Shown: positions 1 through 17,604 of the stretch, one piece after another | Layout: each line of letters starts with the position of its first letter | Position numbering within the stretch: position 1 is the first letter of the stretch | IMG/VR virus record: IMGVR_UViG_3300021400_000219 | Coordinates: 121,970 to 139,573 of that record | Length of the DNA stretch: 17,604 bases | DNA from: a virus | Direction: 5' to 3' (one strand) | Program-made: the position numbers and the translations under genes | Notes under the pieces: generated by a model | Database searches by the model: none | What the model saw: only the letters and a program-made list of their open reading frames with translations | Told to the model about the DNA's origin: nothing

Positions 1-367
1 CTTCATCAAATACAGTCTGACTAGCGTTAGTGATAGCCTTGGAAATTTCAGAAGCAAAGTCAACTACATCATCAGTCAGAATATTATCCAGATATTCATC
101 AGTGACAAACTTTGCAGCGGGGTCATCATCAATAGCTCGCAGTGCCTTCATGCTTGCGAGCAGGAGCTTCTTCATCTTATCTCTATCACTGGCCGCATCC
201 TCTTCCTTCTTTCTCTTGGCTTCAGCCTCTTCCCTATGATACTGTGCCTTGGCAATAGCGATTGCATCTTCAACAGAATCTTCAATAGCAACTACAGCAT
301 AACCCTCTCTAAAAGCTTCAAGCAGAACAGGAGTAAGCTTTGCAGTCAATTCATATCTATCAATCAT
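1..367 (-). CDS. hypothetical protein, N-terminal part (gene runs off left edge)
   Basis: Open at the window edge, so absent from the ORF track. The reverse strand from ATG 367-365 reads MIDRYELTAKLTPVLLEAFREGYAVVAIEDSVEDAIAIAKAQYHREEAEAKRKKEED... with no stop to position 1. GAAAGGA SD upstream; own promoter at 402-430. Confidence 0.7.
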   Translation of the reverse strand, partial: MIDRYELTAKLTPVLLEAFREGYAVVAIEDSVEDAIAIAKAQYHREEAEAKRKKEEDAASDRDKMKKLLLASMKALRAIDDDPAAKFVTDEYLDNILTDDVVDFASEISKAITNASQTVFDE

Positions 368-401
368 TTATTTATCATATCCTTTCTCATTTTCTATATA
401 T

Positions 402-430
402 ATTATAACAAAAATTTTTTTGAAAATCAA
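402..430 (-). promoter_or_regulatory. sigma-A/70-type promoter, AT-rich subclass
   Basis: Minus strand TTGATT-N17-TATAAT with TGT extension; about 30 nt 5' of CDS <1..367. Confidence 0.6.
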
Positions 431-581
431 TAAAAACATTTAAAAAGGTAGTGAAATTGCCGAGCAAGATTTTCTCACGGAGAAACACTCATAAAGAGGT
501 AAAACGATATTAAATTGTAGGTTAAAAATGAAGCTTGGTAATCACCCCAGAGCAACCTCAGAAACGAGAAAATTTGAGGAT

Positions 582-610
582 TTGCTTTTTATAAAAATAT
601 ATAGTATAAT
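582..610 (+). promoter_or_regulatory. candidate plus-strand promoter
   Basis: TTGCTT-N17-TATAAT followed by ATAAATGGGGG. The other plus-strand promoters in the window show the same -10 then GGGG(G) context. Confidence 0.35.
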
Positions 611-710
611 ATAAATGGGGGTAGTATCTTTACCGAGCACGTGGATTAGTATAATATACTATTTAATTAAATAAAATAACGTATAAAGTTTAGTTAAAAA
701 GTTATTTAAT

Positions 711-739
711 TTGATTTATTTTATTAAATATTTTATAAT
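711..739 (+). promoter_or_regulatory. candidate plus-strand promoter
   Basis: TTGATT-N17-TATAAT followed by ATAATGGGGA. Confidence 0.35.
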
Positions 740-753
740 ATAATGGGGAAATA

Positions 754-778
754 TTATTATTTTTTTAAAAAATAATAA
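754..778. repeat. perfect A/T-only inverted repeat
   Basis: TTATTATTTTTT (754-765), then T, then AAAAAATAATAA (767-778); 12-bp arms. Confidence 0.85.
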
Positions 779-822
779 AAATATCTAAGTATTATTATAT
801 ATAATAATATCTTTTTTATTTT

Positions 823-851
823 ATTATACCAAAAATTTTTTTAAAAATCAA
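823..851 (-). promoter_or_regulatory. sigma-A/70-type promoter, AT-rich subclass
   Basis: Minus strand TTGATT-N17-TATAAT with TGG extension. No ORF follows; it reads into the AT-rich region. Confidence 0.5.
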
Positions 852-862
852 ATTTTTTTGTG

Positions 863-876
863 TTTCCGATCGGAAA
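863..876. repeat. perfect 14-bp palindrome TTTCCGATCGGAAA
   Basis: Read directly; lies between tandem promoters 894-922 and 823-851. Confidence 0.85.
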
Positions 877-893
877 AAATAGTTTTTTTTAAT

Positions 894-922
894 ATTATAA
901 CATATTTTTTTATGAAAATCAA
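894..922 (-). promoter_or_regulatory. sigma-A/70-type promoter, AT-rich subclass
   Basis: Minus strand TTGATT-N17-TATAAT with TGT extension. Confidence 0.5.
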
Positions 923-938
923 ATCGGTAATAGGTGCG

Positions 939-1173
939 CGTGTGAGCTAAAACCGTGCATATGGGGTGTTGTTAAACCGGTCGGATTTGTGTTAGAAAAA
1001 GTTGCATATGAGATTGTGTTTTCGGGATTCGCGGGGGCGGCGCTGAAAGCCACTCGTGTGAGCAAAATTTTTGCATATGGGGGTCTTGTTCGGGCGCGCG
1101 GAAACGCCGCCAGCACACGCCCGTGCGCCGGCGGTTCAAGGTGTGCCCTATTATGAGGGGTAAGCGTGTGAGC
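939..1173. repeat. iteron-like direct repeats in a GC-rich island
   Basis: CGTGTGAGC at 939-947, 1055-1063 and 1165-1173. TGCATATG(G/A)G at 956-963, 1003-1010 and 1072-1079. CTTTAAAG palindromes around 1196-1220. Confidence 0.6.
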
Positions 1174-1255
1174 CCTTATAGCCTTAAAGGTATAAAGCTT
1201 TAAAGCTTTAAAGGTCTAGTTTTGCCCGGGCGAATTAGCGCAGGCTAACCGCAGG

Positions 1256-1292
1256 TAAAAATTAAACCCCCAGGGGTTTGGACCCCCTGGGG
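1256..1292 (-). terminator. intrinsic terminator
   Basis: Minus strand CCCCAGGGG-N7-CCCCTGGGG (1268-1292) followed by GTTTAATTTTT; ends the mini-ORF transcript. Confidence 0.7.
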
Positions 1293-1337
1293 TAGGACCA
1301 TTTTTTGGCAGGTTGGTGTCCCTTCCACCTACGCTTG

Positions 1338-1361
1338 TTAAATAAATCCAGTAGGATACAT
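1338..1361 (-). CDS. 7-codon mini-ORF MYPTGFI (candidate micro-peptide or leader peptide)
   Basis: ATGTATCCTACTGGATTTATTTAA preceded by GGAGGTGATACC; tandem paralog of 1423..1446. Confidence 0.3.
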   Translation of the reverse strand: MYPTGFI

Positions 1362-1422
1362 GGTATCACCTCCATAGTATTTGAAACCACTCTTTGGCGG
1401 GCTGGCTTCTACTCCCATTCTA

Positions 1423-1446
1423 TTACGTAAATCCAGAGTAATACAT
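1423..1446 (-). CDS. 7-codon mini-ORF MYYSGFT (candidate micro-peptide or leader peptide)
   Basis: ATGTATTACTCTGGATTTACGTAA preceded by GAGGTGATTTAGAA. Confidence 0.3.
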   Translation of the reverse strand: MYYSGFT

Positions 1447-1592
1447 TTCTAAATCACCTCAACAATAATTTTTAATTCTTTAGTGTTTCGCTAGACGAAA
1501 CCTGTGGGGAACCTACGCATGGCCCTCTCTCCCTTCCTAGTCTATTCCGCAGGGGAGGTTTGGCGCCTTGCCCTCTCCCTTGGAACAATTAT

Positions 1593-1621
1593 AGTATAAC
1601 AGATAGGGCCGTATTTGTCAA
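1593..1621 (-). promoter_or_regulatory. sigma-A/70-type promoter, class A upstream module
   Basis: Minus TTGACA-N17-TATACT (TGT-extended); drives the ~300-nt transcript carrying the two mini-ORFs. Confidence 0.7.
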
Positions 1622-1713
1622 GGGGTTTTTGAAAAAAATTTAATGGAATTTTCTGGAAGTTGCGCCCGGGCGCGTTAGCCTAAGCTAACTCCCAGATAAA
1701 GGGAAAGCGGGGA

Positions 1714-2082
1714 TTACTCCCCGCTAACCGCCTTGAAATAGGTGGTGCGCTTCTCCTGCACCTTCTCCACAGTGCCAGCCTCAACCATCTGCCGAAGCAG
1801 AGCCGAAGCCCACTGGGAGGACTTGCCAAAGTTGGCACCCACATCCTTAGCCTGCCGCAGGAGGTTGGGGTCCTCCATCAGGAAATCCAGAATCTGGACC
1901 TTGAACCCCTCGTTCTCCAGCTGCTTCTTGGAAGGCTTGCGCTCACCCTTGGAGCTGTTGCGCTTCTGGTAAGAAGCCTTGCAAGCCTCCAGCTTCTCCA
2001 CAACCTCAGCATCGAAGTTGTTGCGGGACAGGAAGTCAATGGCGGAAGTCAGAGCGTCCACATAAGTCATCTTGGTAGCCAT
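1714..2082 (-). CDS. winged-helix-like small DNA-binding protein, paralog family 1 (subtype a)
   Basis: 122-aa ORF; ATG 2082 after AAAGGA SD. The C-terminus ...SSQWASALLRQMVEAGTVEKVQEKRTTYFKA looks like a recognition helix plus wing. Paralogous to 7440..7805, 4399..4761 and 9645..10019. Confidence 0.9.
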   Translation of the reverse strand: MATKMTYVDALTSAIDFLSRNNFDAEVVEKLEACKASYQKRNSSKGERKPSKKQLENEGFKVQILDFLMEDPNLLRQAKDVGANFGKSSQWASALLRQMVEAGTVEKVQEKRTTYFKAVSGE

Positions 2083-2132
2083 AGTATCAATCCTTTCTGG
2101 TTTGGGAGGTTTTCCTTCCTCTTTATGTATTT

Positions 2133-2161
2133 ATTGTATCACAGGTTTGAGGGTTTGTCAA
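2133..2161 (-). promoter_or_regulatory. sigma-A/70-type promoter (gene-proximal of a tandem pair)
   Basis: Minus TTGACA-N17-TACAAT (TGA-extended), with an A/T-rich UP-like tract upstream; serves 1714..2082. Confidence 0.75.
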
Positions 2162-2232
2162 GACCTTTTTTTGATTTTTTTGAAAATCTTTTTTCGGCCT
2201 TGGCCGTTGTCCCTCTCCCTTGGAACAATTAT

Positions 2233-2261
2233 AGTATAGCAGAAGGGGGGCCAAAAGTCAA
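2233..2261 (-). promoter_or_regulatory. sigma-A/70-type promoter, class B (GGTTACA repeats upstream)
   Basis: Minus TTGACT-N17-TATACT (TGC-extended); GGTTACAATTTGGTTACA at 2282-2299; distal partner of 2133-2161. Confidence 0.65.
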
Positions 2262-2321
2262 TTACAAAGTAGAAACAAAATGGTTACAATTTGGTTACAG
2301 GCGCCCGGGCGGAAAACTGCA

Positions 2322-2597
2322 TCAAGCGTGATGCAATTTTCCATCAACGACATAAGTTATACTTTCAAGGCCATCATACTCATCAATTTCCCAGTCGGTA
2401 CAGTTGTCAGGAAGGTCTACCATCACAAGGTTTGCGGTGTAGCCAGAAATATCTTTAGAACCATACTCGTGCATTAACATGATTAAACGCTCATCAGTGC
2501 GTTCAATCATGGCGTAAGGATGTTTCAGACCCAGCTTGTTACAAGCCATAGGAGAAAGAGAAAAACCACCATAGCATTTATTCAACACAATCTTCAT
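2322..2597 (-). CDS. hypothetical protein (91 aa)
   Basis: ORF track; ATG 2597 after AAGGAGG SD. The stop lies inside the hairpin TTGCATCA-N4-TGATGCAA. Confidence 0.85.
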   Translation of the reverse strand: MKIVLNKCYGGFSLSPMACNKLGLKHPYAMIERTDERLIMLMHEYGSKDISGYTANLVMVDLPDNCTDWEIDEYDGLESITYVVDGKLHHA

Positions 2598-2628
2598 TTG
2601 AAGTTACCTCCTTCGTTTCTGTAATTAT

Positions 2629-2657
2629 AATATACCACAGTATTCGCTAATAGTCAA
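2629..2657 (-). promoter_or_regulatory. sigma-A/70-type promoter, class B
   Basis: Minus TTGACT-N17-TATATT (TGG-extended); GTTACATTTTGGTTACA at 2658-2674. Confidence 0.65.
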
Positions 2658-2698
2658 GTTACATTTTGGTTACAGAAATGCCCGGGCGCTTCACTGCG

Positions 2699-2839
2699 CT
2701 AAAGCAGTGAAGAACGCCATTTTATTTTCCAGCAATACCAAAACTTAAAAATATTATACGGTTTTACCCCCATCAAATACGCCCCCTTTTTATGCACTTT
2801 ATACGCATCAAAAAACTTTCTTTCAATAATCTTTCTCAT
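2699..2839 (-). CDS. small basic, aromatic-rich protein (46 aa)
   Basis: Below the ORF-track cut-off. ATG 2839 lies 4 nt after the exonuclease stop, with AAGGGGG SD. Sequence MRKIIERKFFDAYKVHKKGAYLMGVKPYNIFKFWYCWKIKWRSSLL. The stop is in the loop of CTTCACTGC/GCAGTGAAG. Confidence 0.55.
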   Translation of the reverse strand: MRKIIERKFFDAYKVHKKGAYLMGVKPYNIFKFWYCWKIKWRSSLL

Positions 2840-2843
2840 TTAT

Positions 2844-3536
2844 TTATTCCCCCTTTAGAGCCTTTCTATAAACCTGAACTTTACGCCAGCAATTATAAGA
2901 AATAGAATCATCAAAATCAAGGCCAGATTTAATAATTTTCATGTAAATCTGTCTTTCAATGTCCACATCTTCAAGCCCTGTATGTTCTTCAATAAAATCA
3001 GTATTATTAGTGATAAATCTATACGCAATTTCTGCGCTAGTTTGTACGTTGCCACAATCAGAAATAAATCCGTTGCGTTCTGCATAGTTAATAAAAGCGG
3101 GGGTTTTCAAAATAGAACTGCAAGCCATGTTCCAGATGCAAAAATATTCAGTATTATAAGGGAAAAACCAGCGGATAAAAGAACAAGTGATAAAACGTGC
3201 ATCATTATTTGTGGCCCGCTTGTCAAAGCCCATATTATACGCCCCTACTTTATAGGCGTTATACTCTCTCATGTCCGCCCACAAAATACGCCGAATATTT
3301 AACAGCTTTTTCAGGGTTCTTTTACCCTCTTTAATCTGCTCCCAATACTGCGGAATCTTTTCCGCAAAATAAGCGTTCTGCATCATTTCCTTATCAAGGA
3401 AAATTTCAGCCACAACGAAAGAACGCTCGACCAAAATCTCACCAGTGGTATTATCCACAATCTGGTAGCCCACATCATAGGGCAAAGGCTGTTCCACACA
3501 GTTGGCAGTCTCAGTATCAATAATCAGAATATTCAT
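2844..3536 (-). CDS. DEDDh-type 3'-5' exonuclease (DnaQ-like fold)
   Basis: True start is MNILIIDTET at 3536; the upstream part of the 295-aa track ORF reads through the promoter. Motifs: IIDTET (ExoI), YNMGFD (ExoII), HTGLEDVD (ExoIII with His). Confidence 0.85.
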   Translation of the reverse strand: MNILIIDTETANCVEQPLPYDVGYQIVDNTTGEILVERSFVVAEIFLDKEMMQNAYFAEKIPQYWEQIKEGKRTLKKLLNIRRILWADMREYNAYKVGAYNMGFDKRATNNDARFITCSFIRWFFPYNTEYFCIWNMACSSILKTPAFINYAERNGFISDCGNVQTSAEIAYRFITNNTDFIEEHTGLEDVDIERQIYMKIIKSGLDFDDSISYNCWRKVQVYRKALKGE

Positions 3537-3591
3537 AGTATCAATTCCCTTCTTTTTTTTCTTGGGGTTTCTGACCCCCTCAACAATTATT

Positions 3592-3619
3592 ATTATAGCA
3601 GGTTTTTTGAAAATTGCAA
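3592..3619 (-). promoter_or_regulatory. sigma-A/70-type promoter, class C (TTGCACAA operator upstream)
   Basis: Minus TTGCAA-N16-TATAAT (TGC-extended); inverted repeat TTGCACAAAA (3629-3638) / TTTTGTGCAA (3651-3660). Confidence 0.6.
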
Positions 3620-3699
3620 GATGGTAAATTGCACAAAATGCGCAGGTAGTTTTTGTGCAAAATGCCGGGGCGCCCGGGCGGGAGTTAGCCGCAGCTAAC

Positions 3700-3834
3700 T
3701 CACCATGTATGCGTGTCAATGTATTCCACAAAATACCATGCAGGCATACAAAGATAATAAATACCTAACAGAAACAGGGCCGCAATAAGCTTAAAGGGAA
3801 ACAGAATATAATTTTTAATACGCTTTTTATTCAT
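3700..3834 (-). CDS. small single-TM protein (44 aa)
   Basis: Below the track cut-off. AAAGGA SD. Sequence MNKKRIKNYILFPFKLIAALFLLGIYYLCMPAWYFVEYIDTHTW. The stop abuts the GAGTTAGC/GCTAACTC hairpin. Confidence 0.6.
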   Translation of the reverse strand: MNKKRIKNYILFPFKLIAALFLLGIYYLCMPAWYFVEYIDTHTW

Positions 3835-3878
3835 TTTTATTTATCCTTTCTTTTGGAATAATAGGGGGCTTGCGCCCC

Positions 3879-4229
3879 CTACTTTCTTTTTTGCGTCAAT
3901 GTCAACTCAAACTTCTTTCCGTCAACCTCAAAAGCAATAACTCTTTCCTTGTTAGTGATTTCAAGGTTATCAACGGAGTTAGTCAGAAAGTTAGCAATTT
4001 CCGCAATCAAATGGCCTTTGGTTTCGTTGGGTTTTCTTTCCCTTTTGGTGAATTTGTAAGCCGTAGGCTTTCTGTCTGCCTGCCTTGCTTTCTTTTCCAC
4101 CTTTTTCTGTTCAGCCGTCAAGGGGAACGGGTCTGCGCCCTTGTCGATTTCTTTATCAGTGGCAATGATTTCCATCGCTTCCTGTTCAGAAATATCAAGG
4201 ACTTTCATCAGTCTTTCCTTTTGGTTCAT
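3879..4229 (-). CDS. hypothetical basic protein, paralog family 2
   Basis: True start MNQKERL at 4229 (AGGAAGGGG SD). 116 aa, paralogous to 9262..9615 over its full length (shared ...QADRK..AYKF.K.ERK.N..K...). Confidence 0.85.
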   Translation of the reverse strand: MNQKERLMKVLDISEQEAMEIIATDKEIDKGADPFPLTAEQKKVEKKARQADRKPTAYKFTKRERKPNETKGHLIAEIANFLTNSVDNLEITNKERVIAFEVDGKKFELTLTQKRK

Positions 4230-4253
4230 GGTATCACCCCTTCCTTGATTATT

Positions 4254-4282
4254 ATTATAAGGGATAGAGGGCCAAAAGTCAA
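4254..4282 (-). promoter_or_regulatory. sigma-A/70-type promoter, class C
   Basis: Minus TTGACT-N17-TATAAT; TCGTCAATTTGCAC motif at 4294-4307. Confidence 0.65.
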
Positions 4283-4361
4283 GATAAATTTGTTCGTCAA
4301 TTTGCACAAAAGTGGTTAGTATAGGCTAACCGCACCCGGGAGAGTTAGTGTGCGCTAACTT

Positions 4362-4392
4362 CCAGAAAAAGGAAAAGGCCCCACATGGGGCC
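4362..4392 (-). terminator. intrinsic terminator
   Basis: Minus GGCCCCA-TG-TGGGGCC (4377-4392) followed by TTTTCCTTTTTC; just 3' of CDS 4399..4761. Confidence 0.65.
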
Positions 4393-4398
4393 TAATCC

Positions 4399-4761
4399 TC
4401 AAATGTCCATGGCCTTGAAGTAGGTGACACGCTTGTCAACATACTTGTCAACCATGCCGTTGAGATACAGGGTGCGGAGCAGACCGCTCACCCGCTGGCT
4501 GGTAGCATCTGCCAGCTCAGGCACCCCAGCGCAAATCTCAGAGATGCGGAAACCCTTGTCCGAATCATCCCGCAGGAAATCCAGAATCTTGGAGCGAATG
4601 GCATCGTTTTCCACCTGCTTGGCGGAAGGCTTGCGCTCAGCCGTGGACTTCTTGGCAAAGCCCTCGGCAATCTTTTCCAGCTTCTCCCGCAGGGCAGTTT
4701 CCTCAGCAGGGACGAAAGTCAGGGCCATCTCAATAGCAGTCTTATTAGTCAGCTTAGTCAT
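4399..4761 (-). CDS. winged-helix-like small DNA-binding protein, paralog family 1 (subtype b)
   Basis: True start MTKLTNK at 4761; the track ORF extends through the promoter. The C-terminus GFRISEICAGVPELADATSQRVSGLLRTLYLNGMVDKYVDKRVTYFKAM is nearly identical to that of 9645..10019. Confidence 0.9.
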   Translation of the reverse strand: MTKLTNKTAIEMALTFVPAEETALREKLEKIAEGFAKKSTAERKPSAKQVENDAIRSKILDFLRDDSDKGFRISEICAGVPELADATSQRVSGLLRTLYLNGMVDKYVDKRVTYFKAMDI

Positions 4762-4830
4762 AGTATCACTCACTTTCTCCGTTTTAACGAGTTCGGCTCT
4801 CAATCTTTTGTTTTCCTTTACTGTACTTGT

Positions 4831-4859
4831 ATTATAGCACAGCTTGGGGAGTTTGTCAA
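4831..4859 (-). promoter_or_regulatory. sigma-A/70-type promoter (gene-proximal of a tandem pair)
   Basis: Minus TTGACA-N17-TATAAT (TGC-extended); its 5'UTR is conserved with that of 7440..7805. Confidence 0.75.
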
Positions 4860-4960
4860 GAGGTTTTGAAAACTTTTTTCGGATTATTTTACACCGACCA
4901 TTAACTCTCAAGGAGTGGCTCTCTTTCGCTCGCCGTCCCCAACCCCTCTTGACATTTATT

Positions 4961-4988
4961 ATTATAGCAGATTTCTCCCAAATTGCAA
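4961..4988 (-). promoter_or_regulatory. sigma-A/70-type promoter, class C (distal tandem)
   Basis: Minus TTGCAA-N16-TATAAT (TGC-extended); homologous to 3592-3619, including the upstream ATTGCAAGATGG..GCACAAA. Confidence 0.6.
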
Positions 4989-5037
4989 GATGGGATTTTG
5001 CACAAATTAGATTAACTTCTTTTGGTTAAAATGTCAA

Positions 5038-5066
5038 TAGACAAGCGCATGTTTTTGTGATAAAAT
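5038..5066 (+). promoter_or_regulatory. plus-strand promoter facing a GC-rich island
   Basis: TAGACA-N17-TAAAAT (TGA-extended) followed by TAGTGGGGGG. Its -35 overlaps a minus-sense TTGACA (GTCAATAGACA, 5033-5043). Confidence 0.5.
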
Positions 5067-5072
5067 TAGTGG

Positions 5073-5150
5073 GGGGTCTGCGCGCGGCGGCACCGGCCGT
5101 TATCGGGACGCGCGTGTGTGTGCGTGTGTCGCTTTAAAGAGCTAAAGCGC
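5073..5150 (+). ncRNA. candidate small RNA / GC-rich island, copy C
   Basis: Starts downstream of promoter 5038-5066. Sequence GGGGGTCTGCGCGCGGCGGCACCGGCCGTTATCGGG...GCTTTAAAGAGCTAAAGCG, homologous to 14045-14135 and 16951-17045. Contains a 22-nt alternating purine-pyrimidine run at 5108-5129. The 3' end is unknown. Confidence 0.3.
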
Positions 5151-5170
5151 CCGGGAGAGTTAGCGAGGGC

Positions 5171-5458
5171 TTACCCCTCGCTCGTATCTACTCCCAGAAT
5201 AATCAACAGACTACAGATAGTGCCCCACGCATGGACGCCCATGTCCTCAGGGATTGCATCCCACACATCAGGATACAGACGGCGCACACCAGAGAGAAGC
5301 ATCCCGCCCCAGTTACCACCGCAAGCGGTACACAAGTCAAGGAAATCTTTAAAACTCATTTTAGTTTTCTGCGCCATGCACGCATAGACAACAACTTCAT
5401 CGCCCCACTCGTTCCGCACAGTATCAAGGGCTTCCATGAAATCAGAATGAAGAATCAT
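5171..5458 (-). CDS. hypothetical protein (95 aa)
   Basis: ATG 5458 overlaps the upstream stop as ATGA. Begins MILHSDFMEALDTVRNEW...; the stop is in the loop of AGCGAGGG/CCCTCGCT. Confidence 0.85.
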   Translation of the reverse strand: MILHSDFMEALDTVRNEWGDEVVVYACMAQKTKMSFKDFLDLCTACGGNWGGMLLSGVRRLYPDVWDAIPEDMGVHAWGTICSLLIILGVDTSEG

Positions 5459-5601
5459 CTTGCACACTCCTTTCTCAAATCAGCTTTCAGATGGTGGCGA
5501 GCCATCCGCCGACAACTTCTCTTAATGTTTCTGTTGGAATAGGAATCAGTCCAGTAACGCCCACGGCGCAGACCCACACTCTTAGCCTTGAAGTTATTCA
5601 T
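5455..5601 (-). CDS. small Arg/Lys-rich protein (48 aa)
   Basis: True start at 5601 after GAGGGAGGAAC SD. Sequence MNNFKAKSVGLRRGRYWTDSYSNRNIKRSCRRMARHHLKADLRKECAR. Below the track cut-off once the promoter read-through is trimmed. Confidence 0.7.
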   Translation of the reverse strand: MNNFKAKSVGLRRGRYWTDSYSNRNIKRSCRRMARHHLKADLRKECAR

Positions 5602-5631
5602 TGCTTTGTTCCTCCCTCTTGGATTGTCTAT

Positions 5632-5660
5632 AGTATAGCAGATAATCAGGGATTTGTCAA
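5632..5660 (-). promoter_or_regulatory. sigma-A/70-type promoter, class A
   Basis: Minus TTGACA-N17-TATACT (TGC-extended). Confidence 0.75.
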
Positions 5661-5716
5661 TACTTTTGGACAAAAAAGTTTAAGGAAATATTTTCCAGGG
5701 CCCGGGCACTTGGAAA

Positions 5717-5995
5717 TTACTCCCAAGTCCCTTCCAGATAAAGCTGGATAATTCTAGTAGCCATTTTCTTGGGCTCCAGCATAGTCACGTCATCCTCATC
5801 CCAAGGGAACTGATAGGATTCAACCATTCCCTTGTCACTCCCATAGGTACCAGCATGACAAGCAACATCACCTTCATGCCAAGGGAAACGCAACTGCATC
5901 CCTTCAAAAATAGGATTAACAGTGAAAGGAACGCTTGCAAAAGTCAGGCAGGCAATCACAGCATTAATAGCATCAGTATACTTGTTAGTGAACAT
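5717..5995 (-). CDS. hypothetical protein (92 aa)
   Basis: True start MFTNKYT at 5995 after AAAGGAGGAAC SD; the stop is in a GUAA-type hairpin loop (5708-5728). Confidence 0.85.
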   Translation of the reverse strand: MFTNKYTDAINAVIACLTFASVPFTVNPIFEGMQLRFPWHEGDVACHAGTYGSDKGMVESYQFPWDEDDVTMLEPKKMATRIIQLYLEGTWE

Positions 5996-6025
5996 TTTTT
6001 GTTCCTCCTTTGTTTTACTGTAGTC

Positions 6026-6054
6026 ATTGTACCACATGGTAAAGCATTTGTCAA
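6026..6054 (-). promoter_or_regulatory. sigma-A/70-type promoter, class A
   Basis: Minus TTGACA-N17-TACAAT (TGG-extended). Confidence 0.75.
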
Positions 6055-6115
6055 TAGGTTTTTCAAAAAAATTTAATGGAATTTTTTTCCAGTTACCCGG
6101 GCGTGTGCTGGAAAT

Positions 6116-6295
6116 TTATTCCAGCACTTCCACCTCTTCCCAATCCCAAAACTCTTCATTAGGATTCCAGAATGTGGCAAAATCATCACATTCATCAATG
6201 GCAGAAACTCCCAGTTTACAGCGTCCATCCTTTTCCCAGTAGGGACAATCCCAGCCGTTGACAGTGCAGTAAATAACCATTCTTTTTTCTTTCAT
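6116..6295 (-). CDS. small acidic Cys-containing protein (59 aa)
   Basis: Missed by the track (59 aa). ATG 6295 overlaps the stop of 6292..6504 as ATGA. Sequence MKEKRMVIYCTVNGWDCPYWEKDGRCKLGVSAIDECDDFATFWNPNEEFWDWEEVEVLE. The stop is in the GTGCTGGAA/TTCCAGCAC hairpin. Confidence 0.7.
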   Translation of the reverse strand: MKEKRMVIYCTVNGWDCPYWEKDGRCKLGVSAIDECDDFATFWNPNEEFWDWEEVEVLE

Positions 6296-6504
6296 TGTAT
6301 CACTTTCCTTTCTTCAAGTTCACAATCTTCACGAGTCATTAGATAATCAAACTCTTTCAAGCACTCATAGTTTCCCGCAAGCGCATACTCTACAATATCT
6401 CTTGCAGTAGTCCAAGCAATGTAGTTTTCAGCATCGCAATGGTCAATCCTTGCATCAAAGATGTGGCGCAGGGTATCCACAATTTCAGACGAGATAATAT
6501 ACAC
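6292..6504 (-). CDS. hypothetical protein (70 aa, GTG start)
   Basis: ORF track; GTG 6504 lies 6 nt after GGAAGGTGA, and an in-frame TGA lies just upstream. Confidence 0.75.
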   Translation of the reverse strand: MYIISSEIVDTLRHIFDARIDHCDAENYIAWTTARDIVEYALAGNYECLKEFDYLMTREDCELEERKVIQ

Positions 6505-6553
6505 AATGTATCACCTTCCTATTGGATTTGTTTCCTTCCCTTGGAACAACTAT

Positions 6554-6582
6554 AGTATAGCACAGCAGAGGGTCTTTGTCAA
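6554..6582 (-). promoter_or_regulatory. sigma-A/70-type promoter, class A
   Basis: Minus TTGACA-N17-TATACT (TGC-extended). Confidence 0.75.
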
Positions 6583-6647
6583 TACTAAATTGAAAAAAAT
6601 TTGATGGAATTTTTGGAAATGTTTTCCAGTGCCCGGGTGATGGTGAC

Positions 6648-6827
6648 TTAGTCACCATCCCTTTCTTCAAATTCACATACAGGACAAATAAAATCTCTAA
6701 AGTCTTCCTCTTCCCAATCAGATTCATAGATAGGCTCGCCGCACTCGGGACAATTATAAAATCGTTCATCCCAATTTACGAAACCGCCGAATACATTTTC
6801 AACAATCTTTGCATTCAGTTCCCACAT
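6648..6827 (-). CDS. small acidic zinc-ribbon protein (59 aa)
   Basis: True start MWELNAK at 6827 after AAGGAGG. CPEC...CPVC gives two CxxC pairs. The stop is in the loop of GATGGTGAC/GTCACCATC. Confidence 0.8.
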   Translation of the reverse strand: MWELNAKIVENVFGGFVNWDERFYNCPECGEPIYESDWEEEDFRDFICPVCEFEERDGD

Positions 6828-6840
6828 GGAATTTACCTCC

Positions 6841-6945
6841 TTACCAACCAAAAATCCGAGAGAGTATAACAAGTATTGCATCAAATACAGCTCCAATACC
6901 AATGGCACCCATAATCATCCAAAATAAAACATCCATGTCTTTCAT
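6841..6945 (-). CDS. 34-aa hydrophobic micro-protein (single TM)
   Basis: Below the track cut-off; GAGGGAGG SD. Sequence MKDMDVLFWMIMGAIGIGAVFDAILVILSRIFGW; first gene after promoter 6975-7002. Confidence 0.55.
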   Translation of the reverse strand: MKDMDVLFWMIMGAIGIGAVFDAILVILSRIFGW

Positions 6946-6974
6946 GTTATTACCTCCCTCATTTCTGTAATTAT

Positions 6975-7002
6975 AGTATACCACAAATTATCCAAAAGTC
7001 AA
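6975..7002 (-). promoter_or_regulatory. sigma-A/70-type promoter, class B
   Basis: Minus TTGACT-N16-TATACT (TGG-extended); GTTACAATTTGGTTACA at 7003-7019. Confidence 0.65.
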
Positions 7003-7041
7003 GTTACAATTTGGTTACAAACACCCGGGCGCGAAGGTGAC

Positions 7042-7281
7042 TTAGTCACCCTCATTCGTCTTCATTGGAAACAGGTCGTCCAGATTGGTAACACCTGGAA
7101 TAAATTCAGTAATAAAAGAAAAAGGTCTTGCTTCTGCCAATTCTACGTTGTCAATGTCCCACACATCATCAAAGGCTTCTTCGCACGGCGGGCGTAATCC
7201 CTTCCAAAATTTGGTTTCTGCTTCCTCTGCGGTTTCCGCTTCAATCATGCAATAACCAGAAAAATCAATGTACCATTTCAT
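7042..7281 (-). CDS. small strongly acidic protein (79 aa)
   Basis: ORF track; AAAGGAG SD. 19 D/E versus 6 K/R by count. The stop is in the GGTGAC-TTA-GTCACC hairpin. Confidence 0.85.
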   Translation of the reverse strand: MKWYIDFSGYCMIEAETAEEAETKFWKGLRPPCEEAFDDVWDIDNVELAEARPFSFITEFIPGVTNLDDLFPMKTNEGD

Positions 7282-7321
7282 TAGATGATACTCCTTTCAT
7301 TTCTTTTCTTAGGTTGAGTAT

Positions 7322-7350
7322 AGTATAACACTTCACAGGGCATTTGTCAA
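7322..7350 (-). promoter_or_regulatory. sigma-A/70-type promoter, class A
   Basis: Minus TTGACA-N17-TATACT (TGT-extended). Confidence 0.75.
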
Positions 7351-7439
7351 TAGAAAATTGAAAAAAATTTAATGGAATTTATTCCCATTTACCCGGGCGC
7401 GTTAGCTGCTGCTAACTCTGGAAGAAAAAGGAAGGGGGA

Positions 7440-7805
7440 TTACTCCCCCTTCACCTGGAAGCGGCTGACCCGCTTCTCCACAACCTTCTCCACGGTTCCA
7501 GCTTCTACCAGCTGGCGCAGAAGGGCGGAAGCCTGCTGGCTGGAAGAGAGTTCCAGTTCGGCGGCTACTTCCTTCGCCTGCATAGGCTCGTGGTCAGTCA
7601 GCAGTTCAACGATGCGGGCCTTGATACCCTCGTTTTCAATCTGCTTCTTGGTGGGCTTGCGCTCGCCCTTGGACTTGGAAGCGTTCCGCTTCTCATAGCT
7701 GGCCTTGCAAGCAACCAGCTTTTCCATGGCTTCCTCGTTGAAGTCAGCGGGCAGGGAAGCAATAGCCATTTCCAGAGCCTTCACATAAGTCATCTTGTTA
7801 GTCAT
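7440..7805 (-). CDS. winged-helix-like small DNA-binding protein, paralog family 1 (subtype a)
   Basis: True start MTNKMTYVKAL at 7805. Collinear with 1714..2082 (EKLxACKASYxKRN..KGERKP.KKQ.ENEG..., ...ASALLRQ.VEAGTVEKV.EKR). The stop is in the GUAA loop of AAGGGGGA/TCCCCCTT. Confidence 0.9.
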   Translation of the reverse strand: MTNKMTYVKALEMAIASLPADFNEEAMEKLVACKASYEKRNASKSKGERKPTKKQIENEGIKARIVELLTDHEPMQAKEVAAELELSSSQQASALLRQLVEAGTVEKVVEKRVSRFQVKGE

Positions 7806-7879
7806 AGTATGCACTACCTTTCTCTGTTTTAACGAGTTCAGCTCTCAATCTGTTTTGTTCTTTCCCTTACTGTGGCTTT

Positions 7880-7908
7880 ATTATACCACAGGTTCAGGGG
7901 TTTGTCAA
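7880..7908 (-). promoter_or_regulatory. sigma-A/70-type promoter (gene-proximal tandem)
   Basis: Minus TTGACA-N17-TATAAT (TGG-extended). Confidence 0.75.
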
Positions 7909-8018
7909 GAGTTTTTTTGAATTTCTCTTGATTTTTTTGGAGCCATTTTTTAGGTGGGCTACTTCCAACACCCGACTGTTGGCGGTTTTTTAGGTGCGCT
8001 CCCTCACCCGACATCATT

Positions 8019-8047
8019 ATATTACCACAGGTTGCTCCATTTGTCAA
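8019..8047 (-). promoter_or_regulatory. sigma-A/70-type promoter, class A (distal tandem)
   Basis: Minus TTGACA-N17-TAATAT (TGG-extended). Followed by two ~37-nt tandem units GTCGGGTG..CACCTAAAAAA (about 7925-8010). Confidence 0.6.
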
Positions 8048-8117
8048 GGGTTTTTTCAAAAGTTTTTTCTGGAATTTCTACCAAGATTTTCCAGCGACCC
8101 GGGCGAGTTAGCGGGGG

Positions 8118-8495
8118 TTAACCCCGCTTGTACTCTTTAGTGCCCATAGAGTAAGGAATGTTGTACATCTCACAAGCTTCAATGGCGTACCCGATTGCCA
8201 GATTTGCCATTTCCTGGGCTTGCTCATACTTTCTGTTAGGGGTAATCTTGTAAAGAAAATGGTCATTCTGAACCTGTTCAAACAAGTAGGACATTTTCAG
8301 TCGTGCATGAGCTTCGACGGCAAGCCGCTCAGATTTGGTAGCTTTTGGCATTTTAATCCATGCTAAACACTGAAAATGTTCATTCTGTCTGATGCTGGAA
8401 AGACGCTGTGCTGGGGTGTCTTTGCCAGTTTCACCCAGCTTGAAAACACCATTCTTACGGCAGAAATAATTAAAACCAGTATAAAAGCAAGCCAT
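8118..8495 (-). CDS. T5orf172 / GIY-YIG-superfamily-like domain protein (125 aa)
   Basis: ORF track. GVFKLGETGKDTPAQRLSSI plus ERLAVEAHARLK fits the KIG-T...R...L / E..LH pattern of T5orf172 (MUG113) domains as I remember it; not verified by search. Confidence 0.8.
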   Translation of the reverse strand: MACFYTGFNYFCRKNGVFKLGETGKDTPAQRLSSIRQNEHFQCLAWIKMPKATKSERLAVEAHARLKMSYLFEQVQNDHFLYKITPNRKYEQAQEMANLAIGYAIEACEMYNIPYSMGTKEYKRG

Positions 8496-8559
8496 TATTC
8501 ATTCTCCATTCATTTTTTATTGATTGGGGTTTACCTTCGTTCCCCTCAACCTTGATTAT

Positions 8560-8588
8560 AGTATAGCAGATAGGAATGGATTTGTCAA
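8560..8588 (-). promoter_or_regulatory. sigma-A/70-type promoter, class A
   Basis: Minus TTGACA-N17-TATACT (TGC-extended). Confidence 0.75.
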
Positions 8589-8649
8589 TACCTTTTTTCA
8601 AATTTTTTAATGGAATTTTTTTCCAGTTGCCCGGGCGCAGGAGTTAGCA

Positions 8650-8955
8650 TTAGCTAACTCCATTTTCTTCCAGACAAAATTCAAAACTCAAATCTTTTAC
8701 CACTTTTTGGGAAATGTATTCACGCACAAGGAAAAGCTCTAAATCTCTAGCCTGCTCCTCTACATAGCTACGGCGCAAATCGCGCACAGTGGAAAGATTT
8801 ACCATCGGGTATTCCATAGGATAACCACGCGCAACCACAATTACATTGTAAAGATTTTCCACGGGGTTCACCCTCATTCTCTTTTTCTTCTGGAATTTAT
8901 TGGTTTTATTGCGTTCAACTTTCGTTCTAAATTCTTTCATTTTTGCCTTGCTCAT
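8650..8955 (-). CDS. hypothetical protein (101 aa)
   Basis: Start MSKAKMKEF at 8955 overlaps the upstream stop as ATGA. The stop lies in the loop of the GGAGTTAGC-N4-GCTAACTCC hairpin (8640-8661). Confidence 0.8.
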   Translation of the reverse strand: MSKAKMKEFRTKVERNKTNKFQKKKRMRVNPVENLYNVIVVARGYPMEYPMVNLSTVRDLRRSYVEEQARDLELFLVREYISQKVVKDLSFEFCLEENGVS

Positions 8956-9119
8956 GAGAACACACCCCCAAAATGAAGCACCCAAAATAAACAACAAACC
9001 CCACTCATTGCCATTTCAATATACAAAACAGGGCGGTAATTATCCTCGGCAGTATCCAGCTCTTTCCAGCTCCAAAGGAAAATCACCATTAGCACAATCG
9101 CAATAATCAAATCTTTCAT
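8952..9119 (-). CDS. small membrane protein (55 aa, two hydrophobic segments)
   Basis: True start MKDLIIAIVLMVIFLW at 9119 after AGGAGG SD. Confidence 0.7.
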   Translation of the reverse strand: MKDLIIAIVLMVIFLWSWKELDTAEDNYRPVLYIEMAMSGVCCLFWVLHFGGVFS

Positions 9120-9151
9120 TTTAATTACCTCCTGGTTCATTTCTTGAGTAT

Positions 9152-9180
9152 AGTATAACAGATGGGAGAGGATTTGTCAA
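9152..9180 (-). promoter_or_regulatory. sigma-A/70-type promoter, class A
   Basis: Minus TTGACA-N17-TATACT (TGT-extended). Confidence 0.75.
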
Positions 9181-9261
9181 TACCTTTTTTAGAAAAATTT
9201 ACTGGAAATGTTTTCCAAGTGCCCGGGCGGCGCTTTAGCGCACTGAAGCGCTAAAGCATCC

Positions 9262-9615
9262 TCACTTTCTGGGGGCTGATAATACTACTTTGTATTTAGT
9301 ATTTTCAAACGTAAAAATAAACTCTCTTTCTACGTTGGTTATTTCTAACGCTTCCCCGCCATTTTCATTTATTGCGGTTGTGAGAATATCCATTATTGCG
9401 CGTTTTGCGTTGTTTGCTTTACGTTCCTTTTTGGGGAATTTATAAGCGGATACTTTGCGGTCAGCTTGACGCATTTTTTTTGCTACTTTCTGTTGTTCAG
9501 AATTTAACTCAAAAAGTTTTGCCCCGTGGTCTATTGCATCATCATCAGCTAATACTTGTTTAGCTTCTTCCTCTGTCAAATCTAATACCTGCATTAAATG
9601 TTCGATTCTCTCCAT
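9262..9615 (-). CDS. hypothetical basic protein, paralog family 2
   Basis: 117-aa ORF; ATG 9615. No promoter between it and 9645..10019, so it is operonic. Confidence 0.85.
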   Translation of the reverse strand: MERIEHLMQVLDLTEEEAKQVLADDDAIDHGAKLFELNSEQQKVAKKMRQADRKVSAYKFPKKERKANNAKRAIMDILTTAINENGGEALEITNVEREFIFTFENTKYKVVLSAPRK

Positions 9616-9644
9616 TTTTATTTACCCCCTTTTTGGGGAGGGGG

Positions 9645-10019
9645 TTAAACCCCCTCACCCATGGCCTTGAAATAAGTAATGCGCTTATCTACGTACTTAT
9701 CTACCATTCCGTTCAGGTAGAGCGTCCGCAGAAGTCCGCTCACCCTCTGGGAAGTCGCATCGTTCAGAGCGGGAACACCTGCGCAGATTTCAGAGATACG
9801 GAAACCTCTGTCCACATCTTCCCGCAGGAAATCCAGAATTTCCGCACGGACGGCGTCGTTCTCTGCCTGCTTTGCGCTAGGCTTGCGGGGAGCGGTGTTC
9901 TTCTTAATGGCCTGTTCCTTCATCTTCTCCAGCTTTTCCACAACATCCGTCATGTCAGCGGGAACGTAGGACAGAGCAACTTCCAGAGCCTTAACAGTAG
10001 TCATCTTATTGGTAGCCAT
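9645..10019 (-). CDS. winged-helix-like small DNA-binding protein, paralog family 1 (subtype b)
   Basis: True start MATNKMTTVKAL at 10019. The stop is in the palindrome GGGGGTT-T-AACCCCC. Confidence 0.9.
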   Translation of the reverse strand: MATNKMTTVKALEVALSYVPADMTDVVEKLEKMKEQAIKKNTAPRKPSAKQAENDAVRAEILDFLREDVDRGFRISEICAGVPALNDATSQRVSGLLRTLYLNGMVDKYVDKRITYFKAMGEGV

Positions 10020-10073
10020 AGTATCACTCACTTTCTCTGTTTGTGGGGTTTATCAGCTCCCCTTGATGTATTA

Positions 10074-10102
10074 AGTATAGCACAGGTTGAAGGGTTTGTC
10101 AA
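10074..10102 (-). promoter_or_regulatory. sigma-A/70-type promoter (gene-proximal tandem)
   Basis: Minus TTGACA-N17-TATACT (TGC-extended). Confidence 0.75.
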
Positions 10103-10224
10103 GAGTTTTTTGCAGTTTTTCTGATTTTTTTTGTGAGAACCACGAATGGAAAAAACTCTCAAAAAATTATCGTTTGAAACTCTGTCCCTAGGGCTTTGGG
10201 GCCCCTTGCCCTTTGGACAAGTAT

Positions 10225-10253
10225 AATATAACACATTGGGGCGCGTTTGTCAA
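10225..10253 (-). promoter_or_regulatory. sigma-A/70-type promoter, class C (distal tandem)
   Basis: Minus TTGACA-N17-TATATT (TGT-extended); TTGCACAA and GTGCATTTTGACGG motifs at 10286-10335. Confidence 0.6.
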
Positions 10254-10414
10254 TACTGATTTGAAAATTTGGGGGCATTCTCTGTTTTGCACAATTTTGA
10301 TGCAAAAATTGCGTCATTTTTGTGCATTTTGACGGCGCGCCCGGGTGAACTACCAATTTCAGGAAAAGCTGGGGTCAAGAGAGAACAAGGAAATTCATTG
10401 AAAAATTTGGTAAC

Positions 10415-10475
10415 GATTTCCAGCGCGCGACACCGGAACCCCTGGGCCGTGTGCGTGTGCGACGGGTGCACGCAG
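10415..10475. other. GC-rich island, copy D (no clear promoter)
   Basis: CAGCGCGCGACACCGG...CCGTGTGCGTGTGCGACGGGTGCACGC; 14-nt alternating purine-pyrimidine run at 10448-10461. Confidence 0.5.
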
Positions 10476-10644
10476 TATTTATTTATACAAGCGGAACTAA
10501 TAGAAAAATCAATTTAAAATATTTATACATATTTATTTATTATTAAGGGTACCGGCGCAATTCTCAAATCAAAAACCTTCCAGGTCTATTTACTTCTGGA
10601 AAATGAAATAAAAATAGGGGCTGATTTATTTTCAAAAATGAGAT

Positions 10645-10735
10645 GAAAAAACGAGAGTATTTCTTTCGTAGATTCAAAGGAAACAATTTCGTTTTTCAAT
10701 CCAAAAATCATAAGGAAACACTCTCGTTTTTCAAT
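10645..10735. repeat. direct and inverted repeats 3' of the Lys-rich ORF
   Basis: GAAAAAACGAGAGT (about 10645-10658) is inverted relative to ACTCTCGTTTTTC (about 10720-10733). Direct repeats AAGGAAACA..TCGTTTTTCAAT occur twice (about 10677-10700 and 10712-10735). Confidence 0.6.
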
Positions 10736-10888
10736 TCAGAAATCTTCAATTTTTTTATTTTTTTCTTTGGCTCGATTATACTCTGAACCTTTGCCCTTTT
10801 TATTAGCTATTCTTTTGGACCTTTTCCGCAGAGTATTTAAACCATCACCATCAGTCTTTTTAATTTCTTTAACGGTTTTTTCATCCAT
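10736..10888 (-). CDS. small Lys-rich protein (50 aa)
   Basis: Below the track cut-off. ATG 10888 lies 3 nt after the HAD-gene stop, with GGGAGG 10 nt upstream. Sequence MDEKTVKEIKKTDGDGLNTLRKRSKRIANKKGKGSEYNRAKEKNKKIEDF. Confidence 0.5.
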   Translation of the reverse strand: MDEKTVKEIKKTDGDGLNTLRKRSKRIANKKGKGSEYNRAKEKNKKIEDF

Positions 10889-10891
10889 TTA

Positions 10892-11341
10892 TTAAAGACC
10901 TCCCAGAACTTCAAGAATATTATTTACATCATAGGCATTTCCGCCTGCATTATTCCATTCAATTCTATTTCTTTCTTCATCATCAAACAGGATGCCGATT
11001 TCATTTACTACGGTACTTTTGGGGGTGCCATAGGAAACAATTTTCACATCATCAAAATGGACGCTTGCCAGATGTTTTTTTAACCACATCTTTTTTGCTT
11101 CTGTTACAACCTTGTTGTAATCGGGGTTATCTTCCTTAGAGAGCCAAGAGACAACACCAATTTTCCATCCAAGGGCCTGTAACTTGTTCAGCTTGTGGGC
11201 CAGCGCAGAAAGCCGAATCAGGGGTTTTGCGATTTCATAGGGAAGGGGATTTCTCTCAATTAGATAGGAGAGCCAATTTTCCACGCCATACAGATCGGCA
11301 ATAGTCCCATCCATGTCGAAATAAATAGCCTTGTTCATCAT
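10892..11341 (-). CDS. HAD-superfamily hydrolase, 5'(3')-deoxyribonucleotidase (NT5C)-like, paralog 1
   Basis: True start MMNKAIYFDMDGT at 11341 (or 11338). DMDGT is HAD motif I (DxDxT). Roughly 60% identical by eye to 15023..15487. Confidence 0.85.
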   Translation of the reverse strand: MMNKAIYFDMDGTIADLYGVENWLSYLIERNPLPYEIAKPLIRLSALAHKLNKLQALGWKIGVVSWLSKEDNPDYNKVVTEAKKMWLKKHLASVHFDDVKIVSYGTPKSTVVNEIGILFDDEERNRIEWNNAGGNAYDVNNILEVLGGL

Positions 11342-11389
11342 TCTGACCAACCCTTTCTTTAAAAGGTTTTTTATCTTTTCTGTATTATT

Positions 11390-11418
11390 ATAATACCAAA
11401 TTTTTTTATAAAAGTCAA
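11390..11418 (-). promoter_or_regulatory. sigma-A/70-type promoter, class C
   Basis: Minus TTGACT-N17-TATTAT (TGG-extended); perfect palindrome TTTGTGCAA-T-TTGCACAAA at 11442-11460. Confidence 0.65.
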
Positions 11419-11441
11419 TAGGGAATCGCAAATTTTAGAAG

Positions 11442-11460
11442 TTTGTGCAATTTGCACAAA
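11442..11460. promoter_or_regulatory. 19-bp perfect palindrome, operator candidate
   Basis: TTTGTGCAATTTGCACAAA, read directly. Confidence 0.6.
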
Positions 11461-11485
11461 AGCGCCCGGGCGAGTTACCCTGTGC

Positions 11486-11725
11486 TTACAAGGTAACTTT
11501 GCACTGTCTAAAATCATGCCACAGATGGGGCTGAGTCAGCGGAGACCGCAGGGAATAAGCTTGGTATTGCAAGAAAGATAAAATGCGGATTTCTGTTATT
11601 GTAGTTTCATCATCTAAATCAAACTTTTTATTTATTACAGAGCCGTGCAATCTGCCAGGGGTTTTTGCAAAAACTTTAGTAGTAAAACCAAACGGGTCCA
11701 TAATCTTAATCTCATAATAATTCAT
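11486..11725 (-). CDS. hypothetical protein (79 aa)
   Basis: True start MNYYEIKIMDPFG at 11725 after AAAGGAGAA SD. The stop is in the loop of AGTTACC/GGTAACT. Confidence 0.8.
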   Translation of the reverse strand: MNYYEIKIMDPFGFTTKVFAKTPGRLHGSVINKKFDLDDETTITEIRILSFLQYQAYSLRSPLTQPHLWHDFRQCKVTL

Positions 11726-11765
11726 TTTTTTATTCTCCTTTCTTTTGGCGTATTCTTTCGGGGTT

Positions 11766-11927
11766 TTATCCCCGAAAGATAACATTTCCAGAGAGGTTAT
11801 TTACAAGCTTGACAGGCTCGTTTTTAACCATGGCCAGGGTTTCGGCCAGAATCTTAATGGCCCGCAGGTCATTCATAGAGGAAACGGGGGTCTTGCCCAC
11901 GTAGATGGTAAACAGAGTGATATTCAT
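11766..11927 (-). CDS. hypothetical protein (53 aa)
   Basis: True start MNITLFTIYVGK at 11927 after AAGGAGG. The stop is in the loop of CTTTCGGGG/CCCCGAAAG (11755-11778). Confidence 0.7.
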   Translation of the reverse strand: MNITLFTIYVGKTPVSSMNDLRAIKILAETLAMVKNEPVKLVNNLSGNVIFRG

Positions 11928-11959
11928 TGAAGTTACCTCCTTATTCATTTCGTACCCTT

Positions 11960-11988
11960 ATTATAAGCGATGTTTTGCGATTTGTCAA
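11960..11988 (-). promoter_or_regulatory. sigma-A/70-type promoter, class A
   Basis: Minus TTGACA-N17-TATAAT. Confidence 0.7.
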
Positions 11989-12046
11989 GGGGTTTATGCG
12001 ATTTTTCTTCTGGAATTTTTTGGTTATGGCGCCCGGGTGGCTGGCC

Positions 12047-12490
12047 TTACCCGATATGGGCGGCCAGCCAAGCCAGCATCTTTTTGCTTTCTTTAGCGCA
12101 CCGGATTTTCATCCCGCCGCCGTTCTTCTGGCTTTCCCGCTCGGTCTTGCAGAACTCGGTGCAGAAGGCGGTGAACTCGTCCCGGTTCATCATATAGACC
12201 TGATAATCGGCGGTAACGTAGGCCCAGAGGTTGCTGTGGGTGCGCTCCATATAGAGGGCCCAGATTTCATCATAAGTTTCCCGGCCTTCGCACAGGGTGG
12301 CGCTCATAAGGGTGAAGGCAGAAGCCTTGACGGAGATGAGCATTTCACCAAGCTCGATATCAGAGCCTTTGTCATATGCACCGCTATCATGGGTGGTGCG
12401 GTCGATGCCCATATAGTGGCACAGATCGTGCTCACGGGCAATGCCCTTATTAGTAGCGGGGGAAACGTGGTCAATCTTGAAGGTCTTCAT
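12047..12490 (-). CDS. hypothetical protein (147 aa), noticeably GC-richer than its neighbours
   Basis: True start MKTFKIDHV at 12490 after AAGGAAAGGGAG. GSDIELGEMLISVKAS weakly recalls a PD-(D/E)xK nuclease core; that part is low confidence. Confidence 0.85.
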   Translation of the reverse strand: MKTFKIDHVSPATNKGIAREHDLCHYMGIDRTTHDSGAYDKGSDIELGEMLISVKASAFTLMSATLCEGRETYDEIWALYMERTHSNLWAYVTADYQVYMMNRDEFTAFCTEFCKTERESQKNGGGMKIRCAKESKKMLAWLAAHIG

Positions 12491-12521
12491 CTGAAGCACT
12501 CCCTTTCCTTAGGATGGTTAT

Positions 12522-12550
12522 AGTATAGCACCATTCCCCGGGATAGTCAA
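12522..12550 (-). promoter_or_regulatory. sigma-A/70-type promoter, class C
   Basis: Minus TTGACT-N17-TATACT (TGC-extended); CCCCGGG lies in the spacer. Confidence 0.7.
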
Positions 12551-12614
12551 TACAAAATCGCAAATTTCCCCTTGTGCAAATTATACAAATGTTGGAGCGG
12601 ATTTTTGGGGGCTG

Positions 12615-12631
12615 TTGTGCAAGTTGCACAA
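12615..12631. promoter_or_regulatory. 17-bp perfect palindrome, operator candidate
   Basis: TTGTGCAA-G-TTGCACAA, read directly. Confidence 0.6.
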
Positions 12632-12669
12632 TTAGTGTAACCTGGGTCACATTAAAAGTAACAAAAGAG

Positions 12670-12697
12670 TTACAATCTCTAACAATCAATTACAATC
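12670..12697. repeat. three 10-bp-phased TWACAATC repeats (iteron-like)
   Basis: TTACAATC 12670-12677, TAACAATC 12680-12687, TTACAATC 12690-12697. The core is shared with the class B GGTTACAAT motif. Confidence 0.7.
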
Positions 12698-12727
12698 TTT
12701 TTTTTACTTTCAAAACACTTTTTTTAA

Positions 12728-12910
12728 GTTAGCAGTTAGCAAAGGGTAATGCTAGTTAGCACAAGCTAATTGTTGTTAGTTCGAACTAACTCCGGTTAGC
12801 AGGGACTAACTGGAGTTAGCCTAGGCTAACTTTAGCACACTAAAGCTGTAGCGATTTAGCGAACTAAAGTGCGCCGGACCTGGCAATTTGAACAATTAGC
12901 GGCTGCTAAC
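12728..12910. repeat. tandem array of 8 TTAG(C)-loop-(G)CTAA mini-palindromes
   Basis: Hairpins or palindromes at 12737-12754, 12755-12769, 12775-12790 (GTTAGTTCGAACTAAC), 12795-12810, 12814-12831 (AGTTAGCCTAGGCTAACT), 12830-12845, 12855-12868 and 12896-12909. Confidence 0.85.
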
Positions 12911-12913
12911 TTT

Positions 12914-13167
12914 GTGCATTTTGACGAGGTTTCGGGATTCGTCAAGTTGCACAAAAATGTAACCAAATTGTAACCAAAATTTGTGCAATTTGACGGTGGC
13001 GCGAACTCGGCTGCCAACGACTGCGCTGGGCCACAGTGCACTCGTTGGCGGCCGGTTCGTCATTTTGCACAAATGCGTGCGTGCGAGGGGCCTTAACTTT
13101 ATGCATTATGACGAAAAAAAATTTTTGTGCAAAATGACGAATCAAATCCTGATTCGTCAAAATGCAC
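12914..13167. repeat. array of GTGCA-N3-TGACG motifs in nested inverted pairs
   Basis: Forward copies at 12914-12927, 12983-12996, 13101-13114 and 13127-13140. Reverse copies at 12939-12952, 13057-13070 and 13154-13167. Further copies at 4294-4307 and 10322-10335. Confidence 0.8.
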
Positions 13168-13192
13168 AAAAAAAGAGGCATTGCCCGGCCTC
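13166..13192 (-). terminator. intrinsic terminator
   Basis: Minus GAGGC-CGGGCAAT-GCCTC followed by TTTTTTT. Confidence 0.6.
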
Positions 13193-13463
13193 ATCGGGGG
13201 GAAGCTTGACGCCCTTCCCTGGCGGTGGTGTCCACTTTCGGGGACACGCCCGGCTCCGTTTGCTAGCCGCAGGAGCGTCGCGGCGCTGGGGTCGTTCCCT
13301 TGCCCCTTGGGGAACTTGATGGCCTCCATTTCTATCCCGCGGCCTTGGGGGCGGCCTAGCTACTTTGTGGGGAGTATCGCCCACGTTTCGCCGACGCGGC
13401 TGGGATTTTGGTGTCATCGCGCATCCCGTGCGCTCAAGAGGGACAAGTCAACCTCTTTTCTAT
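13166..13463 (-). ncRNA. candidate ~300-nt GC-rich structured non-coding RNA
   Basis: Runs from promoter 13470-13498 to the intrinsic terminator GAGGC-N8-GCCTC plus T7 (13168-13192). No SD-preceded ORF. Many local hairpins, e.g. GUGUCC-CCGAAAGU-GGACAC and GGGAAG..CUUCCC. Confidence 0.4.
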
Positions 13464-13469
13464 GGTCTT

Positions 13470-13498
13470 ATTATAGCACCCGCAAGGGGTTTTGTCAA
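13470..13498 (-). promoter_or_regulatory. sigma-A/70-type promoter driving the non-coding transcript
   Basis: Minus TTGACA-N17-TATAAT (TGC-extended); an A13-containing UP-like tract upstream (plus-strand T run 13509-13521). Confidence 0.7.
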
Positions 13499-13540
13499 GG
13501 GTTTTTTCTTTTTTTTTTTTTGTTCCCGGAGGGCCGGGGC

Positions 13541-13699
13541 TTAGTAGCCCCAGCCGATGGAGGTTACCCTCCATCCCTCCTCCCGCAGTGCGGGATAAAG
13601 GGCGGCGAAACTCGCCAACCCGTGTTCCCACACACGGGACTCACAGGCCCACAGGCCAGTGAAGAGGTTCCGATGGAACCGGATGTATTCAATTTTCAT
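13541..13699 (-). CDS. hypothetical protein (52 aa)
   Basis: True start MKIEYIRFHRNLF at 13699 after AAAGGAGG. The stop is in the GGGGCT-N4-AGCCCC hairpin. Confidence 0.6.
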   Translation of the reverse strand: MKIEYIRFHRNLFTGLWACESRVWEHGLASFAALYPALREEGWRVTSIGWGY

Positions 13700-13729
13700 G
13701 GAAGTGACCTCCTTTGTTTTACTGTAATC

Positions 13730-13758
13730 ATTATAGCAGACCCGCCCGGGTTTGTCAA
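13730..13758 (-). promoter_or_regulatory. sigma-A/70-type promoter (gene-proximal tandem)
   Basis: Minus TTGACA-N17-TATAAT (TGC-extended); CCCGGG lies within the spacer. Confidence 0.7.
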
Positions 13759-13924
13759 CCCTTTTTTTCATTTTTTTTATTTTTTTTTGGTTCCCCATAC
13801 CCCTCCGGGGAACCACTGGCCGGCTATTTTTTACCTCCCGCCCTAGGGGGTGGCCCTTGGTACTTTGTGGGGTATCTTGCCCACGTTTCCCAGAGGGAGG
13901 GCCCGGAGGGTTTCCCCTCCTGAC
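13759..13924 (-). ncRNA. candidate short GC-rich RNA between tandem promoters
   Basis: Starts after promoter 13931-13959. Contains GGAGGG-GAAA-CCCTCC and GGTTCCCC..GGGGAACC hairpins and a ~50-nt block homologous to 13341-13392. Confidence 0.3.
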
Positions 13925-13930
13925 ATGATT

Positions 13931-13959
13931 ATAATACCACAGGCCCGGCTAAAAGTCTA
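13931..13959 (-). promoter_or_regulatory. sigma-A/70-type promoter (distal tandem; back-to-back with a plus-sense TTGACA box)
   Basis: Minus TAGACT-N17-TATTAT (TGG-extended). Its -35 overlaps a plus-sense TTGACA in GTCTATTGACA (13955-13965). Confidence 0.55.
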
Positions 13960-14007
13960 TTGACAAATCTCACAAATCGGGATGTTCTATTTTGTGCATT
14001 TTTACTC

Positions 14008-14037
14008 TTGACAGCCGAGCCTATTTTGTGGTATAAT
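14008..14037 (+). promoter_or_regulatory. plus-strand promoter facing a GC-rich island
   Basis: TTGACA-N18-TATAAT (TGG-extended); the upstream CATTTTTACTCTTGACA is conserved with 16916-16944. Confidence 0.6.
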
Positions 14038-14044
14038 ATTTCTG

Positions 14045-14171
14045 TACTGCCTGCGCGCGCGGTCGCCGGCCGTTAGCGGGGGCTAACTGTGCCTGGGTGT
14101 GCGCCTTTATTGCAATAAAGCACTAAAGTGCACAAGGGCAAAAAACTACGAGGATTTTTTAATCCTCGTAG
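14045..14171 (+). ncRNA. candidate small RNA / GC-rich island, copy A
   Basis: CTGCGCGCGCGGTCGCCGGCCGTTAGCGGGGGCTAAC...GTGTGCGCCTTTATTGCAATAAAG... running into hairpin 14146-14171, which is shared with the convergent minus-strand gene. Confidence 0.3.
14139..14171 (-). terminator. intrinsic terminator containing the stop codon
   Basis: Minus CTACGAGGATT-AAAA-AATCCTCGTAG followed by TTTTTTG; the stop of 14159..14290 lies in the loop. Confidence 0.75.
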
Positions 14172-14290
14172 TCAATGGCGATGACCTTCCAGCCCTTGGG
14201 CGGTTCGTAGTTTTCCGGCAGGCCCTTCCAGAGAATCAATTCAGTATCGGCCCACTCTCCATCAATCTTTCTGATTTCAATGCTCCACAT
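14159..14290 (-). CDS. hypothetical micro-protein (43 aa)
   Basis: True start MWSIEIRKIDGEW at 14290 after AGAAAGGA; the conserved 5'UTR is shared with 1714..2082 and 17067..17294. Confidence 0.6.
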   Translation of the reverse strand: MWSIEIRKIDGEWADTELILWKGLPENYEPPKGWKVIAIDYED

Positions 14291-14342
14291 AATCTTTTTT
14301 CCTTTCTGGTTTGTTAGGTTTTCCTTCCCTCTTTCTGATTGT

Positions 14343-14371
14343 ATTATAGCAGACTCAACCGGGTTTGTCAA
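14343..14371 (-). promoter_or_regulatory. sigma-A/70-type promoter
   Basis: Minus TTGACA-N17-TATAAT (TGC-extended). Confidence 0.75.
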
Positions 14372-14385
14372 CCCCTTTTTCAAAT

Positions 14386-14529
14386 TTATTTAATTCTTTT
14401 TACTTTGATAACCTTAGCCCCAGAGTATTCAGCTTTTCCCTCTTTCAGAAATTTGCGGTTAGGATTGACAAGGGTGATGGTAGATTCTTCGCCGCAAAGG
14501 CTGATGGTAATTTCATAAATCTTTTTCAT
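14386..14529 (-). CDS. hypothetical micro-protein (47 aa)
   Basis: Below the track cut-off; AAAGGAAA SD. Sequence MKKIYEITISLCGEESTITLVNPNRKFLKEGKAEYSGAKVIKVKRIK. Confidence 0.6.
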   Translation of the reverse strand: MKKIYEITISLCGEESTITLVNPNRKFLKEGKAEYSGAKVIKVKRIK

Positions 14530-14562
14530 TTTTTTTCATTTCCTTTCCTTTTTTCTGTCTTT

Positions 14563-14591
14563 ATTATAGCATCGGCCGGGCGATTTGTCAA
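14563..14591 (-). promoter_or_regulatory. sigma-A/70-type promoter
   Basis: Minus TTGACA-N17-TATAAT (TGC-extended). Confidence 0.75.
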
Positions 14592-14609
14592 CCCCTTTTT
14601 TGAAATTTT

Positions 14610-14756
14610 TTAGGGAAATTTATCTCTCCCTAAAAAACAATCCCGCATAAATTCCAACTGTTCCAGAGAAAAGCGGGCCGCAAATTGTGCGGGCGTCTCT
14701 TCAAAGAGATGGTATCCGTTGGCAACCATTTCCATTACAACTTCCAGCTTTTTCAT
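14610..14756 (-). CDS. hypothetical micro-protein (48 aa)
   Basis: True start MKKLEVVMEMVANGY at 14756 after AAAGGAGGAAC. Confidence 0.65.
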   Translation of the reverse strand: MKKLEVVMEMVANGYHLFEETPAQFAARFSLEQLEFMRDCFLGRDKFP

Positions 14757-14786
14757 TTTGTGTTCCTCCTTTGTTTTTGTACCTTT

Positions 14787-14814
14787 ATTATACCATACTT
14801 TTGGCAAATGTCAA
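14787..14814 (-). promoter_or_regulatory. sigma-A/70-type promoter (gene-proximal tandem)
   Basis: Minus TTGACA-N16-TATAAT (TGG-extended). Confidence 0.7.
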
Positions 14815-14923
14815 GACCTTTTTTCAATTTTCTTTTGGTCTTTGCGGGTCCGACCCCCGCACCCTCTGAAGGGCTGTTGTCGGCTTGGAGGTCCTTCCTA
14901 CTGGGACCCCGTCCTTGATTATT

Positions 14924-14951
14924 ATTATAGCAGATAATAGCCAAAAGTCAA
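14924..14951 (-). promoter_or_regulatory. sigma-A/70-type promoter, class B (distal tandem)
   Basis: Minus TTGACT-N16-TATAAT (TGC-extended); ATTACA 14951-14956 and GGTTACAAT at 14961-14969 and 14983-14991. Confidence 0.6.
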
Positions 14952-15022
14952 TTACAAAATGGTTACAATTTTATTTCAGAATGGTTACAATTTGCGCCCG
15001 GGCAAATGGGAAAAAGAGGGAA

Positions 15023-15487
15023 TTACTTCCCTCTCGCCCATGTCAGAACGTCCATAATCATTTCAGGATTGAAGGCCCAACCTTCCATTTCTTCCCACTC
15101 AATCACATTGTTTTCTTCATCGTCAAACAGAATCCCATTTTTCACGGTGGGCACTGTGCTTTTGGGCGTCCCATAGGGAACAATGTTGATTTCATCAAAG
15201 TGAACGCTTGCAAGGTGTTTCTTGAGCCAATTCTTTTTGGCTTCAATAACCTTTTCGTCAAATTCCTTGTTGCTATTCTTAGCTAACCAACTAACTACCC
15301 CGATTGTCCATCCCTTTTTCTGAAGGTTATTCAACCGACGGGCAAGGGCGTTCATGTTTACCAGAGGCTTAGCAACTTCATAGGGGAAGGGATTGTTTTC
15401 CAGTAGATAACCCAGCCAGTTTTCTACGCCGTAGAAGTTGGCGATTGTTCCATCCATGTCAAAGTAGATTGCCCGATTGATTTTCAT
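15023..15487 (-). CDS. HAD-superfamily hydrolase, 5'(3')-deoxyribonucleotidase (NT5C)-like, paralog 2
   Basis: 154-aa ORF; AAAGGAG SD; contains YFDMDGTIA. The stop is in the GUAA loop of AGAGGGAA/TTCCCTCT (15015-15034). Confidence 0.9.
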   Translation of the reverse strand: MKINRAIYFDMDGTIANFYGVENWLGYLLENNPFPYEVAKPLVNMNALARRLNNLQKKGWTIGVVSWLAKNSNKEFDEKVIEAKKNWLKKHLASVHFDEINIVPYGTPKSTVPTVKNGILFDDEENNVIEWEEMEGWAFNPEMIMDVLTWARGK

Positions 15488-15518
15488 TTTGTTCAGCTCC
15501 TTTTCTTTTTCTGATTAT

Positions 15519-15546
15519 AGTATACCACAAATTCCGGGATTGTCAA
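15519..15546 (-). promoter_or_regulatory. sigma-A/70-type promoter (divergent partner of 15591-15619)
   Basis: Minus TTGACA-N16-TATACT (TGG-extended). GTCAAGAG (15543-15550) and CTCTTGAC (15588-15595) form a long imperfect palindrome. Confidence 0.7.
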
Positions 15547-15590
15547 GAGTTTTTTTCAAAAAAATCAAAAAACTTTTTTCAAAAAACCTC

Positions 15591-15619
15591 TTGACAAATT
15601 GAAAAAACTGTGATACAAT
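15591..15619 (+). promoter_or_regulatory. plus-strand promoter followed by a T19 tract
   Basis: TTGACA-N17-TACAAT (TGA-extended), then AAAGGGGGAATTA and T19. Confidence 0.6.
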
Positions 15620-15632
15620 AAAGGGGGAATTA

Positions 15633-15651
15633 TTTTTTTTTTTTTTTTTTT
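15633..15651. repeat. homopolymer T19 (A19 on the gene strand)
   Basis: Counted directly from the sequence. Confidence 0.95.
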
Positions 15652-15652
15652 G

Positions 15653-15688
15653 GTTAGCTTAGGCTAACTTAGGTTAGTATGTGCTAAC
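15653..15688. repeat. two TTAGC-type mini-palindromes
   Basis: GTTAGC-TTAG-GCTAAC (15653-15668) and GTTAG-TATGTG-CTAAC (15673-15688), followed by CCCGGGCG at 15691. Confidence 0.8.
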
Positions 15689-15705
15689 TACCCGGGCGCA
15701 AGAAA

Positions 15706-16026
15706 TCAGCCCTTGGGCTGATTCTCGCAAGCCTTTTTATTATTGTTCAGGGTTTTCATTAAAGACTTGGGGCACTTTTCGCAGTTGTGGCAATTCTTGT
15801 AAATGCTGATTCCCTGACTAACAGTTGCGATAAACATTGTTACCAGATTGTTAGTAGTTGCATTGTATACAATCACAATCCCCTTTTCAGTGAGAACAAC
15901 CTTGCCATCGTTGTTGTCGTAGGTTTCTGCGATTGCAGGCCCAAACTCGCCCTTGCAATAGTCGATGATGTAGGAAATTCTTTCCATCCTCTCAACCTTG
16001 GCGTGATAACTGACTTTCTTTGTCAT
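15706..16026 (-). CDS. hypothetical protein (106 aa)
   Basis: True start MTKKVSYHAK at 16026 after AAAAGGGG (the track uses an upstream TTG). The stop lies in the 3' arm of AATCAGCCC/GGGCTGATT. Confidence 0.85.
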   Translation of the reverse strand: MTKKVSYHAKVERMERISYIIDYCKGEFGPAIAETYDNNDGKVVLTEKGIVIVYNATTNNLVTMFIATVSQGISIYKNCHNCEKCPKSLMKTLNNNKKACENQPKG

Positions 16027-16058
16027 TTTTGACAACCCCTTTTCTTATTTTCTGACTA

Positions 16059-16087
16059 AAGTATAGCACACATTCCCGCAGTTGTCA
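16059..16087 (-). promoter_or_regulatory. sigma-A/70-type promoter, class A (degenerate)
   Basis: Minus TTGACA-N17-TATACT (TGC-extended). Confidence 0.75.
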
Positions 16088-16149
16088 ATACCTTTTTTCA
16101 AATTTTTTCAGATTTTTTTGAACCGGGCGAATGGAAAAAGCTGGAAGTG

Positions 16150-16479
16150 TTACCACTCCCAGCCATCAAACCAACCATCATACCGAACAGAAACAATCTC
16201 ATCGTCATAGATAATGGGGGTATTTCTGTCATACATTACCATTGACACAATGTCACCCACAATCCAGTCACCTTCGCAATCTGTAAAGCACCATTCATTC
16301 CCGTTGAAATCCTTGCAGGTGACAAGTTTGCACTCGTCGTTGATTTCTACTATCACAGTTGTCATTGCATACAGGTTAGCAGTCTTTCCGCTTGCGGCGT
16401 CAGCGTTCACACTTGCGCCGATGCACATACCGCACACCATAACCACCAAAAGAACCATCACACTAATCAGCTTTTTCAT
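16150..16479 (-). CDS. secreted small protein with N-terminal signal peptide (109 aa)
   Basis: ORF track; AAAGGAGGAAAAC SD. MKKLISVMVLLVVMVCGMCIGASVNADAA has n-, h- and c-regions with an A-x-A-like site. The stop is in a GUAA loop. Confidence 0.9.
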   Translation of the reverse strand: MKKLISVMVLLVVMVCGMCIGASVNADAASGKTANLYAMTTVIVEINDECKLVTCKDFNGNEWCFTDCEGDWIVGDIVSMVMYDRNTPIIYDDEIVSVRYDGWFDGWEW

Positions 16480-16509
16480 TTTGTTTTCCTCCTTTGTTTT
16501 ACTGTAATC

Positions 16510-16537
16510 ATTATACCATACTTTTGGAATTTGTCAA
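16510..16537 (-). promoter_or_regulatory. sigma-A/70-type promoter
   Basis: Minus TTGACA-N16-TATAAT (TGG-extended). Confidence 0.7.
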
Positions 16538-16557
16538 GAGGTTTTTTCAAATTTCCC

Positions 16558-16591
16558 GGAAAATCTTTTGAGAGGGTTTCCCCTCTCAAAA
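16558..16591 (-). terminator. stop-codon-containing hairpin / probable terminator
   Basis: Minus TTTTGAGAGGG-GAAA-CCCTCTCAAAA followed by GATTTTCC; 11-bp stem with a GNRA loop. Confidence 0.6.
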
Positions 16592-16807
16592 AATGTTTAC
16601 CATTTCAGGCTTTACCATCTCAACAGGAAGGAAACAACCGCTTTTGCAGTAAACTTCTTGTTTCACGTTTCCATCTTTGATAACCAGACGATACACGCCG
16701 CAGGTTCTTCCAGCCGCTTCCATTTTTGCTTGTTTCCAAGCTTTTCCAAAAGCTGCAGTATCCTCAAACTCAAACCCCGCAACCTGATAAACAAACTTCT
16801 TAGCCAT
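16586..16807 (-). CDS. hypothetical protein (73 aa)
   Basis: ORF track; AAGGAAAGGGG SD. Confidence 0.85.
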   Translation of the reverse strand: MAKKFVYQVAGFEFEDTAAFGKAWKQAKMEAAGRTCGVYRLVIKDGNVKQEVYCKSGCFLPVEMVKPEMVNIF

Positions 16808-16839
16808 TTTAATGACCCCTTTCCTTAATTTCTATATTT

Positions 16840-16868
16840 ATTATAGCATCCTGTAAGCTATTTGTCTA
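16840..16868 (-). promoter_or_regulatory. sigma-A/70-type promoter, class C (divergent)
   Basis: Minus TAGACA-N17-TATAAT (TGC-extended); TTGCACAAAAA at 16877-16887. Confidence 0.6.
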
Positions 16869-16915
16869 TTGGTAAATTGCACAAAAAAGTTTTTGATTTT
16901 TGGGCATTTTTACTC

Positions 16916-16944
16916 TTGACATTCGCTGTAAATTGTGGTAAAAT
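16916..16944 (+). promoter_or_regulatory. plus-strand promoter facing a GC-rich island
   Basis: TTGACA-N17-TAAAAT (TGG-extended) followed by AAAATGGGGAG. Confidence 0.6.
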
Positions 16945-16950
16945 AAAATG

Positions 16951-17076
16951 GGGAGCTGTTGTTCGCGCGCGCCGAAGGCCGTTAGCGGCCGCTAACCGGG
17001 TGTGCGTGTGCGCACCTTTATAGCTTTAATGGGTTAAAGTAACCGGGTAAAAAAGAGAAGGACTTTTCAGTCCTTC
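16951..17076 (+). ncRNA. candidate small RNA / GC-rich island, copy B
   Basis: GGGGAGCTGTTGTTCGCGCGCGCCGAAGGCCGTTAGCGGCCGCTAACCGGGTGTGCGTGTGCGCACCTTTATAGC... Includes the 16-bp palindrome GTTAGCGGCCGCTAAC (16981-16996) and a 16-nt alternating purine-pyrimidine run (17000-17015). Confidence 0.3.
17046..17076 (-). terminator. intrinsic terminator containing the stop codon
   Basis: Minus GAAGGACT-GAAA-AGTCCTTC followed by TCTTTTTTACC; the stop codon (17067-17069) spans the loop and the first base of the 3' arm. Confidence 0.75.
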
Positions 17077-17294
17077 ATCCCCATTTCTACGAAAACTTCA
17101 AAGCCTTCAAAGTAGTAAGTCCGCCATTCGCCTTCAAATTCAATTTCTTCCCGCTCCGCCATTTCAGACAGAACTACTTCAACTTCCTGCAAGGCCCGCC
17201 ATTCTGCAGCATCACCATCAAACCGAACTGCTACAACACCATCTTCAAACTCAACCTCAAAAGCTTCCAGCATTTCAAGAATCATTTCTAACAT
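17067..17294 (-). CDS. small extremely acidic protein (75 aa)
   Basis: ORF track; AGAAAGGAAA SD. 23 D/E versus 5 K/R by count. Confidence 0.85.
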   Translation of the reverse strand: MLEMILEMLEAFEVEFEDGVVAVRFDGDAAEWRALQEVEVVLSEMAEREEIEFEGEWRTYYFEGFEVFVEMGMKD

Positions 17295-17346
17295 TGTTTT
17301 ATTTCCTTTCTGGTTTGTTGGGTTTTCCTTCCCTCTTTCTGATTAT

Positions 17347-17374
17347 AGTATAGCATAAATTCCCGGAAAGTCAA
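17347..17374 (-). promoter_or_regulatory. sigma-A/70-type promoter (divergent partner of 17433-17462)
   Basis: Minus TTGACT-N16-TATACT (TGC-extended). Confidence 0.7.
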
Positions 17375-17432
17375 GAGTTTTTTACAGAAAAGTTGTACAA
17401 ATGCCGCACACATTTTTTGTACAGTTTGTCTA

Positions 17433-17604: not shown

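Follow-up and report, generated by a model that had tools for sequence, protein, structure and literature searches.

The window, that is, the whole stretch of 17,604 nucleotides of phage DNA that was analysed, carries on its minus strand a self-contained transcription module extending from 1621 to 1257 (Table 1). This cassette is accessory and is absent from close relatives. It is opened by a sigma-70-type promoter with a score of 11 matches out of 12 and the TG present, which is kept in all relatives, and closed by an intrinsic terminator whose stem (1292-1268) counts 9 pairs, 8 of them GC, the top-scoring intrinsic terminator of the 17.6-kb window. Both elements had been proposed in an earlier note on this DNA, at 1593-1621 and 1256-1292, respectively; the promoter was confirmed there on the minus strand and the terminator at 1292-1257. 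In the relative L024 the terminator is deleted. The sequence of the module boundaries, CGCCCGGG, was found in 22 copies in the window for 0.27 expected, and in the close relative L022 the cassette is absent precisely between two boundary repeats. The cassette sits in the standard-code gene array of the phage, which is probably expressed early, and its neighbours are proteins of 91-230 aa. No large ORF was found within 2 kb of the cassette, no tRNA or tmRNA was detected by ARAGORN in the window, and megablast and blastn searches of cultured phage genomes gave no similarity. The earlier remark that no conventional gene follows the promoter is borne out, the cargo consisting of mini-ORFs only. 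The last of them lies 46 nt from the terminator with nothing between, and the ~900 nt past the terminator are devoid of ORFs, the next gene having its own promoters.

Table 1. Features of the mini-ORF cassette and of its boundaries, in the order of transcription.
Feature	Position (strand)	Description
Upstream module boundary	1664..1689 (-)	hairpin GTTAGC..GCTAAC, then CGCCCGGGC
Promoter, sigma-70-type	1593..1621 (-)	TTGACA 1621-1616, spacer 17 nt, TG-extended TATACT 1598-1593
5' leader hairpin	1542..1588 (-)	predicted fold; second copy at 2200-2248
SD-like stretch before ORF1	1523..1537 (-)	purine-rich GGAAGGGAGAGAGGG
Mini-ORF1 MRRFPTGFV	1491..1520 (-)	ATG CGT AGG TTC CCC ACA GGT TTC GTC TAG
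Spacer ORF1-SD2	1461..1490 (-)	hypervariable; 9 haplotypes; lengths 27, 30, 54 nt
SD2 GAGGTGAT	1453..1460 (-)	invariant in 10/10 distinct haplotypes
Mini-ORF2 MYYSGFT	1423..1446 (-)	stop TAA
Tail of unit 1	1374..1422 (-)	includes C-rich stretch and A run GCCAGCCCGCCAAAGAG
SD3 GGAGGTGAT	1365..1373 (-)	invariant
Mini-ORF3 MYPTGFI	1338..1361 (-)	stop TAA; same frame as ORF1
Tail of unit 2	1293..1337 (-)	small hairpin ~1332-1308, then A run
Intrinsic terminator	1257..1292 (-)	CCCCAGGGGG, loop, CCCCTGGGGG, then T run
Downstream module boundary	1224..1249 (-)	hairpin GTTAGC..GCTAA, then CGCCCGGGC

The cassette contains three mini-ORFs of 9, 7 and 7 codons (ORF1, ORF2 and ORF3, respectively). Two tandem 7-codon ORFs had been described before, and both are present with their SD sequences, but the count is three, MRRFPTGFV having been missed. 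This third SD-led ORF lies in what had been taken for a ~100-nt GC-rich structured leader, which is therefore not a mere leader. The tandem duplication was recovered as well, with a unit length of about 85 nt instead of ~75 nt. SD3 is complementary over 9 nt to the 3' end of the 16S rRNA. In L036, ORF1 is kept and its purine-rich GGAAGGGAGAGAGGG gives way to a canonical, normally spaced TAGGAGGT; this relative and L013, L019 and L025 are two-ORF variants without ORF3. On this strand, the 17.6 kb hold five ORFs of at most 12 codons that have an SD and an ATG start, three of which are ORF1-3. The motif [FYW]-x-[ST]-G-F-x-stop was matched neither in 300 shuffles of the window nor in 212 kb of control phage loci. 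The occurrence of the three mini-ORFs is far above chance.

Comparison of about 12 haplotypes of the same phage revealed nine substitutions in the mini-ORFs, distributed over the three codon positions as 0/1/8, eight being synonymous and one non-synonymous (P for at least 8 of 9 at the third position ~1e-3). ORF1 accounts for five synonymous changes and one V->A, ORF2 for three events, all of them synonymous (TAC/TAT; ACG/ACA/ACT). ORF1 and ORF3 have the ending PTGF[VI]-stop in common and differ at 7/7 third positions versus 2/14 first and second positions (P = 3e-4). The ORFs, SD2 and SD3 appear as conserved islands amid hypervariable spacers, and both SD sequences are invariant, in agreement with ribosome-binding sites. 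Judged from this substitution pattern, purifying selection was shown to act on the encoded amino acids, with a core [F/Y]-x-[S/T]-G-F-[V/I/T/L/A] directly before the stop. The reading frame is thus conserved in homologous regions, and the proposal of the earlier note, by which the peptide or the act of translating it is important, is supported and much strengthened by the 8:1 ratio, by the wobble differences between copies and by the recurrence in unrelated phages described below.

Outside these islands little is kept. Conservation of the 5' leader is limited to its first ~20 nt, AATTGTTCCAAGGGAGAGG, the remainder being replaceable; in L010-L019 and L036 the leader is 85 nt longer or unrelated. 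The tails, previously called conserved, have only a brief C-rich segment and the A run after it in common, and no structure could be shown in them, the fold z-score of the unit 2 hairpin (-1.5) not being significant. A non-coding RNA (sRNA, CsrA-type sponge, ribosome or SD decoy), whose ORFs would be incidental or translated only for RNA stability, is compatible with the strong promoter and terminator devoid of protein gene and with the several GGA and SD-like motifs, and the bar minigenes of phage lambda illustrate that sequence-independent minigenes exist. However, the variation is codon-periodic and synonymous, and from one phage to another the peptides remain constant in spite of diverging nucleotides. 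Moreover, several haplotypes have lost pairs of the candidate hairpins (for two closing pairs, 3-4 haplotypes of 10) with no compensatory change: two-sided changes were seen at 0/12 hand-picked and 0/27 RNAalifold pairs, a weak negative result given the low haplotype diversity, and the RNA covariation term is -0.18. No Rfam family matched the whole window at the gathering threshold or the long-leader variant L016, and region 1150-1750 gave chance-level matches only (E of at least 0.5, 13-18 bits). The non-coding reading is thus largely refuted by the substitution pattern and is very improbable; the earlier option of a sequence-independent decoy is contradicted by the constraint at the amino-acid level.

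More specific RNA elements were also rejected. For a riboswitch or structured sRNA, the MFE z-score of the whole transcript is -1.7 and covariation is absent; a seemingly covarying hairpin (AUUAC/GUAAU versus CCUAC/GUAGG) gave C·A and U·U mismatches in further haplotypes. A CsrA sponge acting via GGA motifs is not in agreement with the GGT/GGC of ORF1, where the others have GGA, nor with the codon-periodic variation. A toxI-like type III toxin-antitoxin system was dismissed as the terminator is not followed by any ORF, a toxin gene is lacking and the repeats, two in number only, are codon-constrained. Bypassing in the style of T4 gene 60 between the repeated CUGGAUUU finds no matching take-off and landing codon beside the stops, and the idea, considered for L045, that Thr/Ser codons attenuate the tRNA genes that follow was discarded because the leader codons are not read by those tRNAs.

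Codon-degenerate scans for the peptide pattern were used to search for family members beyond this phage. The same peptides, written with different codons, were found in unrelated phage contigs, as MREYPTGFI with MYTSGFI, MREYPTGFI, MYKSGFV, MYTSGFT, and MFTSGFL with MYWSGFV. The 9-mer MREYPTGFI, of the ORF1 type, is present in L039 and L041, where its ORFs differ at six sites, all of them third positions (6/6). L039 and L047 carry two members side by side each, and one member of each pair was found by a pattern that excluded the other. A GGAGG, GGAG or AGGAGG precedes the ATG by 6-10 nt in L036, L039, L041, L044, L045 and L047. The motif abuts the stop codon in 10/10 family members, the C-terminal residue being V, T, I, L or A, and the base following the stop is C in 6/10. 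TAG closes 6/10 independent family ORFs versus 3/38 window genes; since in the window TAA is the stop of both ORF2 and ORF3, and the family ORF of one relative has TGA, this link to TAG is a statistical one, drawn from 10 cases. Exact-pattern matches in L020 and L021, lying inside coding genes, and matches in L038, L040, L042, L043, L046 and L048, lying inside coding regions with no SD, were set aside as chance.

The carrier phages span 33% to 56% GC, and in the loci compared no protein, such as a receptor, was common to different lineages. No member was detected in 29 kb of phage Phass-1 or in eight IMG/VR relatives (L001-L008), and a literature search on the peptide strings returned nothing relevant. 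The L044 member lies ~1 kb upstream of a tRNA(CUA), an amber suppressor, and adjoins two PTH2 peptidyl-tRNA hydrolase genes, the L045 member precedes a tRNA array by 380 nt, and in L041 a distance of 22 nt separates the 9-mer ORF from the start of a gene. The tRNA and PTH2 association concerns two lineages, L044 and L045, only, and tRNA clusters are common in large phages. The presence of the same 7-mers and 9-mers in unrelated phages suggests that the ORFs are translated and that the peptide sequence is what counts. From sequence comparison, these ORFs appear to form a hitherto undescribed family of very small phage genes.

Outside the early region of the phage, TAG is read as sense, a fact that the earlier note did not have; another reading of the locus thus arises, namely an ordinary recoded gene for a 60-aa protein running from the ATG of ORF1 to the TAA of ORF3, the mini-ORFs being artefacts of the standard code. 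ORF1 and ORF3 are indeed in frame with only two TAGs intervening as stops, the phage is TAG-recoded just outside the early region, and public pipelines do call such products (P0025-P0027; L010, 6649-6831; L025, 3658-4200). Nevertheless, ORF2 lies in a different frame with its own invariant SD, and each of its three substitutions is silent in the ORF2 frame but alters the amino acid in frame 1 (T->I, R->H/L), in which the spacer changes are mostly non-synonymous too. A 1-nt indel downstream of ORF2, between L019 and L013/L025, breaks the frame, and the 'protein' would accordingly count 36, 56, 60 or 180 codons depending on the haplotype. In addition, TAG truly stops early genes, as the paralogues 3879-4307 (ending in TAG) and 9262-9615 (ending in TGA) finish at the same aligned residue, and unrelated phages conserve only the 7- or 9-mers. 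An ordinary code-15 gene was therefore rejected as the main product, neither frame nor amino acids being conserved across the in-frame TAGs, and this reading is hardly tenable. The cassette is not required for recoding since L022, which is devoid of it, is also TAG-recoded.

The TAG stop of ORF1, found in all haplotypes, could nonetheless serve a suppression or termination sensor, or another cis-regulatory device, in which translation of the mini-ORFs and, with an active amber suppressor, readthrough of the ORF1 UAG would alter RNA folding, use of the terminator or translation of the next cistron, thereby setting the time of expression with respect to the code switch. The frame of ORF1 is open, apart from two TAGs, over SD2 and ORF2 up to the stop of ORF3, the spacer lengths of 27, 30 and 54 nt are all multiples of 3, the frame of the first ORF of L047 is likewise open across the second, and the L041 9-mer stands 22 nt upstream of a gene. 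In the window, however, ORF3 is separated from the terminator by nothing that could be regulated, the gene that comes next is ~900 nt downstream with promoters of its own, and L024 has no terminator at all. Readthrough adds just 1-6 codons in L045, L044 and L039, and pure sensing would leave the conservation of six residues across phages unexplained. Such a device is distinctly unlikely.

Short arrest and leader peptides are known in bacteria, among them ErmCL, MsrDL (MYLIFM) and TnaC, as well as the pentapeptide minigenes of macrolide resistance, e.g. MRFFV; MsrDL and TnaC arrest with the stop codon in the A site. Like the cassette, they are very short ORFs whose C-terminal residues, near the peptidyl-transferase centre, matter. 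But arrest leaders precede a regulated gene, with alternative RNA structures or a small-molecule cofactor, whereas the cassette ORFs precede a terminator only, occur in 2-3 copies and have no sequence similarity to known arrest motifs. In the window no regulated gene lies immediately downstream, as would be expected of an Erm/MsrD/TnaC-type leader; L041 is an exception. Of the options raised by the earlier note, a stalling leader in its classical cis-regulatory form is thus unlikely, because nothing separates the ORFs from the terminator.

Alternatively, the peptides could be diffusible effectors: the released 7-9-mers would bind a non-ribosomal host protein via their C-terminal [ST]-G-F-aliphatic end and contribute to an accessory host takeover. 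Selection at the peptide level and conservation across phages support this reading, as do the accessory presence or absence of the cassette and its independent organisation, promoter and terminator included, which resembles that of the small protein genes nearby. Tandem diversified copies would give both dosage and variants, and in a recoded phage a TAG stop would make a peptide that relies on its free C-terminus early-only, which would also explain the TAG-stop excess. The released peptide would probably keep its (formyl-)Met. On the other hand, no candidate receptor gene was found beside the ORFs nor any protein common to loci of different lineages, and free heptapeptides are short-lived in the bacterial cytoplasm. 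The resemblances to the ClpX IGF loop, the FtsZ C-terminal peptide and ComS/XIP (YFTGCL) are imperfect. Furthermore, the target would have to be conserved in hosts of very different GC content. Whatever the target, a heptapeptide effector conserved over hosts of 33-56% GC must hit very conserved bacterial machinery. We consider the effector reading, the main rival of the one favoured below, possible, if somewhat doubtful.

A known gene of similar layout is mccA, which encodes the microcin C heptapeptide (MRTGNAN) and is one of the shortest bacterial genes known. Both have a 7-codon ORF with its own SD, a terminator hairpin close behind and an abundant short transcript, the peptide being the product. 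MccA, however, has Asn as its last residue and serves as substrate for MccB, the adenylyltransferase encoded next to it, whereas the peptides described here end in V, T, I, L or A, and no MccB-like adenylating enzyme was found among the window ORFs scanned. Unlike mccA, the cassette has tandem ORFs and is carried by a lytic-type phage. RRNPP/arbitrium peptides mature from a secreted precursor of at least 20 aa, with the gene of the cognate TPR receptor adjacent; a signal of this type was rejected, as the ORFs are already mature-sized with no signal sequence and no TPR match was found among the neighbours.

The reading that we favour, still tentatively, is that the peptides act on the ribosome at the termination step, be it their own translating ribosome or ribosomes generally. 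RF1 reads UAG and UAA. Once the stop codon is in the A site, the six conserved residues would adjoin the peptidyl-transferase centre, and the peptide might slow or trap release, or remain in the exit tunnel after it. The very strong promoter, the very strong SDs and the 2-3 copies per transcript would load many ribosomes, and in a phage that later reads UAG as sense, RF1-dependent termination might be damped, or reported on; in other phages, the peptides might offer a general handle on host translation. The pointers to such a role, all weak, are the stop-abutting motif, the TAG excess, the C after the stop, the tRNA and PTH2 neighbours, the TAG recoding of the phage itself, the precedent of apidaecin described below, and the GC range of the carriers, which, with no common protein in the loci compared, argues for a universal target. 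A stop-adjacent C-terminal motif is equally expected for a released peptide recognised by its free C-terminus, and we know of no arrest or release-inhibiting peptide that the motif resembles.

Several known systems share features with the cassette or with this proposal. The lambda bar minigenes exert their effect via the translation machinery and have a functional link to peptidyl-tRNA hydrolase, toxicity being expected in hosts with limiting Pth. Like the cassette, they are carried by a phage, consist of very few codons behind an SD and are not followed by a gene, and the two PTH2 genes beside the L044 member form a circumstantial parallel to the hydrolase link. However, bar counts 2-3 codons and its effect is set by the last tRNA and the context, whereas the cassette has 7-9 codons with six conserved residues; the cassette therefore does not match a bar-type minigene, 2-3 codons long and sequence-independent. 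Toxic minigenes act via peptidyl-tRNA drop-off (PMC2490762). Apidaecin, a small tunnel-binding peptide, traps release factors and causes genome-wide readthrough (PMC7544508), and Api137 and drosocin trap RF1/RF2 on the terminating ribosome (PMC7544508, PMC11347161). With its critical C-terminal end and its action in the exit tunnel at termination, apidaecin produces the very readthrough that a TAG-recoding phage needs. Apidaecins, however, are insect peptides of 18-19 residues, rich in proline and arginine, which act from outside the cell and have no sequence similarity to the cassette peptides; an apidaecin-like activity of the latter would be purely hypothetical. Stop-codon-recoded phages carry suppressor tRNA, release factors and aminoacyl-tRNA synthetases (bioRxiv 10.1101/2021.08.26.457843). 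The cassette shares this code-switch setting by its standard code, its presumably early region and the one family member beside tRNA(CUA), but the toolkit as described is devoid of mini-ORFs and the cassette is dispensable for recoding.

A narrower version of the termination reading, which we regard as unlikely, is that the peptides trap or slow RF1 on UAG/UAA, much as apidaecin acts from outside the cell, either as nascent chains or as just-released occupants of the tunnel, and are made in bulk before the code switch. The amber-suppressor tRNA of the phage would then meet less competition, and the TAG stops of the peptides would shut off their own production through readthrough. If true, the cassette would be the missing RF1-neutralising part of the recoding switch, and no phage effector genes smaller than these would be known.

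Genes of 7-9 codons escape every annotation pipeline, and public databases either skip this locus or call spurious 'proteins' of 56-180 aa across it. The experimental handle is small: three synthetic peptides and one 330-nt transcript. The combination of a recoded phage, a preference for TAG stops and a tRNA/PTH2 neighbour may offer a handle on how recoded phages overcome host RF1. As a conserved and selected family in unrelated large phages, these mini-ORFs would represent a class of phage gene products that nobody seeks.

On the minus strand of the window, a promoter and a terminator enclose a transcript of ~330 nt carrying three mini-ORFs (see table). The earlier note had described ORF2 and ORF3 as two tandem units, each a Shine-Dalgarno (SD) site followed by a 7-codon ORF, between a promoter and a strong terminator; all these elements are present, with the sequences reported. 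Its GC-rich structured leader is not merely a leader, since a third ORF of the same type, ORF1, lies inside it and had been overlooked. The minus strand of the whole 17.6 kb has only five SD-led ATG ORFs of at most 12 codons, and ORF1 to ORF3 account for three.

Features of the cassette, of its surroundings and of related ORFs in other phages
Feature	Position	Strand	Remark
Promoter TTGACA	1621-1616	-	near-consensus
Promoter TATACT	1598-1593	-	TG-extended, 17-nt spacer after TTGACA
Purine-rich SD-like stretch	1537-1523	-	ahead of ORF1
ORF1	1520-1491	-	ATG CGT AGG TTC CCC ACA GGT TTC GTC TAG = MRRFPTGFV
SD2	1460-1453	-	GAGGTGAT
ORF2	1446-1423	-	ATG TAT TAC TCT GGA TTT ACG TAA = MYYSGFT
SD3	1373-1365	-	GGAGGTGAT
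ORF3	1361-1338	-	ATG TAT CCT ACT GGA TTT ATT TAA = MYPTGFI
Terminator	stem 1292-1268 + T run	-	top score among terminators of the window
Boundary hairpin	1689-1664 and 1249-1224	-	GTTAGC..GCTAA then CGCCCGGGC, on either side of the cassette
CGCCCGGG(C), examples	1224-1232, 1664-1672, 2302-2311, 2681-2688, 3671-3680, 7024-7031, 8098-8105, 11463-11472
Winged-helix-like protein	1714-2082, 4399-4911, 7440-7814, 9645-10031	-	~120-170 aa, four copies
117/142-aa protein	3879-4307, 9262-9615	-	two copies
NT5C-like nucleotidases	10892-11431, 15023-15487	-	two copies
In-frame TAG genes	L009:8338-9686, L022:5915-8041, L025:5382-6515	-	beyond the low-coordinate end of the window
L039, first ORF			125.8-kb contig, locus 56% GC; GGAG..ATG CGA GAA TAC CCG ACA GGC TTC ATA TAG = MREYPTGFI
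L039, second ORF	78 nt later		GGAG..ATG TAC ACT TCC GGC TTC ATA TGA = MYTSGFI; then terminator
L041			17.9-kb contig; GGAGG..ATG CGG GAA TAC CCA ACA GGG TTT ATC TAA = MREYPTGFI
L047			172-kb contig; MFTSGFL-TAG + MYWSGFV-TAG in tandem, then terminator
L044			228-kb contig, locus 33% GC; MYKSGFV-TAG
L045 / L049			loci 56% GC; MYTSGFT-TAG

The cassette region had no nucleotide match in cultured phages and no match in Rfam. Looking up contigs that code for the neighbouring 122-aa protein or its close homologues, together with one metagenome pattern scan, provided about 25 contigs from a single phage species group, that of the window; the ENA study tags of several records (STEW19-1, XIEF21-1, TONG22-1, LIJU20-1) are taken by us to denote ruminant gut metagenomes. 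The three-ORF cassette is carried by the window, L009-L012, L014-L018 and L024, and a two-ORF form from which the second unit is absent by L013, L019, L025-L029, L036 and L037. L022/L023 and L035 are without cassette; in L022 the terminator of the 121-aa gene joins the downstream boundary element directly. Leaders also vary, being 85 nt longer in some relatives and in others unrelated, with a canonical TAGGAGGT before ORF1. In L024 (4690-4720, plus strand; window 1323-1257) a deletion of ~66 nt (67 alignment columns) has removed tail 2 and the whole terminator, and all three mini-ORFs are kept despite this loss.

Among haplotypes the ORFs and their SDs form conserved islands, and the ORF1-SD2 spacer (27-54 nt) occurs as nine different sequences. 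ORF1 shows the synonymous changes CCC/CCA, AGG/AGA, ACA/ACT, GGT/GGC and TTC/TTT and a single non-synonymous one, GTC/GCC (V to A), the changes of ORF2 (TAC/TAT and ACG/ACA/ACT) are all synonymous, and ORF3 has zero substitutions, giving 0/1/8 substitutions per codon position (P for at least 8/9 in third position ~1e-3). ORF1 and ORF3 both encode [F/Y]-P-T-G-F-[V/I]-stop, with differences at 7/7 third positions and at 2/14 first and second positions (P = 3e-4 for nine differences so spread). That the locus is an RNA-only element, a minor rival, is hard to credit: the changes are codon-periodic and synonymous, RNAalifold gave zero compensatory pairs, and the two drawable hairpins (GUUUCG/CGAAAC around the ORF1 stop; AUUAC/GUAAU in ORF2) had zero two-sided changes and lost pairs in several haplotypes. 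The variation therefore fits a translated frame and not an RNA helix. This pattern, together with the presence of the same peptides in unrelated phages, supports the earlier view that the peptide or its translation matters. All the evidence on the cassette comes from sequence comparison, and at that level it indicates a translated tricistronic micro-ORF array with selection on peptide sequence.

ORF1 and ORF3 share a frame in which two TAGs are the sole stops between them, so that a code-15 caller (TAG read as sense) sees a single 60-aa ORF, and public pipelines have called products of 56-180 aa across the cassette. On short early-region contigs TAG-sense callers yield spurious fused "proteins" (L010:6649-6831, L025:3658-4200 and 1542-2765, and the public proteins P0025-P0027), of 60-180 aa over the cassette and through its terminator or of 407 aa joining three early genes. 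The relatives' opposite-strand genes just past the cassette contain in-frame TAGs (5-9 per gene in L009 and L022; 6 and 2 in the two L025 genes) and no other internal stop. These genes indicate that the phage reads TAG as sense outside the window's gene array; Phass-1, the closest named phage, is assigned to the "Caudoviricetes code 15 clade". The window's own genes are in the standard code (stops 20 TAA, 15 TGA, 3 TAG), and TAG works there as a genuine stop, as two paralogues show: 3879-4307 (TAG) and 9262-9615 (TGA) terminate at one and the same position of their alignment. Such genes beside TAG-recoded ones agree with a published model, according to which recoded phages begin with genes in the standard code and change over later (bioRxiv 10.1101/2021.08.26.457843).

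A single 60-aa recoded gene from ORF1 to ORF3, another minor rival, is most improbable, and the readthrough protein was rejected as the selected product. ORF2 is read in a different frame and has an invariant SD of its own, and its substitutions, synonymous in its own frame, would give T to I and R to H/L in frame 1, where the spacer changes are also non-synonymous. A 1-nt indel occurs downstream of ORF2 and the "protein" ends after 36, 56, 60 or 180 codons depending on the haplotype; in other phages, mini-ORF readthrough adds merely 1-6 codons. The rejection leaves unaccounted for the ORF1-SD2 spacer lengths of 27, 30 and 54 nt, each a multiple of three; since frame 1 also contains neither TAA nor TGA, readthrough may take place late and may be of importance.

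Exact-nucleotide patterns recovered nothing from IMG/VR. Codon-degenerate patterns recovered members in other phage contigs. The family consensus is M-[Y/F]-x-[S/T]-G-F-[T/V/I/L] for the 7-mers and M-R-[R/E]-[F/Y]-P-T-G-F-[V/I/A] for the 9-mers, with the motif directly against the stop codon in every member. All six differences between the MREYPTGFI ORFs of L039 and L041 fall on third positions; in L041 an 80-aa gene, whose product, judged by eye, looks ribbon-helix-helix-like, follows 22 nt downstream. L047 is more remotely related to the window's phage and shares its CGCCCGGGC boundaries; both L047 and L039 carry a second member outside the search pattern that picked up the first. Matches in L038, L040, L042, L043, L046 and L048 were rejected as chance, being within coding regions and without SD. 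The pattern [FYW]-x-[ST]-G-F-x-stop in 6-10-codon ORFs was found neither in 212 kb of phage loci chosen by protein similarity nor in 300 shuffles of the window, loci of different lineages had no protein in common at E < 1e-5, and no paper with these peptide strings was found in the literature. As judged from a small sample of six independent lineages and ten ORFs, the cassette belongs to a family spread over unrelated phages.

The window is tiled with small genes and has 87 promoter-like sites against 32 expected, almost all on the cassette strand. CGCCCGGG has 22 matches in it where 0.27 would be expected, as a rule one behind each small gene; the usual place of CGCCCGGG(C) is behind a short hairpin at a small-gene 3' end, shortly before the next promoter begins. 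It acts like a putative module-boundary or recombination motif, with gain or loss of the cassette between two of its copies. L001 and L047 have this motif or a similar one. The boundary repeats and the absence from L022 mark the cassette as a complete unit open to exchange, made up of boundary, promoter, cargo and terminator and comparable to the protein-coding modules around it. The gene array itself consists of repeated paralogous modules, each with its own consensus promoter on the minus strand. At 2133-2261 (minus strand) there is a second copy of the cassette promoter and the first ~45 nt of the leader (84% identical, 2200-2248), followed only by a small hairpin, an A/T run and the promoter (2161-2133) of the 122-aa gene; in L019 the equivalent promoter directly drives the mini-ORF cassette, which suggests insertion of the 122-aa gene module into the leader. 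The GC-rich non-coding stretch 930-1140 (minus strand) holds two near-alike copies of CCCCATATGCA-N9-GCTCACACG ~116 nt apart and additional partial copies of its halves, and is followed by a stretch of 22% GC (400-930) in which promoter-like sites crowd both strands. That this region is non-coding is shown by indels between relatives; it is conserved in L022, more loosely also in L001, and may be an origin, terminus or regulatory hub.

The nearest analogues are mccA, where a heptapeptide gene is followed by a terminator, the lambda bar minigenes, the short arrest leaders MsrDL, ErmCL and TnaC, and the macrolide-resistance pentapeptide minigenes. The cassette misses at least one tested defining feature of each and is thus put in no such family, only among functional mini-ORFs in general.

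The ten independent family ORFs stop at TAG (6), TAA (3) or TGA (1), a TAG excess with P = 4e-5 relative to TAG use in the window's genes and 6e-3 if a generous 20% is assumed, and the following base is C in 6/10 (P = 0.02); in model bacteria, a C after the stop codon makes for poor termination. In L044 the member is found ~1 kb upstream of a tRNA with anticodon CUA on the same strand and is flanked by two genes for PTH2 peptidyl-tRNA hydrolases (PF01981, E = 8e-35 and 5e-5), and the L045/L049 member has a tRNA array 380 nt downstream. That the peptides are conserved in phages which differ widely in base composition and have no neighbouring gene in common speaks for a universally conserved target. 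TAG stops, C after the stop, tRNA/PTH2 neighbours and cross-phage conservation point weakly in the same direction. L022 lacks the cassette yet is TAG-recoded, so recoding does not seem to require it. A device for sensing suppression or for cis-regulation, also a minor rival, is improbable.

In L044:10405-12330 (minus strand), MYKSGFV-TAG heads a cluster of the two PTH2 genes, the amber-suppressor tRNA(CUA) and a tRNA-Ser, possibly a code-change neighbourhood. Just upstream of the tRNA array, L045:4480-4545 (plus strand) forms a tRNA-like acceptor/T-arm minihelix (GGTAG..GCCGGTTCGATTCCGGC..CTACCA), uncalled by ARAGORN, which may be a tRNA remnant or attachment site.

According to the main rival, released micropeptides would bind some other conserved host protein via their C-terminus and the TAG stops would make them early-only in recoded phages; we consider this conceivable but rather unlikely. 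Our tentative preference is for peptides that act on the ribosome while their own synthesis terminates or immediately afterwards; the conserved residues would lie beside the peptidyl-transferase centre while the stop codon occupies the A site. Apidaecin, a small peptide that binds in the tunnel, can keep release factors trapped, with readthrough as the result (PMC7544508). By acting at the ribosome, the mini-ORF peptides would serve the phage to modulate RF1-dependent termination, or host translation in general.

Follow-up and report, generated by a model that had tools for sequence, protein, structure and literature searches.

What is the block that recurs directly upstream of ten promoters in a 17,604-nt stretch of viral DNA (IMG/VR virus record IMGVR_UViG_3300021400_000219, positions 121,970 to 139,573; hereafter the window)? 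The initial annotation called it class A and took it for either a mobile or recombinogenic regulatory element or the binding site of a common regulator. We asked what defines the block, which unit moves and whether a protein might bind there.

The window belongs to an array of ~21 kb with large genes at its bounds. Most of its ~35 small ORFs have no Pfam or PHROG function, and every cassette carries a promoter of its own. TAG recoding is seen in the flanking genes, the nearest proteins are those of phAss-1 and Enterococcus phages, and INPHARED gave no nucleotide match. The phage is an uncultured, gut-type, TAG-recoded, phAss-1-like phage, probably with a host among the Clostridia.

Composition of the class A block

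The block is present at all ten of the annotated sites, on the minus (gene) strand and directly 5' of near-consensus TTGACA-17-TATACT/TATAAT promoters (Table 1). Eight copies are solid. A11988 is partial, with a weak A/T tract and no TG extension, and it was missed by a profile built from the eight. A16088 is degenerate and, judged by its sequence, is better classed as a box-less promoter with joint and UP tract, like those of relative L246, than as class A. The length of the module, given as ~55 bp, had been underestimated; the likeness runs on downstream through the spacer and the −10 (TTGACAAAT...ATCTGYTATACTATA), which makes it ~80–90 bp.

Table 1. Promoter modules, cassette, hairpin and winged-helix genes of the window.
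Feature	Coordinates	Strand	Elements	Profile (bits)	Downstream
A1621	1593..1672	(-)	CGCCCGGGCG; direct repeat CTTCCAG-AAAA-TTCCAT; UP-like tract; TTGACA-17-TATACT	37	~330 nt without long ORF
A5660	5632..5708	(-)	GCCCGGGC; box TGGAAAATATTTCC; UP-like tract; promoter	28.9	ORFs 5455-5604 and 5171-5458
A6054 (best copy)	6026..6103	(-)	CGCCCGGGTA; box TGGAAAAAAATTCCA; AAATTTTTTTGAAAAA; promoter	49.7	ORF 5717-5994
A6582	6554..6639	(-)	palindrome TGGAAAACATTTCCA; additional phased TTCCAT	32.8	ORFs 6292-6504 and 6116-6295
A7350	7322..7399	(-)	box TGGGAATAAATTCCA	41.5	ORF 7042-7281
A8047	8019..8105	(-)	wide palindrome CTGGAAAAT-N8-AAATTCCAG	32.9	box-less promoter D7908 at 139 nt; both precede winged-helix gene 7440-7805
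A8588	8560..8637	(-)	box TGGAAAAAAATTCCA	40.3	ORF 8118-8495
A9180	9152..9229	(-)	box TGGAAAACATTTCCA	43.1	ORFs 8952-9119 and 8650-8955
A11988, partial class A	11960..12039	(-)	CACCCGGGCG; phased proximal half-site ATTCCAG only		
A16088, degenerate	16060..16128	(-)	terminator hairpin; GCCCGG only; UP-like tract; promoter; no TTCCA box		
B2261, class B	2256..2312	(-)	CGCCCGGGCG joint as in class A; box GTAACCAAATTGTAACCA		
Cassette	2312..2688	(-)	class B promoter B2657; 91-aa ORF 2322-2597; hairpin		
B7002, class B	6997..7032	(-)	CGCCCGGGTG, then TTTGTAACCAAATTGTAAC, then TTGACT		
C11418, class C	11413..11473	(-)	CGCCCGGGCG; palindrome TTTGTGCAA-A-TTGCACAAA; then TTGACT		
Further class C copies	−35 at 3619, 4282, 4988, 10253, 12550, 13959, 16868				
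Example junction hairpin	6105..6127	(-)	GTGCTGGAATAAATTTCCAGCAC; ends 3 nt before CGCCCGGG		
Winged-helix paralogue 1 (122 aa)	1714..2082	(-)			
Other winged-helix paralogues	4399-4761, 7440-7805, 9645-10019				

Comparison of the copies by sequence resolves the block into three layers: an UP-like tract with an extended −10 promoter next to the gene, the class A box TGGAA-N5-TTCCA, and an outer joint, CGCCCGGGCG, that follows a hairpin. The innermost layer is common to all promoters of the array, so the A/T tract to which the initial annotation had pointed is indeed UP-like but does not define class A. The Estrem/Gourse consensus for the bacterial UP element is AAAWWTWTTTTNNAAAA; the tract AAATTTTTTTGAAAAA of copy A6054, at about −55 to −40, fits it at 15 of 17 positions, and here the element is generic to the array rather than the class-defining part of a module. 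The window contains 87 promoter-like sites (32.4 +/- 6.6 expected), and those of consensus grade lie almost exclusively on the minus strand and have the TG extension.

Alignment confirmed that class A likeness exceeds that of a generic A/T tract. Over the proximal 20 nt, next to the −35, identity is 0.61 among class A copies and 0.55 between these and the box-less class D promoters, whereas over the distal 25 nt it is 0.55 against 0.34. The eight-copy profile scored 29–50 bits on its own training copies, a circular measure, and recovered copies outside the training set in variant contigs at 27–44 bits; in 2.1 Mb of unrelated viral DNA, pre-selected for partial matches, it reached at most 16.4 bits. 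Within the 174-kb genome the scan covered the window.

The box is held in register with the promoter. Among 137 distinct promoters of the phage group, 29 have a TTCC starting exactly 27 nt 5' of TTGACA, and no other offset occurs more than five times. TGGRA-N5-TYCCA was found eight times (0.66 expected; the highest of 200 shuffles gave 4), in five cases 9–10 nt after the start of CCCGGG; the box of A6054 starts 10 nt after the first C of this motif. In place of the inverted repeat TGGAA..TTCCA of the earlier description, A1621 has a direct repeat (TTCCA-N5-TTCCA) and A11988 a single half-site; A16088 has none. The proximal half-site is invariant within modules while neighbouring positions drift, and changes in the left half (TGGTA, TGGGA) have no compensating change. 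Together with the direct repeat of A1621 and the lone half-site of A11988, this marks the box, at the level of sequence comparison, as a constraint on sequence and not on structure. An unusual trait for a simple dimeric operator is that the left half-site differs among copies in both position and orientation.

Palindromic joint and hairpins

The class A block has the 10-bp palindrome CGCCCGGGCG at its outer edge. The same joint is found in classes B and C and so does not belong specifically to class A. Counted on both strands, CCCGGGY occurs 40 times, where 3.1 occurrences would be expected. Stems of 6 bp or longer stand ahead of 19 of the 22 CCCGGG sites; 17 of these stems end 2–11 nt from CCCGGG, the other two at 17 and 25 nt. 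Mean folding energy of the joint hairpins is −12.7 kcal/mol, compared with −6.9 for random 44-mers. Directly adjoining the joint, the hairpins keep a conserved structure despite differing sequences; in the example of Table 1, the loop holds the TAA stop of ORF 6116-6295.

Reassortment of cassettes in natural variants

The suggestion of a mobile or recombinogenic element was borne out in that natural variants do reassort, with two amendments: the moving unit is a whole cassette (box, promoter, gene or genes, and 3' hairpin), and the exchange point is precisely the CGCCCGGGC(G) palindrome on the module's outer edge. Among variants of the same phage, one and the same gene end is found joined to different promoter modules, the change falling exactly at CGCCCGGGC. 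More than one promoter module is joined to each of eight gene-end clusters, and more than one gene end to each of five promoter modules; every one of these switches falls at the palindrome, and some change class between A and B. The right-flank cluster of B2261 is joined to five different upstream gene ends.

Variants also differ by indels of whole cassettes, by swaps of cassette order and by class changes from A to B. The cassette at 2312..2688 is missing from variant L005, with the crossover inside the 9-nt CGCCCGGGC, and in the same variant the cassettes flanking B7002 stand in a different order. In variant L004 the upstream block of A8588 continues from the −35 into other downstream sequence, a chimera. 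Homology blocks end within 12 nt of CCCGGG in 10 of 48 cases, against 6.8% expected. Not every breakpoint among the variants is an independent event. The same variants recur in independent assemblies. Ten base pairs is short for ordinary homologous recombination.

Relatives and candidate DNA-binding proteins

Relatives without nucleotide homology in their genes keep the layout hairpin-CCGGGCG-box-UP-TTGACA and have other palindromic boxes: TTGTTAA..TTAACAA, TGGTAAAAATTACA, or ATAATATATT..AATATATTAT. Relative L246 has no box at all, and the class C box is conserved in distant relatives. Such lineage-specific boxes point to putative operators co-evolving with paralogous DNA-binding proteins.

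Proteins of this kind are encoded in the window. The AF2 model of a winged-helix paralogue has a pLDDT of 87.6, and its C-terminal half matches ArsR/SmtB/MarR winged helices (Foldseek probability 1.0, rmsd 1.1–1.7 A over ~60 residues). Pfam winged-helix matches of the window proteins themselves lie below the gathering thresholds; homologues do have Pfam winged-helix hits. As modeled, the paralogues have the helix-turn-helix and beta-hairpin wing of this fold, and the four of them are the best candidates for binders of the box. Each of the four genes lies behind a box-less class D promoter, with a box-bearing promoter 100–151 nt further upstream. Here the gene wH3 lies behind a class A promoter, but in L289 and L316 it lies behind one of class B; winged-helix genes and box classes are not stably paired, so that no specific binder can be assigned. 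The idea of a common regulator binding site fits the anatomy, with a half-site phased to the −35 and a palindromic box, and gains from the boxes of the relatives and the paralogues of the window; the site itself is putative.

A model of exchangeable cassettes and its alternatives

We consider it probable (roughly 60%) that the array consists of exchangeable, co-regulated early-gene cassettes, in which the class A block would be the front half of a self-contained cassette, made up of a putative operator and the promoter. Evident at sequence level are the anatomy of promoter and UP tract, the phasing of the box, the order of hairpin and joint, and the reassortment at the joint in variants. On the gene strand, a cassette boundary begins with the stable 3' hairpin of the preceding cassette, often including the TAA stop of that gene, followed by the joint. 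The 15-bp box comes next, from ten nt after the first C of CCCGGG and with its TTCC 27 nt 5' of the −35, and then a full UP-like A/T tract and a near-consensus extended −10 promoter for the housekeeping sigma factor. Host RNA polymerase would fire class A promoters without help, and the box would serve as an address label through which one dimeric DNA-binding protein, perhaps one of the winged-helix paralogues made from box-less promoters, switches the 8–9 class A units together. With core promoters that are near-consensus to begin with, activation is a less likely form of the switch than a shut-off or modulation of the alpha-CTD/UP contact. Classes B and C would be parallel sets with other boxes. 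The repeated joint and the homology of flanking modules would allow cassettes to be deleted, inserted and reordered with transcription units left intact.

Could the likeness of the copies have arisen in other ways? That the block is no more than the A/T-rich upstream region of all strong promoters of the phage fits the proximal 20 nt, which are about equally similar in classes A and D, but is refuted by the distal-block statistics, and profile and phasing statistics also contradict it; we regard it as having almost no chance of being correct. It is unlikely, though less so, that common descent alone accounts for the copies, as recent duplicates or gene-conversion products of one strong promoter with a functionless box, alike as a by-product of cassette recombination. 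Duplicated promoters would be similar through the spacer and −10, as is seen; cassettes demonstrably recombine, and some copies share 23-nt exact runs. However, the phased TTCC persists in L268, L312 and L300, relatives without nucleotide homology in genes, the half-site stays invariant beside drifting neighbours, and the parallel classes hold other palindromes at the equivalent place.

A role at the RNA level, in which TGGAA-N5-UUCCA and AUUAAAUUUUUUU form a weak intrinsic terminator or attenuator of upstream read-through and the apparent UP element is its U-tract, is quite improbable. Folding predicts a small hairpin right before a U-rich run in most copies, and PeSL elements likewise join terminator and promoter (PMC2839356). 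Yet the stem has just 5–6 A/U-rich pairs, left-half changes break the pairing, and copies A1621 and A11988 are unable to form the hairpin. Strong hairpins and true terminators are already present upstream, and in L246 the terminator T-tract lies before CCCGGGCG, so that the downstream block would rarely be transcribed. Also unlikely, but to be taken more seriously, is a dedicated recombination site: a specific nuclease, resolvase or recombinase would act on hairpin and joint and mobilise promoter-equipped cassettes, much as in integrons. The class A box would then be secondary, and this proposal is compatible with the operator reading. It would explain why reassortment is exact at a 9–10-bp palindrome even between modules that otherwise share nothing, and agrees with the structure-conserved hairpins, with CCGGGC being kept in relatives at 54–63% protein identity and with contigs that often break at junctions. 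Against it, the 34 kb examined showed no gene for a recombinase or nuclease, and circular cassette contigs were not found, nor did any short contig have terminal overlaps, metagenome assemblies being poor material for such a search. Homology-driven exchange with selection for intact units could yield equally sharp edges.

Comparison with known systems

Two candidates were rejected. Sigma-54 promoters follow TGGCAC-N5-TTGCW with invariant GG and GC; the box TGGAA-N5-TTCCA lacks the GC dinucleotide and its spacing is one nt short. Integron attC core sites (RYYYAAC/GTTRRRY) are unmatched: GTTAGC/GCTAAC stems resemble them loosely, many hairpins are unrelated, and the joint is CGCCCGGGCG. No integrase family is found among the called genes of the 34 kb, and every cassette here has a promoter whereas integron cassettes are promoterless.

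The host-takeover module of Bacillus phage SPO1, as Stewart et al. are said to have described it in 1998, reportedly comprises many small early genes of unknown function in operons each having its own strong sigma-A promoter and terminator. By description only, the array is similar, a block of small function-unknown genes with their own promoters; we know of no shared palindromic joint or class boxes in SPO1.

Closer in layout are the promoter-early stem-loop (PeSL) cassettes of T4-type phages (Arbiol et al. 2010, PMC2839356; Comeau et al. 2014, PMC4122927). Both are composite intergenic elements in which a stable stem-loop and an A/T-rich tract are combined with a strong early promoter of sigma-70 type, represented here by TTGACA-17-TATACT/TATAAT with TG extension and the AAATTTTTTTGAAAAA tract. 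Both occur in many copies in an ORFan-rich plastic region, give each cassette a promoter and a terminator, and mark the places where close relatives differ by indels, replacements and reordering. Cassette mini-circles are a further trait of PeSL; for the present array, the search of short contigs described above gave no sign of them, in assemblies poorly suited to showing any. The differences are that the present phage is of an unrelated, TAG-recoded, phAss-1-like lineage and not a T4-type myovirus, that its stem-loop stands upstream of a distinct, sharply defined 10-bp palindromic joint, and that class-specific palindromic boxes, with at least three promoter classes, lie between joint and UP tract.

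The box in turn recalls the SPbeta repeated element (SPBRE), to which the master repressor MrpR binds (Kohm et al. 2023, PMC10516654); the element had been predicted in silico decades before it was proved to be the operator of a single phage repressor (PMC10516654). Compared by layout and not by sequence, both are motifs of ~15 bp that recur between genes, in about ten promoter regions of a single large phage, SPbeta being a large Firmicute phage. Here no MrpR-like protein was seen, several box classes are present, and the elements also mark recombination joints. By analogy, the cassettes are best read as functionally similar to PeSL and SPBRE, but in an unrelated TAG-recoded lineage.

Phage and early-gene array

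About 35 small ORFs are densely packed on the minus strand of the window, and almost all ORFs of the array have a housekeeping promoter to themselves, close to the consensus (TTGACA-17-TATACT/TATAAT, TG-extended). Scanned for promoters, the window gave 87 promoter-like sites against 32.4 +/- 6.6 in shuffled sequences, those of consensus grade being almost all on the minus strand. The array of small genes is about 21 kb long and bordered on both sides by large genes; its GC content is 42%, against 32% in the flanking late regions. GATC is strongly avoided, with 3 sites in the window against 40-65 expected and 5 in the flanks (contigs L254, L002) against 36-46 expected. A 174-kb metagenomic contig (ERZ28612966 scaffold_111) includes a stretch identical to the window, and a megablast search of INPHARED with the window found no nucleotide match. 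The window contained no detectable tRNA and, at gathering thresholds, no Rfam family.

Genes flanking the array have 7-9 in-frame TAG codons, which at the sequence level indicates a predicted recoding of TAG to Gln like that of the phAss-1 group. Among these TAG-rich genes, one encodes a 204-aa Crp/MarR-like double winged-helix protein. The window ORFs, as delimited here, end in TAA (22), TGA (11) or TAG (2). The closest proteins to a 230-aa protein of the window are from phAss-1 and large Enterococcus phages. Based on this similarity and the TAG codons in the flanks, we place the phage among the TAG-to-Gln recoded gut phages around phAss-1, for which Clostridia are the predicted hosts (PMC10607447).

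Three paralogous plus-strand units, antisense to the array, each consist of a good promoter and, behind it, about 110 nt of conserved GC-rich sequence. These segments have alternating purine-pyrimidine runs (GCGCGCG, GTGTGCG) and share GTTAGC..GCTAAC and CTAAAG motifs with the junction hairpins described below; they are candidate small RNAs, with no family match in Rfam. Behind each of two other promoters on the plus strand lie AAGGGGGA and an unbroken run of about 20-27 T, and these runs are break points of contigs in other assemblies.

Anatomy of the promoter modules

The initial annotation described a block of about 55 bp (class A) upstream of the -35 element at ten promoters. The block is present on the gene strand at all ten, and the observation is confirmed. 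The resemblance exceeds generic A/T-tract similarity: identity over the distal 25 nt is 0.55 within class A and 0.34 between classes, while over the 20 nt adjoining the -35 it is 0.61 within class A and 0.55 between class A and box-less promoters. A profile from eight copies scored further copies, from variant contigs, at 27-44 bits and nothing in 2.1 Mb of unrelated viral DNA above 16.4 bits; its 29-50 bits on its own training copies are circular.

The module has three layers, namely the promoter with its A/T tract, the class A box, and the palindrome CGCCCGGGCG at the outer edge, which we call the joint. The A/T tract had been likened to an UP element, and AAATTTTTTTGAAAAA indeed fits the UP-element consensus at 15 of 17 positions, but the tract and promoter sequence are shared across the whole array, also by the box-less class D. 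The TGGAA..TTCCA inverted repeat holds in part. Of the palindrome TGGRA-N5-TYCCA (15 bp) there are 8 occurrences where 0.66 would be expected, five of them lying 9-10 nt after the start of CCCGGG, but copy 11988 (named, like the others, by -35 position) has the proximal half-site only, copy 1621 has both TTCCA pentamers in direct repeat, and copy 16088 lacks the box and retains only GCCCGG. In 29 of 137 distinct promoters of the phage group, the distance from the start of TTCC to TTGACA is exactly 27 nt, and every other offset accounts for five or fewer.

CCCGGG occurs at 22 sites in the window, and CCCGGGY has 40 matches on both strands where 3.1 are expected. A stem of at least 6 bp is found upstream of 19 of the 22 sites, ending 2-11 nt from the site in 17. 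The sequences of these junction hairpins differ (GTTAGC-N4-GCTAAC, GGTGAC-TAA-GTCACC, CTGGAA-TAAAT-TTCCAG and others), and the TAA stop of the upstream gene often lies within the loop. The 15 kb of flanks contain no CCCGGG, but at 32% GC no more than 0.3-0.5 sites would be expected there, which makes the absence uninformative.

The two strands of the window together carry GTTAGC 31 times, and at least six GTTAGC-N4-GCTAAC-type palindromes form an ORF-free tandem array that may be a multi-site protein-binding region, for example partition-like or origin-like. The stretch driven by promoter A1621 has a leader, TTGTTCCAAGGGAGAGGG, that is found again after promoters 2261 and 6582.

Features of the window and of the flanking contigs
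Feature	Position	Strand	Remarks
Class B promoters (-35)	2261, 2657, 7002, 14951		headed by CGCCCGGGCG; box of GTAACCA repeats
Class C promoters (-35), examples	3619, 4282, 11418		headed by CGCCCGGGCG; box TTTGTGCAA-A-TTGCACAAA
Class D promoters (-35)	2161, 4859, 7908, 10102, 13498, 13758, 14371, 14591, 14814, 15546, 16537		box-less
Tandem promoters before winged-helix genes	2161/2261, 4859/4988, 7908/8047, 10102/10253	minus	upstream member of class B, C, A, C, respectively
Winged-helix gene wH3	7440-7805		
91-aa ORF cassette	2312-2688		class B promoter, ORF, hairpin
Stretch driven by A1621	1268-1592	minus	about 330 nt, no long ORF
Terminator of A1621 region	1292-1268	minus	strong
Mini-ORF MYYSGFT	1423-1446		7 codons, good ribosome-binding site
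Mini-ORF MYPTGFI	1338-1361		7 codons, good ribosome-binding site; similar to MYYSGFT
Downstream end of array	400-925		A/T-rich, ORF-free; three minus-strand promoters, similar to one another and of a different type (TTGATTTTNAAAAAAATTTTTGNTATAAT)
GC-rich repeats	930-1200		CGTGTGAGC type; next to the A/T-rich stretch
GTTAGC palindrome array	12720-12850		
Paralogous small-RNA candidates	5030-5175, 14000-14165, 16908-17065	plus	
Promoters with T runs	15591-15652, 17433-17499	plus	
Paralogous gene pair	10892-11341, 15023-15487	minus	both HAD/5'-nucleotidase-like
Paralogous gene pair	3879-4229, 9262-9615	minus	116/117 aa; each directly downstream of a winged-helix gene
TAG-rich flanking genes	L254:3666-4907, L002:14518-15132, L002:13794-14180	minus	

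Exchange of cassettes at the joint

Compared with the window, contigs from variants of this phage are mosaic, at 98.5% identity (L001/L003) or at 82-97% identity in blocks (L004, L005, L275, L289, L316, L341). Clustering of the 40 nt on either side of each CCCGGG gave eight gene-end clusters with two or more promoter modules each and five promoter modules with two or more gene ends each, and in every case the switch point is CGCCCGGGC, the 9-mer form of the joint. Downstream of the 3' end of wH3, for instance, the window has module A7350 and L004 a different module, both of class A; in L005, L275 and L289 the module there belongs to class B. The B2261 module is found after five different gene ends. 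The 91-aa ORF cassette is missing in L005, with the crossover within the 9-mer, since the bases on each side come from different parents. L005 also has two cassettes in exchanged order, and in L004 the upstream block of A8588 is fused to another sequence at the -35. Homology blocks end within 12 nt of CCCGGG in 10 of 48 cases, against 6.8% expected for random non-coding positions (binomial p ~0.001, with events that are not all independent).

The proposal of a mobile or recombinogenic element, or of a common regulator site, is thus partly supported, by these switches at the joint and by a phased, invariant half-site in the box. Chimeric assembly as the cause of the junction variants is unlikely, because identical variants turn up in assemblies made independently and assembler k-mers are much longer than 10 bp. 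Candidate routes for recombination at the joint are microhomology with selection, cleavage of a cruciform or hairpin, and a dedicated enzyme. In one form of the last, hairpin and joint would be the recognition site of a phage-encoded structure- or sequence-specific nuclease, resolvase or recombinase, and the early region would serve the virus as an integron-like platform for the capture, excision and reordering of gene cassettes that bring their own promoters, the box next to the joint giving each captured gene its regulatory class. We consider this unlikely. In the metagenome assemblies, a poor test for cassette mini-circles, no contig had terminal repeats except one poly-A artefact.

Relatives and collections

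Loose scans of viral collections with CCCGGGN{2,3}CTGGAAAA and AATTCCATTAAAWWWTTT gave, among the matches listed, single chance matches, and the specific pattern CCCGGGN{3,4}TGGAAAANNNTTCCA gave only 2 chance matches in IMG/VR. The specific pattern matched 97 metagenomic stretches, with ten loci having real modules as judged by class A profile score. None of its 69 genome matches in GTDB scored on the profile, so the species representatives contain neither a prophage copy nor a host copy.

Three of the ten metagenomic loci (L300, L312, L268) have genes without nucleotide homology to the window and retain the order hairpin-CCGGGCG-box-A/T tract-TTGACA; their boxes are sometimes TTCCA and sometimes other palindromes, such as TTGTTAA..TTAACAA and TGGTAAAAATTACA. 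In L246, another relative (63% protein identity), the box is missing, the order being terminator-CCCGGGCG-UP-promoter, and CCGGGC is placed after the T-tract of the terminator. L247 has ATAATATATT..CCGGGC..AATATATTAT, and lower-GC relatives are devoid of CCCGGG and retain the class C box and UP tract. Judging from these layouts, and from the L246 copy beyond the terminator in particular, CCGGGC is an old and conserved feature, probably acting at the DNA level. The boxes beside it are specific to lineage and class.

Candidate regulators

The half-site is conserved, phased and invariant, changes are not compensated, and some variants form no hairpin, all of which argues for the class A box being a putative protein-binding site rather than an RNA structure; the RNA hairpin predicted there is weak. 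Candidate regulators are four paralogues of 120-124 aa encoded in the window, from a family with 794 metagenomic members, many of which have winged-helix Pfam matches. In the AF2 model of a paralogue (pLDDT 87.6), a pair of helices at the N-terminus is followed by a winged helix at the C-terminus, the latter within 1.1-1.7 A rmsd of ArsR/SmtB/MarR proteins. Each of the four genes is directly preceded by a box-less class D promoter, with a box-bearing promoter 100-151 nt further upstream.

This arrangement suggests a two-tier circuit in which regulators made from box-less promoters would in turn act on the promoters of classes A, B and C. At class A, shut-off or modulation would be favoured over activation, since the core promoters are near-consensus. 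Pairing of paralogues with box classes through the tandem promoters was tried and rejected: wH3 lies behind class A in the window and behind class B in L289 and L316, so no specific binder can be assigned.

Discussion

Large phages carry fast-turnover blocks of small early genes whose function is unknown, and how shuffled blocks remain expressible is understood in only a few T4-type phages. The array described here has the same solution, unusually legible, in an unrelated, uncultured, stop-codon-recoded lineage: a sharp 10-bp joint, a structural hairpin, and interchangeable putative operator boxes that would sort cassettes into regulons. It offers testable predictions on temporal control in recoded phages, whose early genes need standard-code reading, and a sequence signature for cassette boundaries in metagenomes that may lead to candidate host-takeover or anti-defence genes.

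Other identities were considered. The resemblances to CodY boxes and cre sites concern low-complexity A/T sequence. A sigma-54 promoter was rejected, with the GC dinucleotide missing and the spacing off, as was an integron attC site, whose defining features are absent.

The functionally nearest known system is that of the PeSL cassettes of T4-type phages, in which a strong early promoter is joined to an A/T tract and a stem-loop; they lie in ORFan-rich regions and bring about modular shuffling (PMC2839356, PMC4122927). The same authors reported that GGGC/GCCC motifs took part in T4 deletions, and the joint described here contains GCCC-GGGC. The SPBRE/MrpR system of SPbeta (PMC10516654) is alike in having an operator, here a putative one, that recurs at some ten promoters of a large Firmicute phage. 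The phage studied here is not T4-type, the element lies outside both the PeSL and SPBRE families, and no counterpart of the joint or of the box classes has been described. On the sequence evidence, the element is a phage regulatory and recombination cassette, with a putative operator, of a known general kind in a new form.

Follow-up and report, generated by a model that had tools for sequence, protein, structure and literature searches.

The locus presented here resembles the PeSLs of T4-type phages, cassettes of a sigma-70 promoter and a stem-loop that recombine and thereby reshuffle small genes without a known function (PMC2839356; PMC4122927). In B. subtilis, the uncoupling of transcription and translation is the reason why terminators lie a few nucleotides away from stop codons (PMC7858274). 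Our locus has the promoter/stem-loop cassette plan in common with the T4-type PeSLs, but represents a variant of it in which the stop codon is placed inside the hairpin and a conserved CCCGGG is found at the points of cassette swapping.

The window, i.e. the whole stretch of 17,604 nucleotides that was analyzed, is the region in which a large, uncultivated phage of the gut (174-kb contig) has its early genes; the host probably belongs to the Clostridia. The phage is TAG-recoded, with the recoding present in the flanking late genes, whereas the window uses the standard code; a terminase and a sigma-like factor are encoded in the flanks of the cassette region. Our own gene calls, on which all counts per 35 genes rest, gave 35 genes, all on the minus strand and all preceded by a strong AGGAGG-type ribosome-binding site (35/35), and 46% of the window is noncoding. 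A promoter scan returned 87 promoter-like sites versus 32 expected, and 33 strong minus-strand promoters (score 10 to 12 of 12) were distributed across positions 1593-17374. The stop hairpins are part of a repeated junction, in which the hairpin is followed by an optional TTAGC-N4-GCTAA palindrome and (CG)CCCGGG(CG), then by operator-like repeats together with an AT-rich stretch, and then by a TTGACA/TATAAT promoter; the next gene comes after a strong ribosome-binding site. Examples of promoter modules and the palindromes (no strand assigned to the latter) are as follows:

8560..8629, minus, promoter module with GGAAAA/TTCC repeat, AT-rich upstream stretch and TTGACA-17-TATACT
6975..7023, minus, second promoter module type, TGTAACCAAATTGTAAC then TTGACT-16-TATACT
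12756..12829, four TTAGY-N4-RCTAA palindromes at exact 20-bp spacing, candidate operator array
15654..15687, two TTAGY-N4-RCTAA palindromes, 20 bp apart, beside CCCGGG
4316..4358, two TTAGY-N4-RCTAA palindromes, either side of CCCGGG 4335-4340
1675..1688, TTAGC-N4-GCTAA palindrome between putative terminator hairpin and CCCGGG
7402..7415, TTAGC-N4-GCTAA palindrome between putative terminator hairpin and CCCGGG
1235..1248, TTAGC-N4-GCTAA palindrome beside CCCGGG

A first-pass annotation of this DNA had proposed that most stop codons are embedded in 3' hairpins. This was confirmed, as 27 of the 35 genes carry a hairpin at the stop, and the coordinates it had listed were all correct, including those of the gene running off the right edge. 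The stop is located in the loop in 18 cases and at the loop/stem edge in one (18 to 19 in the loop), in the 5' arm in three, in the 3' arm in three, and 3 to 5 nt upstream of the hairpin in two. The eight genes without a stop hairpin are mostly operon internal, six of them being followed immediately by the next gene of the operon; hairpins were thus present at 27 of 29 unit-terminal genes versus none of six operon-internal genes. The individual hairpins are:

17533..17560, minus, stop hairpin of gene off right edge; TGA 17547-17549 in loop, T-rich tail (read from sequence)
17057..17076, minus, stop hairpin gaaggacTGAAAagtccttc, T-tract; gene 17067..17294
16563..16594, minus, stop hairpin, 14 bp, GAAA loop, TGA in 5' arm; gene 16586..16807
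16139..16164, minus, stop hairpin, stop within GTAA loop, T-tract; gene 16150..16479
15703..15724, minus, stop hairpin, TGA in 3' arm, CCCGGG 6 nt downstream; gene 15706..16026
15014..15035, minus, stop hairpin, stop within GTAA loop, TTTTTCC tail; gene 15023..15487
14605..14638, minus, stop hairpin, 14 bp, TAA in 3' arm; gene 14610..14756
14144..14173, minus, stop hairpin, 13 bp, T-tract, TAA at loop; gene 14159..14290
13532..13555, minus, stop hairpin ggctggggctACTAagccccggcc; gene 13541..13699
13556..13575, minus, second hairpin gatggaggGTAAcctccatc within gene 13541..13699; TAA out of frame
12040..12070, minus, stop hairpin, large loop, TAA at loop edge, CCCGGG 2 nt downstream; gene 12047..12490
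11754..11779, minus, stop hairpin, ATAAAA loop; gene 11766..11927
11473..11498, minus, stop hairpin adjoining CCCGGG; gene 11486..11725; compensatory C-G to G-C change in L015
9638..9656, minus, stop hairpin gagggggtTTAaccccctc; gene 9645..10019
9233..9258, minus, hairpin 3 nt past TGA of gene 9262..9615; CCCGGG 5 nt downstream
8640..8661, minus, stop hairpin formed by TTAGC-N4-GCTAA palindrome, TAA in loop; gene 8650..8955
8110..8128, minus, stop hairpin agcggggTTAACccccgct; gene 8118..8495
7431..7452, minus, stop hairpin, GTAA loop, T-tract; gene 7440..7805
7032..7054, minus, stop hairpin ggtgacTAAgtcacc adjoining CCCGGG; gene 7042..7281
6639..6659, minus, stop hairpin gatggtgacTAAgtcaccatc adjoining CCCGGG; gene 6648..6827
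6105..6127, minus, stop hairpin, TAAAT loop, adjoining CCCGGG; gene 6116..6295
5708..5728, minus, stop hairpin acttgggagTAAtttccaagt adjoining CCCGGG; gene 5717..5995; ORF continues past loop in L015
5162..5182, minus, stop hairpin, GTAAG loop; gene 5171..5458
4376..4393, minus, terminator-like hairpin, T-tract, 5 nt past TGA of gene 4399..4761
3860..3883, minus, stop hairpin, GCAA loop, TAG in 5' arm; gene 3879..4229
3682..3701, minus, TTAGC-N4-GCTAA palindrome overlapping TGA of gene 3700..3834; CCCGGG 3 nt downstream
2842..2856, minus, remnant 5' arm (gggggaaTAAat) of stop hairpin at end of gene 2844..3536 (strain comparison)
2689..2712, minus, stop hairpin, TAG in loop, adjoining CCCGGG; gene 2699..2839
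2310..2343, minus, stop hairpin, 15 bp, TGA in 3' arm, directly adjoining CCCGGG; gene 2322..2597
1706..1725, minus, stop hairpin agcggggaGTAAtccccgct, T-rich tail; gene 1714..2082

Hairpins whose stem had 6 bp or more overlapped 26 of the 35 stops versus 30% of interior codons (p 9e-8), and 23 of 35 stops were in contact with a loop, as were 13% of the codons in gene interiors (p 1e-12). The folding energy of 51-nt windows was -16.7 kcal/mol when centered on stops and -9.1 kcal/mol in gene interiors (Mann-Whitney p 2e-9). When 14 hairpins were compared with dinucleotide shuffles, z-scores ranged from -1.8 to -5.6, with values of -2.8 or lower in 12 of them. The comparator Enterococcus phage EF1 shares the hairpins near stops but not the loop bias (stop in the loop at 4 of 29 hairpin-associated stops versus 18 of 26 in our phage), so that something else must account for the placement of stops in loops. 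The C-terminal tails SGE, KGE, KGE, EGD, DGD and SEG were found as previously described; four paralogues share a ...YFKA end that is followed by VSGE, VKGE, MDI or MGEGV.

The emphasis that the first-pass annotation had placed on GNRA (GUAA/GAAA) loops could not be generalized. GNRA accounts for 7 of about 15 tetraloops, with GUAA in four loops and GUAAG in one, and among 40 stop-in-loop hairpins of related phages the loops were diverse, a TAA triloop being the most frequent; GNRA is therefore not the rule. A proper U-tract had been assigned to only four hairpins; such tails are indeed few, but their number is higher, as further T-rich tails follow the hairpins at 1706, 7431 and 16139 and a weaker one that at 15014. 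In total, 5 to 7 of the 27 hairpins have a T-rich, terminator-like tail, and 14 have CCCGGG within 0 to 6 nt instead. Given the few T-tracts and the GC-rich CCCGGG adjoining 14 hairpins, most are not canonical terminators, and termination is not predicted for them. The hairpin at 8650 is a stop hairpin as reported, but 8640-8661, like 3682-3701, is a copy of the conserved palindrome TTAGC-N4-GCTAA, which is a separate element. The orphan hairpin at 13556-13575 had been stated to be in frame, but its TAA lies outside the reading frame (...TGG AGG GTA ACC TCC...); judged by its sequence, this hairpin is a possible relic of a cassette end.

The stems carry a signature of selection for structure in the sense strand. 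At internal non-Watson-Crick positions, G.T occurs 35 times versus 10 times for A.C (p 2.5e-4), and the stem changes in strain variants comprise 10 pair-preserving, one compensatory and three disruptive ones. The asymmetry and the pair-preserving substitutions point to RNA structure in the sense strand, and by these sequence criteria the hairpins behave as such structures, with a placement restricted to transcription-unit ends. A coupling of translation termination to the formation or stability of transcript 3' ends, the other role suggested in the first-pass annotation, would be a possible function. A structure formed by sense-strand single-stranded DNA would account for the G.T asymmetry equally well.

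The motif CCCGGG occurs 22 times versus 3.4 expected. All copies are located within the 15-kb cassette region, and none was found in 17 kb of flanks. The context consensus is CG-CCCGGG-CG, and the motif lies 0 to 3 nt past the hairpin versus 21 to 52 nt from the -35 element. Its position beside the hairpins had been overlooked in the first-pass annotation. The copies are listed here without strand, together with the strain variants showing a homology breakpoint at them:

1225..1230, junction motif
1665..1670, junction motif; breakpoint in L012, L016
2304..2309, junction motif; breakpoint in L012, L015, L016
2681..2686, junction motif; breakpoint in L016
3673..3678, junction motif
4335..4340, junction motif
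5150..5155, junction motif
5701..5706, junction motif; breakpoint in L015
6096..6101, junction motif
6632..6637, junction motif
7024..7029, junction motif; breakpoint in L015, L016
7392..7397, junction motif; breakpoint in L016
8098..8103, junction motif
8630..8635, junction motif
9222..9227, junction motif
10340..10345, motif at edge of long noncoding stretch
11465..11470, junction motif
12032..12037, junction motif
12537..12542, motif within promoter spacer (TTGACTATCCCGGGG...TATACT)
13745..13750, motif within promoter spacer (TTGACAAACCCGGGCGG...TATAAT)
14997..15002, junction motif
15691..15696, junction motif

The phage was compared with three of its strain variants (L012, L015, L016). This supported the suggestion that the hairpins contribute the stem-loop half to a mobile cassette of promoter and stem-loop, as the strains differ by whole cassettes and many homology breakpoints lie exactly at the CCCGGG after the hairpin. 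Others coincide with the -35 or -10 element or with the ribosome-binding site, and two are located in the hairpin loop. CCCGGG-to-CCCGGG cassettes are kept whole with one flank unrelated. In L012, gene 2844..3536 (230 amino acids) has a complete stop hairpin with a T-tract; relative to this strain, two cassettes are inserted in the window between the hairpin loop and a CCCGGG. The hairpin-CCCGGG-promoter junction is common to about 25 other large phage contigs, and one gene has orthologues in L004, L005, L006, L010 and L012 whose stops are likewise placed in hairpin loops, the hairpins being unrelated. Related contigs contain 151 to 157 distinct CCCGGG-to-promoter junctions, 76% of which have a hairpin end within 8 nt; when hairpins were defined strictly and strand-symmetrically, they were found at 51% of junctions versus 4.5% of random positions. 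Passive recombination at short homologies would leave the strict conservation of CCCGGG unaccounted for.

Taken as a whole, the interpretation given in the first-pass annotation is partly supported. The best overall explanation, which we regard as reasonably probable, is that the stop hairpins are 3'-end hairpins of shuffling early-gene cassettes like the PeSLs of T4. The region consists of about 28 autonomous cassettes. Each combines operator-like repeats and an AT-rich upstream stretch with a sigma-A-type TTGACA/TATAAT promoter; one to three small ORFs with a strong ribosome-binding site follow, and a GC-rich hairpin forms the end. In the sense transcript, the hairpins would fold at the 3' end of every unit. 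Those few that have a U-tract may be intrinsic terminators, and the majority, followed by CCCGGG after 0 to 6 nt, most likely serve as attenuators or 3'-exonuclease barriers, which would define and stabilize the upstream mRNA after read-through. As the ORF traverses the 5' arm, a short nonconserved peptide tail is added. The stop probably lies in the loop because the hairpin is placed as near to the end of the functional protein as its GC-rich stem permits, an arrangement that may be tolerated where RNA polymerase outruns the ribosomes, as in Bacillota; simple genome compaction is a weak reason for the overlap of ORF and hairpin, since 46% of the window is noncoding. Hairpin and CCCGGG together would form the 3' boundary of the cassette. 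Phage strains exchange, gain or lose cassettes at CCCGGG and, to a lesser extent, at the -35 and -10 elements, at the ribosome-binding site and in the hairpin loop. With exchange at these CCCGGG/hairpin boundaries, the early region of this phage would work like the PeSL hyperplastic regions of T4-type phages.

Every real gene of the window is encoded on the minus strand; our own calls define 35 genes for proteins of 34 to 230 amino acids there, each (35/35) with a strong AGGAGG-type ribosome-binding site upstream. A consensus scan of this strand detected 33 TTGACA-N16-18-TATAAT promoters with scores of 10 to 12 of 12, so that the genes are grouped into about 28 short transcription units; the total number of promoter-like sites in the consensus scan was 87, compared to 32 expected. 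AT-rich stretches are found upstream of the -35 elements, and every cassette has its own promoter. No tRNAs were found in the window, and a megablast comparison of the window with the phage collection gave no match. Few of the encoded proteins matched known families, namely a DnaQ-like exonuclease, two HAD-type nucleotidase paralogues, and four paralogous winged-helix-like proteins; searches of the cassette proteins against PDB sequences and Pfam were uninformative. Two tandem promoters, with a leader of about 100 nt between them, are located upstream of each of the four winged-helix-like paralogues.

Paralogous winged-helix-like proteins of about 120 amino acids (weak winged-helix/MarR-like matches, PHROG E ~1e-3)
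1714-2082, minus strand, winged-helix-like protein
4399-4761, minus strand, winged-helix-like protein
7440-7805, minus strand, winged-helix-like protein
9645-10019, minus strand, winged-helix-like protein

The first-pass annotation had claimed that the stop codons of this region are embedded in hairpins at the gene 3' ends. Such stop hairpins, named here by their start coordinates, are indeed present in 27 of the 35 genes; the coordinates listed for them were correct, as were the C-terminal tails, many of which were described as ending in G-E, G-D, or E-G.

Position of the stop codon in the 27 genes with a stop hairpin
loop, 18 genes
loop/stem edge, 1 gene
5' arm, 3 genes
3' arm, 3 genes
3-5 nt upstream of the hairpin, 2 genes

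In six of the eight genes without a hairpin the next gene of the operon follows directly, and the gene running out of the window at its right edge likewise has its stop in a loop. Altogether, 23 of the 35 stops touch a loop, compared to 13% of interior codons (p 1e-12). Stop-centred windows fold 7.6 kcal/mol more stably than interior windows, and in the comparison with shuffled controls that had been suggested as a check, 14 hairpins gave z-scores of -1.8 to -5.6 against dinucleotide shuffles and thus folded better than these. The hairpins are 19 to 34 nt long and mostly perfect. GNRA loops, which had been described as frequent around the stops, are not general and were rejected as a design principle, and the hairpin at 13556-13575, previously described as an in-frame GUAA hairpin, has its TAA out of frame. 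Hairpins near stops are also common in the annotated Enterococcus phage EF1, but there the stop is located upstream of the hairpin or in its 5' arm, and unlike the window this phage shows no loop bias (stop in the loop in 4 of 29 cases, compared to 18 of 26 in the window). With 46% of its length noncoding, the window gives simple compaction little weight as a cause of the overlap of ORF and hairpin, and pure compaction was rejected as the driver.

A U-tract directly 3' of the hairpin is present at hairpins 17057, 16139, 7431, 4376, and 1706 and in weaker form at 15014 and 14144; with T-rich tails at 5 to 7 of the 27 hairpins, the earlier statement that only a few have a U-tract was an undercount. 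No more than these 5 to 7 have the appearance of canonical terminators. In 14 of the 27 cases the sequence CCCGGG follows at most 6 nt 3' of the hairpin, and these hairpins have no T-tract. Read along the minus strand, a junction starts with the gene end and its stop in the hairpin, sometimes followed by a TTAGC-N4-GCTAA palindrome, and continues with (CG)CCCGGG(CG), operator-like repeats plus an AT-rich stretch, the -35 and -10 of a promoter, a leader with the ribosome-binding site, and the next gene. The operator-like repeats of the junctions are of at least three kinds, TGGAAA..TTTCCA, TGTAACCAAATTGTAAC, and TTGTGCAAAATG, and the four winged-helix-like paralogues are candidate binders of these several classes. 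CGCCCGGGCG and TGTAAC repeats are further candidate binding sequences for these proteins.

CCCGGG occurs 22 times, compared to 3.4 expected, and all copies are located inside the 15-kb cassette region, with none in 17 kb of flanks. In 59 non-redundant junctions drawn from the window, its strain variants, and the relative L004, CCCGGG follows the hairpin end by 0 to 3 nt, but anything from 21 to 52 nt separates it from the -35. CCCGGG is therefore tied to the hairpin and unphased to the promoter, and a role as a phased promoter element was rejected. Its invariance calls for a function: CCCGGG could be a crossover core or a protein site, or successive copies in read-through transcripts could pair with each other as self-complementary RNA. 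In a second promoter class, CCCGG(G) lies in the spacer directly after the -35 (TTGACAAACCCGGG...) at 12537-12542 and 13745-13750, with degenerate copies near 14360, 14580, 15535, and 17362, with the -35 itself as the loop of a small GGGTTGACAAACCC hairpin. A conserved leader, TATACTATAATTGTTCCAAGGGAGAGGG, is found directly downstream of the -10 at 1593-1575, 2233-2215, and 6554-6536 of the window and near position 3690 of L004; this leader, common to several cassettes and the distant relative, may be another regulatory site.

The arrangement recurs in related phages with different sequences. Orthologues of the minus-strand gene at 2844..3536, which encodes 230 amino acids, were compared in divergent relatives (54 to 63% identity). 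Each has its stop in a hairpin loop, but the hairpins have no sequence in common; the last 3 to 6 residues of the orthologues are lineage-specific and derive from the 5' arm, and the four paralogues of the window likewise have variable tails derived from the 5' arm. A DNA pattern scan of IMG/VR identified some 25 additional large phage contigs that carry one or more CCCGGG per kb upstream of promoters, and the related contigs contain 151 to 157 distinct junctions. In 76% of 151 junctions the hairpin ends at most 8 nt from CCCGGG, and under a strict strand-symmetric definition a hairpin was found at 51% of the junctions, compared to 4.5% of random positions. For 109 junction hairpins the upstream ORF was clear; 40 of these hairpins have the stop in the loop, 19 have it in an arm, and 50 have it upstream. 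A hairpin module with a built-in loop stop was rejected, because only 17 of the 50 loops whose ORF ends upstream hold a stop triplet. Near position 10685 of three AT-rich relatives (L007, L008, and L009), the stop of an exonuclease-like gene is a TGA within the -35 of the next promoter (TTGACT), a tighter overlap of gene and promoter that involves no hairpin. Scanning of genome contigs with the DNA pattern gave mostly single chance matches, and the design was present only in L155, a contig in an Acutalibacteraceae metagenome-assembled genome, and L094; a protein-based scan of the genome contigs found no relatives. In the literature we found no account of the hairpin-CCCGGG junction or of a systematic stop-in-loop arrangement.

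The window belongs to a metagenomic contig of 174 kb (ENA ERZ28612966 scaffold_111), and genes for a terminase large subunit and a sigma-like factor are located in its flanks. Many flank genes contain 2 to 13 in-frame TAG codons each and no in-frame TAA or TGA, and the phage therefore reassigns TAG outside the early region, in agreement with the TAG-suppressing phAss-1 group (PMC10607447). The 35 cassette genes use the standard code, with TAA as terminal stop in 22, TGA in 11, and TAG in 2 cases; the window thus is the standard-code early region of a TAG-recoded phage. TAG-carrying genes in the flanking parts of the contig (L018 1-6997 and L013 13794-18383) include those for the terminase large subunit, the sigma-like factor, a ScpB/DnaD-like protein, and an NlpC/P60 protein. 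The GC content is 44% in the cassette coding sequences (49% at third codon positions) and 33% in the flank coding sequences, many of them TAG-recoded (23% at third positions); the cassette genes may have a codon usage fitted to the host or may have been acquired horizontally. The nearest described relatives are the phAss-1 group, in whose description promoters and hairpins are both unmentioned (PMC10607447), and 140-kb Enterococcus phages. The host probably belongs to the Clostridia; two contigs binned with Clostridia metagenome-assembled genomes share the design of the window.

Two observations indicate in which form the stop hairpins are selected. Using a strand-symmetric hairpin definition, the internal non-Watson-Crick positions comprised 35 G.T and 10 A.C (p 2.5e-4), and among the stem substitutions in strain variants 10 were pair-preserving, 1 was doubly compensatory, and 3 were disruptive. 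The excess of G.T over A.C and the mostly pair-preserving changes argue that the hairpins are selected as folded single strands of sense polarity, which would most simply be the mRNA. Loop changes in the strain variants keep the stop, and TAA-to-TGA and synonymous changes leave it in the loop.

We propose that the hairpins would be RNA structures at the 3' ends of autonomous early cassettes, with U-tract hairpins acting as terminators and the others most likely as attenuators or barriers to 3'-exonucleases. The barrier function is deduced from the action of RNase Y and PNPase in Bacillota: read-through RNA would be cut in the AU-rich promoter region and then trimmed back to the stable hairpin. 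The overlap of ORF and hairpin would be tolerated where transcription outruns translation (PMC7858274), and a deeply overlapping ORF would end in the loop because GC-rich stems exclude stop triplets. Intrinsic terminators at stop codons have been described for Bacillota in connection with runaway transcription (Johnson et al. 2020, as reported in PMC7858274 and PMC12207403), and according to the former account a hairpin at the stop is tolerated there since ribosomes lag behind RNA polymerase. They resemble the window in having a GC-rich hairpin at or a few nucleotides from the stop, with U-tracts at 5 to 7 of the hairpins here. In the window, however, the ORF usually spans the entire 5' arm and ends in the loop, and most hairpins have no U-tract and are followed by CCCGGG.

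It is also possible, though unlikely, that the position of the stop in the loop is itself functional. The terminating ribosome would melt the hairpin, and translation would thus control either read-through into the next cassette or exposure of the 3' end to exonucleases, providing a built-in timer for early mRNAs. The ribosome footprint extends about 12-15 nt past the stop, here roughly to CCCGGG, and the distance from stop to CCCGGG is 12 to 18 nt in 12 of the 14 abutting hairpins. The loop bias is strong and clade-specific (18/26 compared to 4/29 in EF1), it was recreated with unrelated hairpins in orthologues and retained through the TAA-to-TGA and synonymous changes of the variants, and saving 10 nt is no obvious driver in a region with so much noncoding DNA. 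However, as only 40 of the 109 junction hairpins have a loop stop and 50 have the stop upstream, the arrangement is not obligatory. Moreover, the exclusion of stop triplets from GC-rich stems would alone bias overlapping stops to the loop, and no experimental precedent was found in the literature.

A comparison of near-identical strains (L012/L014, L015, L016, and L017) showed that they differ in their cassette sets. The 230-aa gene of L012 has gggggaaTAAatttcccccc at its end, followed by a T-tract, whereas in the window its 5' arm and stop are kept and two cassettes are inserted between the loop and the next CCCGGG. Homology breakpoints were located most often exactly at CCCGGG; others directly followed TTGACAAAT, coincided with the -10 or the ribosome-binding site, or fell on the border of 5' arm and loop of hairpin 5708, where L015 has a longer fused ORF. 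Breakpoints at the -35 and inside genes occurred as well. Complete cassettes extending from CCCGGG to CCCGGG recur beside an unrelated neighbour on one side, and a single promoter module (CCCGGGcgcctgtaacc...) has four different upstream partners, with the joint exactly at CCCGGG. Hairpin and CCCGGG together would form the cassette boundary, and shuffling is observed there.

These results are in line with the idea of a mobile promoter/stem-loop cassette raised in the first-pass annotation. By analogy, the arrangement most likely works like the promoter-early stem-loop (PeSL) cassettes of T4-type phages (Arbiol et al. 2010, PMC2839356; Comeau et al. 2014, PMC4122927). Both combine a many times repeated AT-rich stretch and strong host-sigma promoter with a stable GC-rich stem-loop. 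The genes between the motifs are in both cases small, of unknown function, and part of an early region that is hyperplastic, and the indel and replacement breakpoints of close relatives lie at the motifs. PeSLs are further defined by a terminator or attenuator action of the stem-loop and by mini-circles arising between motifs. The -35-in-loop promoters of the window recall the PeSL subclass with a stem-loop over the -35. Most PeSL stem-loops are found over the -35 and -10 or in the space separating them, and the AT-rich part contains the stop (PMC2839356, PMC4122927), whereas the stem-loop of the window precedes the promoter, coincides with the stop codon of the gene before it, and varies in sequence. 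PeSLs belong to Gram-negative T4-like phages, unlike the TAG-recoded phage studied here, probably one of Clostridia; the relatives found are large Enterococcus phages and the phAss-1 group and not T4-like myoviruses, and the megablast comparison with the phage collection showed no homology to described PeSLs. What the window adds to the PeSL plan is the CCCGGG core, the stop-in-loop rule, and the operator palindromes; the invariant core and the palindromes have no PeSL counterpart. The Bacillus phage SPO1 reportedly has a host-takeover module of dense small early genes with strong sigma-A promoters and ribosome-binding sites (a description attributed to Stewart et al. 1998), and the early regions of SPO1 and the Herelleviridae resemble the window in their dense, small, self-promoted genes and a sigma-like factor for later genes. 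We know of no description of a conserved junction core or stop-in-loop rule in SPO1.

The exact joints at CCCGGG could also reflect an attachment site at which a dedicated recombination or nicking enzyme acts on folded single-stranded DNA, as in integrons, but we consider this distinctly improbable. Like attC, the junction combines a variable hairpin with a short conserved core at the 3' boundary of the cassette and a strand-specific structure: CCCGGG is invariant between variable flanks, the hairpin-to-core spacing is fixed at 0-3 nt, hairpin selection is strand-specific, one right-hand module joins four left partners exactly at the core, and complete CCCGGG-bounded cassettes are the units of mosaicism. 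The attC sites of integrons, however, are imperfect hairpins of 57 to 141 nt with R''/L''/L'/R' boxes and a GTTRRRY core, which are recombined by IntI, and their cassettes are promoterless. The window has short, perfect hairpins that lack extrahelical bases and R/L boxes, their core is CCCGGG, all cassettes have their own promoters, and in the 10 kb examined on either side of the window no recombinase, and thus no adjacent IntI with attI, was found. Size, boxes, core, promoters, and the missing adjacent integrase show that they are not attC. Furthermore, the additional breakpoints at the -35, -10, ribosome-binding site, and inside genes are as in general short-homology recombination, and CCCGGG also occurs in promoter spacers (12537, 13745). 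That a clade of large TAG-recoded gut phages keeps integron-like, self-expressed cassettes, with hairpin and invariant CCCGGG as a dedicated crossover or cleavage site and the loop stop leaving the ORF intact at every exchange, would be a long shot.

One subset of palindromes has the features of DNA sites. TTAGY-N4-RCTAA occurs in 16 copies, compared to 0.27 expected, with conserved half-sites and a variable centre, often between a terminator hairpin and CCCGGG, and looks like an operator for a dimeric DNA-binding protein.

TTAGY-N4-RCTAA sites in the window
12756-12829, array with exactly 20-bp spacing
15654-15687, array with exactly 20-bp spacing
elsewhere, 10 further sites

Hairpins 8640 and 3682 of the first-pass annotation are present but turned out to be copies of this separate conserved palindrome. 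With the 20-bp arrays and the four winged-helix-like paralogues encoded in the window, they would fit a reading in which all stop hairpins are double-stranded operators for dimeric regulators and the overlap with the stop is incidental. Such an extension is very improbable: the other 25 hairpins have no common stem sequence, and the pair-preserving or compensatory stem changes together with the sense-strand asymmetry of G.T over A.C point to a folded single strand and not to a duplex recognition site. That the pattern is functionless, arising by chance or simply from deletion bias, is hardly credible. Loss of everything nonfunctional between protein end and hairpin would leave the stop in the loop, but a chance origin is largely refuted, as the enrichment statistics, the conservation of the design with unrelated sequences, and the confinement of hairpins to unit ends all oppose it.

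Further elements were noticed in the window. GC-rich elements about 100 nt long (GCGCGCG..CCGGCCGTTAGCGG..GTGTGCGC..CTTTA-N-TAAAG) form a family whose members each have a strong plus-strand promoter of their own (14008, 16916, 5038) and are transcribed convergently into the 3' ends of minus-strand genes. These elements gave no Rfam family match and are possibly small RNAs of an antisense or noncoding kind.

GC-rich elements of about 100 nt
5030-5160, plus strand, GC-rich element
14000-14145, plus strand, GC-rich element
16908-17056, plus strand, GC-rich element
1085-1235 and 10395-10500, weaker copies

The stop hairpins belong to no Rfam family: Rfam gave no match at the gathering score, and an E-value search gave only two matches with E ~0.3-0.4, neither of them usable. 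The motif TTGTGCAWWWTG(ACG) is present in 10 copies, compared to 0.09 expected (3653, 4298, 10320, 11443-11459, 12912-13169), partly as long inverted repeats in the noncoding stretch 12860-13170, and resembles an iteron/origin region or a further operator class. Plus-strand T runs of 12 to 28 nt were found at 15621-15650, 17467-17500, and 13506-13520, directly downstream of plus-strand promoters (15591, 17433).

The early-gene cassettes are likely host-takeover or anti-defence genes, and their shuffling via composite promoter/stem-loop junctions is not confined to T4-like phages: a widespread group of large, stop-codon-recoded phages, probably of gut Clostridia, has its own sharply defined junction composed of a hairpin and CCCGGG. 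This junction provides a sequence handle by which early-gene cassettes can be delimited in metagenomic phage genomes and their exchange between strains followed, and the stop-in-loop bias offers a testable case of the overlap of an ORF with a 3' RNA structure under uncoupled transcription and translation.

Follow-up and report, generated by a model that had tools for sequence, protein, structure and literature searches.

Distinct upstream motifs mark putative factor-dependent subclasses among the early promoters of an uncultivated rumen phage

Do the many strong promoters of this viral locus form one uniform set, or do the short motifs upstream of some of them mark subclasses with a regulation of their own? 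An earlier note on this DNA had sorted the promoters into classes A, B and C by their upstream repeats and had treated the core promoters as equally strong, which left the motifs as the only obvious means of giving cassettes a timing or regulation of their own. Our analysis upheld the existence of promoter subclasses with their own upstream motifs, which are enriched, strictly intergenic, placed in register with the −35 box, and recurrent in related phages. On the sequence evidence, we consider it somewhat probable (approximately 0.6) that the class B and class C motifs are putative regulator-binding sites marking factor-dependent promoter subclasses, and that class C is perhaps read by a PucR-type host protein. 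The refined motif definitions, a dense hub of sites, the clade-wide conservation of the motifs, and the link between the class C dyad and PucR-family genes are new here.

An early region built of promoter cassettes

The window, by which we mean the whole 17.6-kb stretch of DNA analysed, has a G+C content of 42%, and 44% of it is non-coding. A 174-kb sheep-rumen metagenome contig (ENA ERZ28612966 scaffold_111) contains the whole of it at 100% identity, and near-identical and mosaic variants of the window are found in other assemblies. The window is best read as a cassette-like early region belonging to an uncultivated rumen phage of approximately 174 kb. Its minus strand carries approximately 33 near-consensus sigma-70-type promoters (TTGACA-N16-18-TGnTATAAT), each of which leads into one or two small open reading frames with strong ribosome-binding sites. 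Along the direction of transcription, a cassette is composed of a variable hairpin, a palindromic CGCCCGGGCG box, a class-specific upstream segment, the −35 and −10 boxes, and the gene or genes. The stems of the hairpins vary, and CGCCCGGG instead of a U-tract follows the hairpins.

The recognisable proteins of the window are a DnaQ-like exonuclease (phrog_20187, E = 2e-47), two 5'-nucleotidase-like HAD paralogs, and four winged-helix paralogs of approximately 120 aa. Rfam and tRNA scans of the whole window revealed nothing significant, and megablast searches of phage and plasmid collections with it gave 0 matches. The nearest isolates are Enterococcus phages of approximately 140 kb (EF1 group, 41% identity) and phAss-1; this group has been assigned to a proposed family, and TAG is recoded in some of its members (PMC10607447). 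Related phage loci were found in IMG/VR by protein search and DNA pattern search, and share the exonuclease, nucleotidase, and winged-helix proteins with the window at 30–63% identity.

The palindromic box lies at the cassette boundaries. With at most one mismatch, CCCGGGCG occurs 46 times in the window against 7 expected, and all 22 CCCGGG copies are non-coding (P = 1e-8), including the box at 2304–2311. Close variants differ from the window at this box by insertion, deletion or replacement: a shared class B promoter module is preceded by four different hairpins and genes, with the junction at CCCGGG, in the window and in loci L009, L012 and L013, and one variant has lost the cassette at 2322–2597 by exchange between two class B/CCCGGG modules. 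The box is lineage-specific. In 40 kb of Enterococcus phage EF1, the nearest isolate checked, neither TTGTGCAA nor CCCGGG was present, and a viral scan with the class A pattern (CCCGGG..GGAAAA..TTCC) gave single chance matches only.

Class B and class C motifs and their promoters

The motifs reported by the earlier note were over-represented, were found where it had placed them, and had all their copies in non-coding DNA. In the literature, the motif strings turned up solely in primers from unrelated papers. The class B motif GGTTACA occurs nine times in the window (1.74 expected; nine copies reached in 0 of 200 dinucleotide-preserving shuffles), and all nine copies fall in its non-coding part (P = 6e-4). 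Copies on the plus strand lie at 2282–2288, 2293–2299, 2668–2674, 7013–7019, 14961–14967 and 14983–14989, and three further copies on the other strand (12636, 12958 and 12969) had been missing from the note's list. On the transcribed minus strand, the units are of the TGTAACC type. The degenerate units AGTTACA, AATTACA and AGAAACA hold an 11-bp phase, and class B is thus an 11-bp-phased direct repeat that reaches up to the −35 box.

In the first class B site (2260–2299, minus strand), four 11-bp-phased units, read on the plus strand as AATTACA at 2260, AGAAACA at 2271 and GGTTACA at 2282 and 2293, lie between the −35 box and the CCCGGGCG box described above. Its promoter (2233–2261, minus strand; TTGACT-N17-TATACT with an extended −10) is the distal one of a tandem pair preceding the winged-helix gene at 1714–2082. 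In the second site (2657–2674, minus strand; AGTTACA and GGTTACA), the proximal unit touches the −35 box of the promoter at 2629–2657, which leads into a 91-aa gene (2322–2597). The third site, AGTTACAATTTGGTTACA (7002–7019, minus strand), touches the −35 box of the promoter at 6975–7002, followed by the genes at 6841–6945 and 6648–6827. The fourth (14950–14989, minus strand) consists of AATTACA, GGTTACA, a degenerate unit and GGTTACA in 11-bp phase, and is located upstream of the promoter at 14924–14951.

The class C element TTGCACAA occurs 15 times in the window against 1.26 expected, a count reached in 0 of 200 shuffles, and every one of the 15 copies is non-coding (P = 5e-6). GTGCA-N3-TGACG with at most one mismatch occurs 11 times (0.5 expected; likewise 0 of 200 shuffles). 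Class C is a 17-bp dyad, TTGTGCAA-N-TTGCACAA, which is present as two full palindromes (11443–11459 and 12615–12631) and also as half-sites and as composites with the second half TGACGA. The TGACG extension named previously is indeed present; its position, however, is that of the second half-site of the dyad, and three hub sites of the close variant L012 have TGCTG or TGCACA in its stead. The extension is probably the degenerate second half of the class C dyad. TGACGAA also occurs alone, as an inverted pair.

The previous class C positions were right to a few bases, with small corrections such as 4998–5005 instead of 4995–5003. This half-site (minus strand) is 9 bp upstream of the −35 box TTGCAA of the promoter at 4961–4988, the distal promoter of the winged-helix gene at 4399–4761. 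A half-site pair at 3629–3660 (minus strand) has its proximal member (3629–3636) 9 bp upstream of another −35 box TTGCAA and its inverted distal member at 3653–3660; the promoter (3592–3619) leads into the exonuclease-like gene at 2844–3536. The composite TTGTGCAAATTGACGA (4294–4309, minus strand) lies 19 bp upstream of the −35 box of the promoter at 4254–4282 (gene 3879–4229). A cluster at 10287–10335 (minus strand), comprising TTGCACAA, ATGCA..TGCGTCA and GTGCATTTTGACGG, stands between a CCCGGG box and the promoter at 10225–10253, which is the distal promoter of the winged-helix gene at 9645–10019. A half-site at 16877–16884 (minus strand) is 8 bp upstream of the −35 box TAGACA of the promoter at 16840–16868 (gene 16586–16807). 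The palindrome TTGTGCAATTTGCACAA at 11443–11459 is upstream of the promoter at 11390–11418 (5'-nucleotidase-like gene 10892–11338), while the one at 12615–12631, together with a half-site at 12572–12579, is upstream of the promoter at 12522–12550 (gene 12047–12490). On the plus strand (13992–14037), TTGTGCAT is found 8 bp upstream of the −35 box of a TTGACA-N18-TATAAT promoter (14008–14037) that drives a GC-rich non-coding element. A half-site and a degenerate second half fill the 17 bp beside the −35 box at three minus-strand promoters and this plus-strand promoter, whereas the full palindromes lie farther upstream, 24–70 bp from the −35 box and not adjoining it. The class C contexts within the window are heterogeneous.

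Most of the motifs lie between a −35 box and a CCCGGGCG box at minus-strand sigma-70-type promoters, as had been stated. All 11 class B and C motif groups are 0–33 bp upstream of a −35 box that is followed by a 16–18-bp spacer and a TATAAT-like −10 box. The assumption that the core promoters are equally strong on paper, in contrast, did not hold. The consensus −35 box TTGACA is present in 1 of the 11 class B and C promoters and in 21 of the 22 class A and unboxed promoters (Fisher P = 1.3e-6), the other 10 having TTGACT, TTGCAA or TAGACA. The −35 form TTGACTTTTGG, which had been assigned to class B, is shared by three of the four class B promoters and one of class C (4282). An UP-like A-tract (tttGAAAAAA) just upstream of the −35 box is found in 19 of the 22 class A and unboxed promoters but in 0 of the 11 class B and C promoters (P = 1.9e-6), in which the motif occupies the position of the A-tract. 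Since both the −35 box and the A-tract differ, the upstream motif is not the sole difference among the classes.

A weaker −35 box, no UP-like tract, and a site abutting the −35 box are the usual look of factor-dependent promoters. The motif in the place of the A-tract and the weakened −35 box suggest that the class B and C promoters are most likely factor-dependent, that is, activated or tuned and not constitutively maximal. However, nearly all of them retain the extended −10 (TGn), and in related phages many TTGTGCAA promoters are perfect in both the −35 and the −10 box; hence these promoters need not depend on an activator, and they could equally well be repressed.

Apart from one pair in the adjoining leader, the motifs keep to the early region. 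Class B motifs, class C motifs and CCCGGG were all absent from the 7-kb flank on one side of the window and from the first 7 kb of the 10-kb flank on the other side, and a 1.9-kb non-coding leader adjoining the window holds a single TTGTGCAA/TTGCACAA pair.

The motifs recur in related phages with a protein identity of only 35–60% and a G+C content of 28–42%. In many relatives across this G+C range, TTGTGCAA is 14–38 times more frequent than expected. Thirteen loci contain 128 copies, 60 of which have promoter-like −35 and −10 boxes within 30 nt, and in 35 of these 60 promoter-linked copies the motif is 8–9 bp upstream of the −35 box, where approximately 4 would be expected under uniform placement. 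The exact 17-bp palindrome is also present in L012, L138, L200, L230 and L243, and the 5'-nucleotidase ortholog has kept a TTGTGCAA-type promoter in approximately 6 of 15 lineages. The class B repeat, as TGTAAC-N5-TGTAAC, recurs in approximately four promoter regions of the distant relative L200, one of which has three phased units in the place of the −35 box, upstream of an extended −10. In distant phages the motifs have unrelated flanks and differ in number, orientation and spacing, so that their conservation is independent of the flanks. Footprinting against the close variant L012 had no power, as motif positions were 95.6% and other positions 94.9% identical. The pattern TTGTGCAA-N8/9-TTGACA serves as a signature by which uncultivated relatives and their early regions can be picked out of metagenomes, as was the case here.

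Both motifs come together in a 600-bp non-coding hub (12560–13170), the densest cluster of the window, which the earlier note did not contain. In its core (12905–13170), TTGTGCA-WWW-TGACGA composites, eight in all, form inverted pairs, and TTGCACAA and TTGTGCAA flank a GGTTACA pair in reversed orientation (12958–12975); the hub also includes one palindrome. It would be a high-density binding region for the regulators that read class B and class C.

Candidate readers of the motifs

The phased class B units reaching up to the −35 box, and the class C dyad with its degenerate forms and its half-site 8–9 bp upstream of the −35 box, are predicted to be sites for sequence-specific regulators. The bacterial distribution of the dyad provides a lead to one of them. 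Scanned across one genome per bacterial species, the exact 17-bp palindrome was found at no fewer than 120 loci, mostly in Clostridia among the matches listed. Among these loci, approximately 10 had it within 30 nt of a PucR-family (HTH_30) gene, while chance adjacency would give well under one locus by a rough, uncontrolled estimate. In at least five loci, the palindrome precedes the start codon of a PucR-family gene (GGDEF_2 and HTH_30) by 10–29 nt and lies between a −10 box and the ribosome-binding site, and in at least five or six further loci, several of them in Streptococcus, it is 20–30 nt past the 3' end of an HTH_30 gene. The bacterial matches listed are also rich in long hairpin-type palindromes, possibly terminators.

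PucR-type regulators are mostly activators, and their operators are inverted repeats of 17–24 bp (PMC7652997), a range that includes the 17 bp of class C. The bacterial adjacency and this operator form point to a PucR-type protein as the leading candidate for class C. An HTH_30 search of phage open reading frames (the window, 17 kb of flanks, and the related phage loci), which covered approximately 35 of the 174 kb of the phage genome, gave nothing below E = 0.06, and PucR-type genes in IMG/VR were limited to one unrelated viral contig. Thus, the binder would be a host protein or a phage protein from the remaining approximately 140 kb. Because an identical palindrome stands at PucR genes of Firmicutes and HTH_30 was not found in the phage DNA examined, a host-encoded protein is the probable choice. 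We tentatively propose that, in a clade of large uncultivated phages of rumen and gut Clostridia, a PucR-family activator of the host could control some early cassettes, as well as small GC-rich RNA genes, through TTGTGCAA-N-TTGCACAA. It counts against the PucR-type reader that more than 20 phage sites would have to be served by a host regulator that is local and of low abundance.

The motifs could instead be read by the phage's own winged-helix paralogs, which fall into two subfamilies: paralogs 1a (1714–2082) and 1b (7440–7805) would read class B and/or class A, and paralogs 2a (4399–4761) and 2b (9645–10019) class C, in autoregulated early circuits. All four genes are on the minus strand, and each has tandem promoters, the distal one of which carries a class motif (B for 1a, A for 1b, and C for 2a and 2b, whose recognition helices are identical). 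They are the only recognisable DNA-binding proteins of the window, with homologs that match the Pfam families HTH_20 or MarR_2; a subfamily-2-like gene with an upstream TTGTGCAA recurs in L012, L165 and L200, and the family is among the few proteins common to the window and the motif-rich L200. However, L001 has three paralogs and no TTGTGCAA, the recognition-helix sequences do not track the presence of the motifs across relatives, and the resemblance of the C-terminal domain of paralog 1b to ArsR/MarR winged helices (AF2 model, pLDDT 87.6) is generic and weak (best E = 4e-3). A PDB sequence search with the winged-helix paralogs returned low-complexity matches to designed repeat proteins only. 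Autoregulation by these paralogs would also leave the same palindrome beside bacterial PucR-type genes unexplained, and we consider it possible but doubtful. A family of 117-aa paralogs (9262–9615 and 3879–4229) was rejected as the binder, as searches with its confident AF2 model did not match any fold (best E = 0.96); the putative helix-turn-helix of the family is acidic. Sites for a global regulator of the host are very improbable. TGACGAA fits the 0A box of Spo0A (TGNCGAA, as in phi29), and TTGTG..CACAA resembles half-sites of Rex and CRP/FNR-type TGTG..CACA palindromes. Yet TGNCGAA is not enriched (9 against 8.5 expected), only its N = A form is repeated, tied to GTGCA at a fixed distance of 3 nt, and TGACG is exchanged at the three L012 hub sites; Spo0A boxes were rejected for want of enrichment, and Rex/CRP-type sites were rejected as TTGTG and CACAA are 7 bases apart in the dyad, one base less than in Rex and CRP sites.

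Two further explanations concern the role of the motifs and not their reader. The primary function may reside in the hub, whose iteron-like repeats would make it a replication origin or a site of the partition type, and the promoter-proximal copies would then be secondary, for example for autoregulation or for coupling of transcription to replication. The eight inverted-pair composites, interspersed with A/T runs and a GC-rich hairpin in a non-coding stretch of 270 bp, and the similar dense clusters in L007, L200 and L230 fit an origin, and many replication initiators are winged-helix proteins. Across the clade, however, most copies are in a fixed register with the −35 box; initiator, helicase and primase genes are not adjacent to the hub; and L012 has retained the promoter copies although its hub is much reduced. 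No feature of the sequence directly supports an origin, which we regard as unlikely. We give a similarly low likelihood to the view that the motifs have no regulatory role and are a by-product of descent, ancestral cassettes having been spread by recombination at CCCGGG. The class B promoters are alike over the whole module, 5' UTR included, close-variant differences break exactly at the CCCGGG box and combine different hairpins with the same promoter module, and there is a precedent in the PeSLs of T4-type phages (PMC2839356). This exchange of modules indicates that the class B promoters owe part of their similarity to shared ancestry. The persistence of such short motifs in distant genomes with unrelated flanks and a different number, orientation and spacing is not accounted for in this way, and descent leaves the hub and the bacterial palindromes unexplained. 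The heterogeneous class C contexts and the class B copies, in which the −35/−10 spacers have diverged while the repeats were kept, also argue against it.

We therefore return to regulator-binding sites at factor-dependent promoters as the preferred reading. If it is true, the early genes are split into at least three wiring classes within a recombining cassette array, not driven by uniform maximal host promoters, and the classes may differ in timing. If the PucR wiring is true as well, the expression of nucleotide-metabolism and regulator genes would depend on the physiological state of the host, and the dense hub would be a sink or sensor of the host factor. This would be a possible case of a lytic phage sensing the state of its host through a host activator. 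The class C sites would also be candidate DNA targets for PucR-type proteins, a family with few known sites that is poorly studied in gut and rumen Firmicutes.

Relation to known regulatory systems

In geometry, but not in sequence, class B resembles pho-box sites or activator sites of the lambda CII type. As in OmpR/PhoB-type and CII-type sites, 7-bp direct repeats with a period of one turn (11 bp) abut, overlap or replace the −35 box. The pho-box consensus is CTGTCAT, or TT[ATC]ACA in Bacillus, and the class B units do not fit it: GGTTACA/TGTAACC carries G invariantly at the position of a T in Bacillus PhoP sites, and no response-regulator-type protein was seen here.

In phi29, a lytic phage of Firmicutes, 0A boxes for Spo0A at early promoters and at the genome ends couple development to the state of the host. 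The idea of host-regulator sites at early promoters would be the same here; the motif, however, is another dyad. The stoperators of cluster A mycobacteriophages are likewise a short asymmetric motif in many copies, read by one phage regulator, but they are distributed genome-wide in transcribed regions and block elongation, whereas the present motifs lie upstream of promoters and in the early region only.

The Kayvirus vB_SauM-515A1 has dozens of strong host-type early promoters (TTGACW, a 17-bp spacer, and an extended −10 TRTGN-TATANT), and in both phages such promoters precede small early genes (PMC7698491). That study described one early consensus and no upstream operator classes (PMC7698491), in contrast to the upstream motif classes found here. 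The cassettes also recall the PeSLs of T4-type phages (PMC2839356, PMC4122927). Both are composites of a strong sigma-70-like promoter and a stem-loop beside small, mostly unknown genes, and in both the differences between close relatives fall at the element. The phage group studied here, however, is not T4-type but unrelated, has its nearest relatives in the EF1/phAss-1 group and infects Firmicutes; its variable-stem hairpins have no U-tract, and the palindromic CCCGGGCG box is an additional element that serves as the junction. Promoter subclasses with distinct upstream motifs are not described for PeSLs.

The closest parallel for class C is found in the operators of PucR-family regulators, namely the inverted repeats of PutR (17 bp), AdeR (24 bp) and GabR (21 bp), the last of which is immediately upstream of the −35 box (PMC7652997). 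Class C is likewise a 17-bp inverted repeat; copies of it, as half-sites with a degenerate second half, stand just upstream of a non-consensus −35 box, and its palindrome is identical to the one beside PucR-family genes in Firmicutes. The PucR-type regulators known so far act locally at one or two sites in a genome, whereas the phage carries more than 20 sites in 17 kb, many of which are half-sites.

Cassette junctions and hairpin arrays

The palindromic CGCCCGGGCG box, found at 2304-2311 and at the other 21 CCCGGG sites of the window, is the exact junction of differing upstream cassettes in the close variants L009, L012 and L013. Because the upstream cassettes of these variants differ exactly there, the sequence comparison points to exchange of cassettes at the CGCCCGGGCG box. 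The box is not present in distant relatives.

Arrays of five to eight short hairpins in succession were observed at 12720-12900 in the window and at 7000-8900 in the locus L255. Their stems are either (G)TTAGC/GCTAA(C) or TTTAGC/CTAAA, and the type matches the hairpin before each CCCGGGCG box. A non-coding stretch of 1.9 kb immediately past the right end of the window, where the early region starts, is filled with hairpins of this type. Two consensus promoters on the plus strand (15591-15698 and 17433-17500, with downstream sequence) both lead straight into "aaGGGGGa" and a tract of 20-26 T, and in the unit at 15591-15698 TTAGC hairpins and a CCCGGGCG box come next. The same arrangement is also present in L012 and L255.

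Non-coding and leader transcript units

On the minus strand, a non-coding transcript unit of about 300 nt and about 65% G+C (13165-13498) has a perfect promoter at one end (13470-13498) and a terminator at the other (near 13165-13190). Upstream on the same strand (13800-13950) is a shorter paralog with the core "aaacgtgggc...ccccacaaagta" in common; neither the unit nor its paralog has a match in Rfam.

GC-rich elements that form a family lie on the plus strand, opposite to the genes, at 5067-5165, 14038-14140 and 16945-17050, with similar sequence at 930-1200 and 10420-10475. Each of the three elements is preceded by a plus-strand promoter, and in two of these promoters a degenerate TTGTGCAA precedes the -35 by 8 bp. 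In the common fold, a GCGCGCG/GTGTGCG stem encloses a GTTAGC..GCTAAC hairpin, and a TTTA..TAAA hairpin comes next. Short GC-rich hairpin RNAs of similar type are often driven by TTGTGCAA promoters in relatives.

Near the left end, a class A promoter (1593-1621, minus) transcribes a leader of about 350 nt (1260-1621) that lacks a long ORF. Within it, on the minus strand, are two very short ORFs, MYYSGFT* (near 1424-1447) and MYPTGFI* (near 1339-1362), each preceded by a good ribosome-binding site, and a GC-rich hairpin (about 1262-1300, minus) forms its 3' end. The region 370-900, between the first gene and the GC-rich repeats at 930-1200, is non-coding and about 80% A+T.

The class C motif and regulatory genes outside the window

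Two contigs that were placed in Clostridia genome bins appear to come from related phages: L298 (Eubacteriales MAG) carries 14 copies of TTGTGCAA and a nucleotidase homolog (43% identity), and L333 (Agathobacter MAG) carries 10 copies and similar hairpins. Their binning is a weak hint to the host. Two Christensenellaceae MAG contigs, L299 and L301, share a conserved two-gene unit in which the gene for a PucR-type regulator comes first and that for an S41 peptidase second, and the palindrome TTGTGCAA-N-TTGCACAA sits downstream of the -10 and ahead of the ribosome-binding site. This resembles an operator for autoregulation in an unstudied subfamily of PucR-type regulators.

Just outside window position 1, an AT-rich island of about 25% G+C (13700-15350 of the locus L010) encodes a 204-aa HTH protein with faint matches to Crp/MarR, and GTCTAAAATTTTAACA repeats lie on either side of its gene. 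TAG codons seem to be present in frame within this gene, consistent with the TAG recoding reported in the phAss-1/EF1 phage group.

Follow-up and report, generated by a model that had tools for sequence, protein, structure and literature searches.

Four genes in the window (the whole 17,604-nt stretch of DNA analysed here, from a large, uncultivated phage) code for ~120-residue, two-domain proteins, designated family 1, in which an N-terminal helical hairpin is joined by an almost invariant RKP[ST]xxQxEN linker to a C-terminal winged helix. The family-1 set, which is conserved across a whole clade of phages and consists of old duplicates under purifying selection, probably helps to run the early transcription programme. 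The more specific proposal, that these proteins serve as abundant early DNA-binding regulators which tune or switch early transcription, concerns an inferred function, and we accord it a little less than an even chance. A first-pass annotation had claimed four family-1 genes and two genes of a second family, and all six open reading frames are present on the minus strand.

1714..2082, minus strand: a1, family-1 gene, solo copy, 122 aa; winged helix joined to helical hairpin by RKPS linker
3879..4229, minus strand: family-2 gene, Q type, 116 aa; tail ...LTQKRK
4399..4761, minus strand: b1, family-1 gene, 120 aa; upstream member of module 1
7440..7805, minus strand: a2, family-1 gene, 121 aa; solo copy
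9262..9615, minus strand: family-2 gene, S type, 117 aa; tail ...LSAPRK
9645..10019, minus strand: b2, family-1 gene, 124 aa; upstream member of module 2

On a 67-kb ENA contig, P0002 matches the a1 protein at 100% identity. Family 1 is mildly basic (pI 8.6–9.0), while the small family-2 proteins, which also carry the RKP[ST] motif, are acidic at the N-terminus and very basic in the middle (pI 10.4–10.8).

Fold, distribution and divergence of the two families

The winged-helix fold proposed for family 1 was borne out by an AF2 model of b2 (pLDDT 87 overall, above 90 over the winged-helix domain), comprising helices at residues 49–68, 75–81 and 90–102, a strand at residue 73 and a beta-hairpin wing formed by strands 106–111 and 114–119. 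The top 50 Foldseek matches to this model were almost all winged-helix domains (probability 1.0, E about 1e-2), the best being MecI/BlaI, ArsR/SmtB, MarR/MepR, Fur and PadR. At the level of sequence, no family-1 match exceeded the curated Pfam/NCBIfam thresholds (MarR_2, HTH_20, TrmB, ArsR), and b1 and b2 gave no winged-helix match at all in these collections. The best Pfam winged-helix matches were those of a2 to HTH_20 (5e-5), MarR_2 and IclR, all of them below the gathering score (for HTH_20, 23.6 bits where 27 are required), and a sub-threshold ArsR match was also obtained for the family. In addition, a2 matched PHROG 2440, a transcriptional regulator, at 5e-6, and some family-1 database homologues carry precomputed HTH_24, TrmB or MarR_2 matches.

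A profile built from the four family-1 copies recovered 794 homologues, with best E-values of 1e-54. The family is carried by 46 IMG/VR loci, many on contigs of 90–200 kb, and is essentially absent from cellular genomes, where one genome from each of 185,579 species yielded just two matches. The equivalent family-2 profile recovered more than 2160 homologues (1362 clusters at 50% identity). Nearly all related metagenomic phage loci carry several family-1 copies and usually two of family 2, and a family-2 gene immediately follows one of family 1 in 65 of 97 cases (58 loci). The phages appear to be non-temperate. A toxin–antitoxin pair, for which a two-gene operon common in cells and plasmids and with recognisable toxin or antitoxin folds would be expected, was considered and rejected, cellular genomes being nearly devoid of the family and family 2 matching no known fold and no Pfam or NCBIfam family.

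The suggestion of a duplicated two-gene module requires some qualification: the module is conserved and occurs twice, with its order preserved, in nine or more divergent phage lineages, but whereas module 2 (b2 followed by family 2) is an operon with a 29-bp gap, the module 1 pair is split by a terminator, operators and a promoter belonging to the family-2 gene itself. The b2 and S-type family-2 genes are probably co-transcribed. The Q-type gene is 60–69% identical to its positional orthologues in two divergent loci (L008 and L012), and the two family-2 types, which keep their order across nine lineages, are ancient orthologous lineages; within individual genomes, by contrast, their family-1 partners show concerted evolution. 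When the N-terminal halves of the b copies were compared by family-2 type, cis similarity exceeded trans in 13 of 36 genome pairs; this half is therefore untied to the family-2 type and gives no sign of a specific family-1/family-2 pairing.

Amino acid identities of 62% (a1–a2), 72% (b1–b2) and 36–43% (a versus b) within family 1, and of 46% for the family-2 pair, were all far beyond chance, and the deep a/b split is kept across lineages. The b-type C-terminal peptide quoted in the first-pass annotation was correct, the b1 and b2 C-termini being 93% identical in protein. Nei–Gojobori estimates upheld the accompanying claim that synonymous sites had drifted under a conserved protein: the full-length b1–b2 comparison gave pS 0.68, pN 0.205 and an omega of about 0.13, and the last ~45 codons (90–93% amino acid identity) gave a saturated pS of 0.71–0.86 with an omega of 0.05 where calculable. 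Corresponding values were an omega of 0.32 for a1–a2, and pS 0.80 (saturated) and pN 0.36 for the family-2 pair. Over the last 50 alignment columns of b1–b2, a region picked post hoc, the same codon was used at 15 of 43 identical residues, compared with 23.1 ± 2.9 expected from family-1 codon usage. Both types of count confirm old duplicates under purifying selection rather than a recent repeat.

The winged-helix half is also swapped at the linker, as a cassette, between phages that are otherwise 95–100% identical. Relative to the close relative L002, identity falls to 65–83% over this half of b1 (4626–4390) and to 50–63% over that of b2 (9896–9618), with flanks of 93–100% in each case, and among database pairs with N-terminal halves at least 90% identical, C-terminal halves fall below 70% identity in 38%. 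Within the swapped segments the recognition helix is almost unchanged (ATSQRVSGLLR versus ASSQRVSGLLR), so the variable surfaces are not the DNA-reading ones; the operators are likewise unchanged where the winged-helix half is exchanged.

Promoters, operator-like motifs and the repeat hub

A tandem pair of near-consensus promoters, each with A/T UP elements, precedes every family-1 gene. The tandem arrangement is seen again in two divergent loci, L008 and L017, and the four proximal promoters of the window constitute one subclass (family D1, 80–100% identity).

1706..1725, minus strand: hairpin 3' of a1, similar to that 3' of b1; stop codon in loop
2133..2161, minus strand: a1 proximal promoter, TTGACAAACCCTCAAACCTGTGATACAAT
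2233..2309, minus strand: a1 distal promoter region; promoter 2233–2261, direct repeat TGTAACCAAATTGTAACC 2282–2299, CCCGGG 2304–2309
4254..4359, minus strand: promoter region of the family-2 (Q type) gene itself; promoter 4254–4282, perfect composite motif TTGTGCAAATTGACGAA 4293–4309
4315..4330 and 4344..4359, minus strand: two palindromes GTTAGC-N5-CTAAC upstream of family 2 (Q type); CCCGGG 4335–4340
4376..4393, minus strand: terminator-like hairpin 3' of b1
4781..4805, minus strand: 25-nt leader insert common to b1 and a2, GATTGAGAGCYGAACTCGTTAAAAC; copy at 7826–7850
4831..4859, minus strand: b1 proximal promoter; 12/12 consensus match, TG-extended -10
4961..5005, minus strand: b1 distal promoter region; promoter 4961–4988, TTGTGCAA half-site 4998–5005
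7431..7452, minus strand: hairpin 3' of a2, similar to that 3' of b1; stop codon in loop
7880..7908, minus strand: a2 proximal promoter; 12/12 consensus match, TG-extended -10
8019..8103, minus strand: a2 distal promoter region; promoter 8019–8047, dyad CTGGAA-N14-TTCCAG 8069–8094, CCCGGG 8098–8103
9638..9656, minus strand: hairpin GAGGGGGTTTAACCCCCTC spanning the b2 stop codon; no T tail
10074..10102, minus strand: b2 proximal promoter; subclass common to family 1
10225..10345, minus strand: b2 distal promoter region; promoter 10225–10253, TTGTGCAA/TGACG-type cluster 10287–10336, CCCGGG 10340–10345
12560..13180, no strand assigned: gene-free, repeat-rich hub

The leader that a2 and b1 had been said to share is real, the 25-nt block occurring at both genes with 0 expected by chance; it is inserted into a region of promoter, UP element and leader that all four family-1 genes have in common. 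In three of the four leaders, secondary structure is weaker than in shuffled sequence (z +0.6 to +1.8; a1 -0.3). Across 48 non-redundant loci, family-1 GC3 was in every case above that of other or neighbouring open reading frames (mean +0.20), a1 itself having a value of 0.76 against about 0.40 for its neighbours, and family 1 is apparently very highly expressed.

All the operator-like motif families (TGGAA/TTCCA, the TGTAACC repeat, TTGTGCAA(-N2-TGACGAA), the GTTAGC palindrome and CCCGGGC) proved strongly enriched over dinucleotide shuffles, and promoter matches on the gene strand numbered 35 as against 2.25 in shuffles. Sequence-specific binding by winged-helix proteins usually involves a dimer on a dyad or repeat, and the enrichment of such elements near promoters is indirect evidence that family 1 may bind in this way. 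Upstream of the -35 element the motif families follow a fixed order, and most of them lie upstream of the UP element rather than over the core promoter, which makes simple repression unlikely. None of the enriched elements was found at the proximal family-1 promoters, a result that would fit with family-1 genes being expressed first and then acting on others. Divergent relatives retain the 17-nt TTGTGCAA-N2-TGACGAA motif, and likewise the family-1 recognition helix; TGGAA and TGTAACC are missing from most of the distant relatives in which family 1 persists. The TTGTGCAA motif adjoins family genes in 13 of 60 cases compared with 5.4% expected, an excess that largely vanishes with an intergenic-only null. 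Other proteins of the phage or the host, such as the 207-aa HTH protein encoded in the relative L001, could also bind the motifs. The hub holds eight of the 15 window matches to TTGTGCAA-N2-TGACGAA together with one GGTTACA repeat and at least eight tandem TTAGC-N4/5-GCTAA palindromes at ~20-bp spacing, and may provide the DNA-binding proteins of the region with a common binding platform.

A regulatory circuit with one operator for each paralogue, as hypothesised in the first-pass annotation, was not supported in that form. The recognition helix and wing of b1 and b2 are identical, which rules out separate operators for these two, and among 140 family members the recognition helix was second only to the linker in conservation (top-residue frequency 0.58 versus 0.38 for H2), the opposite of what paralogue-specific DNA reading would predict. 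Three of the 12 recognition-helix residues differ between a1 and a2 (SSQWASALLRQM versus SSQQASALLRQL), and one of these differences (W/Q) falls at the variable third position, which could face DNA. The four copies probably offer two or three DNA-reading variants only (a1, a2 and b1 = b2). The distal promoters carry the TGTAACC repeat at a1, the TGGAA/TTCCA dyad at a2 and TTGTGCAA-type sites at b1 and b2, a pairing which, at an estimated chance probability of ~6% for four promoters in one lineage, is suggestive; the same association holds in L002, a close relative and hence not independent of the window.

Candidate roles in early transcription and alternatives

The analysis establishes the fold, conservation, selection regime, expression-related features and motif enrichment; DNA binding, its targets and a regulatory role are inferred. 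Family-1 proteins would be made in large amounts immediately after infection, and would bind the repeated motifs upstream of ~30 single-gene sigma-70 promoters and in the hub, thereby tuning or switching the early programme, their own distal promoters included; family 2, as the conserved operon partner of the b-type copies, would probably be their cofactor or modulator. A broader formulation, which taken as a whole we consider rather unlikely, is that families 1 and 2 constitute a hitherto undescribed system for controlling early transcription, belonging to a clade of large Firmicute phages that are uncultivated and TAG-recoded. Abundant modular factors would then reshuffle a winged-helix DNA-reading half and an N-terminal effector half at the RKP[ST] linker, and act together with family 2, a new-fold partner sharing the RKP[ST] motif; a combinatorial operator grammar would be read at the ~30 single-gene promoters and the central hub; and selection, not gene conversion, would keep the two module copies of a genome matched.

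The four copies, tandem consensus promoters, unstructured leaders and 48/48 GC3 bias all point to maximal expression, and as such would suit an abundant architectural protein that coats DNA with little sequence specificity, a functional analogue of phi29 p6 or SPO1 TF1 that organises, protects or silences phage or host DNA, with the four copies serving mainly for dosage and family 2 as a second basic DNA-binding component. The putative DNA-facing helix residues (S, Q, S, R) are conserved family-wide, even in phages without the window motifs, and the central segment of family 2 is very basic (pI 10.4–10.8). However, family 1 is merely mildly basic (pI 8.6–9.0), dosage alone leaves unexplained both the deep a/b split preserved across lineages (36–43% identity) and the strong purifying selection on distinct copies, and the specific, highly enriched motifs need some reader; an architectural function is possible but, in our view, improbable. 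Replacement of the winged-helix half as a cassette between near-identical phages, with 38% of database pairs combining N-terminal halves at least 90% identical with C-terminal halves below 70%, might alternatively reflect an arms race with host defences, in which families 1 and 2 would be host-takeover or anti-defence effectors, arranged loosely like operons of an anti-defence gene plus regulator such as acr-aca, and the target of the winged helix would be a host protein or host DNA; the early region of small orphan genes does resemble the SPO1 host-takeover module (PMC6873191). This seems distinctly less probable again, given that the recognition helix is almost constant in swapped segments, that nothing identifies a host target, and that PADLOC gave just weak matches to winged-helix-containing proteins (Csa3, SoFic, CARF) at the family-1 winged-helix positions. 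Typical acr-aca operons have a small anti-defence gene followed by an HTH autorepressor, and the operator of the latter overlaps the promoter of the operon. An operon of that type was rejected here, the HTH gene preceding its partner in the reverse of this order and no defence-related family being matched beyond winged-helix similarity; the shared proximal family-1 promoter has no dyad beyond a conserved spacer.

The hub, with its eight or more tandem palindromes and eight composite TTGTGCAA-TGACGAA sites, resembles the iteron or centromere arrays that winged-helix proteins commonly bind, and family 1 might accordingly bind an origin or centromere in the initiation of replication or in partition, the promoter-proximal motifs being secondary sites. 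We regard this as an outside chance: no replication or partition ATPase or initiator lies nearby, cumulative GC skew is monotonic through the hub, and the same motifs recur at fixed positions relative to many promoters, so that transcription control by family 1 provides a better fit than replication or partition.

Comparison with known systems

The SPO1 host-takeover module packs small genes, most of them orphans, densely onto one strand and has numerous strong promoters of host type as well as strong ribosome-binding sites (PMC6873191). The window has all of these characteristics, albeit with no homology to SPO1 genes and no match in searches of GenBank phages. It differs in its repeated operator grammar and paralogous regulators, neither of which, to our knowledge, has been described for SPO1. 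In its proposed role family 1 can also be likened to phi29 p4 and p6 and SPO1 TF1, small, early and abundant DNA-binding proteins of Firmicute phages that switch transcription by acting on site arrays near strong sigma-A promoters, although their folds differ (unique in p4 and p6, HU-like in TF1) and no sequence or structure similarity to family 1 was detected.

The best structural and the weak sequence matches of family 1 are small winged-helix repressors: MarR/MepR, ArsR/SmtB, BlaI/MecI and PadR share its topology of three helices plus a beta-hairpin wing and are of similar size, but have no counterpart to its N-terminal helical hairpin and RKP[ST]xxQxEN linker, and family 1, unlike these repressors, is phage-only and multi-copy with independently swapping domains. 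In this last respect it recalls the mosaic immunity regions of lambdoid phages, in which, as here, recombination between otherwise near-identical genomes replaces a module for DNA-binding specificity; unlike those regions, just the winged-helix half is exchanged in family 1, at a conserved linker, while the operators and the recognition helix remain constant.

Gene families, folds and phage clade

All of the credible genes in the window were located on the minus strand, and the four family-1 and two family-2 open reading frames were present where the first-pass annotation had placed them:

1714-2082, minus strand: a1, a family-1 winged-helix gene (about 120 aa) of type a
3879-4229, minus strand: Q-type family-2 gene behind b1, with which it forms module 1
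4399-4761, minus strand: b1, a family-1 gene of type b
7440-7805, minus strand: a2, the other family-1 gene of type a
9262-9615, minus strand: S-type family-2 gene behind b2, with which it forms module 2
9645-10019, minus strand: b2, the other family-1 gene of type b

Protein identities within family 1 were 62% (a1-a2), 72% (b1-b2) and 36-43% (a versus b), and that of the family-2 pair was 46%. A profile constructed from the four family-1 copies matched 794 proteins (best E-values 1e-54), and the equivalent family-2 profile more than 2160, distributed over 1362 clusters at 50% identity whose members were all free-standing proteins of 100-135 aa. The homologues of both families were sourced almost exclusively from metagenomes, none bearing a meaningful name, and neither megablast of the window nor tblastn of a2 and family 2 against 50,697 GenBank phage records returned a match.

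An AF2 model of b2 (pLDDT 87, from a 72-sequence alignment) predicted the winged-helix fold originally proposed for family 1: two N-terminal helices (8-18 and 24-42) are followed by a linker of lower confidence bearing the motif RKPSxKQxEN, and then by a winged helix comprising H49-68, H75-81, H90-102 and a wing at 106-119. Foldseek comparison with the PDB placed this model among the winged-helix repressors MecI/BlaI, SmtB/ArsR, MepR/MarR, Fur and PadR. Family-1 sequence matches to HTH_20, MarR_2, IclR, TrmB and ArsR were all below curated thresholds, and the b copies were without any such match. Across 140 members the linker and the recognition helix were the most conserved segments.

Family 2 had no match in Pfam, none above E 0.07 in PHROGs, none among PDB sequences, and only weak sub-threshold matches in NCBIfam and PADLOC; it is a candidate for both a new fold and a new domain family. 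Homology between the two families was not supported, a profile-profile comparison having aligned the RKP[ST] stretch alone with a probability of 3.5%.

Part of a 67-kb ENA contig was 98% identical to the window, and related loci were found on IMG/VR viral contigs, many of them of 90-200 kb. Since a scan with the four family-1 copies of 185,579 prokaryotic species, each represented by one genome, yielded only two matches, these contigs are taken to represent a clade of large phages that apparently do not integrate and whose likely hosts, judging from promoters and ribosome-binding sites, are Firmicutes. Neither a tRNA nor an Rfam family was detected in the window. In L001, a related locus, genes just outside the early region (12338-12724, 13063-13686 and 16242-16901) each contain 3-6 in-frame TAG codons and still give sensible proteins, for example NlpC/P60; TAG serves as the stop only once in the 28 window genes, and beyond its early genes the lineage has apparently recoded TAG. 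A 230-aa protein (2844-3536) starting MNILIIDTET, which resembles a DEDD-type exonuclease motif, matched only PHROG 20187 (unknown function) and no Pfam family.

Domain exchange and contrasting evolution within the module

The first-pass annotation had described conserved proteins with drifted synonymous sites, and had read the copies as old duplicates under purifying selection. Both the observation and the interpretation were borne out by Nei-Gojobori counts and codon mismatch: b1-b2 exhibited pS 0.68, pN 0.205 and an omega of about 0.13 (0.32 for a1-a2), their last ~45 codons combined 90-93% protein identity with saturated pS (0.71-0.86), and over the C-terminal 50 columns the same codon was used at 15 of 43 identical residues, against 23 expected from family-1 codon usage. 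Synonymous sites of the family-2 pair were likewise saturated (pS 0.80). That the extra synonymous divergence was selected to avoid recombination between copies was backed by no more than a signal both marginal and post hoc (z = -2.8 over the last 50 columns, -1.3 overall), and the proposal was set aside. A second paralogous pair, the NT5C-like 5'-deoxyribonucleotidases at 10892-11341 and 15023-15487, showed 64% protein identity and saturated pS (0.75).

Comparison with the close relative L002 established that promoters, N-terminal halves and family-2 genes were 90-100% identical, and that identity fell at a sharp boundary in the linker to 50-63% in the winged-helix half of b2 (9896-9618) and 65-83% in that of b1 (4626-4390). 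Synonymous divergence between the two loci was 0.22 for the N-halves and 0.48-0.71 for the C-halves, an excess which points to import of the winged-helix halves by recombination rather than fast local evolution. Recent b1-b2 gene conversion in the window lineage was excluded because the pS of their winged-helix halves was 0.74, as against 0.22 for the N-halves between the window and L002. Among database pairs with N-halves at least 90% identical, 38% had C-halves of less than 70% identity, and the reverse swap was represented by the database homologue P0042, identical to b1 throughout the C-half (100%) and at 39% of the N-half.

Among 58 loci, as many as 7 copies of family 1 and usually 2 of family 2 were present, always on a single strand; of 97 family-2 genes, 65 directly followed a family-1 gene. 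The two family-2 types are distinguished by their tails (...LSxPRK for S, ...LxQKRK for Q), and the S module precedes the Q module both in the window and in eight other lineages, on its upstream side. Between genomes, family-2 identity was higher within a type (52%) than across types (40%) in 36/36 genome pairs, so the duplication is older than these lineages. By way of contrast, family-1 partners were no more alike at the same position (39%) than at different positions (39%; 17/36), and copies inside one genome averaged 64% identity; within genomes, therefore, family 1 evolves in concert and family 2 does not. Co-divergence of the family-1 N-half with family-2 type was rejected, cis exceeding trans in only 13/36 genome pairs.

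Promoter array and expression of family 1

Single-gene cassettes are densely arrayed along the window, whose gene strand carries 35 near-consensus TTGACA-N16-18-TATAAT matches, mostly with a TG-extended -10, against 2.25 in shuffled sequence. Some 32 near-consensus sigma-70 promoters (TTGACA-17-TGnTATAAT), in several subclasses each with conserved spacers, lie 5' of almost every small gene, and most related loci show a like density (20-55 per locus). Read along the minus strand, a typical intergenic cassette runs from a hairpin enclosing the stop codon through a GTTAGC-N4/5-GCTAAC palindrome, CGCCCGGGCG, an operator-like element of one of three kinds and an A/T UP-like element to the promoter. 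The three kinds are a dyad (CTGGAAA-N3-TTTCCAG), a direct repeat (TGTAACC-N4-TGTAACC) and TTGTGCAA-type sites (in full, TTGTGCAA-N2-TGACGAA), and all cassette motifs were strongly enriched in the window. Terminator-like hairpins built around the stop codon (e.g. GGGGAG-TAA-TCCCC), at 1706-1725, 7431-7452 and 6639-6659, have stems that thus overlap the last codons. The full TTGTGCAA motif was kept in many divergent relatives; its clustering behind family genes was weak once intergenic space served as the null. One further stretch concentrates these motifs:

12560-13180: the hub, gene-free, with at least 8 TTAGC-N4/5-GCTAA palindromes in tandem, 8 composite TTGTGCAA-N2-TGACGAA sites and a single GGTTACA repeat

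One pair of the composite sites in the hub forms a palindrome of ~47 nt. Directly downstream, a 150-aa orphan gene (12047-12499) without a family match has a GC3 of 0.71, an unusual codon bias that family 1 shares. Two minus-strand copies (13335-13395 and 13830-13890) of a ~60-nt GC-rich element (GAAACGTGGGC..CCCCACAAAGTA..), downstream of consensus promoters within ~1.6 kb (12500-14100) devoid of sizeable ORFs, had no Rfam match and are candidate small RNAs. Window positions 1-1000, AT-rich (30% GC) and with 3 copies of a different A/T-rich promoter-like repeat, TTATTATACCAAAAATTTTTTTAAAAATCAA, form a compositional boundary where the early region ends on its downstream side. One promoter-plus-gene cassette (gene 2322-2597; 2311-2842) is missing from the 98%-identical L001 and others are differently placed in L002; such cassettes are apparently mobile, recombining through the promoter and terminator sequences they share.

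Two promoters in tandem, one proximal and one distal, serve each family-1 gene, a layout also recorded in the divergent loci L008 and L017. The proximal promoters constitute a single subclass (TTGACAAACCCnnnAACCTGTG) with UP element and leader end in common, and lack both CCCGGGC and operators; the only two 12/12 consensus promoters in 1500-10400 are both of this kind. In three of the four leaders folding is weaker than in shuffled sequence, and a structured RNA in the shared 5' leader was ruled out (z-scores +1.6 and +1.8). GC3 was 0.60-0.76 in family 1 against about 0.40 in neighbouring genes, and exceeded that of other ORFs in 48/48 non-redundant loci (mean +0.20). Tandem promoters, leaders and GC3 bias are together read as selection for very high, immediate expression.

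Regulatory reading and comparison with known systems

The simplest reading is that family 1 would supply abundant early DNA-binding regulators acting on the repeated motifs. There is some chance, though a rather small one, that the family instead comprises architectural proteins coating DNA, and it is unlikely that they are effectors of host takeover or anti-defence. A role as origin, centromere or regulatory sink is possible for the hub; that family 1 binds an origin or centromere appears improbable. Were these proteins early regulators, the proximal promoters would drive a first burst of family-1 expression, with feedback supplied by the distal promoters and their operators.

The original proposal of one operator per paralogue requires correction, given that b1 and b2 are the same in helix and wing and that the whole family conserves its recognition helix; between a1 and a2 this helix has three differences, including W/Q at the variable third position. 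The distal promoter of a1 bears TGTAACC and that of a2 TGGAA/TTCCA, and TTGTGCAA is present at those of b1 and b2 and at the Q-type family-2 promoter; L002 shows the associations for a1, a2, b2 and family 2 as well. With a chance probability that we estimate at ~6%, and from one lineage only, this association of paralogue with motif is suggestive.

Both families are large, wholly unannotated and, apart from the two family-1 matches in prokaryotic genomes, confined to phages, and serve as markers of the early region in a widespread clade of large phages from gut and rumen with no cultured members. Should the promoter array be under family-1 control, the family would offer an entry point into the early-gene timing of such phages, and a natural example of transcription factors evolving through swaps of DNA-binding domains at a fixed joint. 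Stable family-2 lineages set against concerted family-1 partners provide a clean test case, one that can help to tell apart the effects of gene conversion, of selection for matched paralogues and of recombination with other phages.

The literature and GenBank phage records searched held no account of the two-domain family, its expression signature, the pairing or the evolutionary contrast. Winged-helix regulators of phages are of a known kind; what is new is a two-domain family with a fixed recombination joint, the expression signature that marks it, the conserved association with a partner protein of no known fold, and concerted versus divergent evolution inside one module.

Follow-up and report, generated by a model that had tools for sequence, protein, structure and literature searches.

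Large phages keep origins, switches and DNA-handling signals in gene-free regions dense in repeats. Iteron origins and copy-control loci (P1 oriR/incA, RK2 oriV, pSC101) combine direct and inverted sites of 17-22 bp with an A/T tract, a GC segment and DnaA boxes. In pSK41/R1 parC-ParR, TubR-tubC and phi29 p6, tandem sites (~10-12 bp per monomer or ~20 bp per dimer) are occupied by a co-operative filament of small dimers, and complexes of this type can regulate promoters as well as serve another DNA transaction. The C1 operators of P1 constitute the dispersed operator regulon of a phage repressor, and the T4-type PeSL elements are promoter-early plus stem-loop modules flanking small ORFs, present as single units between genes. 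We know of no such control element in TAG-recoded uncultured gut phages. In SPbeta, the SPBRE motif is bound by MrpR, a protein with a tyrosine-recombinase-like fold (PMC10516654); and for the repeat regions R2/R3 of the T5 iss, located in the pre-early region, the holding and release of DNA with A1/A2 has been proposed (bioRxiv 10.1101/866236).

The region analysed here, the hub, belongs to an uncultured gut phage of roughly 170 kb that reads TAG as a sense codon and whose host is probably a Firmicute, judging from its extended -10 promoters and distant exonuclease matches to Enterococcus phages (an exonuclease-based search of bacterial genomes returned no relatives). The window, i.e. the whole stretch of 17,604 nucleotides analysed, is the early-gene region of this phage; its genes are read from the minus strand, every one from a consensus sigma-70 promoter of its own. 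The source samples of the ~172-kb contigs include ERZ12302819, ERZ28612966, ERZ28612943, SRR33718337, SRR32995962, SRR35087654 and SRR873599. The hub occupies window positions 12551-13172 (~620 bases, gene-free) and contains nine TTGTGCA-N3-TG(C/A)C sites, 16 TTAG/CTAA half-sites, a TGTAACC direct repeat, three TWACAATC repeats and a 101-nt GC-rich palindrome: ~25 putative protein-binding-type sites of at least three kinds. We propose, with a probability of about 0.4, that it is a nucleoprotein platform for the phage's early regulators, controlling early transcription, including that of the adjacent nuclease-like gene. The window-wide succession of gene, stem-loop, strong early promoter and next gene, and its mosaic shuffling between strains, resemble the PeSL arrangement; however, the hub is a promoter-free array of putative binding sites and not a single inter-gene unit. 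The layout also resembles that of SPBRE/MrpR, where a short conserved motif recurs at many intergenic promoters across a large phage genome and is served by one phage regulator; SPBRE differs in comprising single promoter sites, with no promoter-free cluster described (PMC10516654), and no tyrosine-recombinase-like protein was seen in the present phage.

Three classes of motif are distinguished in the hub: class B (TGTAACC); class C, the 17-bp TTGTGCA-N3-TGCACAA, one half of which is often TGACGAA; and class D, a TTAG/CTAA half-site phased at 10 bp. The features of the hub and its borders are the following:

12047..12490, minus strand: gene of a 147-aa protein with a PD-(D/E)xK restriction-endonuclease-like fold, just downstream of the hub
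12522..12550, minus strand: promoter of this downstream gene, TTGACT-17-TATACT with TG extension
12572..12588: class C variant TTGTGCAAATTATACAA, 21 nt upstream of the -35 of the 12550 promoter
12615..12631: perfect 17-bp class C palindrome TTGTGCAAGTTGCACAA
12636..12651: imperfect palindrome TGTAACC-TG-GGTCACA, with class B-type half-sites
12670..12697, plus strand: three TWACAATC direct repeats (12670, 12680, 12690) at exact 10-bp spacing
12697..12727: A/T-rich tract, 31 bp, 84% A+T
12728..12910: class D array of 16 alternating (G/T/A)TTAG(C/T) / (A/G)CTAA(C/A/T) half-sites
12911..12955: inverted class C pair TTTGTGCATTTTGACGA / TCGTCAAGTTGCACAAA, 11-nt spacer
12958..12975, plus strand: class B direct repeat TGTAACCAAATTGTAACC, in the orientation opposite to the -35-abutting copies
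12976..13076: 101-nt composite palindrome (-37.2 kcal/mol, z -7.3)
13098..13114, plus strand: degenerate class C site TTTATGCATTATGACGA
13122..13172: inverted class C pair, 23-nt arms, 5-nt spacer (-19.5 kcal/mol, z -9.3)
13175..13192, minus strand: intrinsic terminator of the upstream untranslated transcript

The TTGTGCAAGTTGCACAA form recurs just once, at 11443-11459, adjoining the 11418 promoter. Within the class D array, five 16-bp palindromes stand 20 bp apart, and the class C pair at 12911-12955 forms a DNA hairpin of -12.6 kcal/mol (z -4.5). The 101-nt palindrome has class C sites as its outer arms (12979-12995 / 13057-13073) and a GC-rich inverted repeat as its inner part (13008-13028 / 13034-13054). 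GTGCA-N3-TGACG is found at 12914(+), 12940(-), 12983(+), 13058(-), 13127(+) and 13155(-), with a degenerate copy at 13102. The TWACAATC stretch also scores weakly as a plus-strand promoter-like site; and the pair at 13122-13172 could double as a back-up terminator, because a run of eight T's comes next on the minus strand. All the repeat systems listed in a preliminary description of this DNA were present, with coordinates within 1-2 nt; the imperfect palindrome had been reported off by one base and with one centre base wrong.

None of the ORFs of at least 30 aa overlapping 12551-13165 on either strand has an SD-like sequence, in agreement with the preliminary description. The latter had treated 12551-13540 as one SD-less stretch; the hub itself is indeed gene-free, but 13175-13462 is a separate untranslated minus-strand transcription unit, outside the hub. 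Long plus-strand ORFs over 12981-13846 were discarded as artefacts of GC-rich non-coding DNA. There is no strong promoter inside the hub, the strong ones nearby sitting at its edges only, and just 1/55 related arrays contains a near-consensus promoter (at most one mismatch per hexamer). Comparison of the hub-region DNA with 50,697 phage records revealed no similarity, and no description of such regions was found in the literature on these motifs or on the phAss-1 group.

Chance is excluded as the source of the motif counts. TTGTGCANNNTGACG occurs eight times in the window, six of them in the hub, compared with 0.0 expected from dinucleotide shuffles, and GTTAGC occurs 31 times in the window (6.1 expected). 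One 10-bp register holds 11/16 half-sites of the hub array (P about 3e-7), 14/17 in the relative L122 and 11+7 of 20 in L126, and runs over 170-250 bp. Among 88 IMG/VR loci, the spacing between palindromes was 20 bp in 56 cases, 40 bp in 35, 60 bp in 11 and 80 bp in 7, versus 21 bp in 7 and 22 bp in 6. This 40/60/80-bp quantisation and the 10-bp register are what binding to one helical face predicts, and RNA hairpins need neither. The class D array folds modestly better than shuffled sequences (z -3.65), and its stems would be just 5-7 bp; array palindromy reaches modestly past the core with no clear excess of G-T over A-C, indicating that protein sites fit better than base-paired stems. A covariation test for base-pairing across the arrays gave no clear signal.

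The B, C and D motifs of the hub also occur singly in promoter-upstream modules across the window. Many early promoters carry a fixed cassette: terminator, class D palindrome, CGCCCGGGC and then a class A, B or C site adjoining the -35. Classes A, B, C and D were each found in promoter-upstream cassettes, the hub motif types at more than 10 promoters of the window, with class B copies abutting the -35 of minus-strand promoters. The two hubs of this phage nevertheless hold more class C and D sites than all the promoters combined. The earlier statement that every operator-like motif is concentrated in the hub was too strong: the TGGAA-N5-TTCCA class (6 sites in the window) and the CCCGGG element (22 sites in the window, all intergenic, the commonest part of the cassette) are missing from the hub body, and the lone CCCGGG near it, at 12537, is inside a promoter spacer.

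The second hub lies 5.5 kb from the first. Conservation in related genomes, which the preliminary description had put forward as a check, was confirmed: the hub recurs with the same order of parts while the flanking genes differ (L126, L122/L127, L228; partly in phAss-1), including lineages whose exonuclease is merely 54-58% identical. We regard the hub as a real cis-acting element because these distant relatives have it too, next to a small gene of restriction-enzyme-like type. Modules of the hub are exchanged between near-identical strains (class D array for a GTTAC/GTAAC half-site array), a plasticity typical of regulatory DNA; in the strains L132, L134 and L135 another GC hairpin takes the place of the inner one, and the core 12892-13006 is present in every strain variant. 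The same type of array was found in at least 38 IMG/VR loci, with palindromes 20, 40, 60 or 80 bp apart and up to ~40 units, the latter in L207 (900 bp). Searched against phage records, the L207 array gave one match, an unannotated faecal contig, and there was no match to an L207-type array among 72,556 plasmids.

The gene next to the hub encodes a protein with invariant E20, D44 and S53-V-K55; a search for this 147-aa protein in IMG/VR and phage records gave no match. In four lineages its homologues lie downstream of a hub or mini-hub, and class C sites adjoining the -35 of the nuclease-like gene are conserved, likewise in four lineages. It is conceivable, though unlikely, that across a large group of uncultured TAG-recoded gut phages the hub and this protein work as a single module, in which the phased palindrome array or the GC palindrome is the target, in its own genome, of a small site-specific nuclease or of a DNA binder derived from one. 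The resulting break or nick might start replication or recombination, or the DNA might be held and released in the way suggested for the T5 iss with A1/A2; the single promoter-proximal sites would then couple the event to early transcription. Four paralogous winged-helix proteins (model pLDDT 87; nearest folds MecI/BlaI, MarR and ArsR) are also encoded in the window, at 1714-2082, 4399-4761, 7440-7805 and 9645-10019 of the minus strand, and are members of a family with more than 1200 representatives found in large phage contigs. The four paralogues form two pairs with recognition helices nearly identical within each pair, which leaves a one-to-one pairing with the four motif classes unsupported.

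The presence of the same site types, singly, upstream of the sigma-70 early promoters is why the hub is read as the main site at which early-gene regulators are loaded, nucleated or held. As a regulatory platform, the hub would be non-coding, cis-acting DNA on which sequence-specific DNA-binding proteins assemble, the four winged-helix paralogues being the candidate regulators; the binding, the identity of the proteins and the effect on transcription are all inferred. The binding of dimers would be co-operative, both within the phased array and between the members of the inverted site pairs, and the complex would set the timing and level of the adjacent promoter, which drives a potentially toxic restriction-endonuclease-like gene. 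The complex may also buffer the same regulators at the single sites of other early promoters, or bridge to them by looping, the outcome being a coordinated switch of the early region. The label of operator cluster or master regulatory region given in the preliminary description agrees with this anatomy, B, C and D sitting singly at promoters and the hub being an autonomous conserved unit. Several observations point the other way: the concentration of sites in the hubs is more typical of an origin, an incompatibility locus or a centromere than of a set of operators; arrays of ~40 units, as in L207, far exceed the needs of promoter control; the paired recognition helices allow no one-to-one match with the motifs; and related arrays have strong promoters firing into them or, in one relative, perfect DnaA boxes beside them. 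Known regulator sites were also considered. A Spo0A site was rejected: TGACGAA fits the 0A box TGNCGAA, but there is a single canonical TGTCGAA where 1.6 are expected, and TGNCGAA as a whole is about as frequent as expected. Look-alikes of the Rex, CRP/FNR, CIRCE, parS and Noc sites were set aside on spacing or half-sites.

An iteron-type replication origin, the leading alternative, is doubtful but possible. An initiator, perhaps assisted by host DnaA, would occupy the phased repeats, melting would take place in the A/T tract, the GC-rich palindrome and inverted sites would flank the opening, and the second hub would serve as another origin or as a P1 incA-like copy-control locus. Phased arrays, the 31-bp A/T tract and a GC-rich element do stand side by side; nine class C sites and 16 phased class D half-sites agree, in anatomy, with the three or more regularly spaced initiator-binding repeats of such an origin; the element is autonomous, being kept while its neighbours change; and there are two hubs per genome, holding the majority of the sites. 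TTTTGCACA (13063) and TGTGCAAAA (13126), both embedded in class C sites, fit the relaxed DnaA box TTWTNCACA, and L207 carries four perfect tandem DnaA boxes TGTGGATAA between its array and the next promoter; however, perfect boxes lie within 800 bp of just 1/38 related phased arrays. Class C halves, 3 bp apart, fit TTWTNCACA at 7-9 of 9 positions and their conserved bases are not the DnaA-specific ones; class C as DnaA boxes is a weak lead. The protein encoded by the adjacent conserved gene is folded like a restriction endonuclease and not like a Rep, and no initiator-like (Rep) Pfam match was recorded in the 20 kb around the hub. Cumulative GC skew, another of the checks put forward beforehand, falls on both sides of the hub without a switch, and the hub-like region of phAss-1 is not at a skew extremum, although this test has little power, as skew tracks the strand of the genes both in the window and in the complete phAss-1 genome. 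The swapping of whole arrays by strains is awkward for an origin tied to one initiator, and the same motifs stand at more than 10 promoters. A role at the RNA level, in which the repeats would be transcribed (from the plus strand or by read-through) into a tandem-hairpin non-coding RNA that would sponge up an RNA-binding protein or belong to the region's antisense RNA system, is improbable. It draws on the plus-strand consensus promoters 14008, 15591 and 16916, all three with a GTTAGC-N4-GCTAAC palindrome beginning 34-37 nt past the -10; on L229-L231, where transcription from an antisense consensus promoter would directly enter the GC hairpin and a class D palindrome; and on the consensus promoters reading into the arrays of L207 and L118, strong inward-facing promoters being present within 250 bp of 27/55 related arrays. 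Moreover, the 13008-13054 hairpin departs from Watson-Crick pairing at two positions, which read as G-T from the plus strand and as A-C from the minus strand, and the GC hairpins exchanged between strains keep structure, not sequence. Against it, no promoter with more than 9/12 consensus matches reads into the hub in the window, and the terminator 13192-13175 shields the hub from the consensus promoter 13498-13470. None of the Rfam 15 families matched the window at gathering score (in E-value mode there were chance-level matches only, just one over the hub, a miRNA model on a hairpin), and the tRNA/tmRNA scan had no credible match over the hub. The short class D stems with their modest folding score, the modest flank complementarity and the quantised, 10-bp-phased spacing also count against an RNA.

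Another kind of DNA site (a partition centromere, a T5-like injection-stop region, or a packaging or terminus site, possibly cut or held by the nuclease-like protein) is improbable. Plasmid centromeres typically have tandem repeats of ~20 bp to which winged-helix or ribbon-helix-helix proteins bind; the conserved neighbour is a site-specific-nuclease-like gene, and NT5C-like nucleotidase genes lie in the same early region. However, three contigs from separate samples and two assembly projects end at one point, within 2 bp, ~29.9 kb beyond a YonG-like gene, and this shared end is ~32 kb from the second hub and ~40 kb from the present one, which, judging from assemblies, places the hubs away from the termini. 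From the contig end to the hubs, the DNA carries late-type genes encoded on the opposite strand, which sets it apart from a first-step-transfer segment; the Pfam matches recorded within 20 kb include no terminase, ParA/ParM/TubZ or ParB, and the plasmid search was negative. The contig ends, the missing terminase gene and the neighbours of the hub, which are early genes, likewise disfavour the pac-type site suggested in the preliminary description. Little credence is given to the hub having no function of its own, as leftover cassette parts (terminator hairpins, operators, decayed promoters) accumulated by gene loss and shuffling in a hyperplastic early region. Every hub motif is indeed part of the ordinary inter-gene cassette, strains differ by replacement of whole modules, and the region is rich in paralogues and mosaic joints; yet the order of parts is kept at 54-58% exonuclease identity and in L228, the register persists over 170-250 bp, the quantised spacing recurs in dozens of unrelated contigs, the core 12892-13006 is in all strain variants, and CCCGGG, the commonest cassette part, is missing.

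The hub offers a searchable signature (CTAAC-N4-GTTAG at multiples of 20 bp, TTGTGCA-N3-TGACGAA and a GC-rich palindrome) and two candidate conserved protein partners, the small nuclease-fold protein and the large winged-helix family. Were the hub the switch or the origin of the early region, it would provide a handle to study and engineer phages not yet grown.

Compared with the known systems, the hub resembles iteron loci in that the downstream gene is immediately adjacent, with a promoter overlapping inverted sites; it differs in that this gene is nuclease-like and not a winged-helix Rep, at least four motif families are present instead of one, the motifs are spread over many promoters and there is no skew switch. 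With the centromeres it shares phased tandem sites (20-bp palindromes, 10-bp half-sites), whereas there is no partition NTPase gene near the hub and no plasmid relatives, and the half-site sequences are unrelated, except that the KorB operator TTTAGCSGCTAAA has TTAGC in common with class D, at a different spacing. A T5-type injection-stop region sits a few percent of the genome away from the entering end, inside or bordering a long terminal repeat, and has DnaA boxes in pairs separated by 3 bp. The T5 iss has no sequence similarity to the hub, whose DnaA-box match is weak; the hub is far from the inferred genome end (~32/~40 kb) and not obviously inside a terminal repeat, its motifs double as promoter-upstream sites, and the host is probably a Firmicute, not E. 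coli. The features shared with R2/R3 are a large gene-free stretch among small early genes with very strong sigma-70 promoters, an order of parts conserved among relatives whose neighbouring genes are not, a second related repeat region a few kb away, and DnaA-box-like 9-mers (bioRxiv 10.1101/866236).

The gene-free, repeat-dense DNA at 12551-13172 (the hub) contains all the repeat motifs listed in the preliminary description, at positions agreeing within 1-2 nt, and no SD-like sequence precedes any ORF of at least 30 aa overlapping it. TTGTGCANNNTGACG occurs eight times in the window, six of them in the hub, which also holds a seventh, degenerate copy (0.0 in shuffles); palindromic TGTGCA-N3-TGCACA was found in two copies (0 expected), GTTAGC in 31 (6.1 expected) and TWACAATC in three, spaced by exactly 10 bp. 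Half-site orientation alternates along the TTAG/CTAA array, with 11 of 16 half-sites in one 10-bp register (P about 3e-7). Three large composite palindromes showed DNA folding far more stable than that of shuffles (the largest, 12976-13076: -37.2 kcal/mol, z = -7.3). A promoter scan of the hub gave none above 9/12.

The window is the early-gene region of a gut phage of roughly 170 kb with TAG as a sense codon in later genes, a conclusion based on its promoter and gene layout, its phage-like proteins, the long contigs and the TAG-containing flank genes. The minus strand carries nearly all credible genes, which are small, and a near-consensus sigma-70 promoter with TG extension precedes every credible small minus-strand gene (87 promoter-like sites in the window versus 32 expected, including ten perfect 12/12 matches). 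Few window proteins have any family match, all phage-like. Exact-protein look-up identified metagenome contigs of this phage, 67-174 kb long (related contigs are labelled L plus a number). The G+C content is 40-57% in the early module and 22-37% in the DNA flanking it on both sides (window 250-1000; L129:1000-2200); in-frame TAG codons occur within the source's gene calls for the A/T-rich DNA immediately beyond the window, so TAG is evidently a sense codon for this phage outside the early region. The exonuclease is distantly related to proteins of Enterococcus phages and of 'Phage Phass-1' (phAss-1, L138), which carries suppressor tRNAs and is classified in GenBank as 'Caudoviricetes code 15 clade'. 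The NT5C-like and ~117-aa paralogue pairs indicate segmental duplication inside the early region.

Proteins and genes of the early region and its flank
Window, DnaQ-like exonuclease (PHROG 20187, E 3e-47)
10892-11341 and 15023-15487 (-), paralogous NT5C-like nucleotidases (family match)
3879-4229 and 9262-9615 (-), paralogues of a ~117-aa family
1714-2082, 4399-4761, 7440-7805 and 9645-10019 (-), four paralogous winged-helix proteins, ~124 aa (family match)
L129:1288-1767 and 1749-2192, TAG-containing genes in the A/T-rich flank, called full-length by the source

The 125-aa protein at 8118-8495 (-) has, by eye, a T5orf172/GIY-YIG-type-like motif (FKLGETGKD..RL); Pfam and PHROG searches gave no match at the thresholds used.

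Lining up all strong minus-strand promoters revealed a recurrent inter-gene cassette: stop codon (often within a hairpin loop), terminator, sometimes the class D palindrome GTTAGC-N4-GCTAAC (seven single copies), CGCCCGGGC and one site adjoining the -35. Many genes have their stop codon in the terminal hairpin loop, e.g. ggagttagcTAAtgctaactcc and ggtgacTAAgtcacc. CCCGGG, mostly as GCCCGGGC, has 22 window sites versus about 4 expected, none of them in the hub body; judged by eye, it is intergenic, at a fixed position before the next promoter's operator or within the promoter spacer.

Cassette elements
Site adjoining the -35, class A, CTGGAAAAnATTTCCA
Site adjoining the -35, class B, TGTAACCAAATTGTAAC
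Site adjoining the -35, class C, TTGTGCA-N3-TGCACAA or its TGACGAA variant
1225, 1665, 2304, 5701, 8630, 11465 and 14997, example CCCGGG sites
8640-8661, about 6960-6975 and 7431-7452, example gene-end hairpins enclosing the stop codon

The hub concentrates classes B, C and D without a promoter. The earlier claim that every operator-like motif is gathered there is an overstatement, because class A and CCCGGG are absent. One strain (L134) has TGCACAA in place of TGACGAA in one half-site, so class C, whether asymmetric or symmetric in form, is a single site type with two variants.

Other non-coding transcripts and gaps of the window
13175-13462 (-), GC-rich untranslated transcript, about 290 nt, from the perfect consensus promoter 13498-13470 to the terminator 13192-13175
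About 13800-13925 (-), shorter paralogue of this RNA; common to both: GAAACGTGGGC..CCCACAAAGTA
About 1268-1590 (-), untranslated transcript, about 330 nt, from promoter 1621-1593 to terminator 1292-1268
14008-14037, 15591-15619 and 16916-16944 (+), consensus promoters opposing genes
939-1173, further gene-free stretch with three copies each of TGCATATG (956, 1003, 1072) and CGTGTGAGC (939, 1055, 1165)

The terminator of the 290-nt transcript stands between the hub and the consensus promoter. This transcript has a weak Rfam match to RAGATH-28 over 13385-13457 (22 bits, with the gathering score at 45; E 0.34), it folds no more stably than shuffled sequence (z -0.35), and a mosaic strain (L132) retains its 3' half and has exchanged its 5' half. 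No SD-preceded ORF was found in the 330-nt transcript. Downstream of the promoters at 2261, 6582 and 10253 are short leader-like RNAs resembling this one ('tgttccaagggagaggg...'). Each of the three opposing promoters has the class D palindrome 34-37 nt past its -10, two of them with a GCGCGC-rich stretch ahead of it, and they probably yield short antisense RNAs across the 3' ends of upstream genes. Beyond 939-1173, the DNA is highly A/T-rich, with promoters of the TTGATT-N17-TATAAT type.

Conservation of the hub was examined in related genomes, and it recurs in close strains and in distant relatives. The close strains form three groups: L129, L131 and L137, virtually identical to the window; L128 and L130 (98% identity), with hub differences confined to the loop of one inverted pair; and the mosaics L132, L134 and L135. 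All mosaics keep 12892-13006 (a class C pair, a class B repeat and one further class C site), and an unrelated GC hairpin substitutes for the GC hairpin at the same position; L135 has a GTTAC/GTAAC half-site array in place of the class D array. In the distant relatives (exonuclease identity 54-58%) the part order is identical: class C sites enclosing a GC palindrome, TTAG/CTAA array, A/T-rich tract, promoter.

Hubs of distant relatives
L126:4066-5397, after an SPFH-like gene
L122/L127:1-540
phAss-1, hub-like region near the exonuclease gene, TTGTGCAA cluster and GC palindrome

The flanking genes vary among the window phage, L126, L122/L127 and phAss-1, so the hub is an autonomous element and not the private upstream region of one gene. 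A second and larger hub of the window phage (L129:2193-3780, 1.6 kb, non-coding) lies 1.1-2.7 kb past the right end of the window, where the early cluster starts, adjoining late-type genes of opposite orientation (YonG_N). It includes class C sites flanking the CCGGGGCCCGG palindrome, a class D array and five or six copies of CTTTAGC-N3-4-TAAAGTAnTAAAGTAT; the two hubs have motif families in common and no long identical stretch. In phAss-1, a second gene-free gap (1.4 kb) contains eight or more A-tracts with a 10-11-bp phasing (L138:11883-12003), predicted to be intrinsically bent DNA.

IMG/VR was scanned for two CTAAC-N4-GTTAG palindromes with 6-36 nt between them, yielding 88 loci on contigs mostly of 30-150 kb. 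The distances between successive palindromes were quantised (20 bp, 56 cases; 40, 35; 60, 11; 80, seven), with few off register (21 bp, seven; 22 bp, six); in L122, 14 of 17 half-sites keep the register over 250 bp, and L126 is equally strict. Array size ranges from 3 to about 40 units, the latter over about 900 bp at L207:4000-4850, where a consensus promoter precedes the array, four perfect tandem DnaA boxes TGTGGATAA (4865, 4877, 4889, 4901) follow it, and a promoter and the gene for a 147-aa nuclease-like protein lie beyond. Only one of 55 arrays contains a near-consensus promoter (at most one mismatch per hexamer); nearby strong promoters point inward at about half of the 55 and outward at about half. 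Outside the 5-nt core, complementarity is modest, without a clear excess of G-T over A-C pairs. Spacing and register, the few internal promoters and the modest flank pairing favour predicted protein-binding sites along one duplex face over RNA stems. The array had no match in 72,556 plasmids and a single one, an unannotated faecal contig, in 50,697 phage records; a literature search found no description, and this strictly 20-bp-phased, widespread palindrome array appears to be new to the literature.

The gene downstream of the hub (12047-12490, -) encodes a nuclease-like protein of 147 aa from a family of at least 158, of which the 120 listed members (56% identity or more) have no Pfam match. 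Homologues in three further lineages likewise lie behind non-coding DNA of the same parts.

Non-coding DNA before homologues of the nuclease-like gene
L228, three class C sites, class B repeats, GC hairpin and class D array
L229/L230 and L231, class D palindrome, GC hairpin and antisense consensus promoter

In L229-L231 the class C sites are 0-11 nt off the -35, and the antisense promoter is arranged as at the three opposing promoters of the window. At five IMG/VR loci, arrays have a member of a second 147-aa family within about 250 bp. With these lineages and loci, the association of arrays with small nuclease-fold genes is recurrent, with exceptions. In a profile comparison, the C-terminal core of the second family (E...D...GD-X8-QxK) aligns with the N-terminal core of the window family (E-value 8e-4, probability only 25%), which is suggestive of circular permutation.

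The winged-helix paralogues have a helical N-terminal part followed by the winged helix (structure model, pLDDT 87), with MecI/BlaI, MepR/MarR and ArsR as nearest folds and profile matches, in a family of more than 1200 members, many from contigs of 100-200 kb. Recognition helices are near-identical within each of two pairs, so the four are expected to have no more than two or three DNA specificities. Upstream of each gene are two tandem consensus promoters, about 100-150 nt from one another and separated by a short GC-rich leader. These modelled proteins are candidates for binding the hub.

Most observations are accounted for by the hub being a putative nucleoprotein platform for early regulators encoded by the phage itself (probability about 0.4), which would control early transcription, including that of the adjacent nuclease-like gene. 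A replication origin is less probable, though more so than the remaining readings: phased repeats with an A/T tract and a GC element, DnaA-like 9-mers in the hub, the perfect boxes of L207, and an autonomous element with two copies in the phage speak for it, but the neighbour gene is nuclease-like and not Rep-like, DnaA boxes accompany only one of 38 arrays, strains exchange arrays, more than ten promoters use the same motifs, and the GC-skew profile, examined in the window and phAss-1, has no switch at the hub. An element acting as RNA is improbable; array transcription is clear in some relatives and the three plus-strand promoters lead into class D palindromes, but the hub has no credible promoter and array phasing points to a constraint on DNA. 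That the hub is debris, leftover parts without function, has similarly little probability given the conserved part order, register and core.

A pac/cos or T5-like injection-stop site is unlikely, including the pac-type role considered earlier, because the reproducible contig ends lie far from the hub and late-type genes occupy the DNA between. Contigs L128, L129 and L130 (three samples, two assembly projects) share an end point within 2 bp, probably a fixed physical genome end. It lies 29.87 kb past the YonG-like gene, at about 32 kb from the second hub and 40 kb from the hub.

The hub combines several site families, includes the undescribed-looking phased array and has a small nuclease-fold gene as companion; it is present across a large group of gut phages that are uncultured and recoded. 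Compared by sequence, it matches no described element. Non-coding control regions dense in repeats are already known (the T5 iss region, iteron origins, incompatibility loci, dispersed operators of phages, phased centromeres), and by anatomy the T5 iss region is the nearest described counterpart.

Follow-up and report, generated by a model that had tools for sequence, protein, structure and literature searches.

An 18-bp palindrome that is scattered and arrayed through a block of small genes in a large rumen phage is the same, in sequence and in spacing, as sites that stand before feoA, flavodoxin and DtxR/MntR-family repressor genes in gut and rumen Clostridia. The best joint explanation, which we consider probable, is that the palindromes are host DtxR/MntR-type operators, carried by the phage at cassette junctions and in arrays, with titration of the repressor as their most likely effect. 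The phage probably recruits or soaks up the metal-sensing repressor of its host by these sites, and the metal sensed is probably iron.

The phage and its gene cassettes

By sequence, the source of the DNA is a large rumen phage: the 17.6-kb window (the whole stretch analysed, 17,604 nucleotides) is 99.9% identical to contigs of 136–174 kb from sheep-rumen metagenomes; the contig of 174 kb is scaffold_111 of ENA ERZ28612966. Among cultured phages the nearest are Enterococcus phages of ~140 kb, whose exonuclease shows 41% amino-acid identity, and the entire window had no megablast match among 50,697 phage records. The host group is likely to be gut or rumen Clostridia. Weak hints of the host come from two contigs of the phage family, binned with Acutalibacteraceae and Gastranaerophilales genome bins, and from the promoters and ribosome-binding sites of the window, which are Firmicute-type.

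The window is a minus-strand block of small genes, each with one near-consensus sigma-70-type promoter. Alignment of the promoters gives ~30 strong consensus copies on the minus strand, of the form TTGACA, 16–18 bp, TGnTATAAT, and the genes have strong GGAGG ribosome-binding sites. Most of the encoded proteins have no assignment; assignments exist for two nucleotidase-like HAD paralogs, one exonuclease-like protein and a set of four winged-helix paralogs, and a search of 20 window proteins against Pfam, PHROGs and NCBIfam returned only nucleotidase-like HAD, exonuclease-like and generic winged-helix matches. Scans of the window for Rfam families (E up to 1) and tRNAs found nothing relevant.

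Following the direction of transcription, a cassette runs from the stop codon of the upstream gene through a hairpin, a CGCCCGGGCG-type box and ~40 bp of repeats to the −35 and −10 boxes. The ~40-bp segment holds one of several repeat classes (TTCCA, GTAACC, TTGCACAA or TGACGA), and the CCCGGG box is found 22 times in the window where 3.4 copies are expected. The palindromes occupy the slot beside the CCCGGG box that other cassettes fill with strong gene-specific hairpins.

Gene cassettes are swapped whole between close variants of the phage, with homology stopping at the start codon and at the hairpin/CCCGGG box. In one variant (L061), a two-gene segment has been exchanged for 64 bp ending in a palindrome that abuts the box. 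Swaps of this kind would be expected if the palindromes served to move gene cassettes by recombination, as with integron attC sites or T4-type promoter/stem-loop modules. The breakpoints fall at the box and promoter module, however, irrespective of the type of hairpin, TTAG palindrome or gene-specific, and the conserved swap junction is the box plus promoter module and not the palindrome; recombination sites would also leave arrays of 30 units unaccounted for, and neither an integrase nor attC architecture is present. A superficial likeness to integron core sites (GTTRRRY) had been remarked on in an earlier note on this DNA, and it does not hold: GTTAGY has a pyrimidine at the third R position, the element is fixed at 18 bp against 57–141 bp for attC, and there is no integrase gene in the window or its flanks. 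We regard a recombination role as highly improbable. Conserved promoter and stem-loop modules that bound gene swaps are a property of the cassette architecture, not of the palindrome itself.

A dyad with one spacing

The pattern TTAG-N4-8-CTAA has 19 matches in the window against 1.7 expected from shuffled sequence, a count reached by none of 200 shuffles. With the gap fixed at six, TTAG-N6-CTAA occurs 16 times (0.38 expected), and no other gap between 0 and 40 rises above background, which gives the element a single fixed spacing. Longer hairpins with a TTAG/CTAA base, which would be a sign of a hairpin-recognising protein, were sought across the same gaps, and only N6 was enriched. All 16 copies are non-coding or touch only a stop codon (for example, at 8644). 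Two inverted half-sites of 9 bp make up the element, an 18-bp dyad with the sequence AGTTAG-N6-CTAACT, and in this frame the window copies follow (A/G/C)GTTAG-N6-CTAAC(T/C). The copies outside the main array are listed here, together with one hairpin that resembles them.

1233–1250: dispersed unit AATTAGCGCAGGCTAACC, 4 bp from the CCCGGG box at 1225
1673–1690: dispersed unit, 4 bp from the box at 1665, between the terminator of the winged-helix gene 1714–2082 and the next promoter
3683–3700: dispersed unit, 6 bp from the box at 3673
4314–4331: dispersed unit, 5 bp from the box at 4335, on its promoter side
4343–4360: dispersed unit, 4 bp from the box at 4335, on the opposite side
7400–7417: dispersed unit, 4 bp from the box at 7392, past the terminator of the winged-helix gene 7440–7814
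8642–8659: dispersed unit, 8 bp from the box at 8630, overlapping the stop codon of the gene that ends at 8650
9232–9257: hairpin CTTTAGCGC-N6-GCGCTAAAG, beside the box at 9222, −21.4 kcal/mol; probably not a member
14071–14088: dispersed unit in a plus-strand promoter unit, ~35 nt downstream of the promoter 14008–14037
15652–15669 and 15672–15689: two units at a 20-bp interval; the box at 15691 is 3 bp away
16980–16997: dispersed unit CGTTAGCGGCCGCTAACC in a plus-strand promoter unit paralogous to that at 14008

Seven of the dispersed copies lie 3–8 bp from a CCCGGG box. The units at 4314–4331 and 4343–4360 flank a single box at 4335 and are 29 bp apart, and upstream of the pair at 15652–15689 there are a T19 run and the plus-strand promoter at 15591. 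Relative to promoters, phage units outside the hubs stand at ~55 nt on the upstream side of the −35 box or, for three plus-strand promoters, at ~35 nt on the downstream side. Every palindrome copy listed in the earlier note is present in the window; its list lacked the dispersed copy at 4316–4329 (the unit 4314–4331), and it counted as a variant copy (CTTTAGCGC) the hairpin at 9232–9257, the membership of which is doubtful. TTAG-N12-CTAA, the spacing of this hairpin, is at background frequency, and it is therefore probably a terminator-type hairpin.

The array and its non-coding hub

The array of palindromes stands in a non-coding hub of the gene block, the components of which are as follows.

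12551–13174: non-coding hub, between the terminator-like hairpin 13175–13192 and the promoter 12522–12550 of the gene 12047–12490
12728–12755: left end of the array, degenerate and non-canonical, in which two GTTAGC half-sites overlap and a TGCTAG is present
12754–12771: canonical N6 array unit AGTTAGCACAAGCTAATT
12774–12791: array unit TGTTAGTTCGAACTAACT, 20 bp past the unit at 12754
12794–12811: array unit GGTTAGCAGGGACTAACT, 20 bp past the unit at 12774
12814–12831: array unit AGTTAGCCTAGGCTAACT, 20 bp past the unit at 12794
12830–12845: short variant CTTTAGCACACTAAAG, N4 spacing with TTTAG/CTAAA arms; putative member
12854–12869: short variant ATTTAGCGAACTAAAG, N4 spacing; putative member
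12894–12911: array unit AATTAGCGGCTGCTAACT, 80 bp (four periods) past the unit at 12814

The array, which had been described as eight back-to-back palindromes, is real, and its eight parts are five canonical units, two shorter variants of the form (C/A)TTTAG-N4-CTAAAG and one degenerate end. It lies 200–360 bp from the nearest promoter, and a promoter scan found none that drives it. Motif counts show that the hub also holds arrays of TGTGCA-N3-TGACG, of GTAACC repeats and of TTGTGCAA-N-TTGCACAA. The gene downstream of the array (12047–12490) has no family or PDB match; arrays stand upstream of its homologs in four of 13 loci, which is suggestive.

A second hub lies just past the right end of the window, 6–7 kb from the first, and carries two more arrays, so that this phage has at least three arrays within 10 kb of each other. 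The first hub is kept in the close variants L061 and L066 and is half replaced in L065, where half of the array has been lost and two units have undergone TTAG-to-TTAA changes; individual array units are therefore dispensable.

The setting of the array could in part suggest a replication origin. In phage lambda, four dyad-symmetric O-protein sites lie beside an AT-rich stretch, and here phased dyads adjoin an AT-rich run (12690–12727) within a non-coding region of 620 bp; the units might on these grounds be origin iterons. The GC skew has no inflection at the array, however, no initiator gene is adjacent in the part of the genome examined, many single copies stand at cassette junctions, and the second hub has arrays of its own 6–7 kb away. 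The element is moreover identical to the candidate host operator. An origin function is scarcely probable given these points.

A centromere of parS type or a packaging (pac) site, bound by a phage partition protein or a small terminase, would also combine clustered with dispersed copies, and both had been suggested in the earlier note. A similar palindrome, GTTAGTGNNNACTAAC, forms arrays just upstream of the small and large terminase genes in 22 viral loci that make up an unrelated group. We nevertheless give either function very little probability in the present phage. The Firmicute parS consensus, TGTTNCACGTGAAACA, has no match at up to 3 mismatches, a Pfam scan of 20 proteins gave no ParA or ParB, and the window and flanks contain no ParA, ParB or terminase gene. 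At least three arrays within 10 kb are unlike a single pac site, and the link to host feoA and dtxR would be left unaccounted for.

A probable DNA site rather than an RNA hairpin

The dyad is present in several hundred copies on related phage contigs of 70–180 kb, with conserved arms and a variable centre. Among 253 copies from related viral loci, G is found at position −1 in 90% and A at −2 in 60%, and the six central bases vary. When these 253 sites are taken together with the 16 in the window, the half-site is ~9 bp long, with positions 4–9 conserved and positions 1–3 variable; a DtxR/MntR-family operator is expected to have this form, with its specificity in the outer part of the half-site (base pairs 4–8) and a free centre. 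The exact 20-bp period is kept in divergent relatives despite their differing sequence: one locus (L152) has 14 units at 20-bp phase, L078 and L141 have smaller phased arrays, L319 has a run of ~30 adjoining units and 14 kb of L316 contain 45 sites. In seven viral contigs, at least three units are in exact phase. Conserved arms, a free centre, a fixed spacing and helical phasing together argue for a dimeric DNA-binding protein rather than a structural hairpin, as had been predicted when the copies were first read as dimer-binding sites in double-stranded DNA.

The palindromes might instead act as RNA, as weak terminators, 3′-end protectors or processing sites, in which case the array would be a multi-hairpin RNA. 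The copies share the slot of strong hairpins beside the CCCGGG box, and most of the window centres add one C–G pair to the stem; in 55% of the 253 related copies, however, the centre adds no base pair. Folding is weak, at a median of −7.9 kcal/mol in the window and −5.3 kcal/mol in relatives against −14 to −24 kcal/mol for the gene-specific hairpins in the same slot, and there is no U-tract, which bears out the earlier description of the elements as poor terminators. A separate terminator, GC-rich and with a T-run, usually stands upstream in the cassettes that have a palindrome, and only one of the 16 sites (8640–8661) passed a terminator scan, on the strand opposite to the genes. As intrinsic, Rho-independent terminators the elements were rejected on their weak stems, their lack of a U-tract and the true terminators upstream. 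The stem sequence is conserved and does not covary, the spacing is fixed, the array is driven by no promoter found in the scan, and the same element occurs in promoter spacers of host genomes, which are not transcribed. A role at the RNA level is accordingly very unlikely.

Matching sites in bacterial genomes

Tandem GTTAG-N6-CTAAC pairs were searched for in one genome per species across 185,579 bacterial and archaeal species (596 Gb). At least 120 loci were found, against ~10–30 by chance on our estimate from 20 specified bases in 596 Gb. Among the matches listed, ~70 of 80 are from Bacillota, mostly Clostridia of the gut and rumen (Oscillospiraceae, Lachnospiraceae, Ruminococcus and Eubacterium). 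The pairs stand in promoter regions, most often with their members 33–35 bp apart, and some fall exactly between TTGACA and the −10 box; by a strict test, the palindrome lies inside the −35/−10 spacer in 15 of the 120 loci listed.

In most of the loci listed, genes of metal uptake or its regulation stand beside these sites. Of the 120 loci, 77 have a feoA or DtxR-like gene no more than 1 kb from the pair (feoA at a median distance of 11.5 bp), and the other 43 have neither gene that close. Clustering of the flanking ORFs of these 120 loci gave FeoA in 69 and a protein of ~123 aa in 26, as well as flavodoxin, DUF2325 and DUF3793. Pfam identifies the 123-aa protein as Fe_dep_repress plus Fe_dep_repr_C, and confirms FeoA and flavodoxin. 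The regulators that adjoin the host sites are two-domain proteins of MntR size (~123 aa), and their profile matches MntR and DtxR structures at E = 1e-24 to 1e-19. The FeoA/regulator arrangement is present in the cultured Lachnospiraceae bacterium V9D3004, Huintestinicola butyrica and Allofournierella massiliensis, and likewise in Ruminococcus sp. CAG:488, where the DtxR/MntR-family protein beside a site pair has 121 aa (L233, 2083–2448).

The agreement between phage and host sites extends to positions that the searches left unconstrained: in both sets the base at −2 is a purine (C in only 3–5%) and the first central base is mostly a pyrimidine and rarely G. The G at −1 in the host set is partly forced, since the scan pattern required GTTAG/CTAAC. 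A dyad of this kind at the promoters of metal-uptake and regulator genes is what a metalloregulator operator would look like in bacterial genomes, and it is by gene neighbourhood that the host sites, as a candidate DtxR/MntR-type operator, are linked to their regulator. A by-product of the analysis is thus a candidate operator, RGTTAGY-N4-RCTAACY, for a DtxR/MntR-type regulator of feoAB in gut and rumen Clostridia; a literature search for a Clostridial DtxR/feoA operator found no published description. A second by-product is the method itself, in which unexplained phage palindromes are matched against host genomes.

The protein that binds

The simplest candidate for the binding protein is the repressor of the host. 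No DtxR-like gene was found in the phage DNA examined. Neither tblastn nor HMM searches of 1.7 Mb of phage loci found a DtxR/MntR gene. In a scan of the viral collection, 16 viral contigs encode a DtxR-like gene, and none of the 16 is among the motif-bearing contigs.

A regulator encoded by the phage itself might instead use the palindromes as its own master operator, with the match to host sites due to mimicry or coincidence. The four winged-helix paralogs in the window (1714–2082, 4399–4779, 7440–7814 and 9645–10031), three of them directly followed by a palindrome, had been put forward as the binders; several motif classes coexist with the several paralogs, and relatives with arrays (L141, L167 and L316) carry such paralogs too. 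The binder could also be encoded beyond the ~20 kb examined of a 174-kb genome. Distribution speaks against the paralogs: the loci L056–L058 carry a paralog of 59% identity and have no sites in 15–16 kb, and L053 has three paralogs and one site in 19.7 kb. The paralogs have only weak MarR/ArsR-type matches and no specific relation to the DtxR family, and alignments show that they lack the Pro-Ser/Thr-Val-Ser recognition-helix signature of the host regulators. The idea that they are DtxR mimics was dropped when profile–profile comparison (hhalign) gave a probability of 10%. With no DtxR-like ORF in the 1.7 Mb of phage loci or on motif-bearing viral contigs, we think a phage-encoded regulator unlikely. 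The 'master operator' layout that the earlier note had also proposed comes close to the reading reached here, in which the operators would belong to a host repressor.

What binding would do

We propose that, after entry of the phage DNA, metal-loaded dimers of the host repressor would bind the phage sites. The arrays would be bound cooperatively by dimers placed side by side, and single operators would be occupied where one early one-gene cassette adjoins the next, immediately upstream of the CCCGGG box with which the promoter module begins. Replication of the phage DNA would multiply the sites, the repressor would be titrated and ferrous-iron uptake by the host would be derepressed. A secondary or alternative effect might be a metal-dependent roadblock that insulates neighbouring cassettes, and a further option is that the early genes are made metal-responsive.

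The placement of the sites bears on these options. Host sites overlap promoters and would repress them; phage sites, unlike these, are off promoters and cannot act as simple repressor sites. Titration is the most likely effect because the sites lie outside the phage promoters and would be multiplied by replication, and a sink also fits with sites that avoid promoters, are redundant and expand to ~30 units in relatives. The redundancy is seen in the loss of half of the L065 array and in its TTAG-to-TTAA changes. A roadblock between cassettes is the main alternative. If titration is correct, replicating viral DNA would act as a sponge, and ferrous-iron uptake would be switched on to the benefit of the phage.

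Candidate operators of other host regulators in related phages

In the cultured Enterococcus phage H1, a non-coding hub of ~1 kb (90.4–91.5 kb of its record) heads the block of small genes. The early region of H1, which is equivalent to that of the present phage, contains five cre-consensus sites (the perfect palindrome TGTAAGCGCTTACA in four cases), as well as five Rex-box sites and five ATAACAnnTGTTAT sites; the cre and Rex sets are each ~50–100-fold over expectation (0.05–0.1 expected for each). Rex-like and LexA-like boxes are clustered in other relatives, and the window contains no cre, Rex or LexA consensus sequence. The cre and Rex sites of H1 and the Rex-like and LexA-like boxes of other relatives make the collecting of operators for host global regulators look like a habit of this phage group. 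Hubs that head early-gene blocks in large Firmicute phages would, from these motifs, look like sets of such operators: DtxR-type in the present phage, CcpA cre and Rex in H1, and LexA-like or Rex-like elsewhere.

A broader claim can be put forward only tentatively, and we hold it to be possible but doubtful: that the arrays are a means of host takeover without a protein, in which a DNA sponge would strip the iron/manganese repressor from its sites and turn on iron uptake, and that hubs in general are collections of operators for host regulators. As H1 is cultured and has the parallel cre/Rex pattern, the general idea can be tested at the bench now.

Comparison with known systems

Phages are known to borrow single host-repressor sites, as in the diphtheria toxin promoter: corynephage beta has one operator for the host repressor DtxR, at the tox promoter. 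The present phage differs from this arrangement of one operator on one promoter in having 16 sites in 17.6 kb, and in having phased arrays that are off promoters.

Other dispersed phage and plasmid elements are similar in part. The KorB operators (O_B) of plasmid RK2, TTTAGC(G/C)GCTAAA, are a dozen dispersed palindromes that serve a global regulator, KorB, which is a ParB homolog encoded by RK2. They have in common with the phage palindromes a near-identical TTAGC half-site and their dispersal, and differ in spacing, which is N1 in RK2 and N4 between the TTAGC arms in the phage; KorB is of ParB type, and no ParB was found among the window proteins. The stoperators of cluster A mycobacteriophages are many dispersed, asymmetric 13-bp sites in short intergenic gaps, and bind the phage's own repressor. 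In the PeSL cassettes of T4-type phages, conserved promoter and stem-loop modules flank small early genes, and both this flanking of small early genes and the module-bounded gene swaps are found in the present phage; we know of no match between PeSL stem-loops and host operators.

There is a likeness in sequence to the DtxR/IdeR iron box, which is bound by a metal-loaded dimer of the DtxR family and controls iron uptake genes. The classical DtxR box, TTAGGTTAGCCTAACCTAA, is built of GTTAG/CTAAC words (PMC7762939), and the phage dyad is made from the same words; the spacing between TTAG and CTAA half-sites is N6 in the phage, and N1 and N11 in the 19-bp DtxR/IdeR box. A further difference is that the regulators beside the host sites have two domains and the size of MntR.

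There is a likeness in geometry to Bacillus subtilis MntR, which binds four 18-bp sites, each made of 2 × 9-bp inverted repeats, that are separated by 1 bp (PMC11882963). The recognition helix contacts base pairs 4–7 of each half-site, the dimer covers ~20 bp and cooperativity arises through dimer–dimer contacts (PMC11882963). With a unit of 18 bp, conserved positions 4–9 and a period of 20 bp, the phage array has the geometry expected for dimers that bind side by side. The mneP/mneS arrays of B. subtilis likewise consist of 18-bp sites that are nearly back-to-back, with a period of 19 bp rather than the 20 bp of the phage. The B. subtilis arrays consist of four sites, extend over the −35 box and serve to activate an efflux gene (PMC11882963), whereas the phage arrays have 5–8 sites (~30 in L319), the window array lies 200–360 bp from the nearest promoter, and they are carried by a virus.

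A large intergenic region densely packed with binding sites of a host transcription factor is also found in phages of Alphaproteobacteria, which have intergenic clusters of host CtrA-binding sites that are associated with 'lytic deferment' (PMC9437464), a pattern that has evolved repeatedly (PMC9437464). The CtrA sites are mainly in promoters and have been shown to regulate phage genes, whereas the predicted sites of the present phage are mostly outside promoters; the regulators also differ, a cell-cycle response regulator in the one case and a metal sensor in the other, as do the hosts. Up to ~30 close-packed operators for a metal sensor, placed off promoters, would be a different use of host sites from either single borrowed sites or CtrA clusters, and phage operator arrays for a host metal repressor would be a form without earlier description. 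Such arrays suggest either that viral DNA titrates a host regulator or that genes are insulated from one another in a metal-dependent way.

Promoter modules and cassette exchange

Between the window phage and its near-identical variants (L061, L065 and L066), entire one-gene cassettes, each a single small minus-strand gene with its own promoter, have been replaced, lost or gained. The boundaries of homology around the swapped cassettes are the start codon at one end and the hairpin or box at the other, and therefore genes shuffle between conserved promoter modules. The point at which homology resumes after an exchange is the CCCGGG box, which opens the promoter module; this box is found at 22 sites in the window (3.4 expected), frequently as the 10-bp palindrome CGCCCGGGCG, and most minus-strand promoters have one located 21–49 bp, usually about 41–43 bp, upstream of their −35 box.

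Window 2311-2842, 6840-6943, 8125-8490 and 14390-15481: cassette differences relative to L061, L065 and L066
Window 1225, 1665, 2304, 7392, 8630, 11465 and 14997: examples of the CCCGGG box

Adjacent cassettes differ in GC content, ranging from 35% to 57%, as if the genes were of differing origin, and the block is broken by two very AT-rich non-coding stretches at 500-930 and 10480-10740 (22–30% GC).

Repeat classes and palindrome arrays

Other repeats accompany the array of 18-bp palindromes, the putative operators of a host DtxR/MntR-type repressor. The window contains eight copies of the 17-bp motif TTTGTGCA-WWW-TGACGA, in both orientations, against an expectation of 0, and these are mainly inverted pairs adjoining the palindrome array. 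Also over-represented are GTAACC-N5-GTAAC (four copies versus 0.02 expected), TTGCACAA (15 versus 1.2) and CTTTA-N6-TAAAG (five versus 0.05). Candidate roles for these repeats are as additional operators of host regulators or as binding sites of the winged-helix paralogs.

A second non-coding hub of approximately 1.5 kb heads the cassette block just past the right end of the window; it contains two further palindrome arrays together with many CTTTAG...TAAAG variants. Very large arrays are carried by relatives: about 30 contiguous units, phased at 20 bp, in one locus (L319 4028-4840), 14 units in another (L152 4714-5027), and 45 palindrome sites in the 14 kb of a third (L316, whole locus).

Window 12913-13170, also 4295 and 10321, both orientations: TTTGTGCA-WWW-TGACGA
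L062 2200-3700: second hub
L062 2884/2924/2962 and 3491/3511/3531: palindrome arrays in the second hub

Candidate RNA elements

Three paralogous plus-strand units, antisense to the direction of the genes, may be small RNA genes. In each, a consensus promoter is accompanied by a GCGCGCG run, GGCCGTTAGCGG...GCTAAC, GTGTGCG and CTTTA..TAAAG palindromes, and two of the dispersed palindromes lie within these units. Two T runs, which appear as poly-A in the gene-strand sequence, are situated directly 3′ of plus-strand consensus promoters and the AAGGGGGA motif. On the minus strand, an otherwise non-coding transcript with its promoter upstream at 1593-1621 contains two 7-codon mini-ORFs, each preceded by a strong ribosome-binding site. 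Long GC-rich leaders 3′ of minus-strand promoters hold two copies of a conserved GC-rich block, TACTTTGTGGGG.ATC..GCCCACGTTTC, which may be a structured RNA; the block has no match in Rfam.

Window 5030-5165, 14000-14140 and 16908-17050 (+): paralogous units
Window 15633-15651 and 17475-17499: T runs, 19 and 25 nt long
Window 1423-1446 (−) and 1338-1361 (−): mini-ORFs MYYSGFT and MYPTGFI
Window 13350-13390 and 13860-13890: conserved GC-rich block

Comparison with other phages and host regulators

In an unrelated group of phages (~50–56% GC), GTTAGTGNNNACTAAC arrays adjoin DnaA-box-like TGTGGACAA repeats, with the small and large terminase genes directly downstream. Because they lie just upstream of terminase genes, the arrays may constitute a pac region or an origin.

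L067, L072, L095, L099, L125, L128 and 16 other viral loci: GTTAGTGNNNACTAAC arrays

Five CcpA cre-consensus sites, five Rex boxes and five ATAACAnnTGTTAT palindromes crowd the non-coding hubs of a cultured relative, Enterococcus phage H1 (OP534061.1), where chance would give 0.05–0.1 for each of the cre and Rex sets and 0.43 for the ATAACAnnTGTTAT set. To our knowledge, hubs of this composition have not been described in phage H1.

L177 (phage H1) 8431-9440 and 17805-18407: motif-packed non-coding hubs

In other relatives, LexA-like GAAC-N4-GTTC sites cluster in L014 (six within 11.8 kb) and L131, and Rex-like TGTKAA-N4-TTMACA sites, numbering 25 within 671 kb against approximately 0.2 expected, cluster in L029, L012, L040 and L045. 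Both sets of clusters look like additional host-regulator boxes.

Follow-up and report, generated by a model that had tools for sequence, protein, structure and literature searches.

Does the G+C-rich, apparently non-coding stretch that lies between a promoter and a terminator on the minus strand of this phage DNA encode a functional RNA and, if so, what kind of RNA is it? Phage early regions are as a rule interpreted as a series of tiny orphan proteins. In the window analysed here, a stretch of 17,604 nt from the virus record IMGVR_UViG_3300021400_000219, two of the "genes" appear to be elaborate predicted RNAs. The source is an uncultured gut phage of large size (at least 136 kb) with a distant relationship to Herelleviridae-like Enterococcus phages. 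The best tblastn matches among phages are to Enterococcus phages of ~140 kb and to the gut phage Phass-1 (35–43% identity), and the contigs with an identical neighbouring gene are 67–174 kb long and come from gut metagenomes. Almost all plausible genes of the window are found on the minus strand; they are short, present strong Shine-Dalgarno sequences and mostly have their own near-perfect sigma-70 promoter. A promoter scan of the window yielded 87 promoter-like sites where 32 were expected; ten sites are perfect (12/12), nine of them on the minus strand. Only a few proteins could be annotated, and these are phage-like (one phrog_20187 protein, two NT5C-like deoxyribonucleotidases and three winged-helix proteins), and the genes near the RNAs are unrelated small ORFans. 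We infer that the window is an early, host-takeover-like region of a large uncultured phage, with a Gram-positive-type host because of its extended -10 promoters and AGGAGG ribosome-binding sites.

An earlier note, made from the letters of the sequence, had proposed a ~300-nt G+C-rich transcript in this window of moderate G+C content, running from a consensus promoter at 13470–13498 to an intrinsic terminator at 13166–13192. Each of these elements was recovered. The promoter (promoter P3, minus strand) is a perfect extended -10 sigma-70 promoter, TTGACA-17-TGcTATAAT, with 12 of 12 matches and the TG present. It is preceded by an A-tract (13499–13527) resembling an UP element, and counterpart consensus promoters lie upstream of the RNA in three related contigs (L005, L048 and L043). 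The terminator, GAGGC-CGGGCAAU-GCCUC followed by U7 (13168–13192, minus strand), has a modest stem of 5 bp (13192–13175) and a T7 tract at 13174–13168. The predicted transcript, RNA C, would start at about 13463 and extend to the end of the terminator U-tract (13166–13463, minus strand), giving a length of ~298 nt. The G+C content of 13201–13500 is 0.61, compared with ~0.40 for most of the window.

RNA C is modular. Its 5' domain (13403–13463, minus strand) presents two hairpins that can be read from the sequence, AAGAGG/CCUCUU (13457–13436, with the loop UUGACUUGUC) and GCGCA/UGCGC (13433–13419), and is lineage-specific. It is followed by the core module (13294–13400, minus strand), which was delimited by covariance-model match and pair counts, and by a separate, nearly invariant 3' domain (13193–13293, minus strand), which was defined by folding and sequence comparison and contains several hairpins, e.g., GUGUCC/GGACAC. 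This 3' domain is 95–100% identical among the window, L005 and L048, in which the cores upstream are strongly diverged. The sole differences, seen between only two variants, are one compensatory change from U-A to A-U and one loop base. The near-invariance of the 3' domain reflects either recent recombination or strong constraint.

The absence of an ORF with a Shine-Dalgarno sequence and ATG, on which the proposal of a non-coding RNA had leaned, was also found here. No such start is present in the RNA stretch, and the two ORFs that overlap RNA C on its strand (13099–13329, 76 aa, and 13157–13417, 86 aa) lack a real Shine-Dalgarno sequence and read through the terminator. Indels of 1, 2, 4 and 5 nt between lineages break the reading frame, and substitutions are roughly equal across the three codon phases. 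Since indels of 1–2 nt are numerous and conservation in the homologs shows no codon periodicity, protein coding is excluded. One frame is open through the 3' domain in the window and in L005; it has no Shine-Dalgarno sequence and runs through the terminator, and the few differences within it follow the base-pair pattern. The indels, the even codon phases and the compensatory changes described below all support a non-coding structured RNA.

The same note had pointed to a motif of ~50 nt that recurs upstream. The duplication itself is well supported: the block at 13347–13394 matches 13847–13894 with 77% identity over 48 nt, 500 nt upstream, and blastn aligns the duplicated block with 80% identity over 56 nt (E = 2e-7). 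The pattern CGTGGGC-N(4-10)-CCCCAC occurs twice in the window against 0.00 expected in shuffled sequences. The length of ~50 nt needs correction, as the block is only the core of a module of ~115 nt. Compensatory changes were first spotted by eye. Covariance model R1 was built from a hand-made alignment and contained no type C sequence. It nevertheless finds the core of RNA C in the window (32.5 bits, E = 1.6e-7), and the duplicated motif therefore reflects homology across the whole module. These matches show that the region encodes two predicted paralogous copies, RNA A and RNA C, of an uncatalogued, non-coding structured RNA module of ~115 nt.

RNA A (13789–13924, minus strand) consists of a 5' hairpin and a core module and is identified by a covariance-model match of 106 bits, pair counts and RNAalifold. 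As had been claimed for the second copy, it lies between tandem promoters. Promoter P1 (13931–13959, minus strand; TAGACT-17-TGgTATTAT) is promoter-like as read by eye, ranks among the weaker sites of the promoter scan and is kept in L005 (as TAGACA), L008 and L154, and promoter P2 (13730–13758, minus strand) is a perfect consensus in the promoter scan. The 5' hairpin is of the GNRA type (GGAGGG-GAAA-CCCUCC, 13920–13905) and the core module covers 13900–13789. There is no U-tract 3' of RNA A, which is followed by an A-tract and then by promoter P2. Between the two RNA copies lies orf52 (13541–13699, minus strand), a 52-aa ORF with the strong Shine-Dalgarno sequence AAAGGAGG, whose product has no match in Pfam, PHROG or PADLOC. 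Its protein family is tiny and most members adjoin an RNA module. Together, RNA A, orf52 and RNA C make up a nested unit that has three promoters and a single terminator, at 13192–13168.

Homologous contigs were chosen by an identical or related copy of the 147-aa gene located downstream. The module was found in six sequence types among these related metagenomic phage contigs, as units of ~115 nt that are 60–80% identical to one another. Type A is carried by the window, L001–L005, L008, L010, L154 and L155, and type C by the window, L001–L004, L010 and L053, where RNA C is identical or near-identical. In type C' (L005 and L048), the 3' domain of C is joined to a core that resembles A. Types U1 and U2 lie head-to-tail in one predicted transcript (L043/L044), in which the last hairpin of U2, P4, is the terminator. 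Type V (L076/L077) belongs to a lineage in which the anchor protein has only 60% identity. Strong promoters and terminators surround the non-coding stretches of C, C', U1–U2 and V, which suggests that each is a small-RNA gene; RNA A has a promoter and no terminator of its own.

The flanks are conserved around a variable cassette region, where close relatives have the RNA, have it swapped or lack it. L007, L041/42, L046/47 and L153 carry no copy of the module, and covariance-model searches found it missing from most of ~95 related loci. Of 80 loci from JGI metagenomes that were selected through the 147-aa neighbour gene as anchor, only L053, L076 and L077 have it. A second, broader covariance model run over the related loci yielded no additional carriers, and further contig look-ups contributed L154 and L155 only. 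No match to positions 12600–14200 was obtained by blastn against 50,697 phage records. DNA-pattern and protein scans of IMG/VR gave nothing, or chance matches in coding DNA, and none of the 20 matches of a pattern scan of bacterial genomes was confirmed by the covariance model, L135 being dismissed after inspection; the module was not found in IMG/VR, INPHARED or the bacterial genomes searched. These RNA cassettes are accessory and patchily distributed, within an early region that is hypervariable. The 147-aa downstream gene itself occurs mostly without the RNA and was rejected as its partner. The AlphaFold model of its product is confident (pLDDT 94.8) and gives only weak fold matches to PD-(D/E)xK nucleases (E of at least 0.1).

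The folding energies of the single sequences are unremarkable (z = -0.27 for RNA C and z = -1.5 for RNA A). The impression of many local hairpins, offered previously as a sign of structure, is not borne out by these values, and the case for a structure therefore rests on comparison between sequences. We first consider model 1, based on the covariance-model alignment and composed of helices P1, P2, P3 and P4. In this model, 97.3% of the cells are paired and 18 of the 25 pairs have changed on both sides, although such counts, here and below, lean towards the proposed structure because two of the alignments, which represent about six independent lineages, were hand-built or fitted to the model. 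Sliding the partner strand by 1–3 columns lowered this count to 4–6, and none of 500 shuffles reached 18. RNAalifold returned the full model 1 structure from the same alignment. A pseudoknot links a C-rich segment with the loop of P4 (ACCCC/GGGGU, ACCCU/AGGGU, ACCUC/GAGG, GCCGC/GCGGC and GCCCC/GGGGC), with three of five pairs covarying against none in the slid controls. The GUGGG..CCCAC hairpin described in the earlier note corresponds to helix P2, which is kept in other lineages through compensatory changes (GGGAG/CUCCC, GGAAG/CUUCC and GAGAG/CUCUC). Helix P3 presents clean compensations at its first inner pair (A-U, U-A, C-G and G·U).

When the sequences were aligned with MAFFT without guidance, RNAalifold recovered P2 and P4, but with other central pairings, which we call helices c, X and Y. 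Helix c pairs the UGG before a conserved GAAAC with the CCA after a conserved AAAGUA, and helices X and Y pair the G+C-rich half of a 19-nt linker with the GGCC...GGC that flanks the pseudoknot strand. Model 2, which includes these helices, was evaluated on a register-correct alignment of the six lineages. It has 97.3% of cells paired, and helices c, X and Y are 94–100% paired with 6 of 10 pairs covarying. Covariation in homologs, a signal by which the RNA could be judged from the start, is strong: 24 of the 34 pairs of model 2 have changed on both sides against 4–9 in slid controls, an excess that points to a structured RNA in about six lineages and partly hand-made alignments. Model 2 leaves the pseudoknot strand free and explains both the conserved length of the linker and the G+C "palindrome". 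It also sets GAA against AGUA in a way that recalls a loop-E or bulged-G internal loop and is not conserved in V.

In RNA A, the pairings are helix P1 (13900–13895 with 13839–13834), helix c (UGG 13892–13890 with CCA 13860–13858), helix P2 (13884–13880 with 13871–13867), helix X (GGCC 13855–13852 with 13821–13818), helix Y (GGC 13842–13840 with GCC 13824–13822), helix P4 (13814–13807 with 13796–13789) and the pseudoknot (ACCCC 13851–13847 with GGGGU 13803–13799). The corresponding elements of RNA C are helix P1 (CCGCG 13399–13395 with CGCGG 13341–13337), helix P2 (GUGGG 13384–13380 with CCCAC 13371–13367), helix P4 (GUUCCC 13315–13310 with GGGAAC 13299–13294) and the pseudoknot (GCCCC 13352–13348 with GGGGC 13306–13302). 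Helix P1 closes the module and P4 is its terminal hairpin. The P2 arm is flanked by the conserved strands GGGAAA(C/A) and (A/G)AAGUA; the conserved bases are junction strands and there is no long single-stranded seed. G·U pairs occur in P2 (type A of L003, and U1), P4 (L154/L155 and V), P1 (U1) and X (C' of L005 and U2 of L043). These would be A·C mismatches on the opposite strand, and selection therefore acts on the minus-strand RNA. On this comparative evidence, helices P1, P2 and P4 and the loop-loop pseudoknot can be regarded as established. The centre of the module is predicted to be either the local hairpin (helix P3) or the long-range pairing c/X/Y with the 19-nt linker, and possibly both in alternation, because these mutually exclusive pairings both show covariation. 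The c/X/Y option would make the fold doubly pseudoknotted. The predicted module has between four and seven helices and contains either one pseudoknot or two.

The earlier note could not assign this RNA to any family, and our searches agree with it: no Rfam 15 family reaches its gathering threshold anywhere in the window, and at E ≤ 10 nothing relevant was obtained for positions 12500–14300 of the window, 3250–3600 of L077 or 3200–3520 of L043. The only Rfam signal is a sub-threshold match to RAGATH-28 (RF03052, an 85-nt model), a motif from near ribozyme-associated genes. This match (13385–13457, minus strand; E = 0.34) is confined to the 5' hairpin of RNA C, whose loop GGUUGACUUGUCCC resembles the consensus GGUUGAUUCGUCCC, and the C', U and V lineages lack this feature. 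Membership in RAGATH-28 was rejected, as the score of 22.2 bits is far below the gathering score of 45.3. Several other candidates were discarded. A tRNA-like element is not indicated, as ARAGORN finds no tRNA or tmRNA gene in the window; a retron or guide RNA has no partner genes; a 6S-like RNA was considered and dropped; and resemblances to GEMM-I, ykkC, glycine and SAM-IV RNAs have no supporting Rfam match. Mimicry of Shine-Dalgarno or anti-Shine-Dalgarno sequences by the pseudoknot strands was set aside, since the pseudoknot pairing is retained in U1 as GCCGC/GCGGC. Large catalogues of unnamed candidate structured RNAs from gut and phage data are presented in PMC8040213 and PMC10690425, and no matching sequence was found in the text of the first 200 of the 408 supplementary files of the former. 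The module is absent from Rfam 15 and may already be listed in PMC8040213 or PMC10690425. We regard it as a new predicted family of structured, pseudoknotted small RNAs in an uncultured gut phage, with two copies in the window.

What would such an RNA do? We lean slightly towards a duplicated structured RNA module that provides an early, abundant RNA acting in trans by its shape. RNA A and RNA C would be produced abundantly early in infection as stand-alone RNAs, stabilized by the 5' hairpin and the terminator, and would act in trans through their three-dimensional shape. They may bind and titrate a small ligand or a protein of the host or the phage, with an accessory role as a decoy in host takeover or counter-defence rather than as antisense regulators. 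A trans-acting decoy or sponge is favoured because of the strong early promoters, 5' hairpins, terminators, presence in two or tandem copies, cassette-like gain and loss, and junction conservation; the conservation of junction strands rather than a long seed fits shape-based recognition. The specific decoy step, drawn by analogy, is tentative and more doubtful than the reading as a whole. Two observations weigh on these proposals. The two exclusive central pairings both covary, a pattern that suits a switch or a folding pathway better than a static decoy, and RNA A, lacking its own terminator, could be a cis-acting 5' leader of the orf52 operon rather than a trans-acting RNA. A narrower version, in which the module is a phage-made aptamer or decoy, a doubly pseudoknotted RNA of riboswitch grade devoid of an expression platform, that is made in large amounts as infection begins and soaks up a host immune signal or protein or jams a host RNase, appears unlikely; the two covariation-supported alternative folds might then reflect a switch induced by binding.

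Two other roles are similarly unlikely in our view. The module may be a self-cleaving ribozyme or RNA-processing module that cuts the nested RNA A, orf52 and RNA C transcripts apart. Phages are rich in small ribozymes, and the compact ~115-nt fold with one or two pseudoknots, the strongly conserved junction purines, the location of the modules at operon ends and in tandem, and the faint likeness of the RNA C 5' hairpin to RAGATH-28 are all compatible with this role. However, no known self-cleaving class (hammerhead, twister, twister-sister, hatchet, pistol, HDV-like or glmS) matches even at E ≤ 10, the sole ribozyme-type match being drz-agam-1 (14 bits) on the wrong strand over the terminator. 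The strand order is unlike that in the double pseudoknot of HDV, the match to RAGATH-28 falls far short of the threshold and is missing in other lineages, and processing would be unneeded because each RNA already has its own promoter.

Alternatively, the alternation between helix P3 and helices X/Y may form a cis-acting, riboswitch-like switch that controls read-through or translation of neighbouring early genes. Both exclusive central pairings carry compensatory changes, no terminator stands between RNA A and orf52 downstream of it, and in U2 a U-tract follows P4. Nevertheless, a perfect promoter (promoter P2) separates RNA A from orf52, and P4 is not a terminator in four of the six lineages and, among the transcript types, acts as one only in U2. 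RNA C, C', U1–U2 and V are the 3' ends of their units and are followed by a terminator; 300–900 nt of operator-like non-coding DNA then separate this terminator from the next gene, which has its own promoter. A riboswitch with an expression platform was rejected on this ground, as in four of the five types of transcript the 3' end is a terminator at a great distance from the following gene. The neighbouring genes are also unrelated small ORFans.

It is rather improbable that the module serves RNA stability as a counterpart of the viral exoribonuclease-resistant RNAs (xrRNAs) and would block 5'-3' decay (by RNase J in Firmicutes) and thereby protect early mRNAs or leave a stable 3' fragment. 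The suggestion comes by analogy from the resemblance of the module to flavivirus xrRNAs, and the junction with a long-range pseudoknot to a downstream element, the tandem copies, the location at transcript ends and the nearly invariant segment directly 3' of the RNA C core are consistent with it. No Rfam xrRNA family matches, however, and the simple 5' hairpins already present would suffice for this purpose.

We consider it very improbable that the locus is a replication origin or DNA-level regulatory hub, whose RNA would be a primer or R-loop transcript ending at an iteron block. The terminator does adjoin a non-coding block of ~600 bp that carries 7 of the 10 TTTGTGCA-N3-TGACGA sites of the window and five phased GTTAGC-N4-GCTAAC palindromes. 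However, the same block follows ordinary protein genes in relatives without the RNA (L007, L154, L041 and L046) and is therefore not RNA-specific, RNA A is 600 nt away from it, and conservation tracks RNA pairing, including G·U pairs, rather than a DNA motif. Finally, that there is no functional RNA at all, and that the stretch is a G+C-rich remnant, a gene for a short protein or a repeated DNA segment that is complementary by chance, is barely credible and already largely refuted by the comparison of lineages: G+C-rich sequence pairs easily, shuffled sequences fold equally well and a frame is open through the 3' domain in the window and L005, but the compensatory changes are far above slid and shuffled controls, frame-breaking indels are common, the ORFs have no Shine-Dalgarno sequence and run through the terminator U-tract, and promoters and terminators are retained in all lineages.

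The intricacy of this RNA fold is on a par with that of a riboswitch or a small ribozyme, and the module is duplicated, swapped as a cassette and missing from Rfam. Should these RNAs act on the host in trans, the shape of an RNA would stand beside proteins as a currency of takeover or counter-defence by phages, and the narrower aptamer or decoy version, if true, would give the first case of a structured-RNA "sponge" in the counter-defence of a phage. RNAs that cleave or switch instead would represent a new catalytic or sensing fold. The small, well-defined module and the natural mutational series of six lineages make direct testing feasible.

Several known systems offer partial analogies to the module. 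SAM-IV riboswitches, of about 119 nt, likewise have three helices at the core and a further 3' hairpin that a loop pseudoknot ties back, and model 2 shares a nested double pseudoknot with HDV-like ribozymes. The conserved nucleotides are nevertheless unrelated, neither Rfam model matches, the strand order differs from that of HDV and, unlike SAM-IV, the module has no expression platform and no association with a metabolic gene. With flavivirus-type xrRNAs it shares a junction, a long-range pseudoknot to a downstream element and tandem copies at transcript ends; it is larger, its pseudoknot partner is a hairpin loop and it matches no Rfam xrRNA model. ToxI-like RNAs and phage RNA anti-CRISPRs are known RNA-based counter-defence tools. 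As in type III toxin-antitoxin RNAs and these anti-CRISPRs, the module occurs as phage-borne, repeated structured units followed by a terminator. Its units are diverged and 115 nt long, not identical repeats of 34–36 nt as in ToxI-like RNAs, and no ToxN-like or Cas gene was found near the RNAs. A type III antitoxin RNA was rejected on account of the ~115-nt units with 60–80% identity and a 147-aa downstream gene without a ToxN-like match, and a CRISPR repeat or anti-CRISPR RNA was rejected as well; the CRISPR-repeat matches (13–18 bits) are noise.

A parallel in logic only is with adenovirus VA RNA I/II and the stable RNAs C/D of phage T4, which are also paired, paralogous structured RNAs of ~120–300 nt lying side by side. 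Homology in sequence or fold is not expected, and the host of the module is bacterial. The likeness extends to strong transcription, which is predicted here, and to cores built on junctions or pseudoknots. Adenovirus VA RNAs act as protein decoys. In its origin from uncultured phage or gut sequence, its definition by covariation and its own promoter and terminator, the module is akin to the orphan motifs of RAGATH type and of the gut and phage catalogues. Such orphan RNA motifs are common, and this one is unusual among them in its complexity, its duplication, its location in a takeover region and its testability.

The 3′ domain of RNA C (13193-13293, minus strand), one of the two predicted transcripts built around the ~115-nt structured RNA module, hardly varies across phages with core modules that are ~40% different, showing no differences beyond one compensatory pair and a single loop base. 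We found no match to this domain in Rfam. The second module copy lies in RNA A, and a Trp-rich 52-aa ORF (13541-13699, minus strand) is located between the two RNAs. Its family is tiny (5 clusters among 5.8 billion proteins), and it shares a unit with the RNA module in all four contexts that were read: the window, L043/L044, L154/L155 and L008. These contexts represent three of the five clusters (window, L043/L044 and L154/L155) plus a family copy in L008; a fourth cluster, L153, is on a contig too short for judging the presence of the module. This association could reflect a functional link or merely shared descent.

The downstream neighbor of RNA C encodes a 147-aa protein (12047-12490, minus strand) from a large family; gut and rumen metagenomes contain >150 of its clusters, at 56-95% identity. 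No match to this protein was detected in Pfam, PHROG or PADLOC. Its AlphaFold model is confident (pLDDT 94.8), and its best PDB fold matches, the PD-(D/E)xK nucleases DpnI and Hjc, are not significant (E of at least 0.1). The conserved residues are D44 and S53-V-K55. A second paralogue is found in L076/L077, directly upstream of the V-type RNA.

Other elements were observed. A second promoter-to-terminator unit, on the minus strand (1268-1621; promoter 1621-1593, terminator 1292-1268) contains no long ORF. It presents two 7-codon mini-ORFs, MYYSGFT (1446-1423) and MYPTGFI (1361-1338), each preceded by GAGGTGAT and followed by similar sequence, with a structured G+C-rich leader upstream. The sole perfect plus-strand promoter of the window (14008-14037) diverges from P1, the promoter at 13959-13931 on the minus strand. 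Its predicted transcript, a G+C-rich stretch of ~130 nt within 14008-14175, is predicted to fold much more stably than shuffled sequences (z = -5.75). This stretch holds the upstream gene's bidirectional terminator together with a GTTAGC palindrome, and a paralogue of it (71-74% identity) was found elsewhere in L001-L005 and L041. Finally, two relatives, L043 (2700-2745) and L046 (2750-2835), have in common the G+C-rich leader GAGGGUGCGGGGGYCGGACCCGCAA in front of unrelated small early genes; this leader is possibly a further conserved hairpin at the RNA level.

Two NT5C-like 5′-deoxyribonucleotidase paralogues (10892-11341 and 15023-15487) and three winged-helix (MarR/Csa3-like HTH) paralogues (1714-2082, 4399-4803 and 7440-7805), all on the minus strand, are interspersed with orphan early genes. 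Across the window, the palindrome GTTAGC-N4-GCTAAC occurs 20 times (0.5 expected; e.g., at 1674, 3684, 7401, 8643, 14072, 15653 and 16981), mostly in the gaps between transcription units, and five copies form a phased cluster (12735-12830) at exact 20-bp spacing. One of the three winged-helix proteins may bind this palindrome; alternatively, it may represent a hairpin that recurs in the RNA.

A non-coding block begins at the RNA C terminator, and GGTTACAA repeat arrays are also present at the equivalent block in relatives. Ten TTTGTGCA-N3-TGACGA sites were identified in the whole window (0.15 expected). Three stand alone (3652, 4294 and 10319) and the other seven (12560-13175) are crowded into this block, many as inverted pairs. 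These putative sites resemble operators or iterons.
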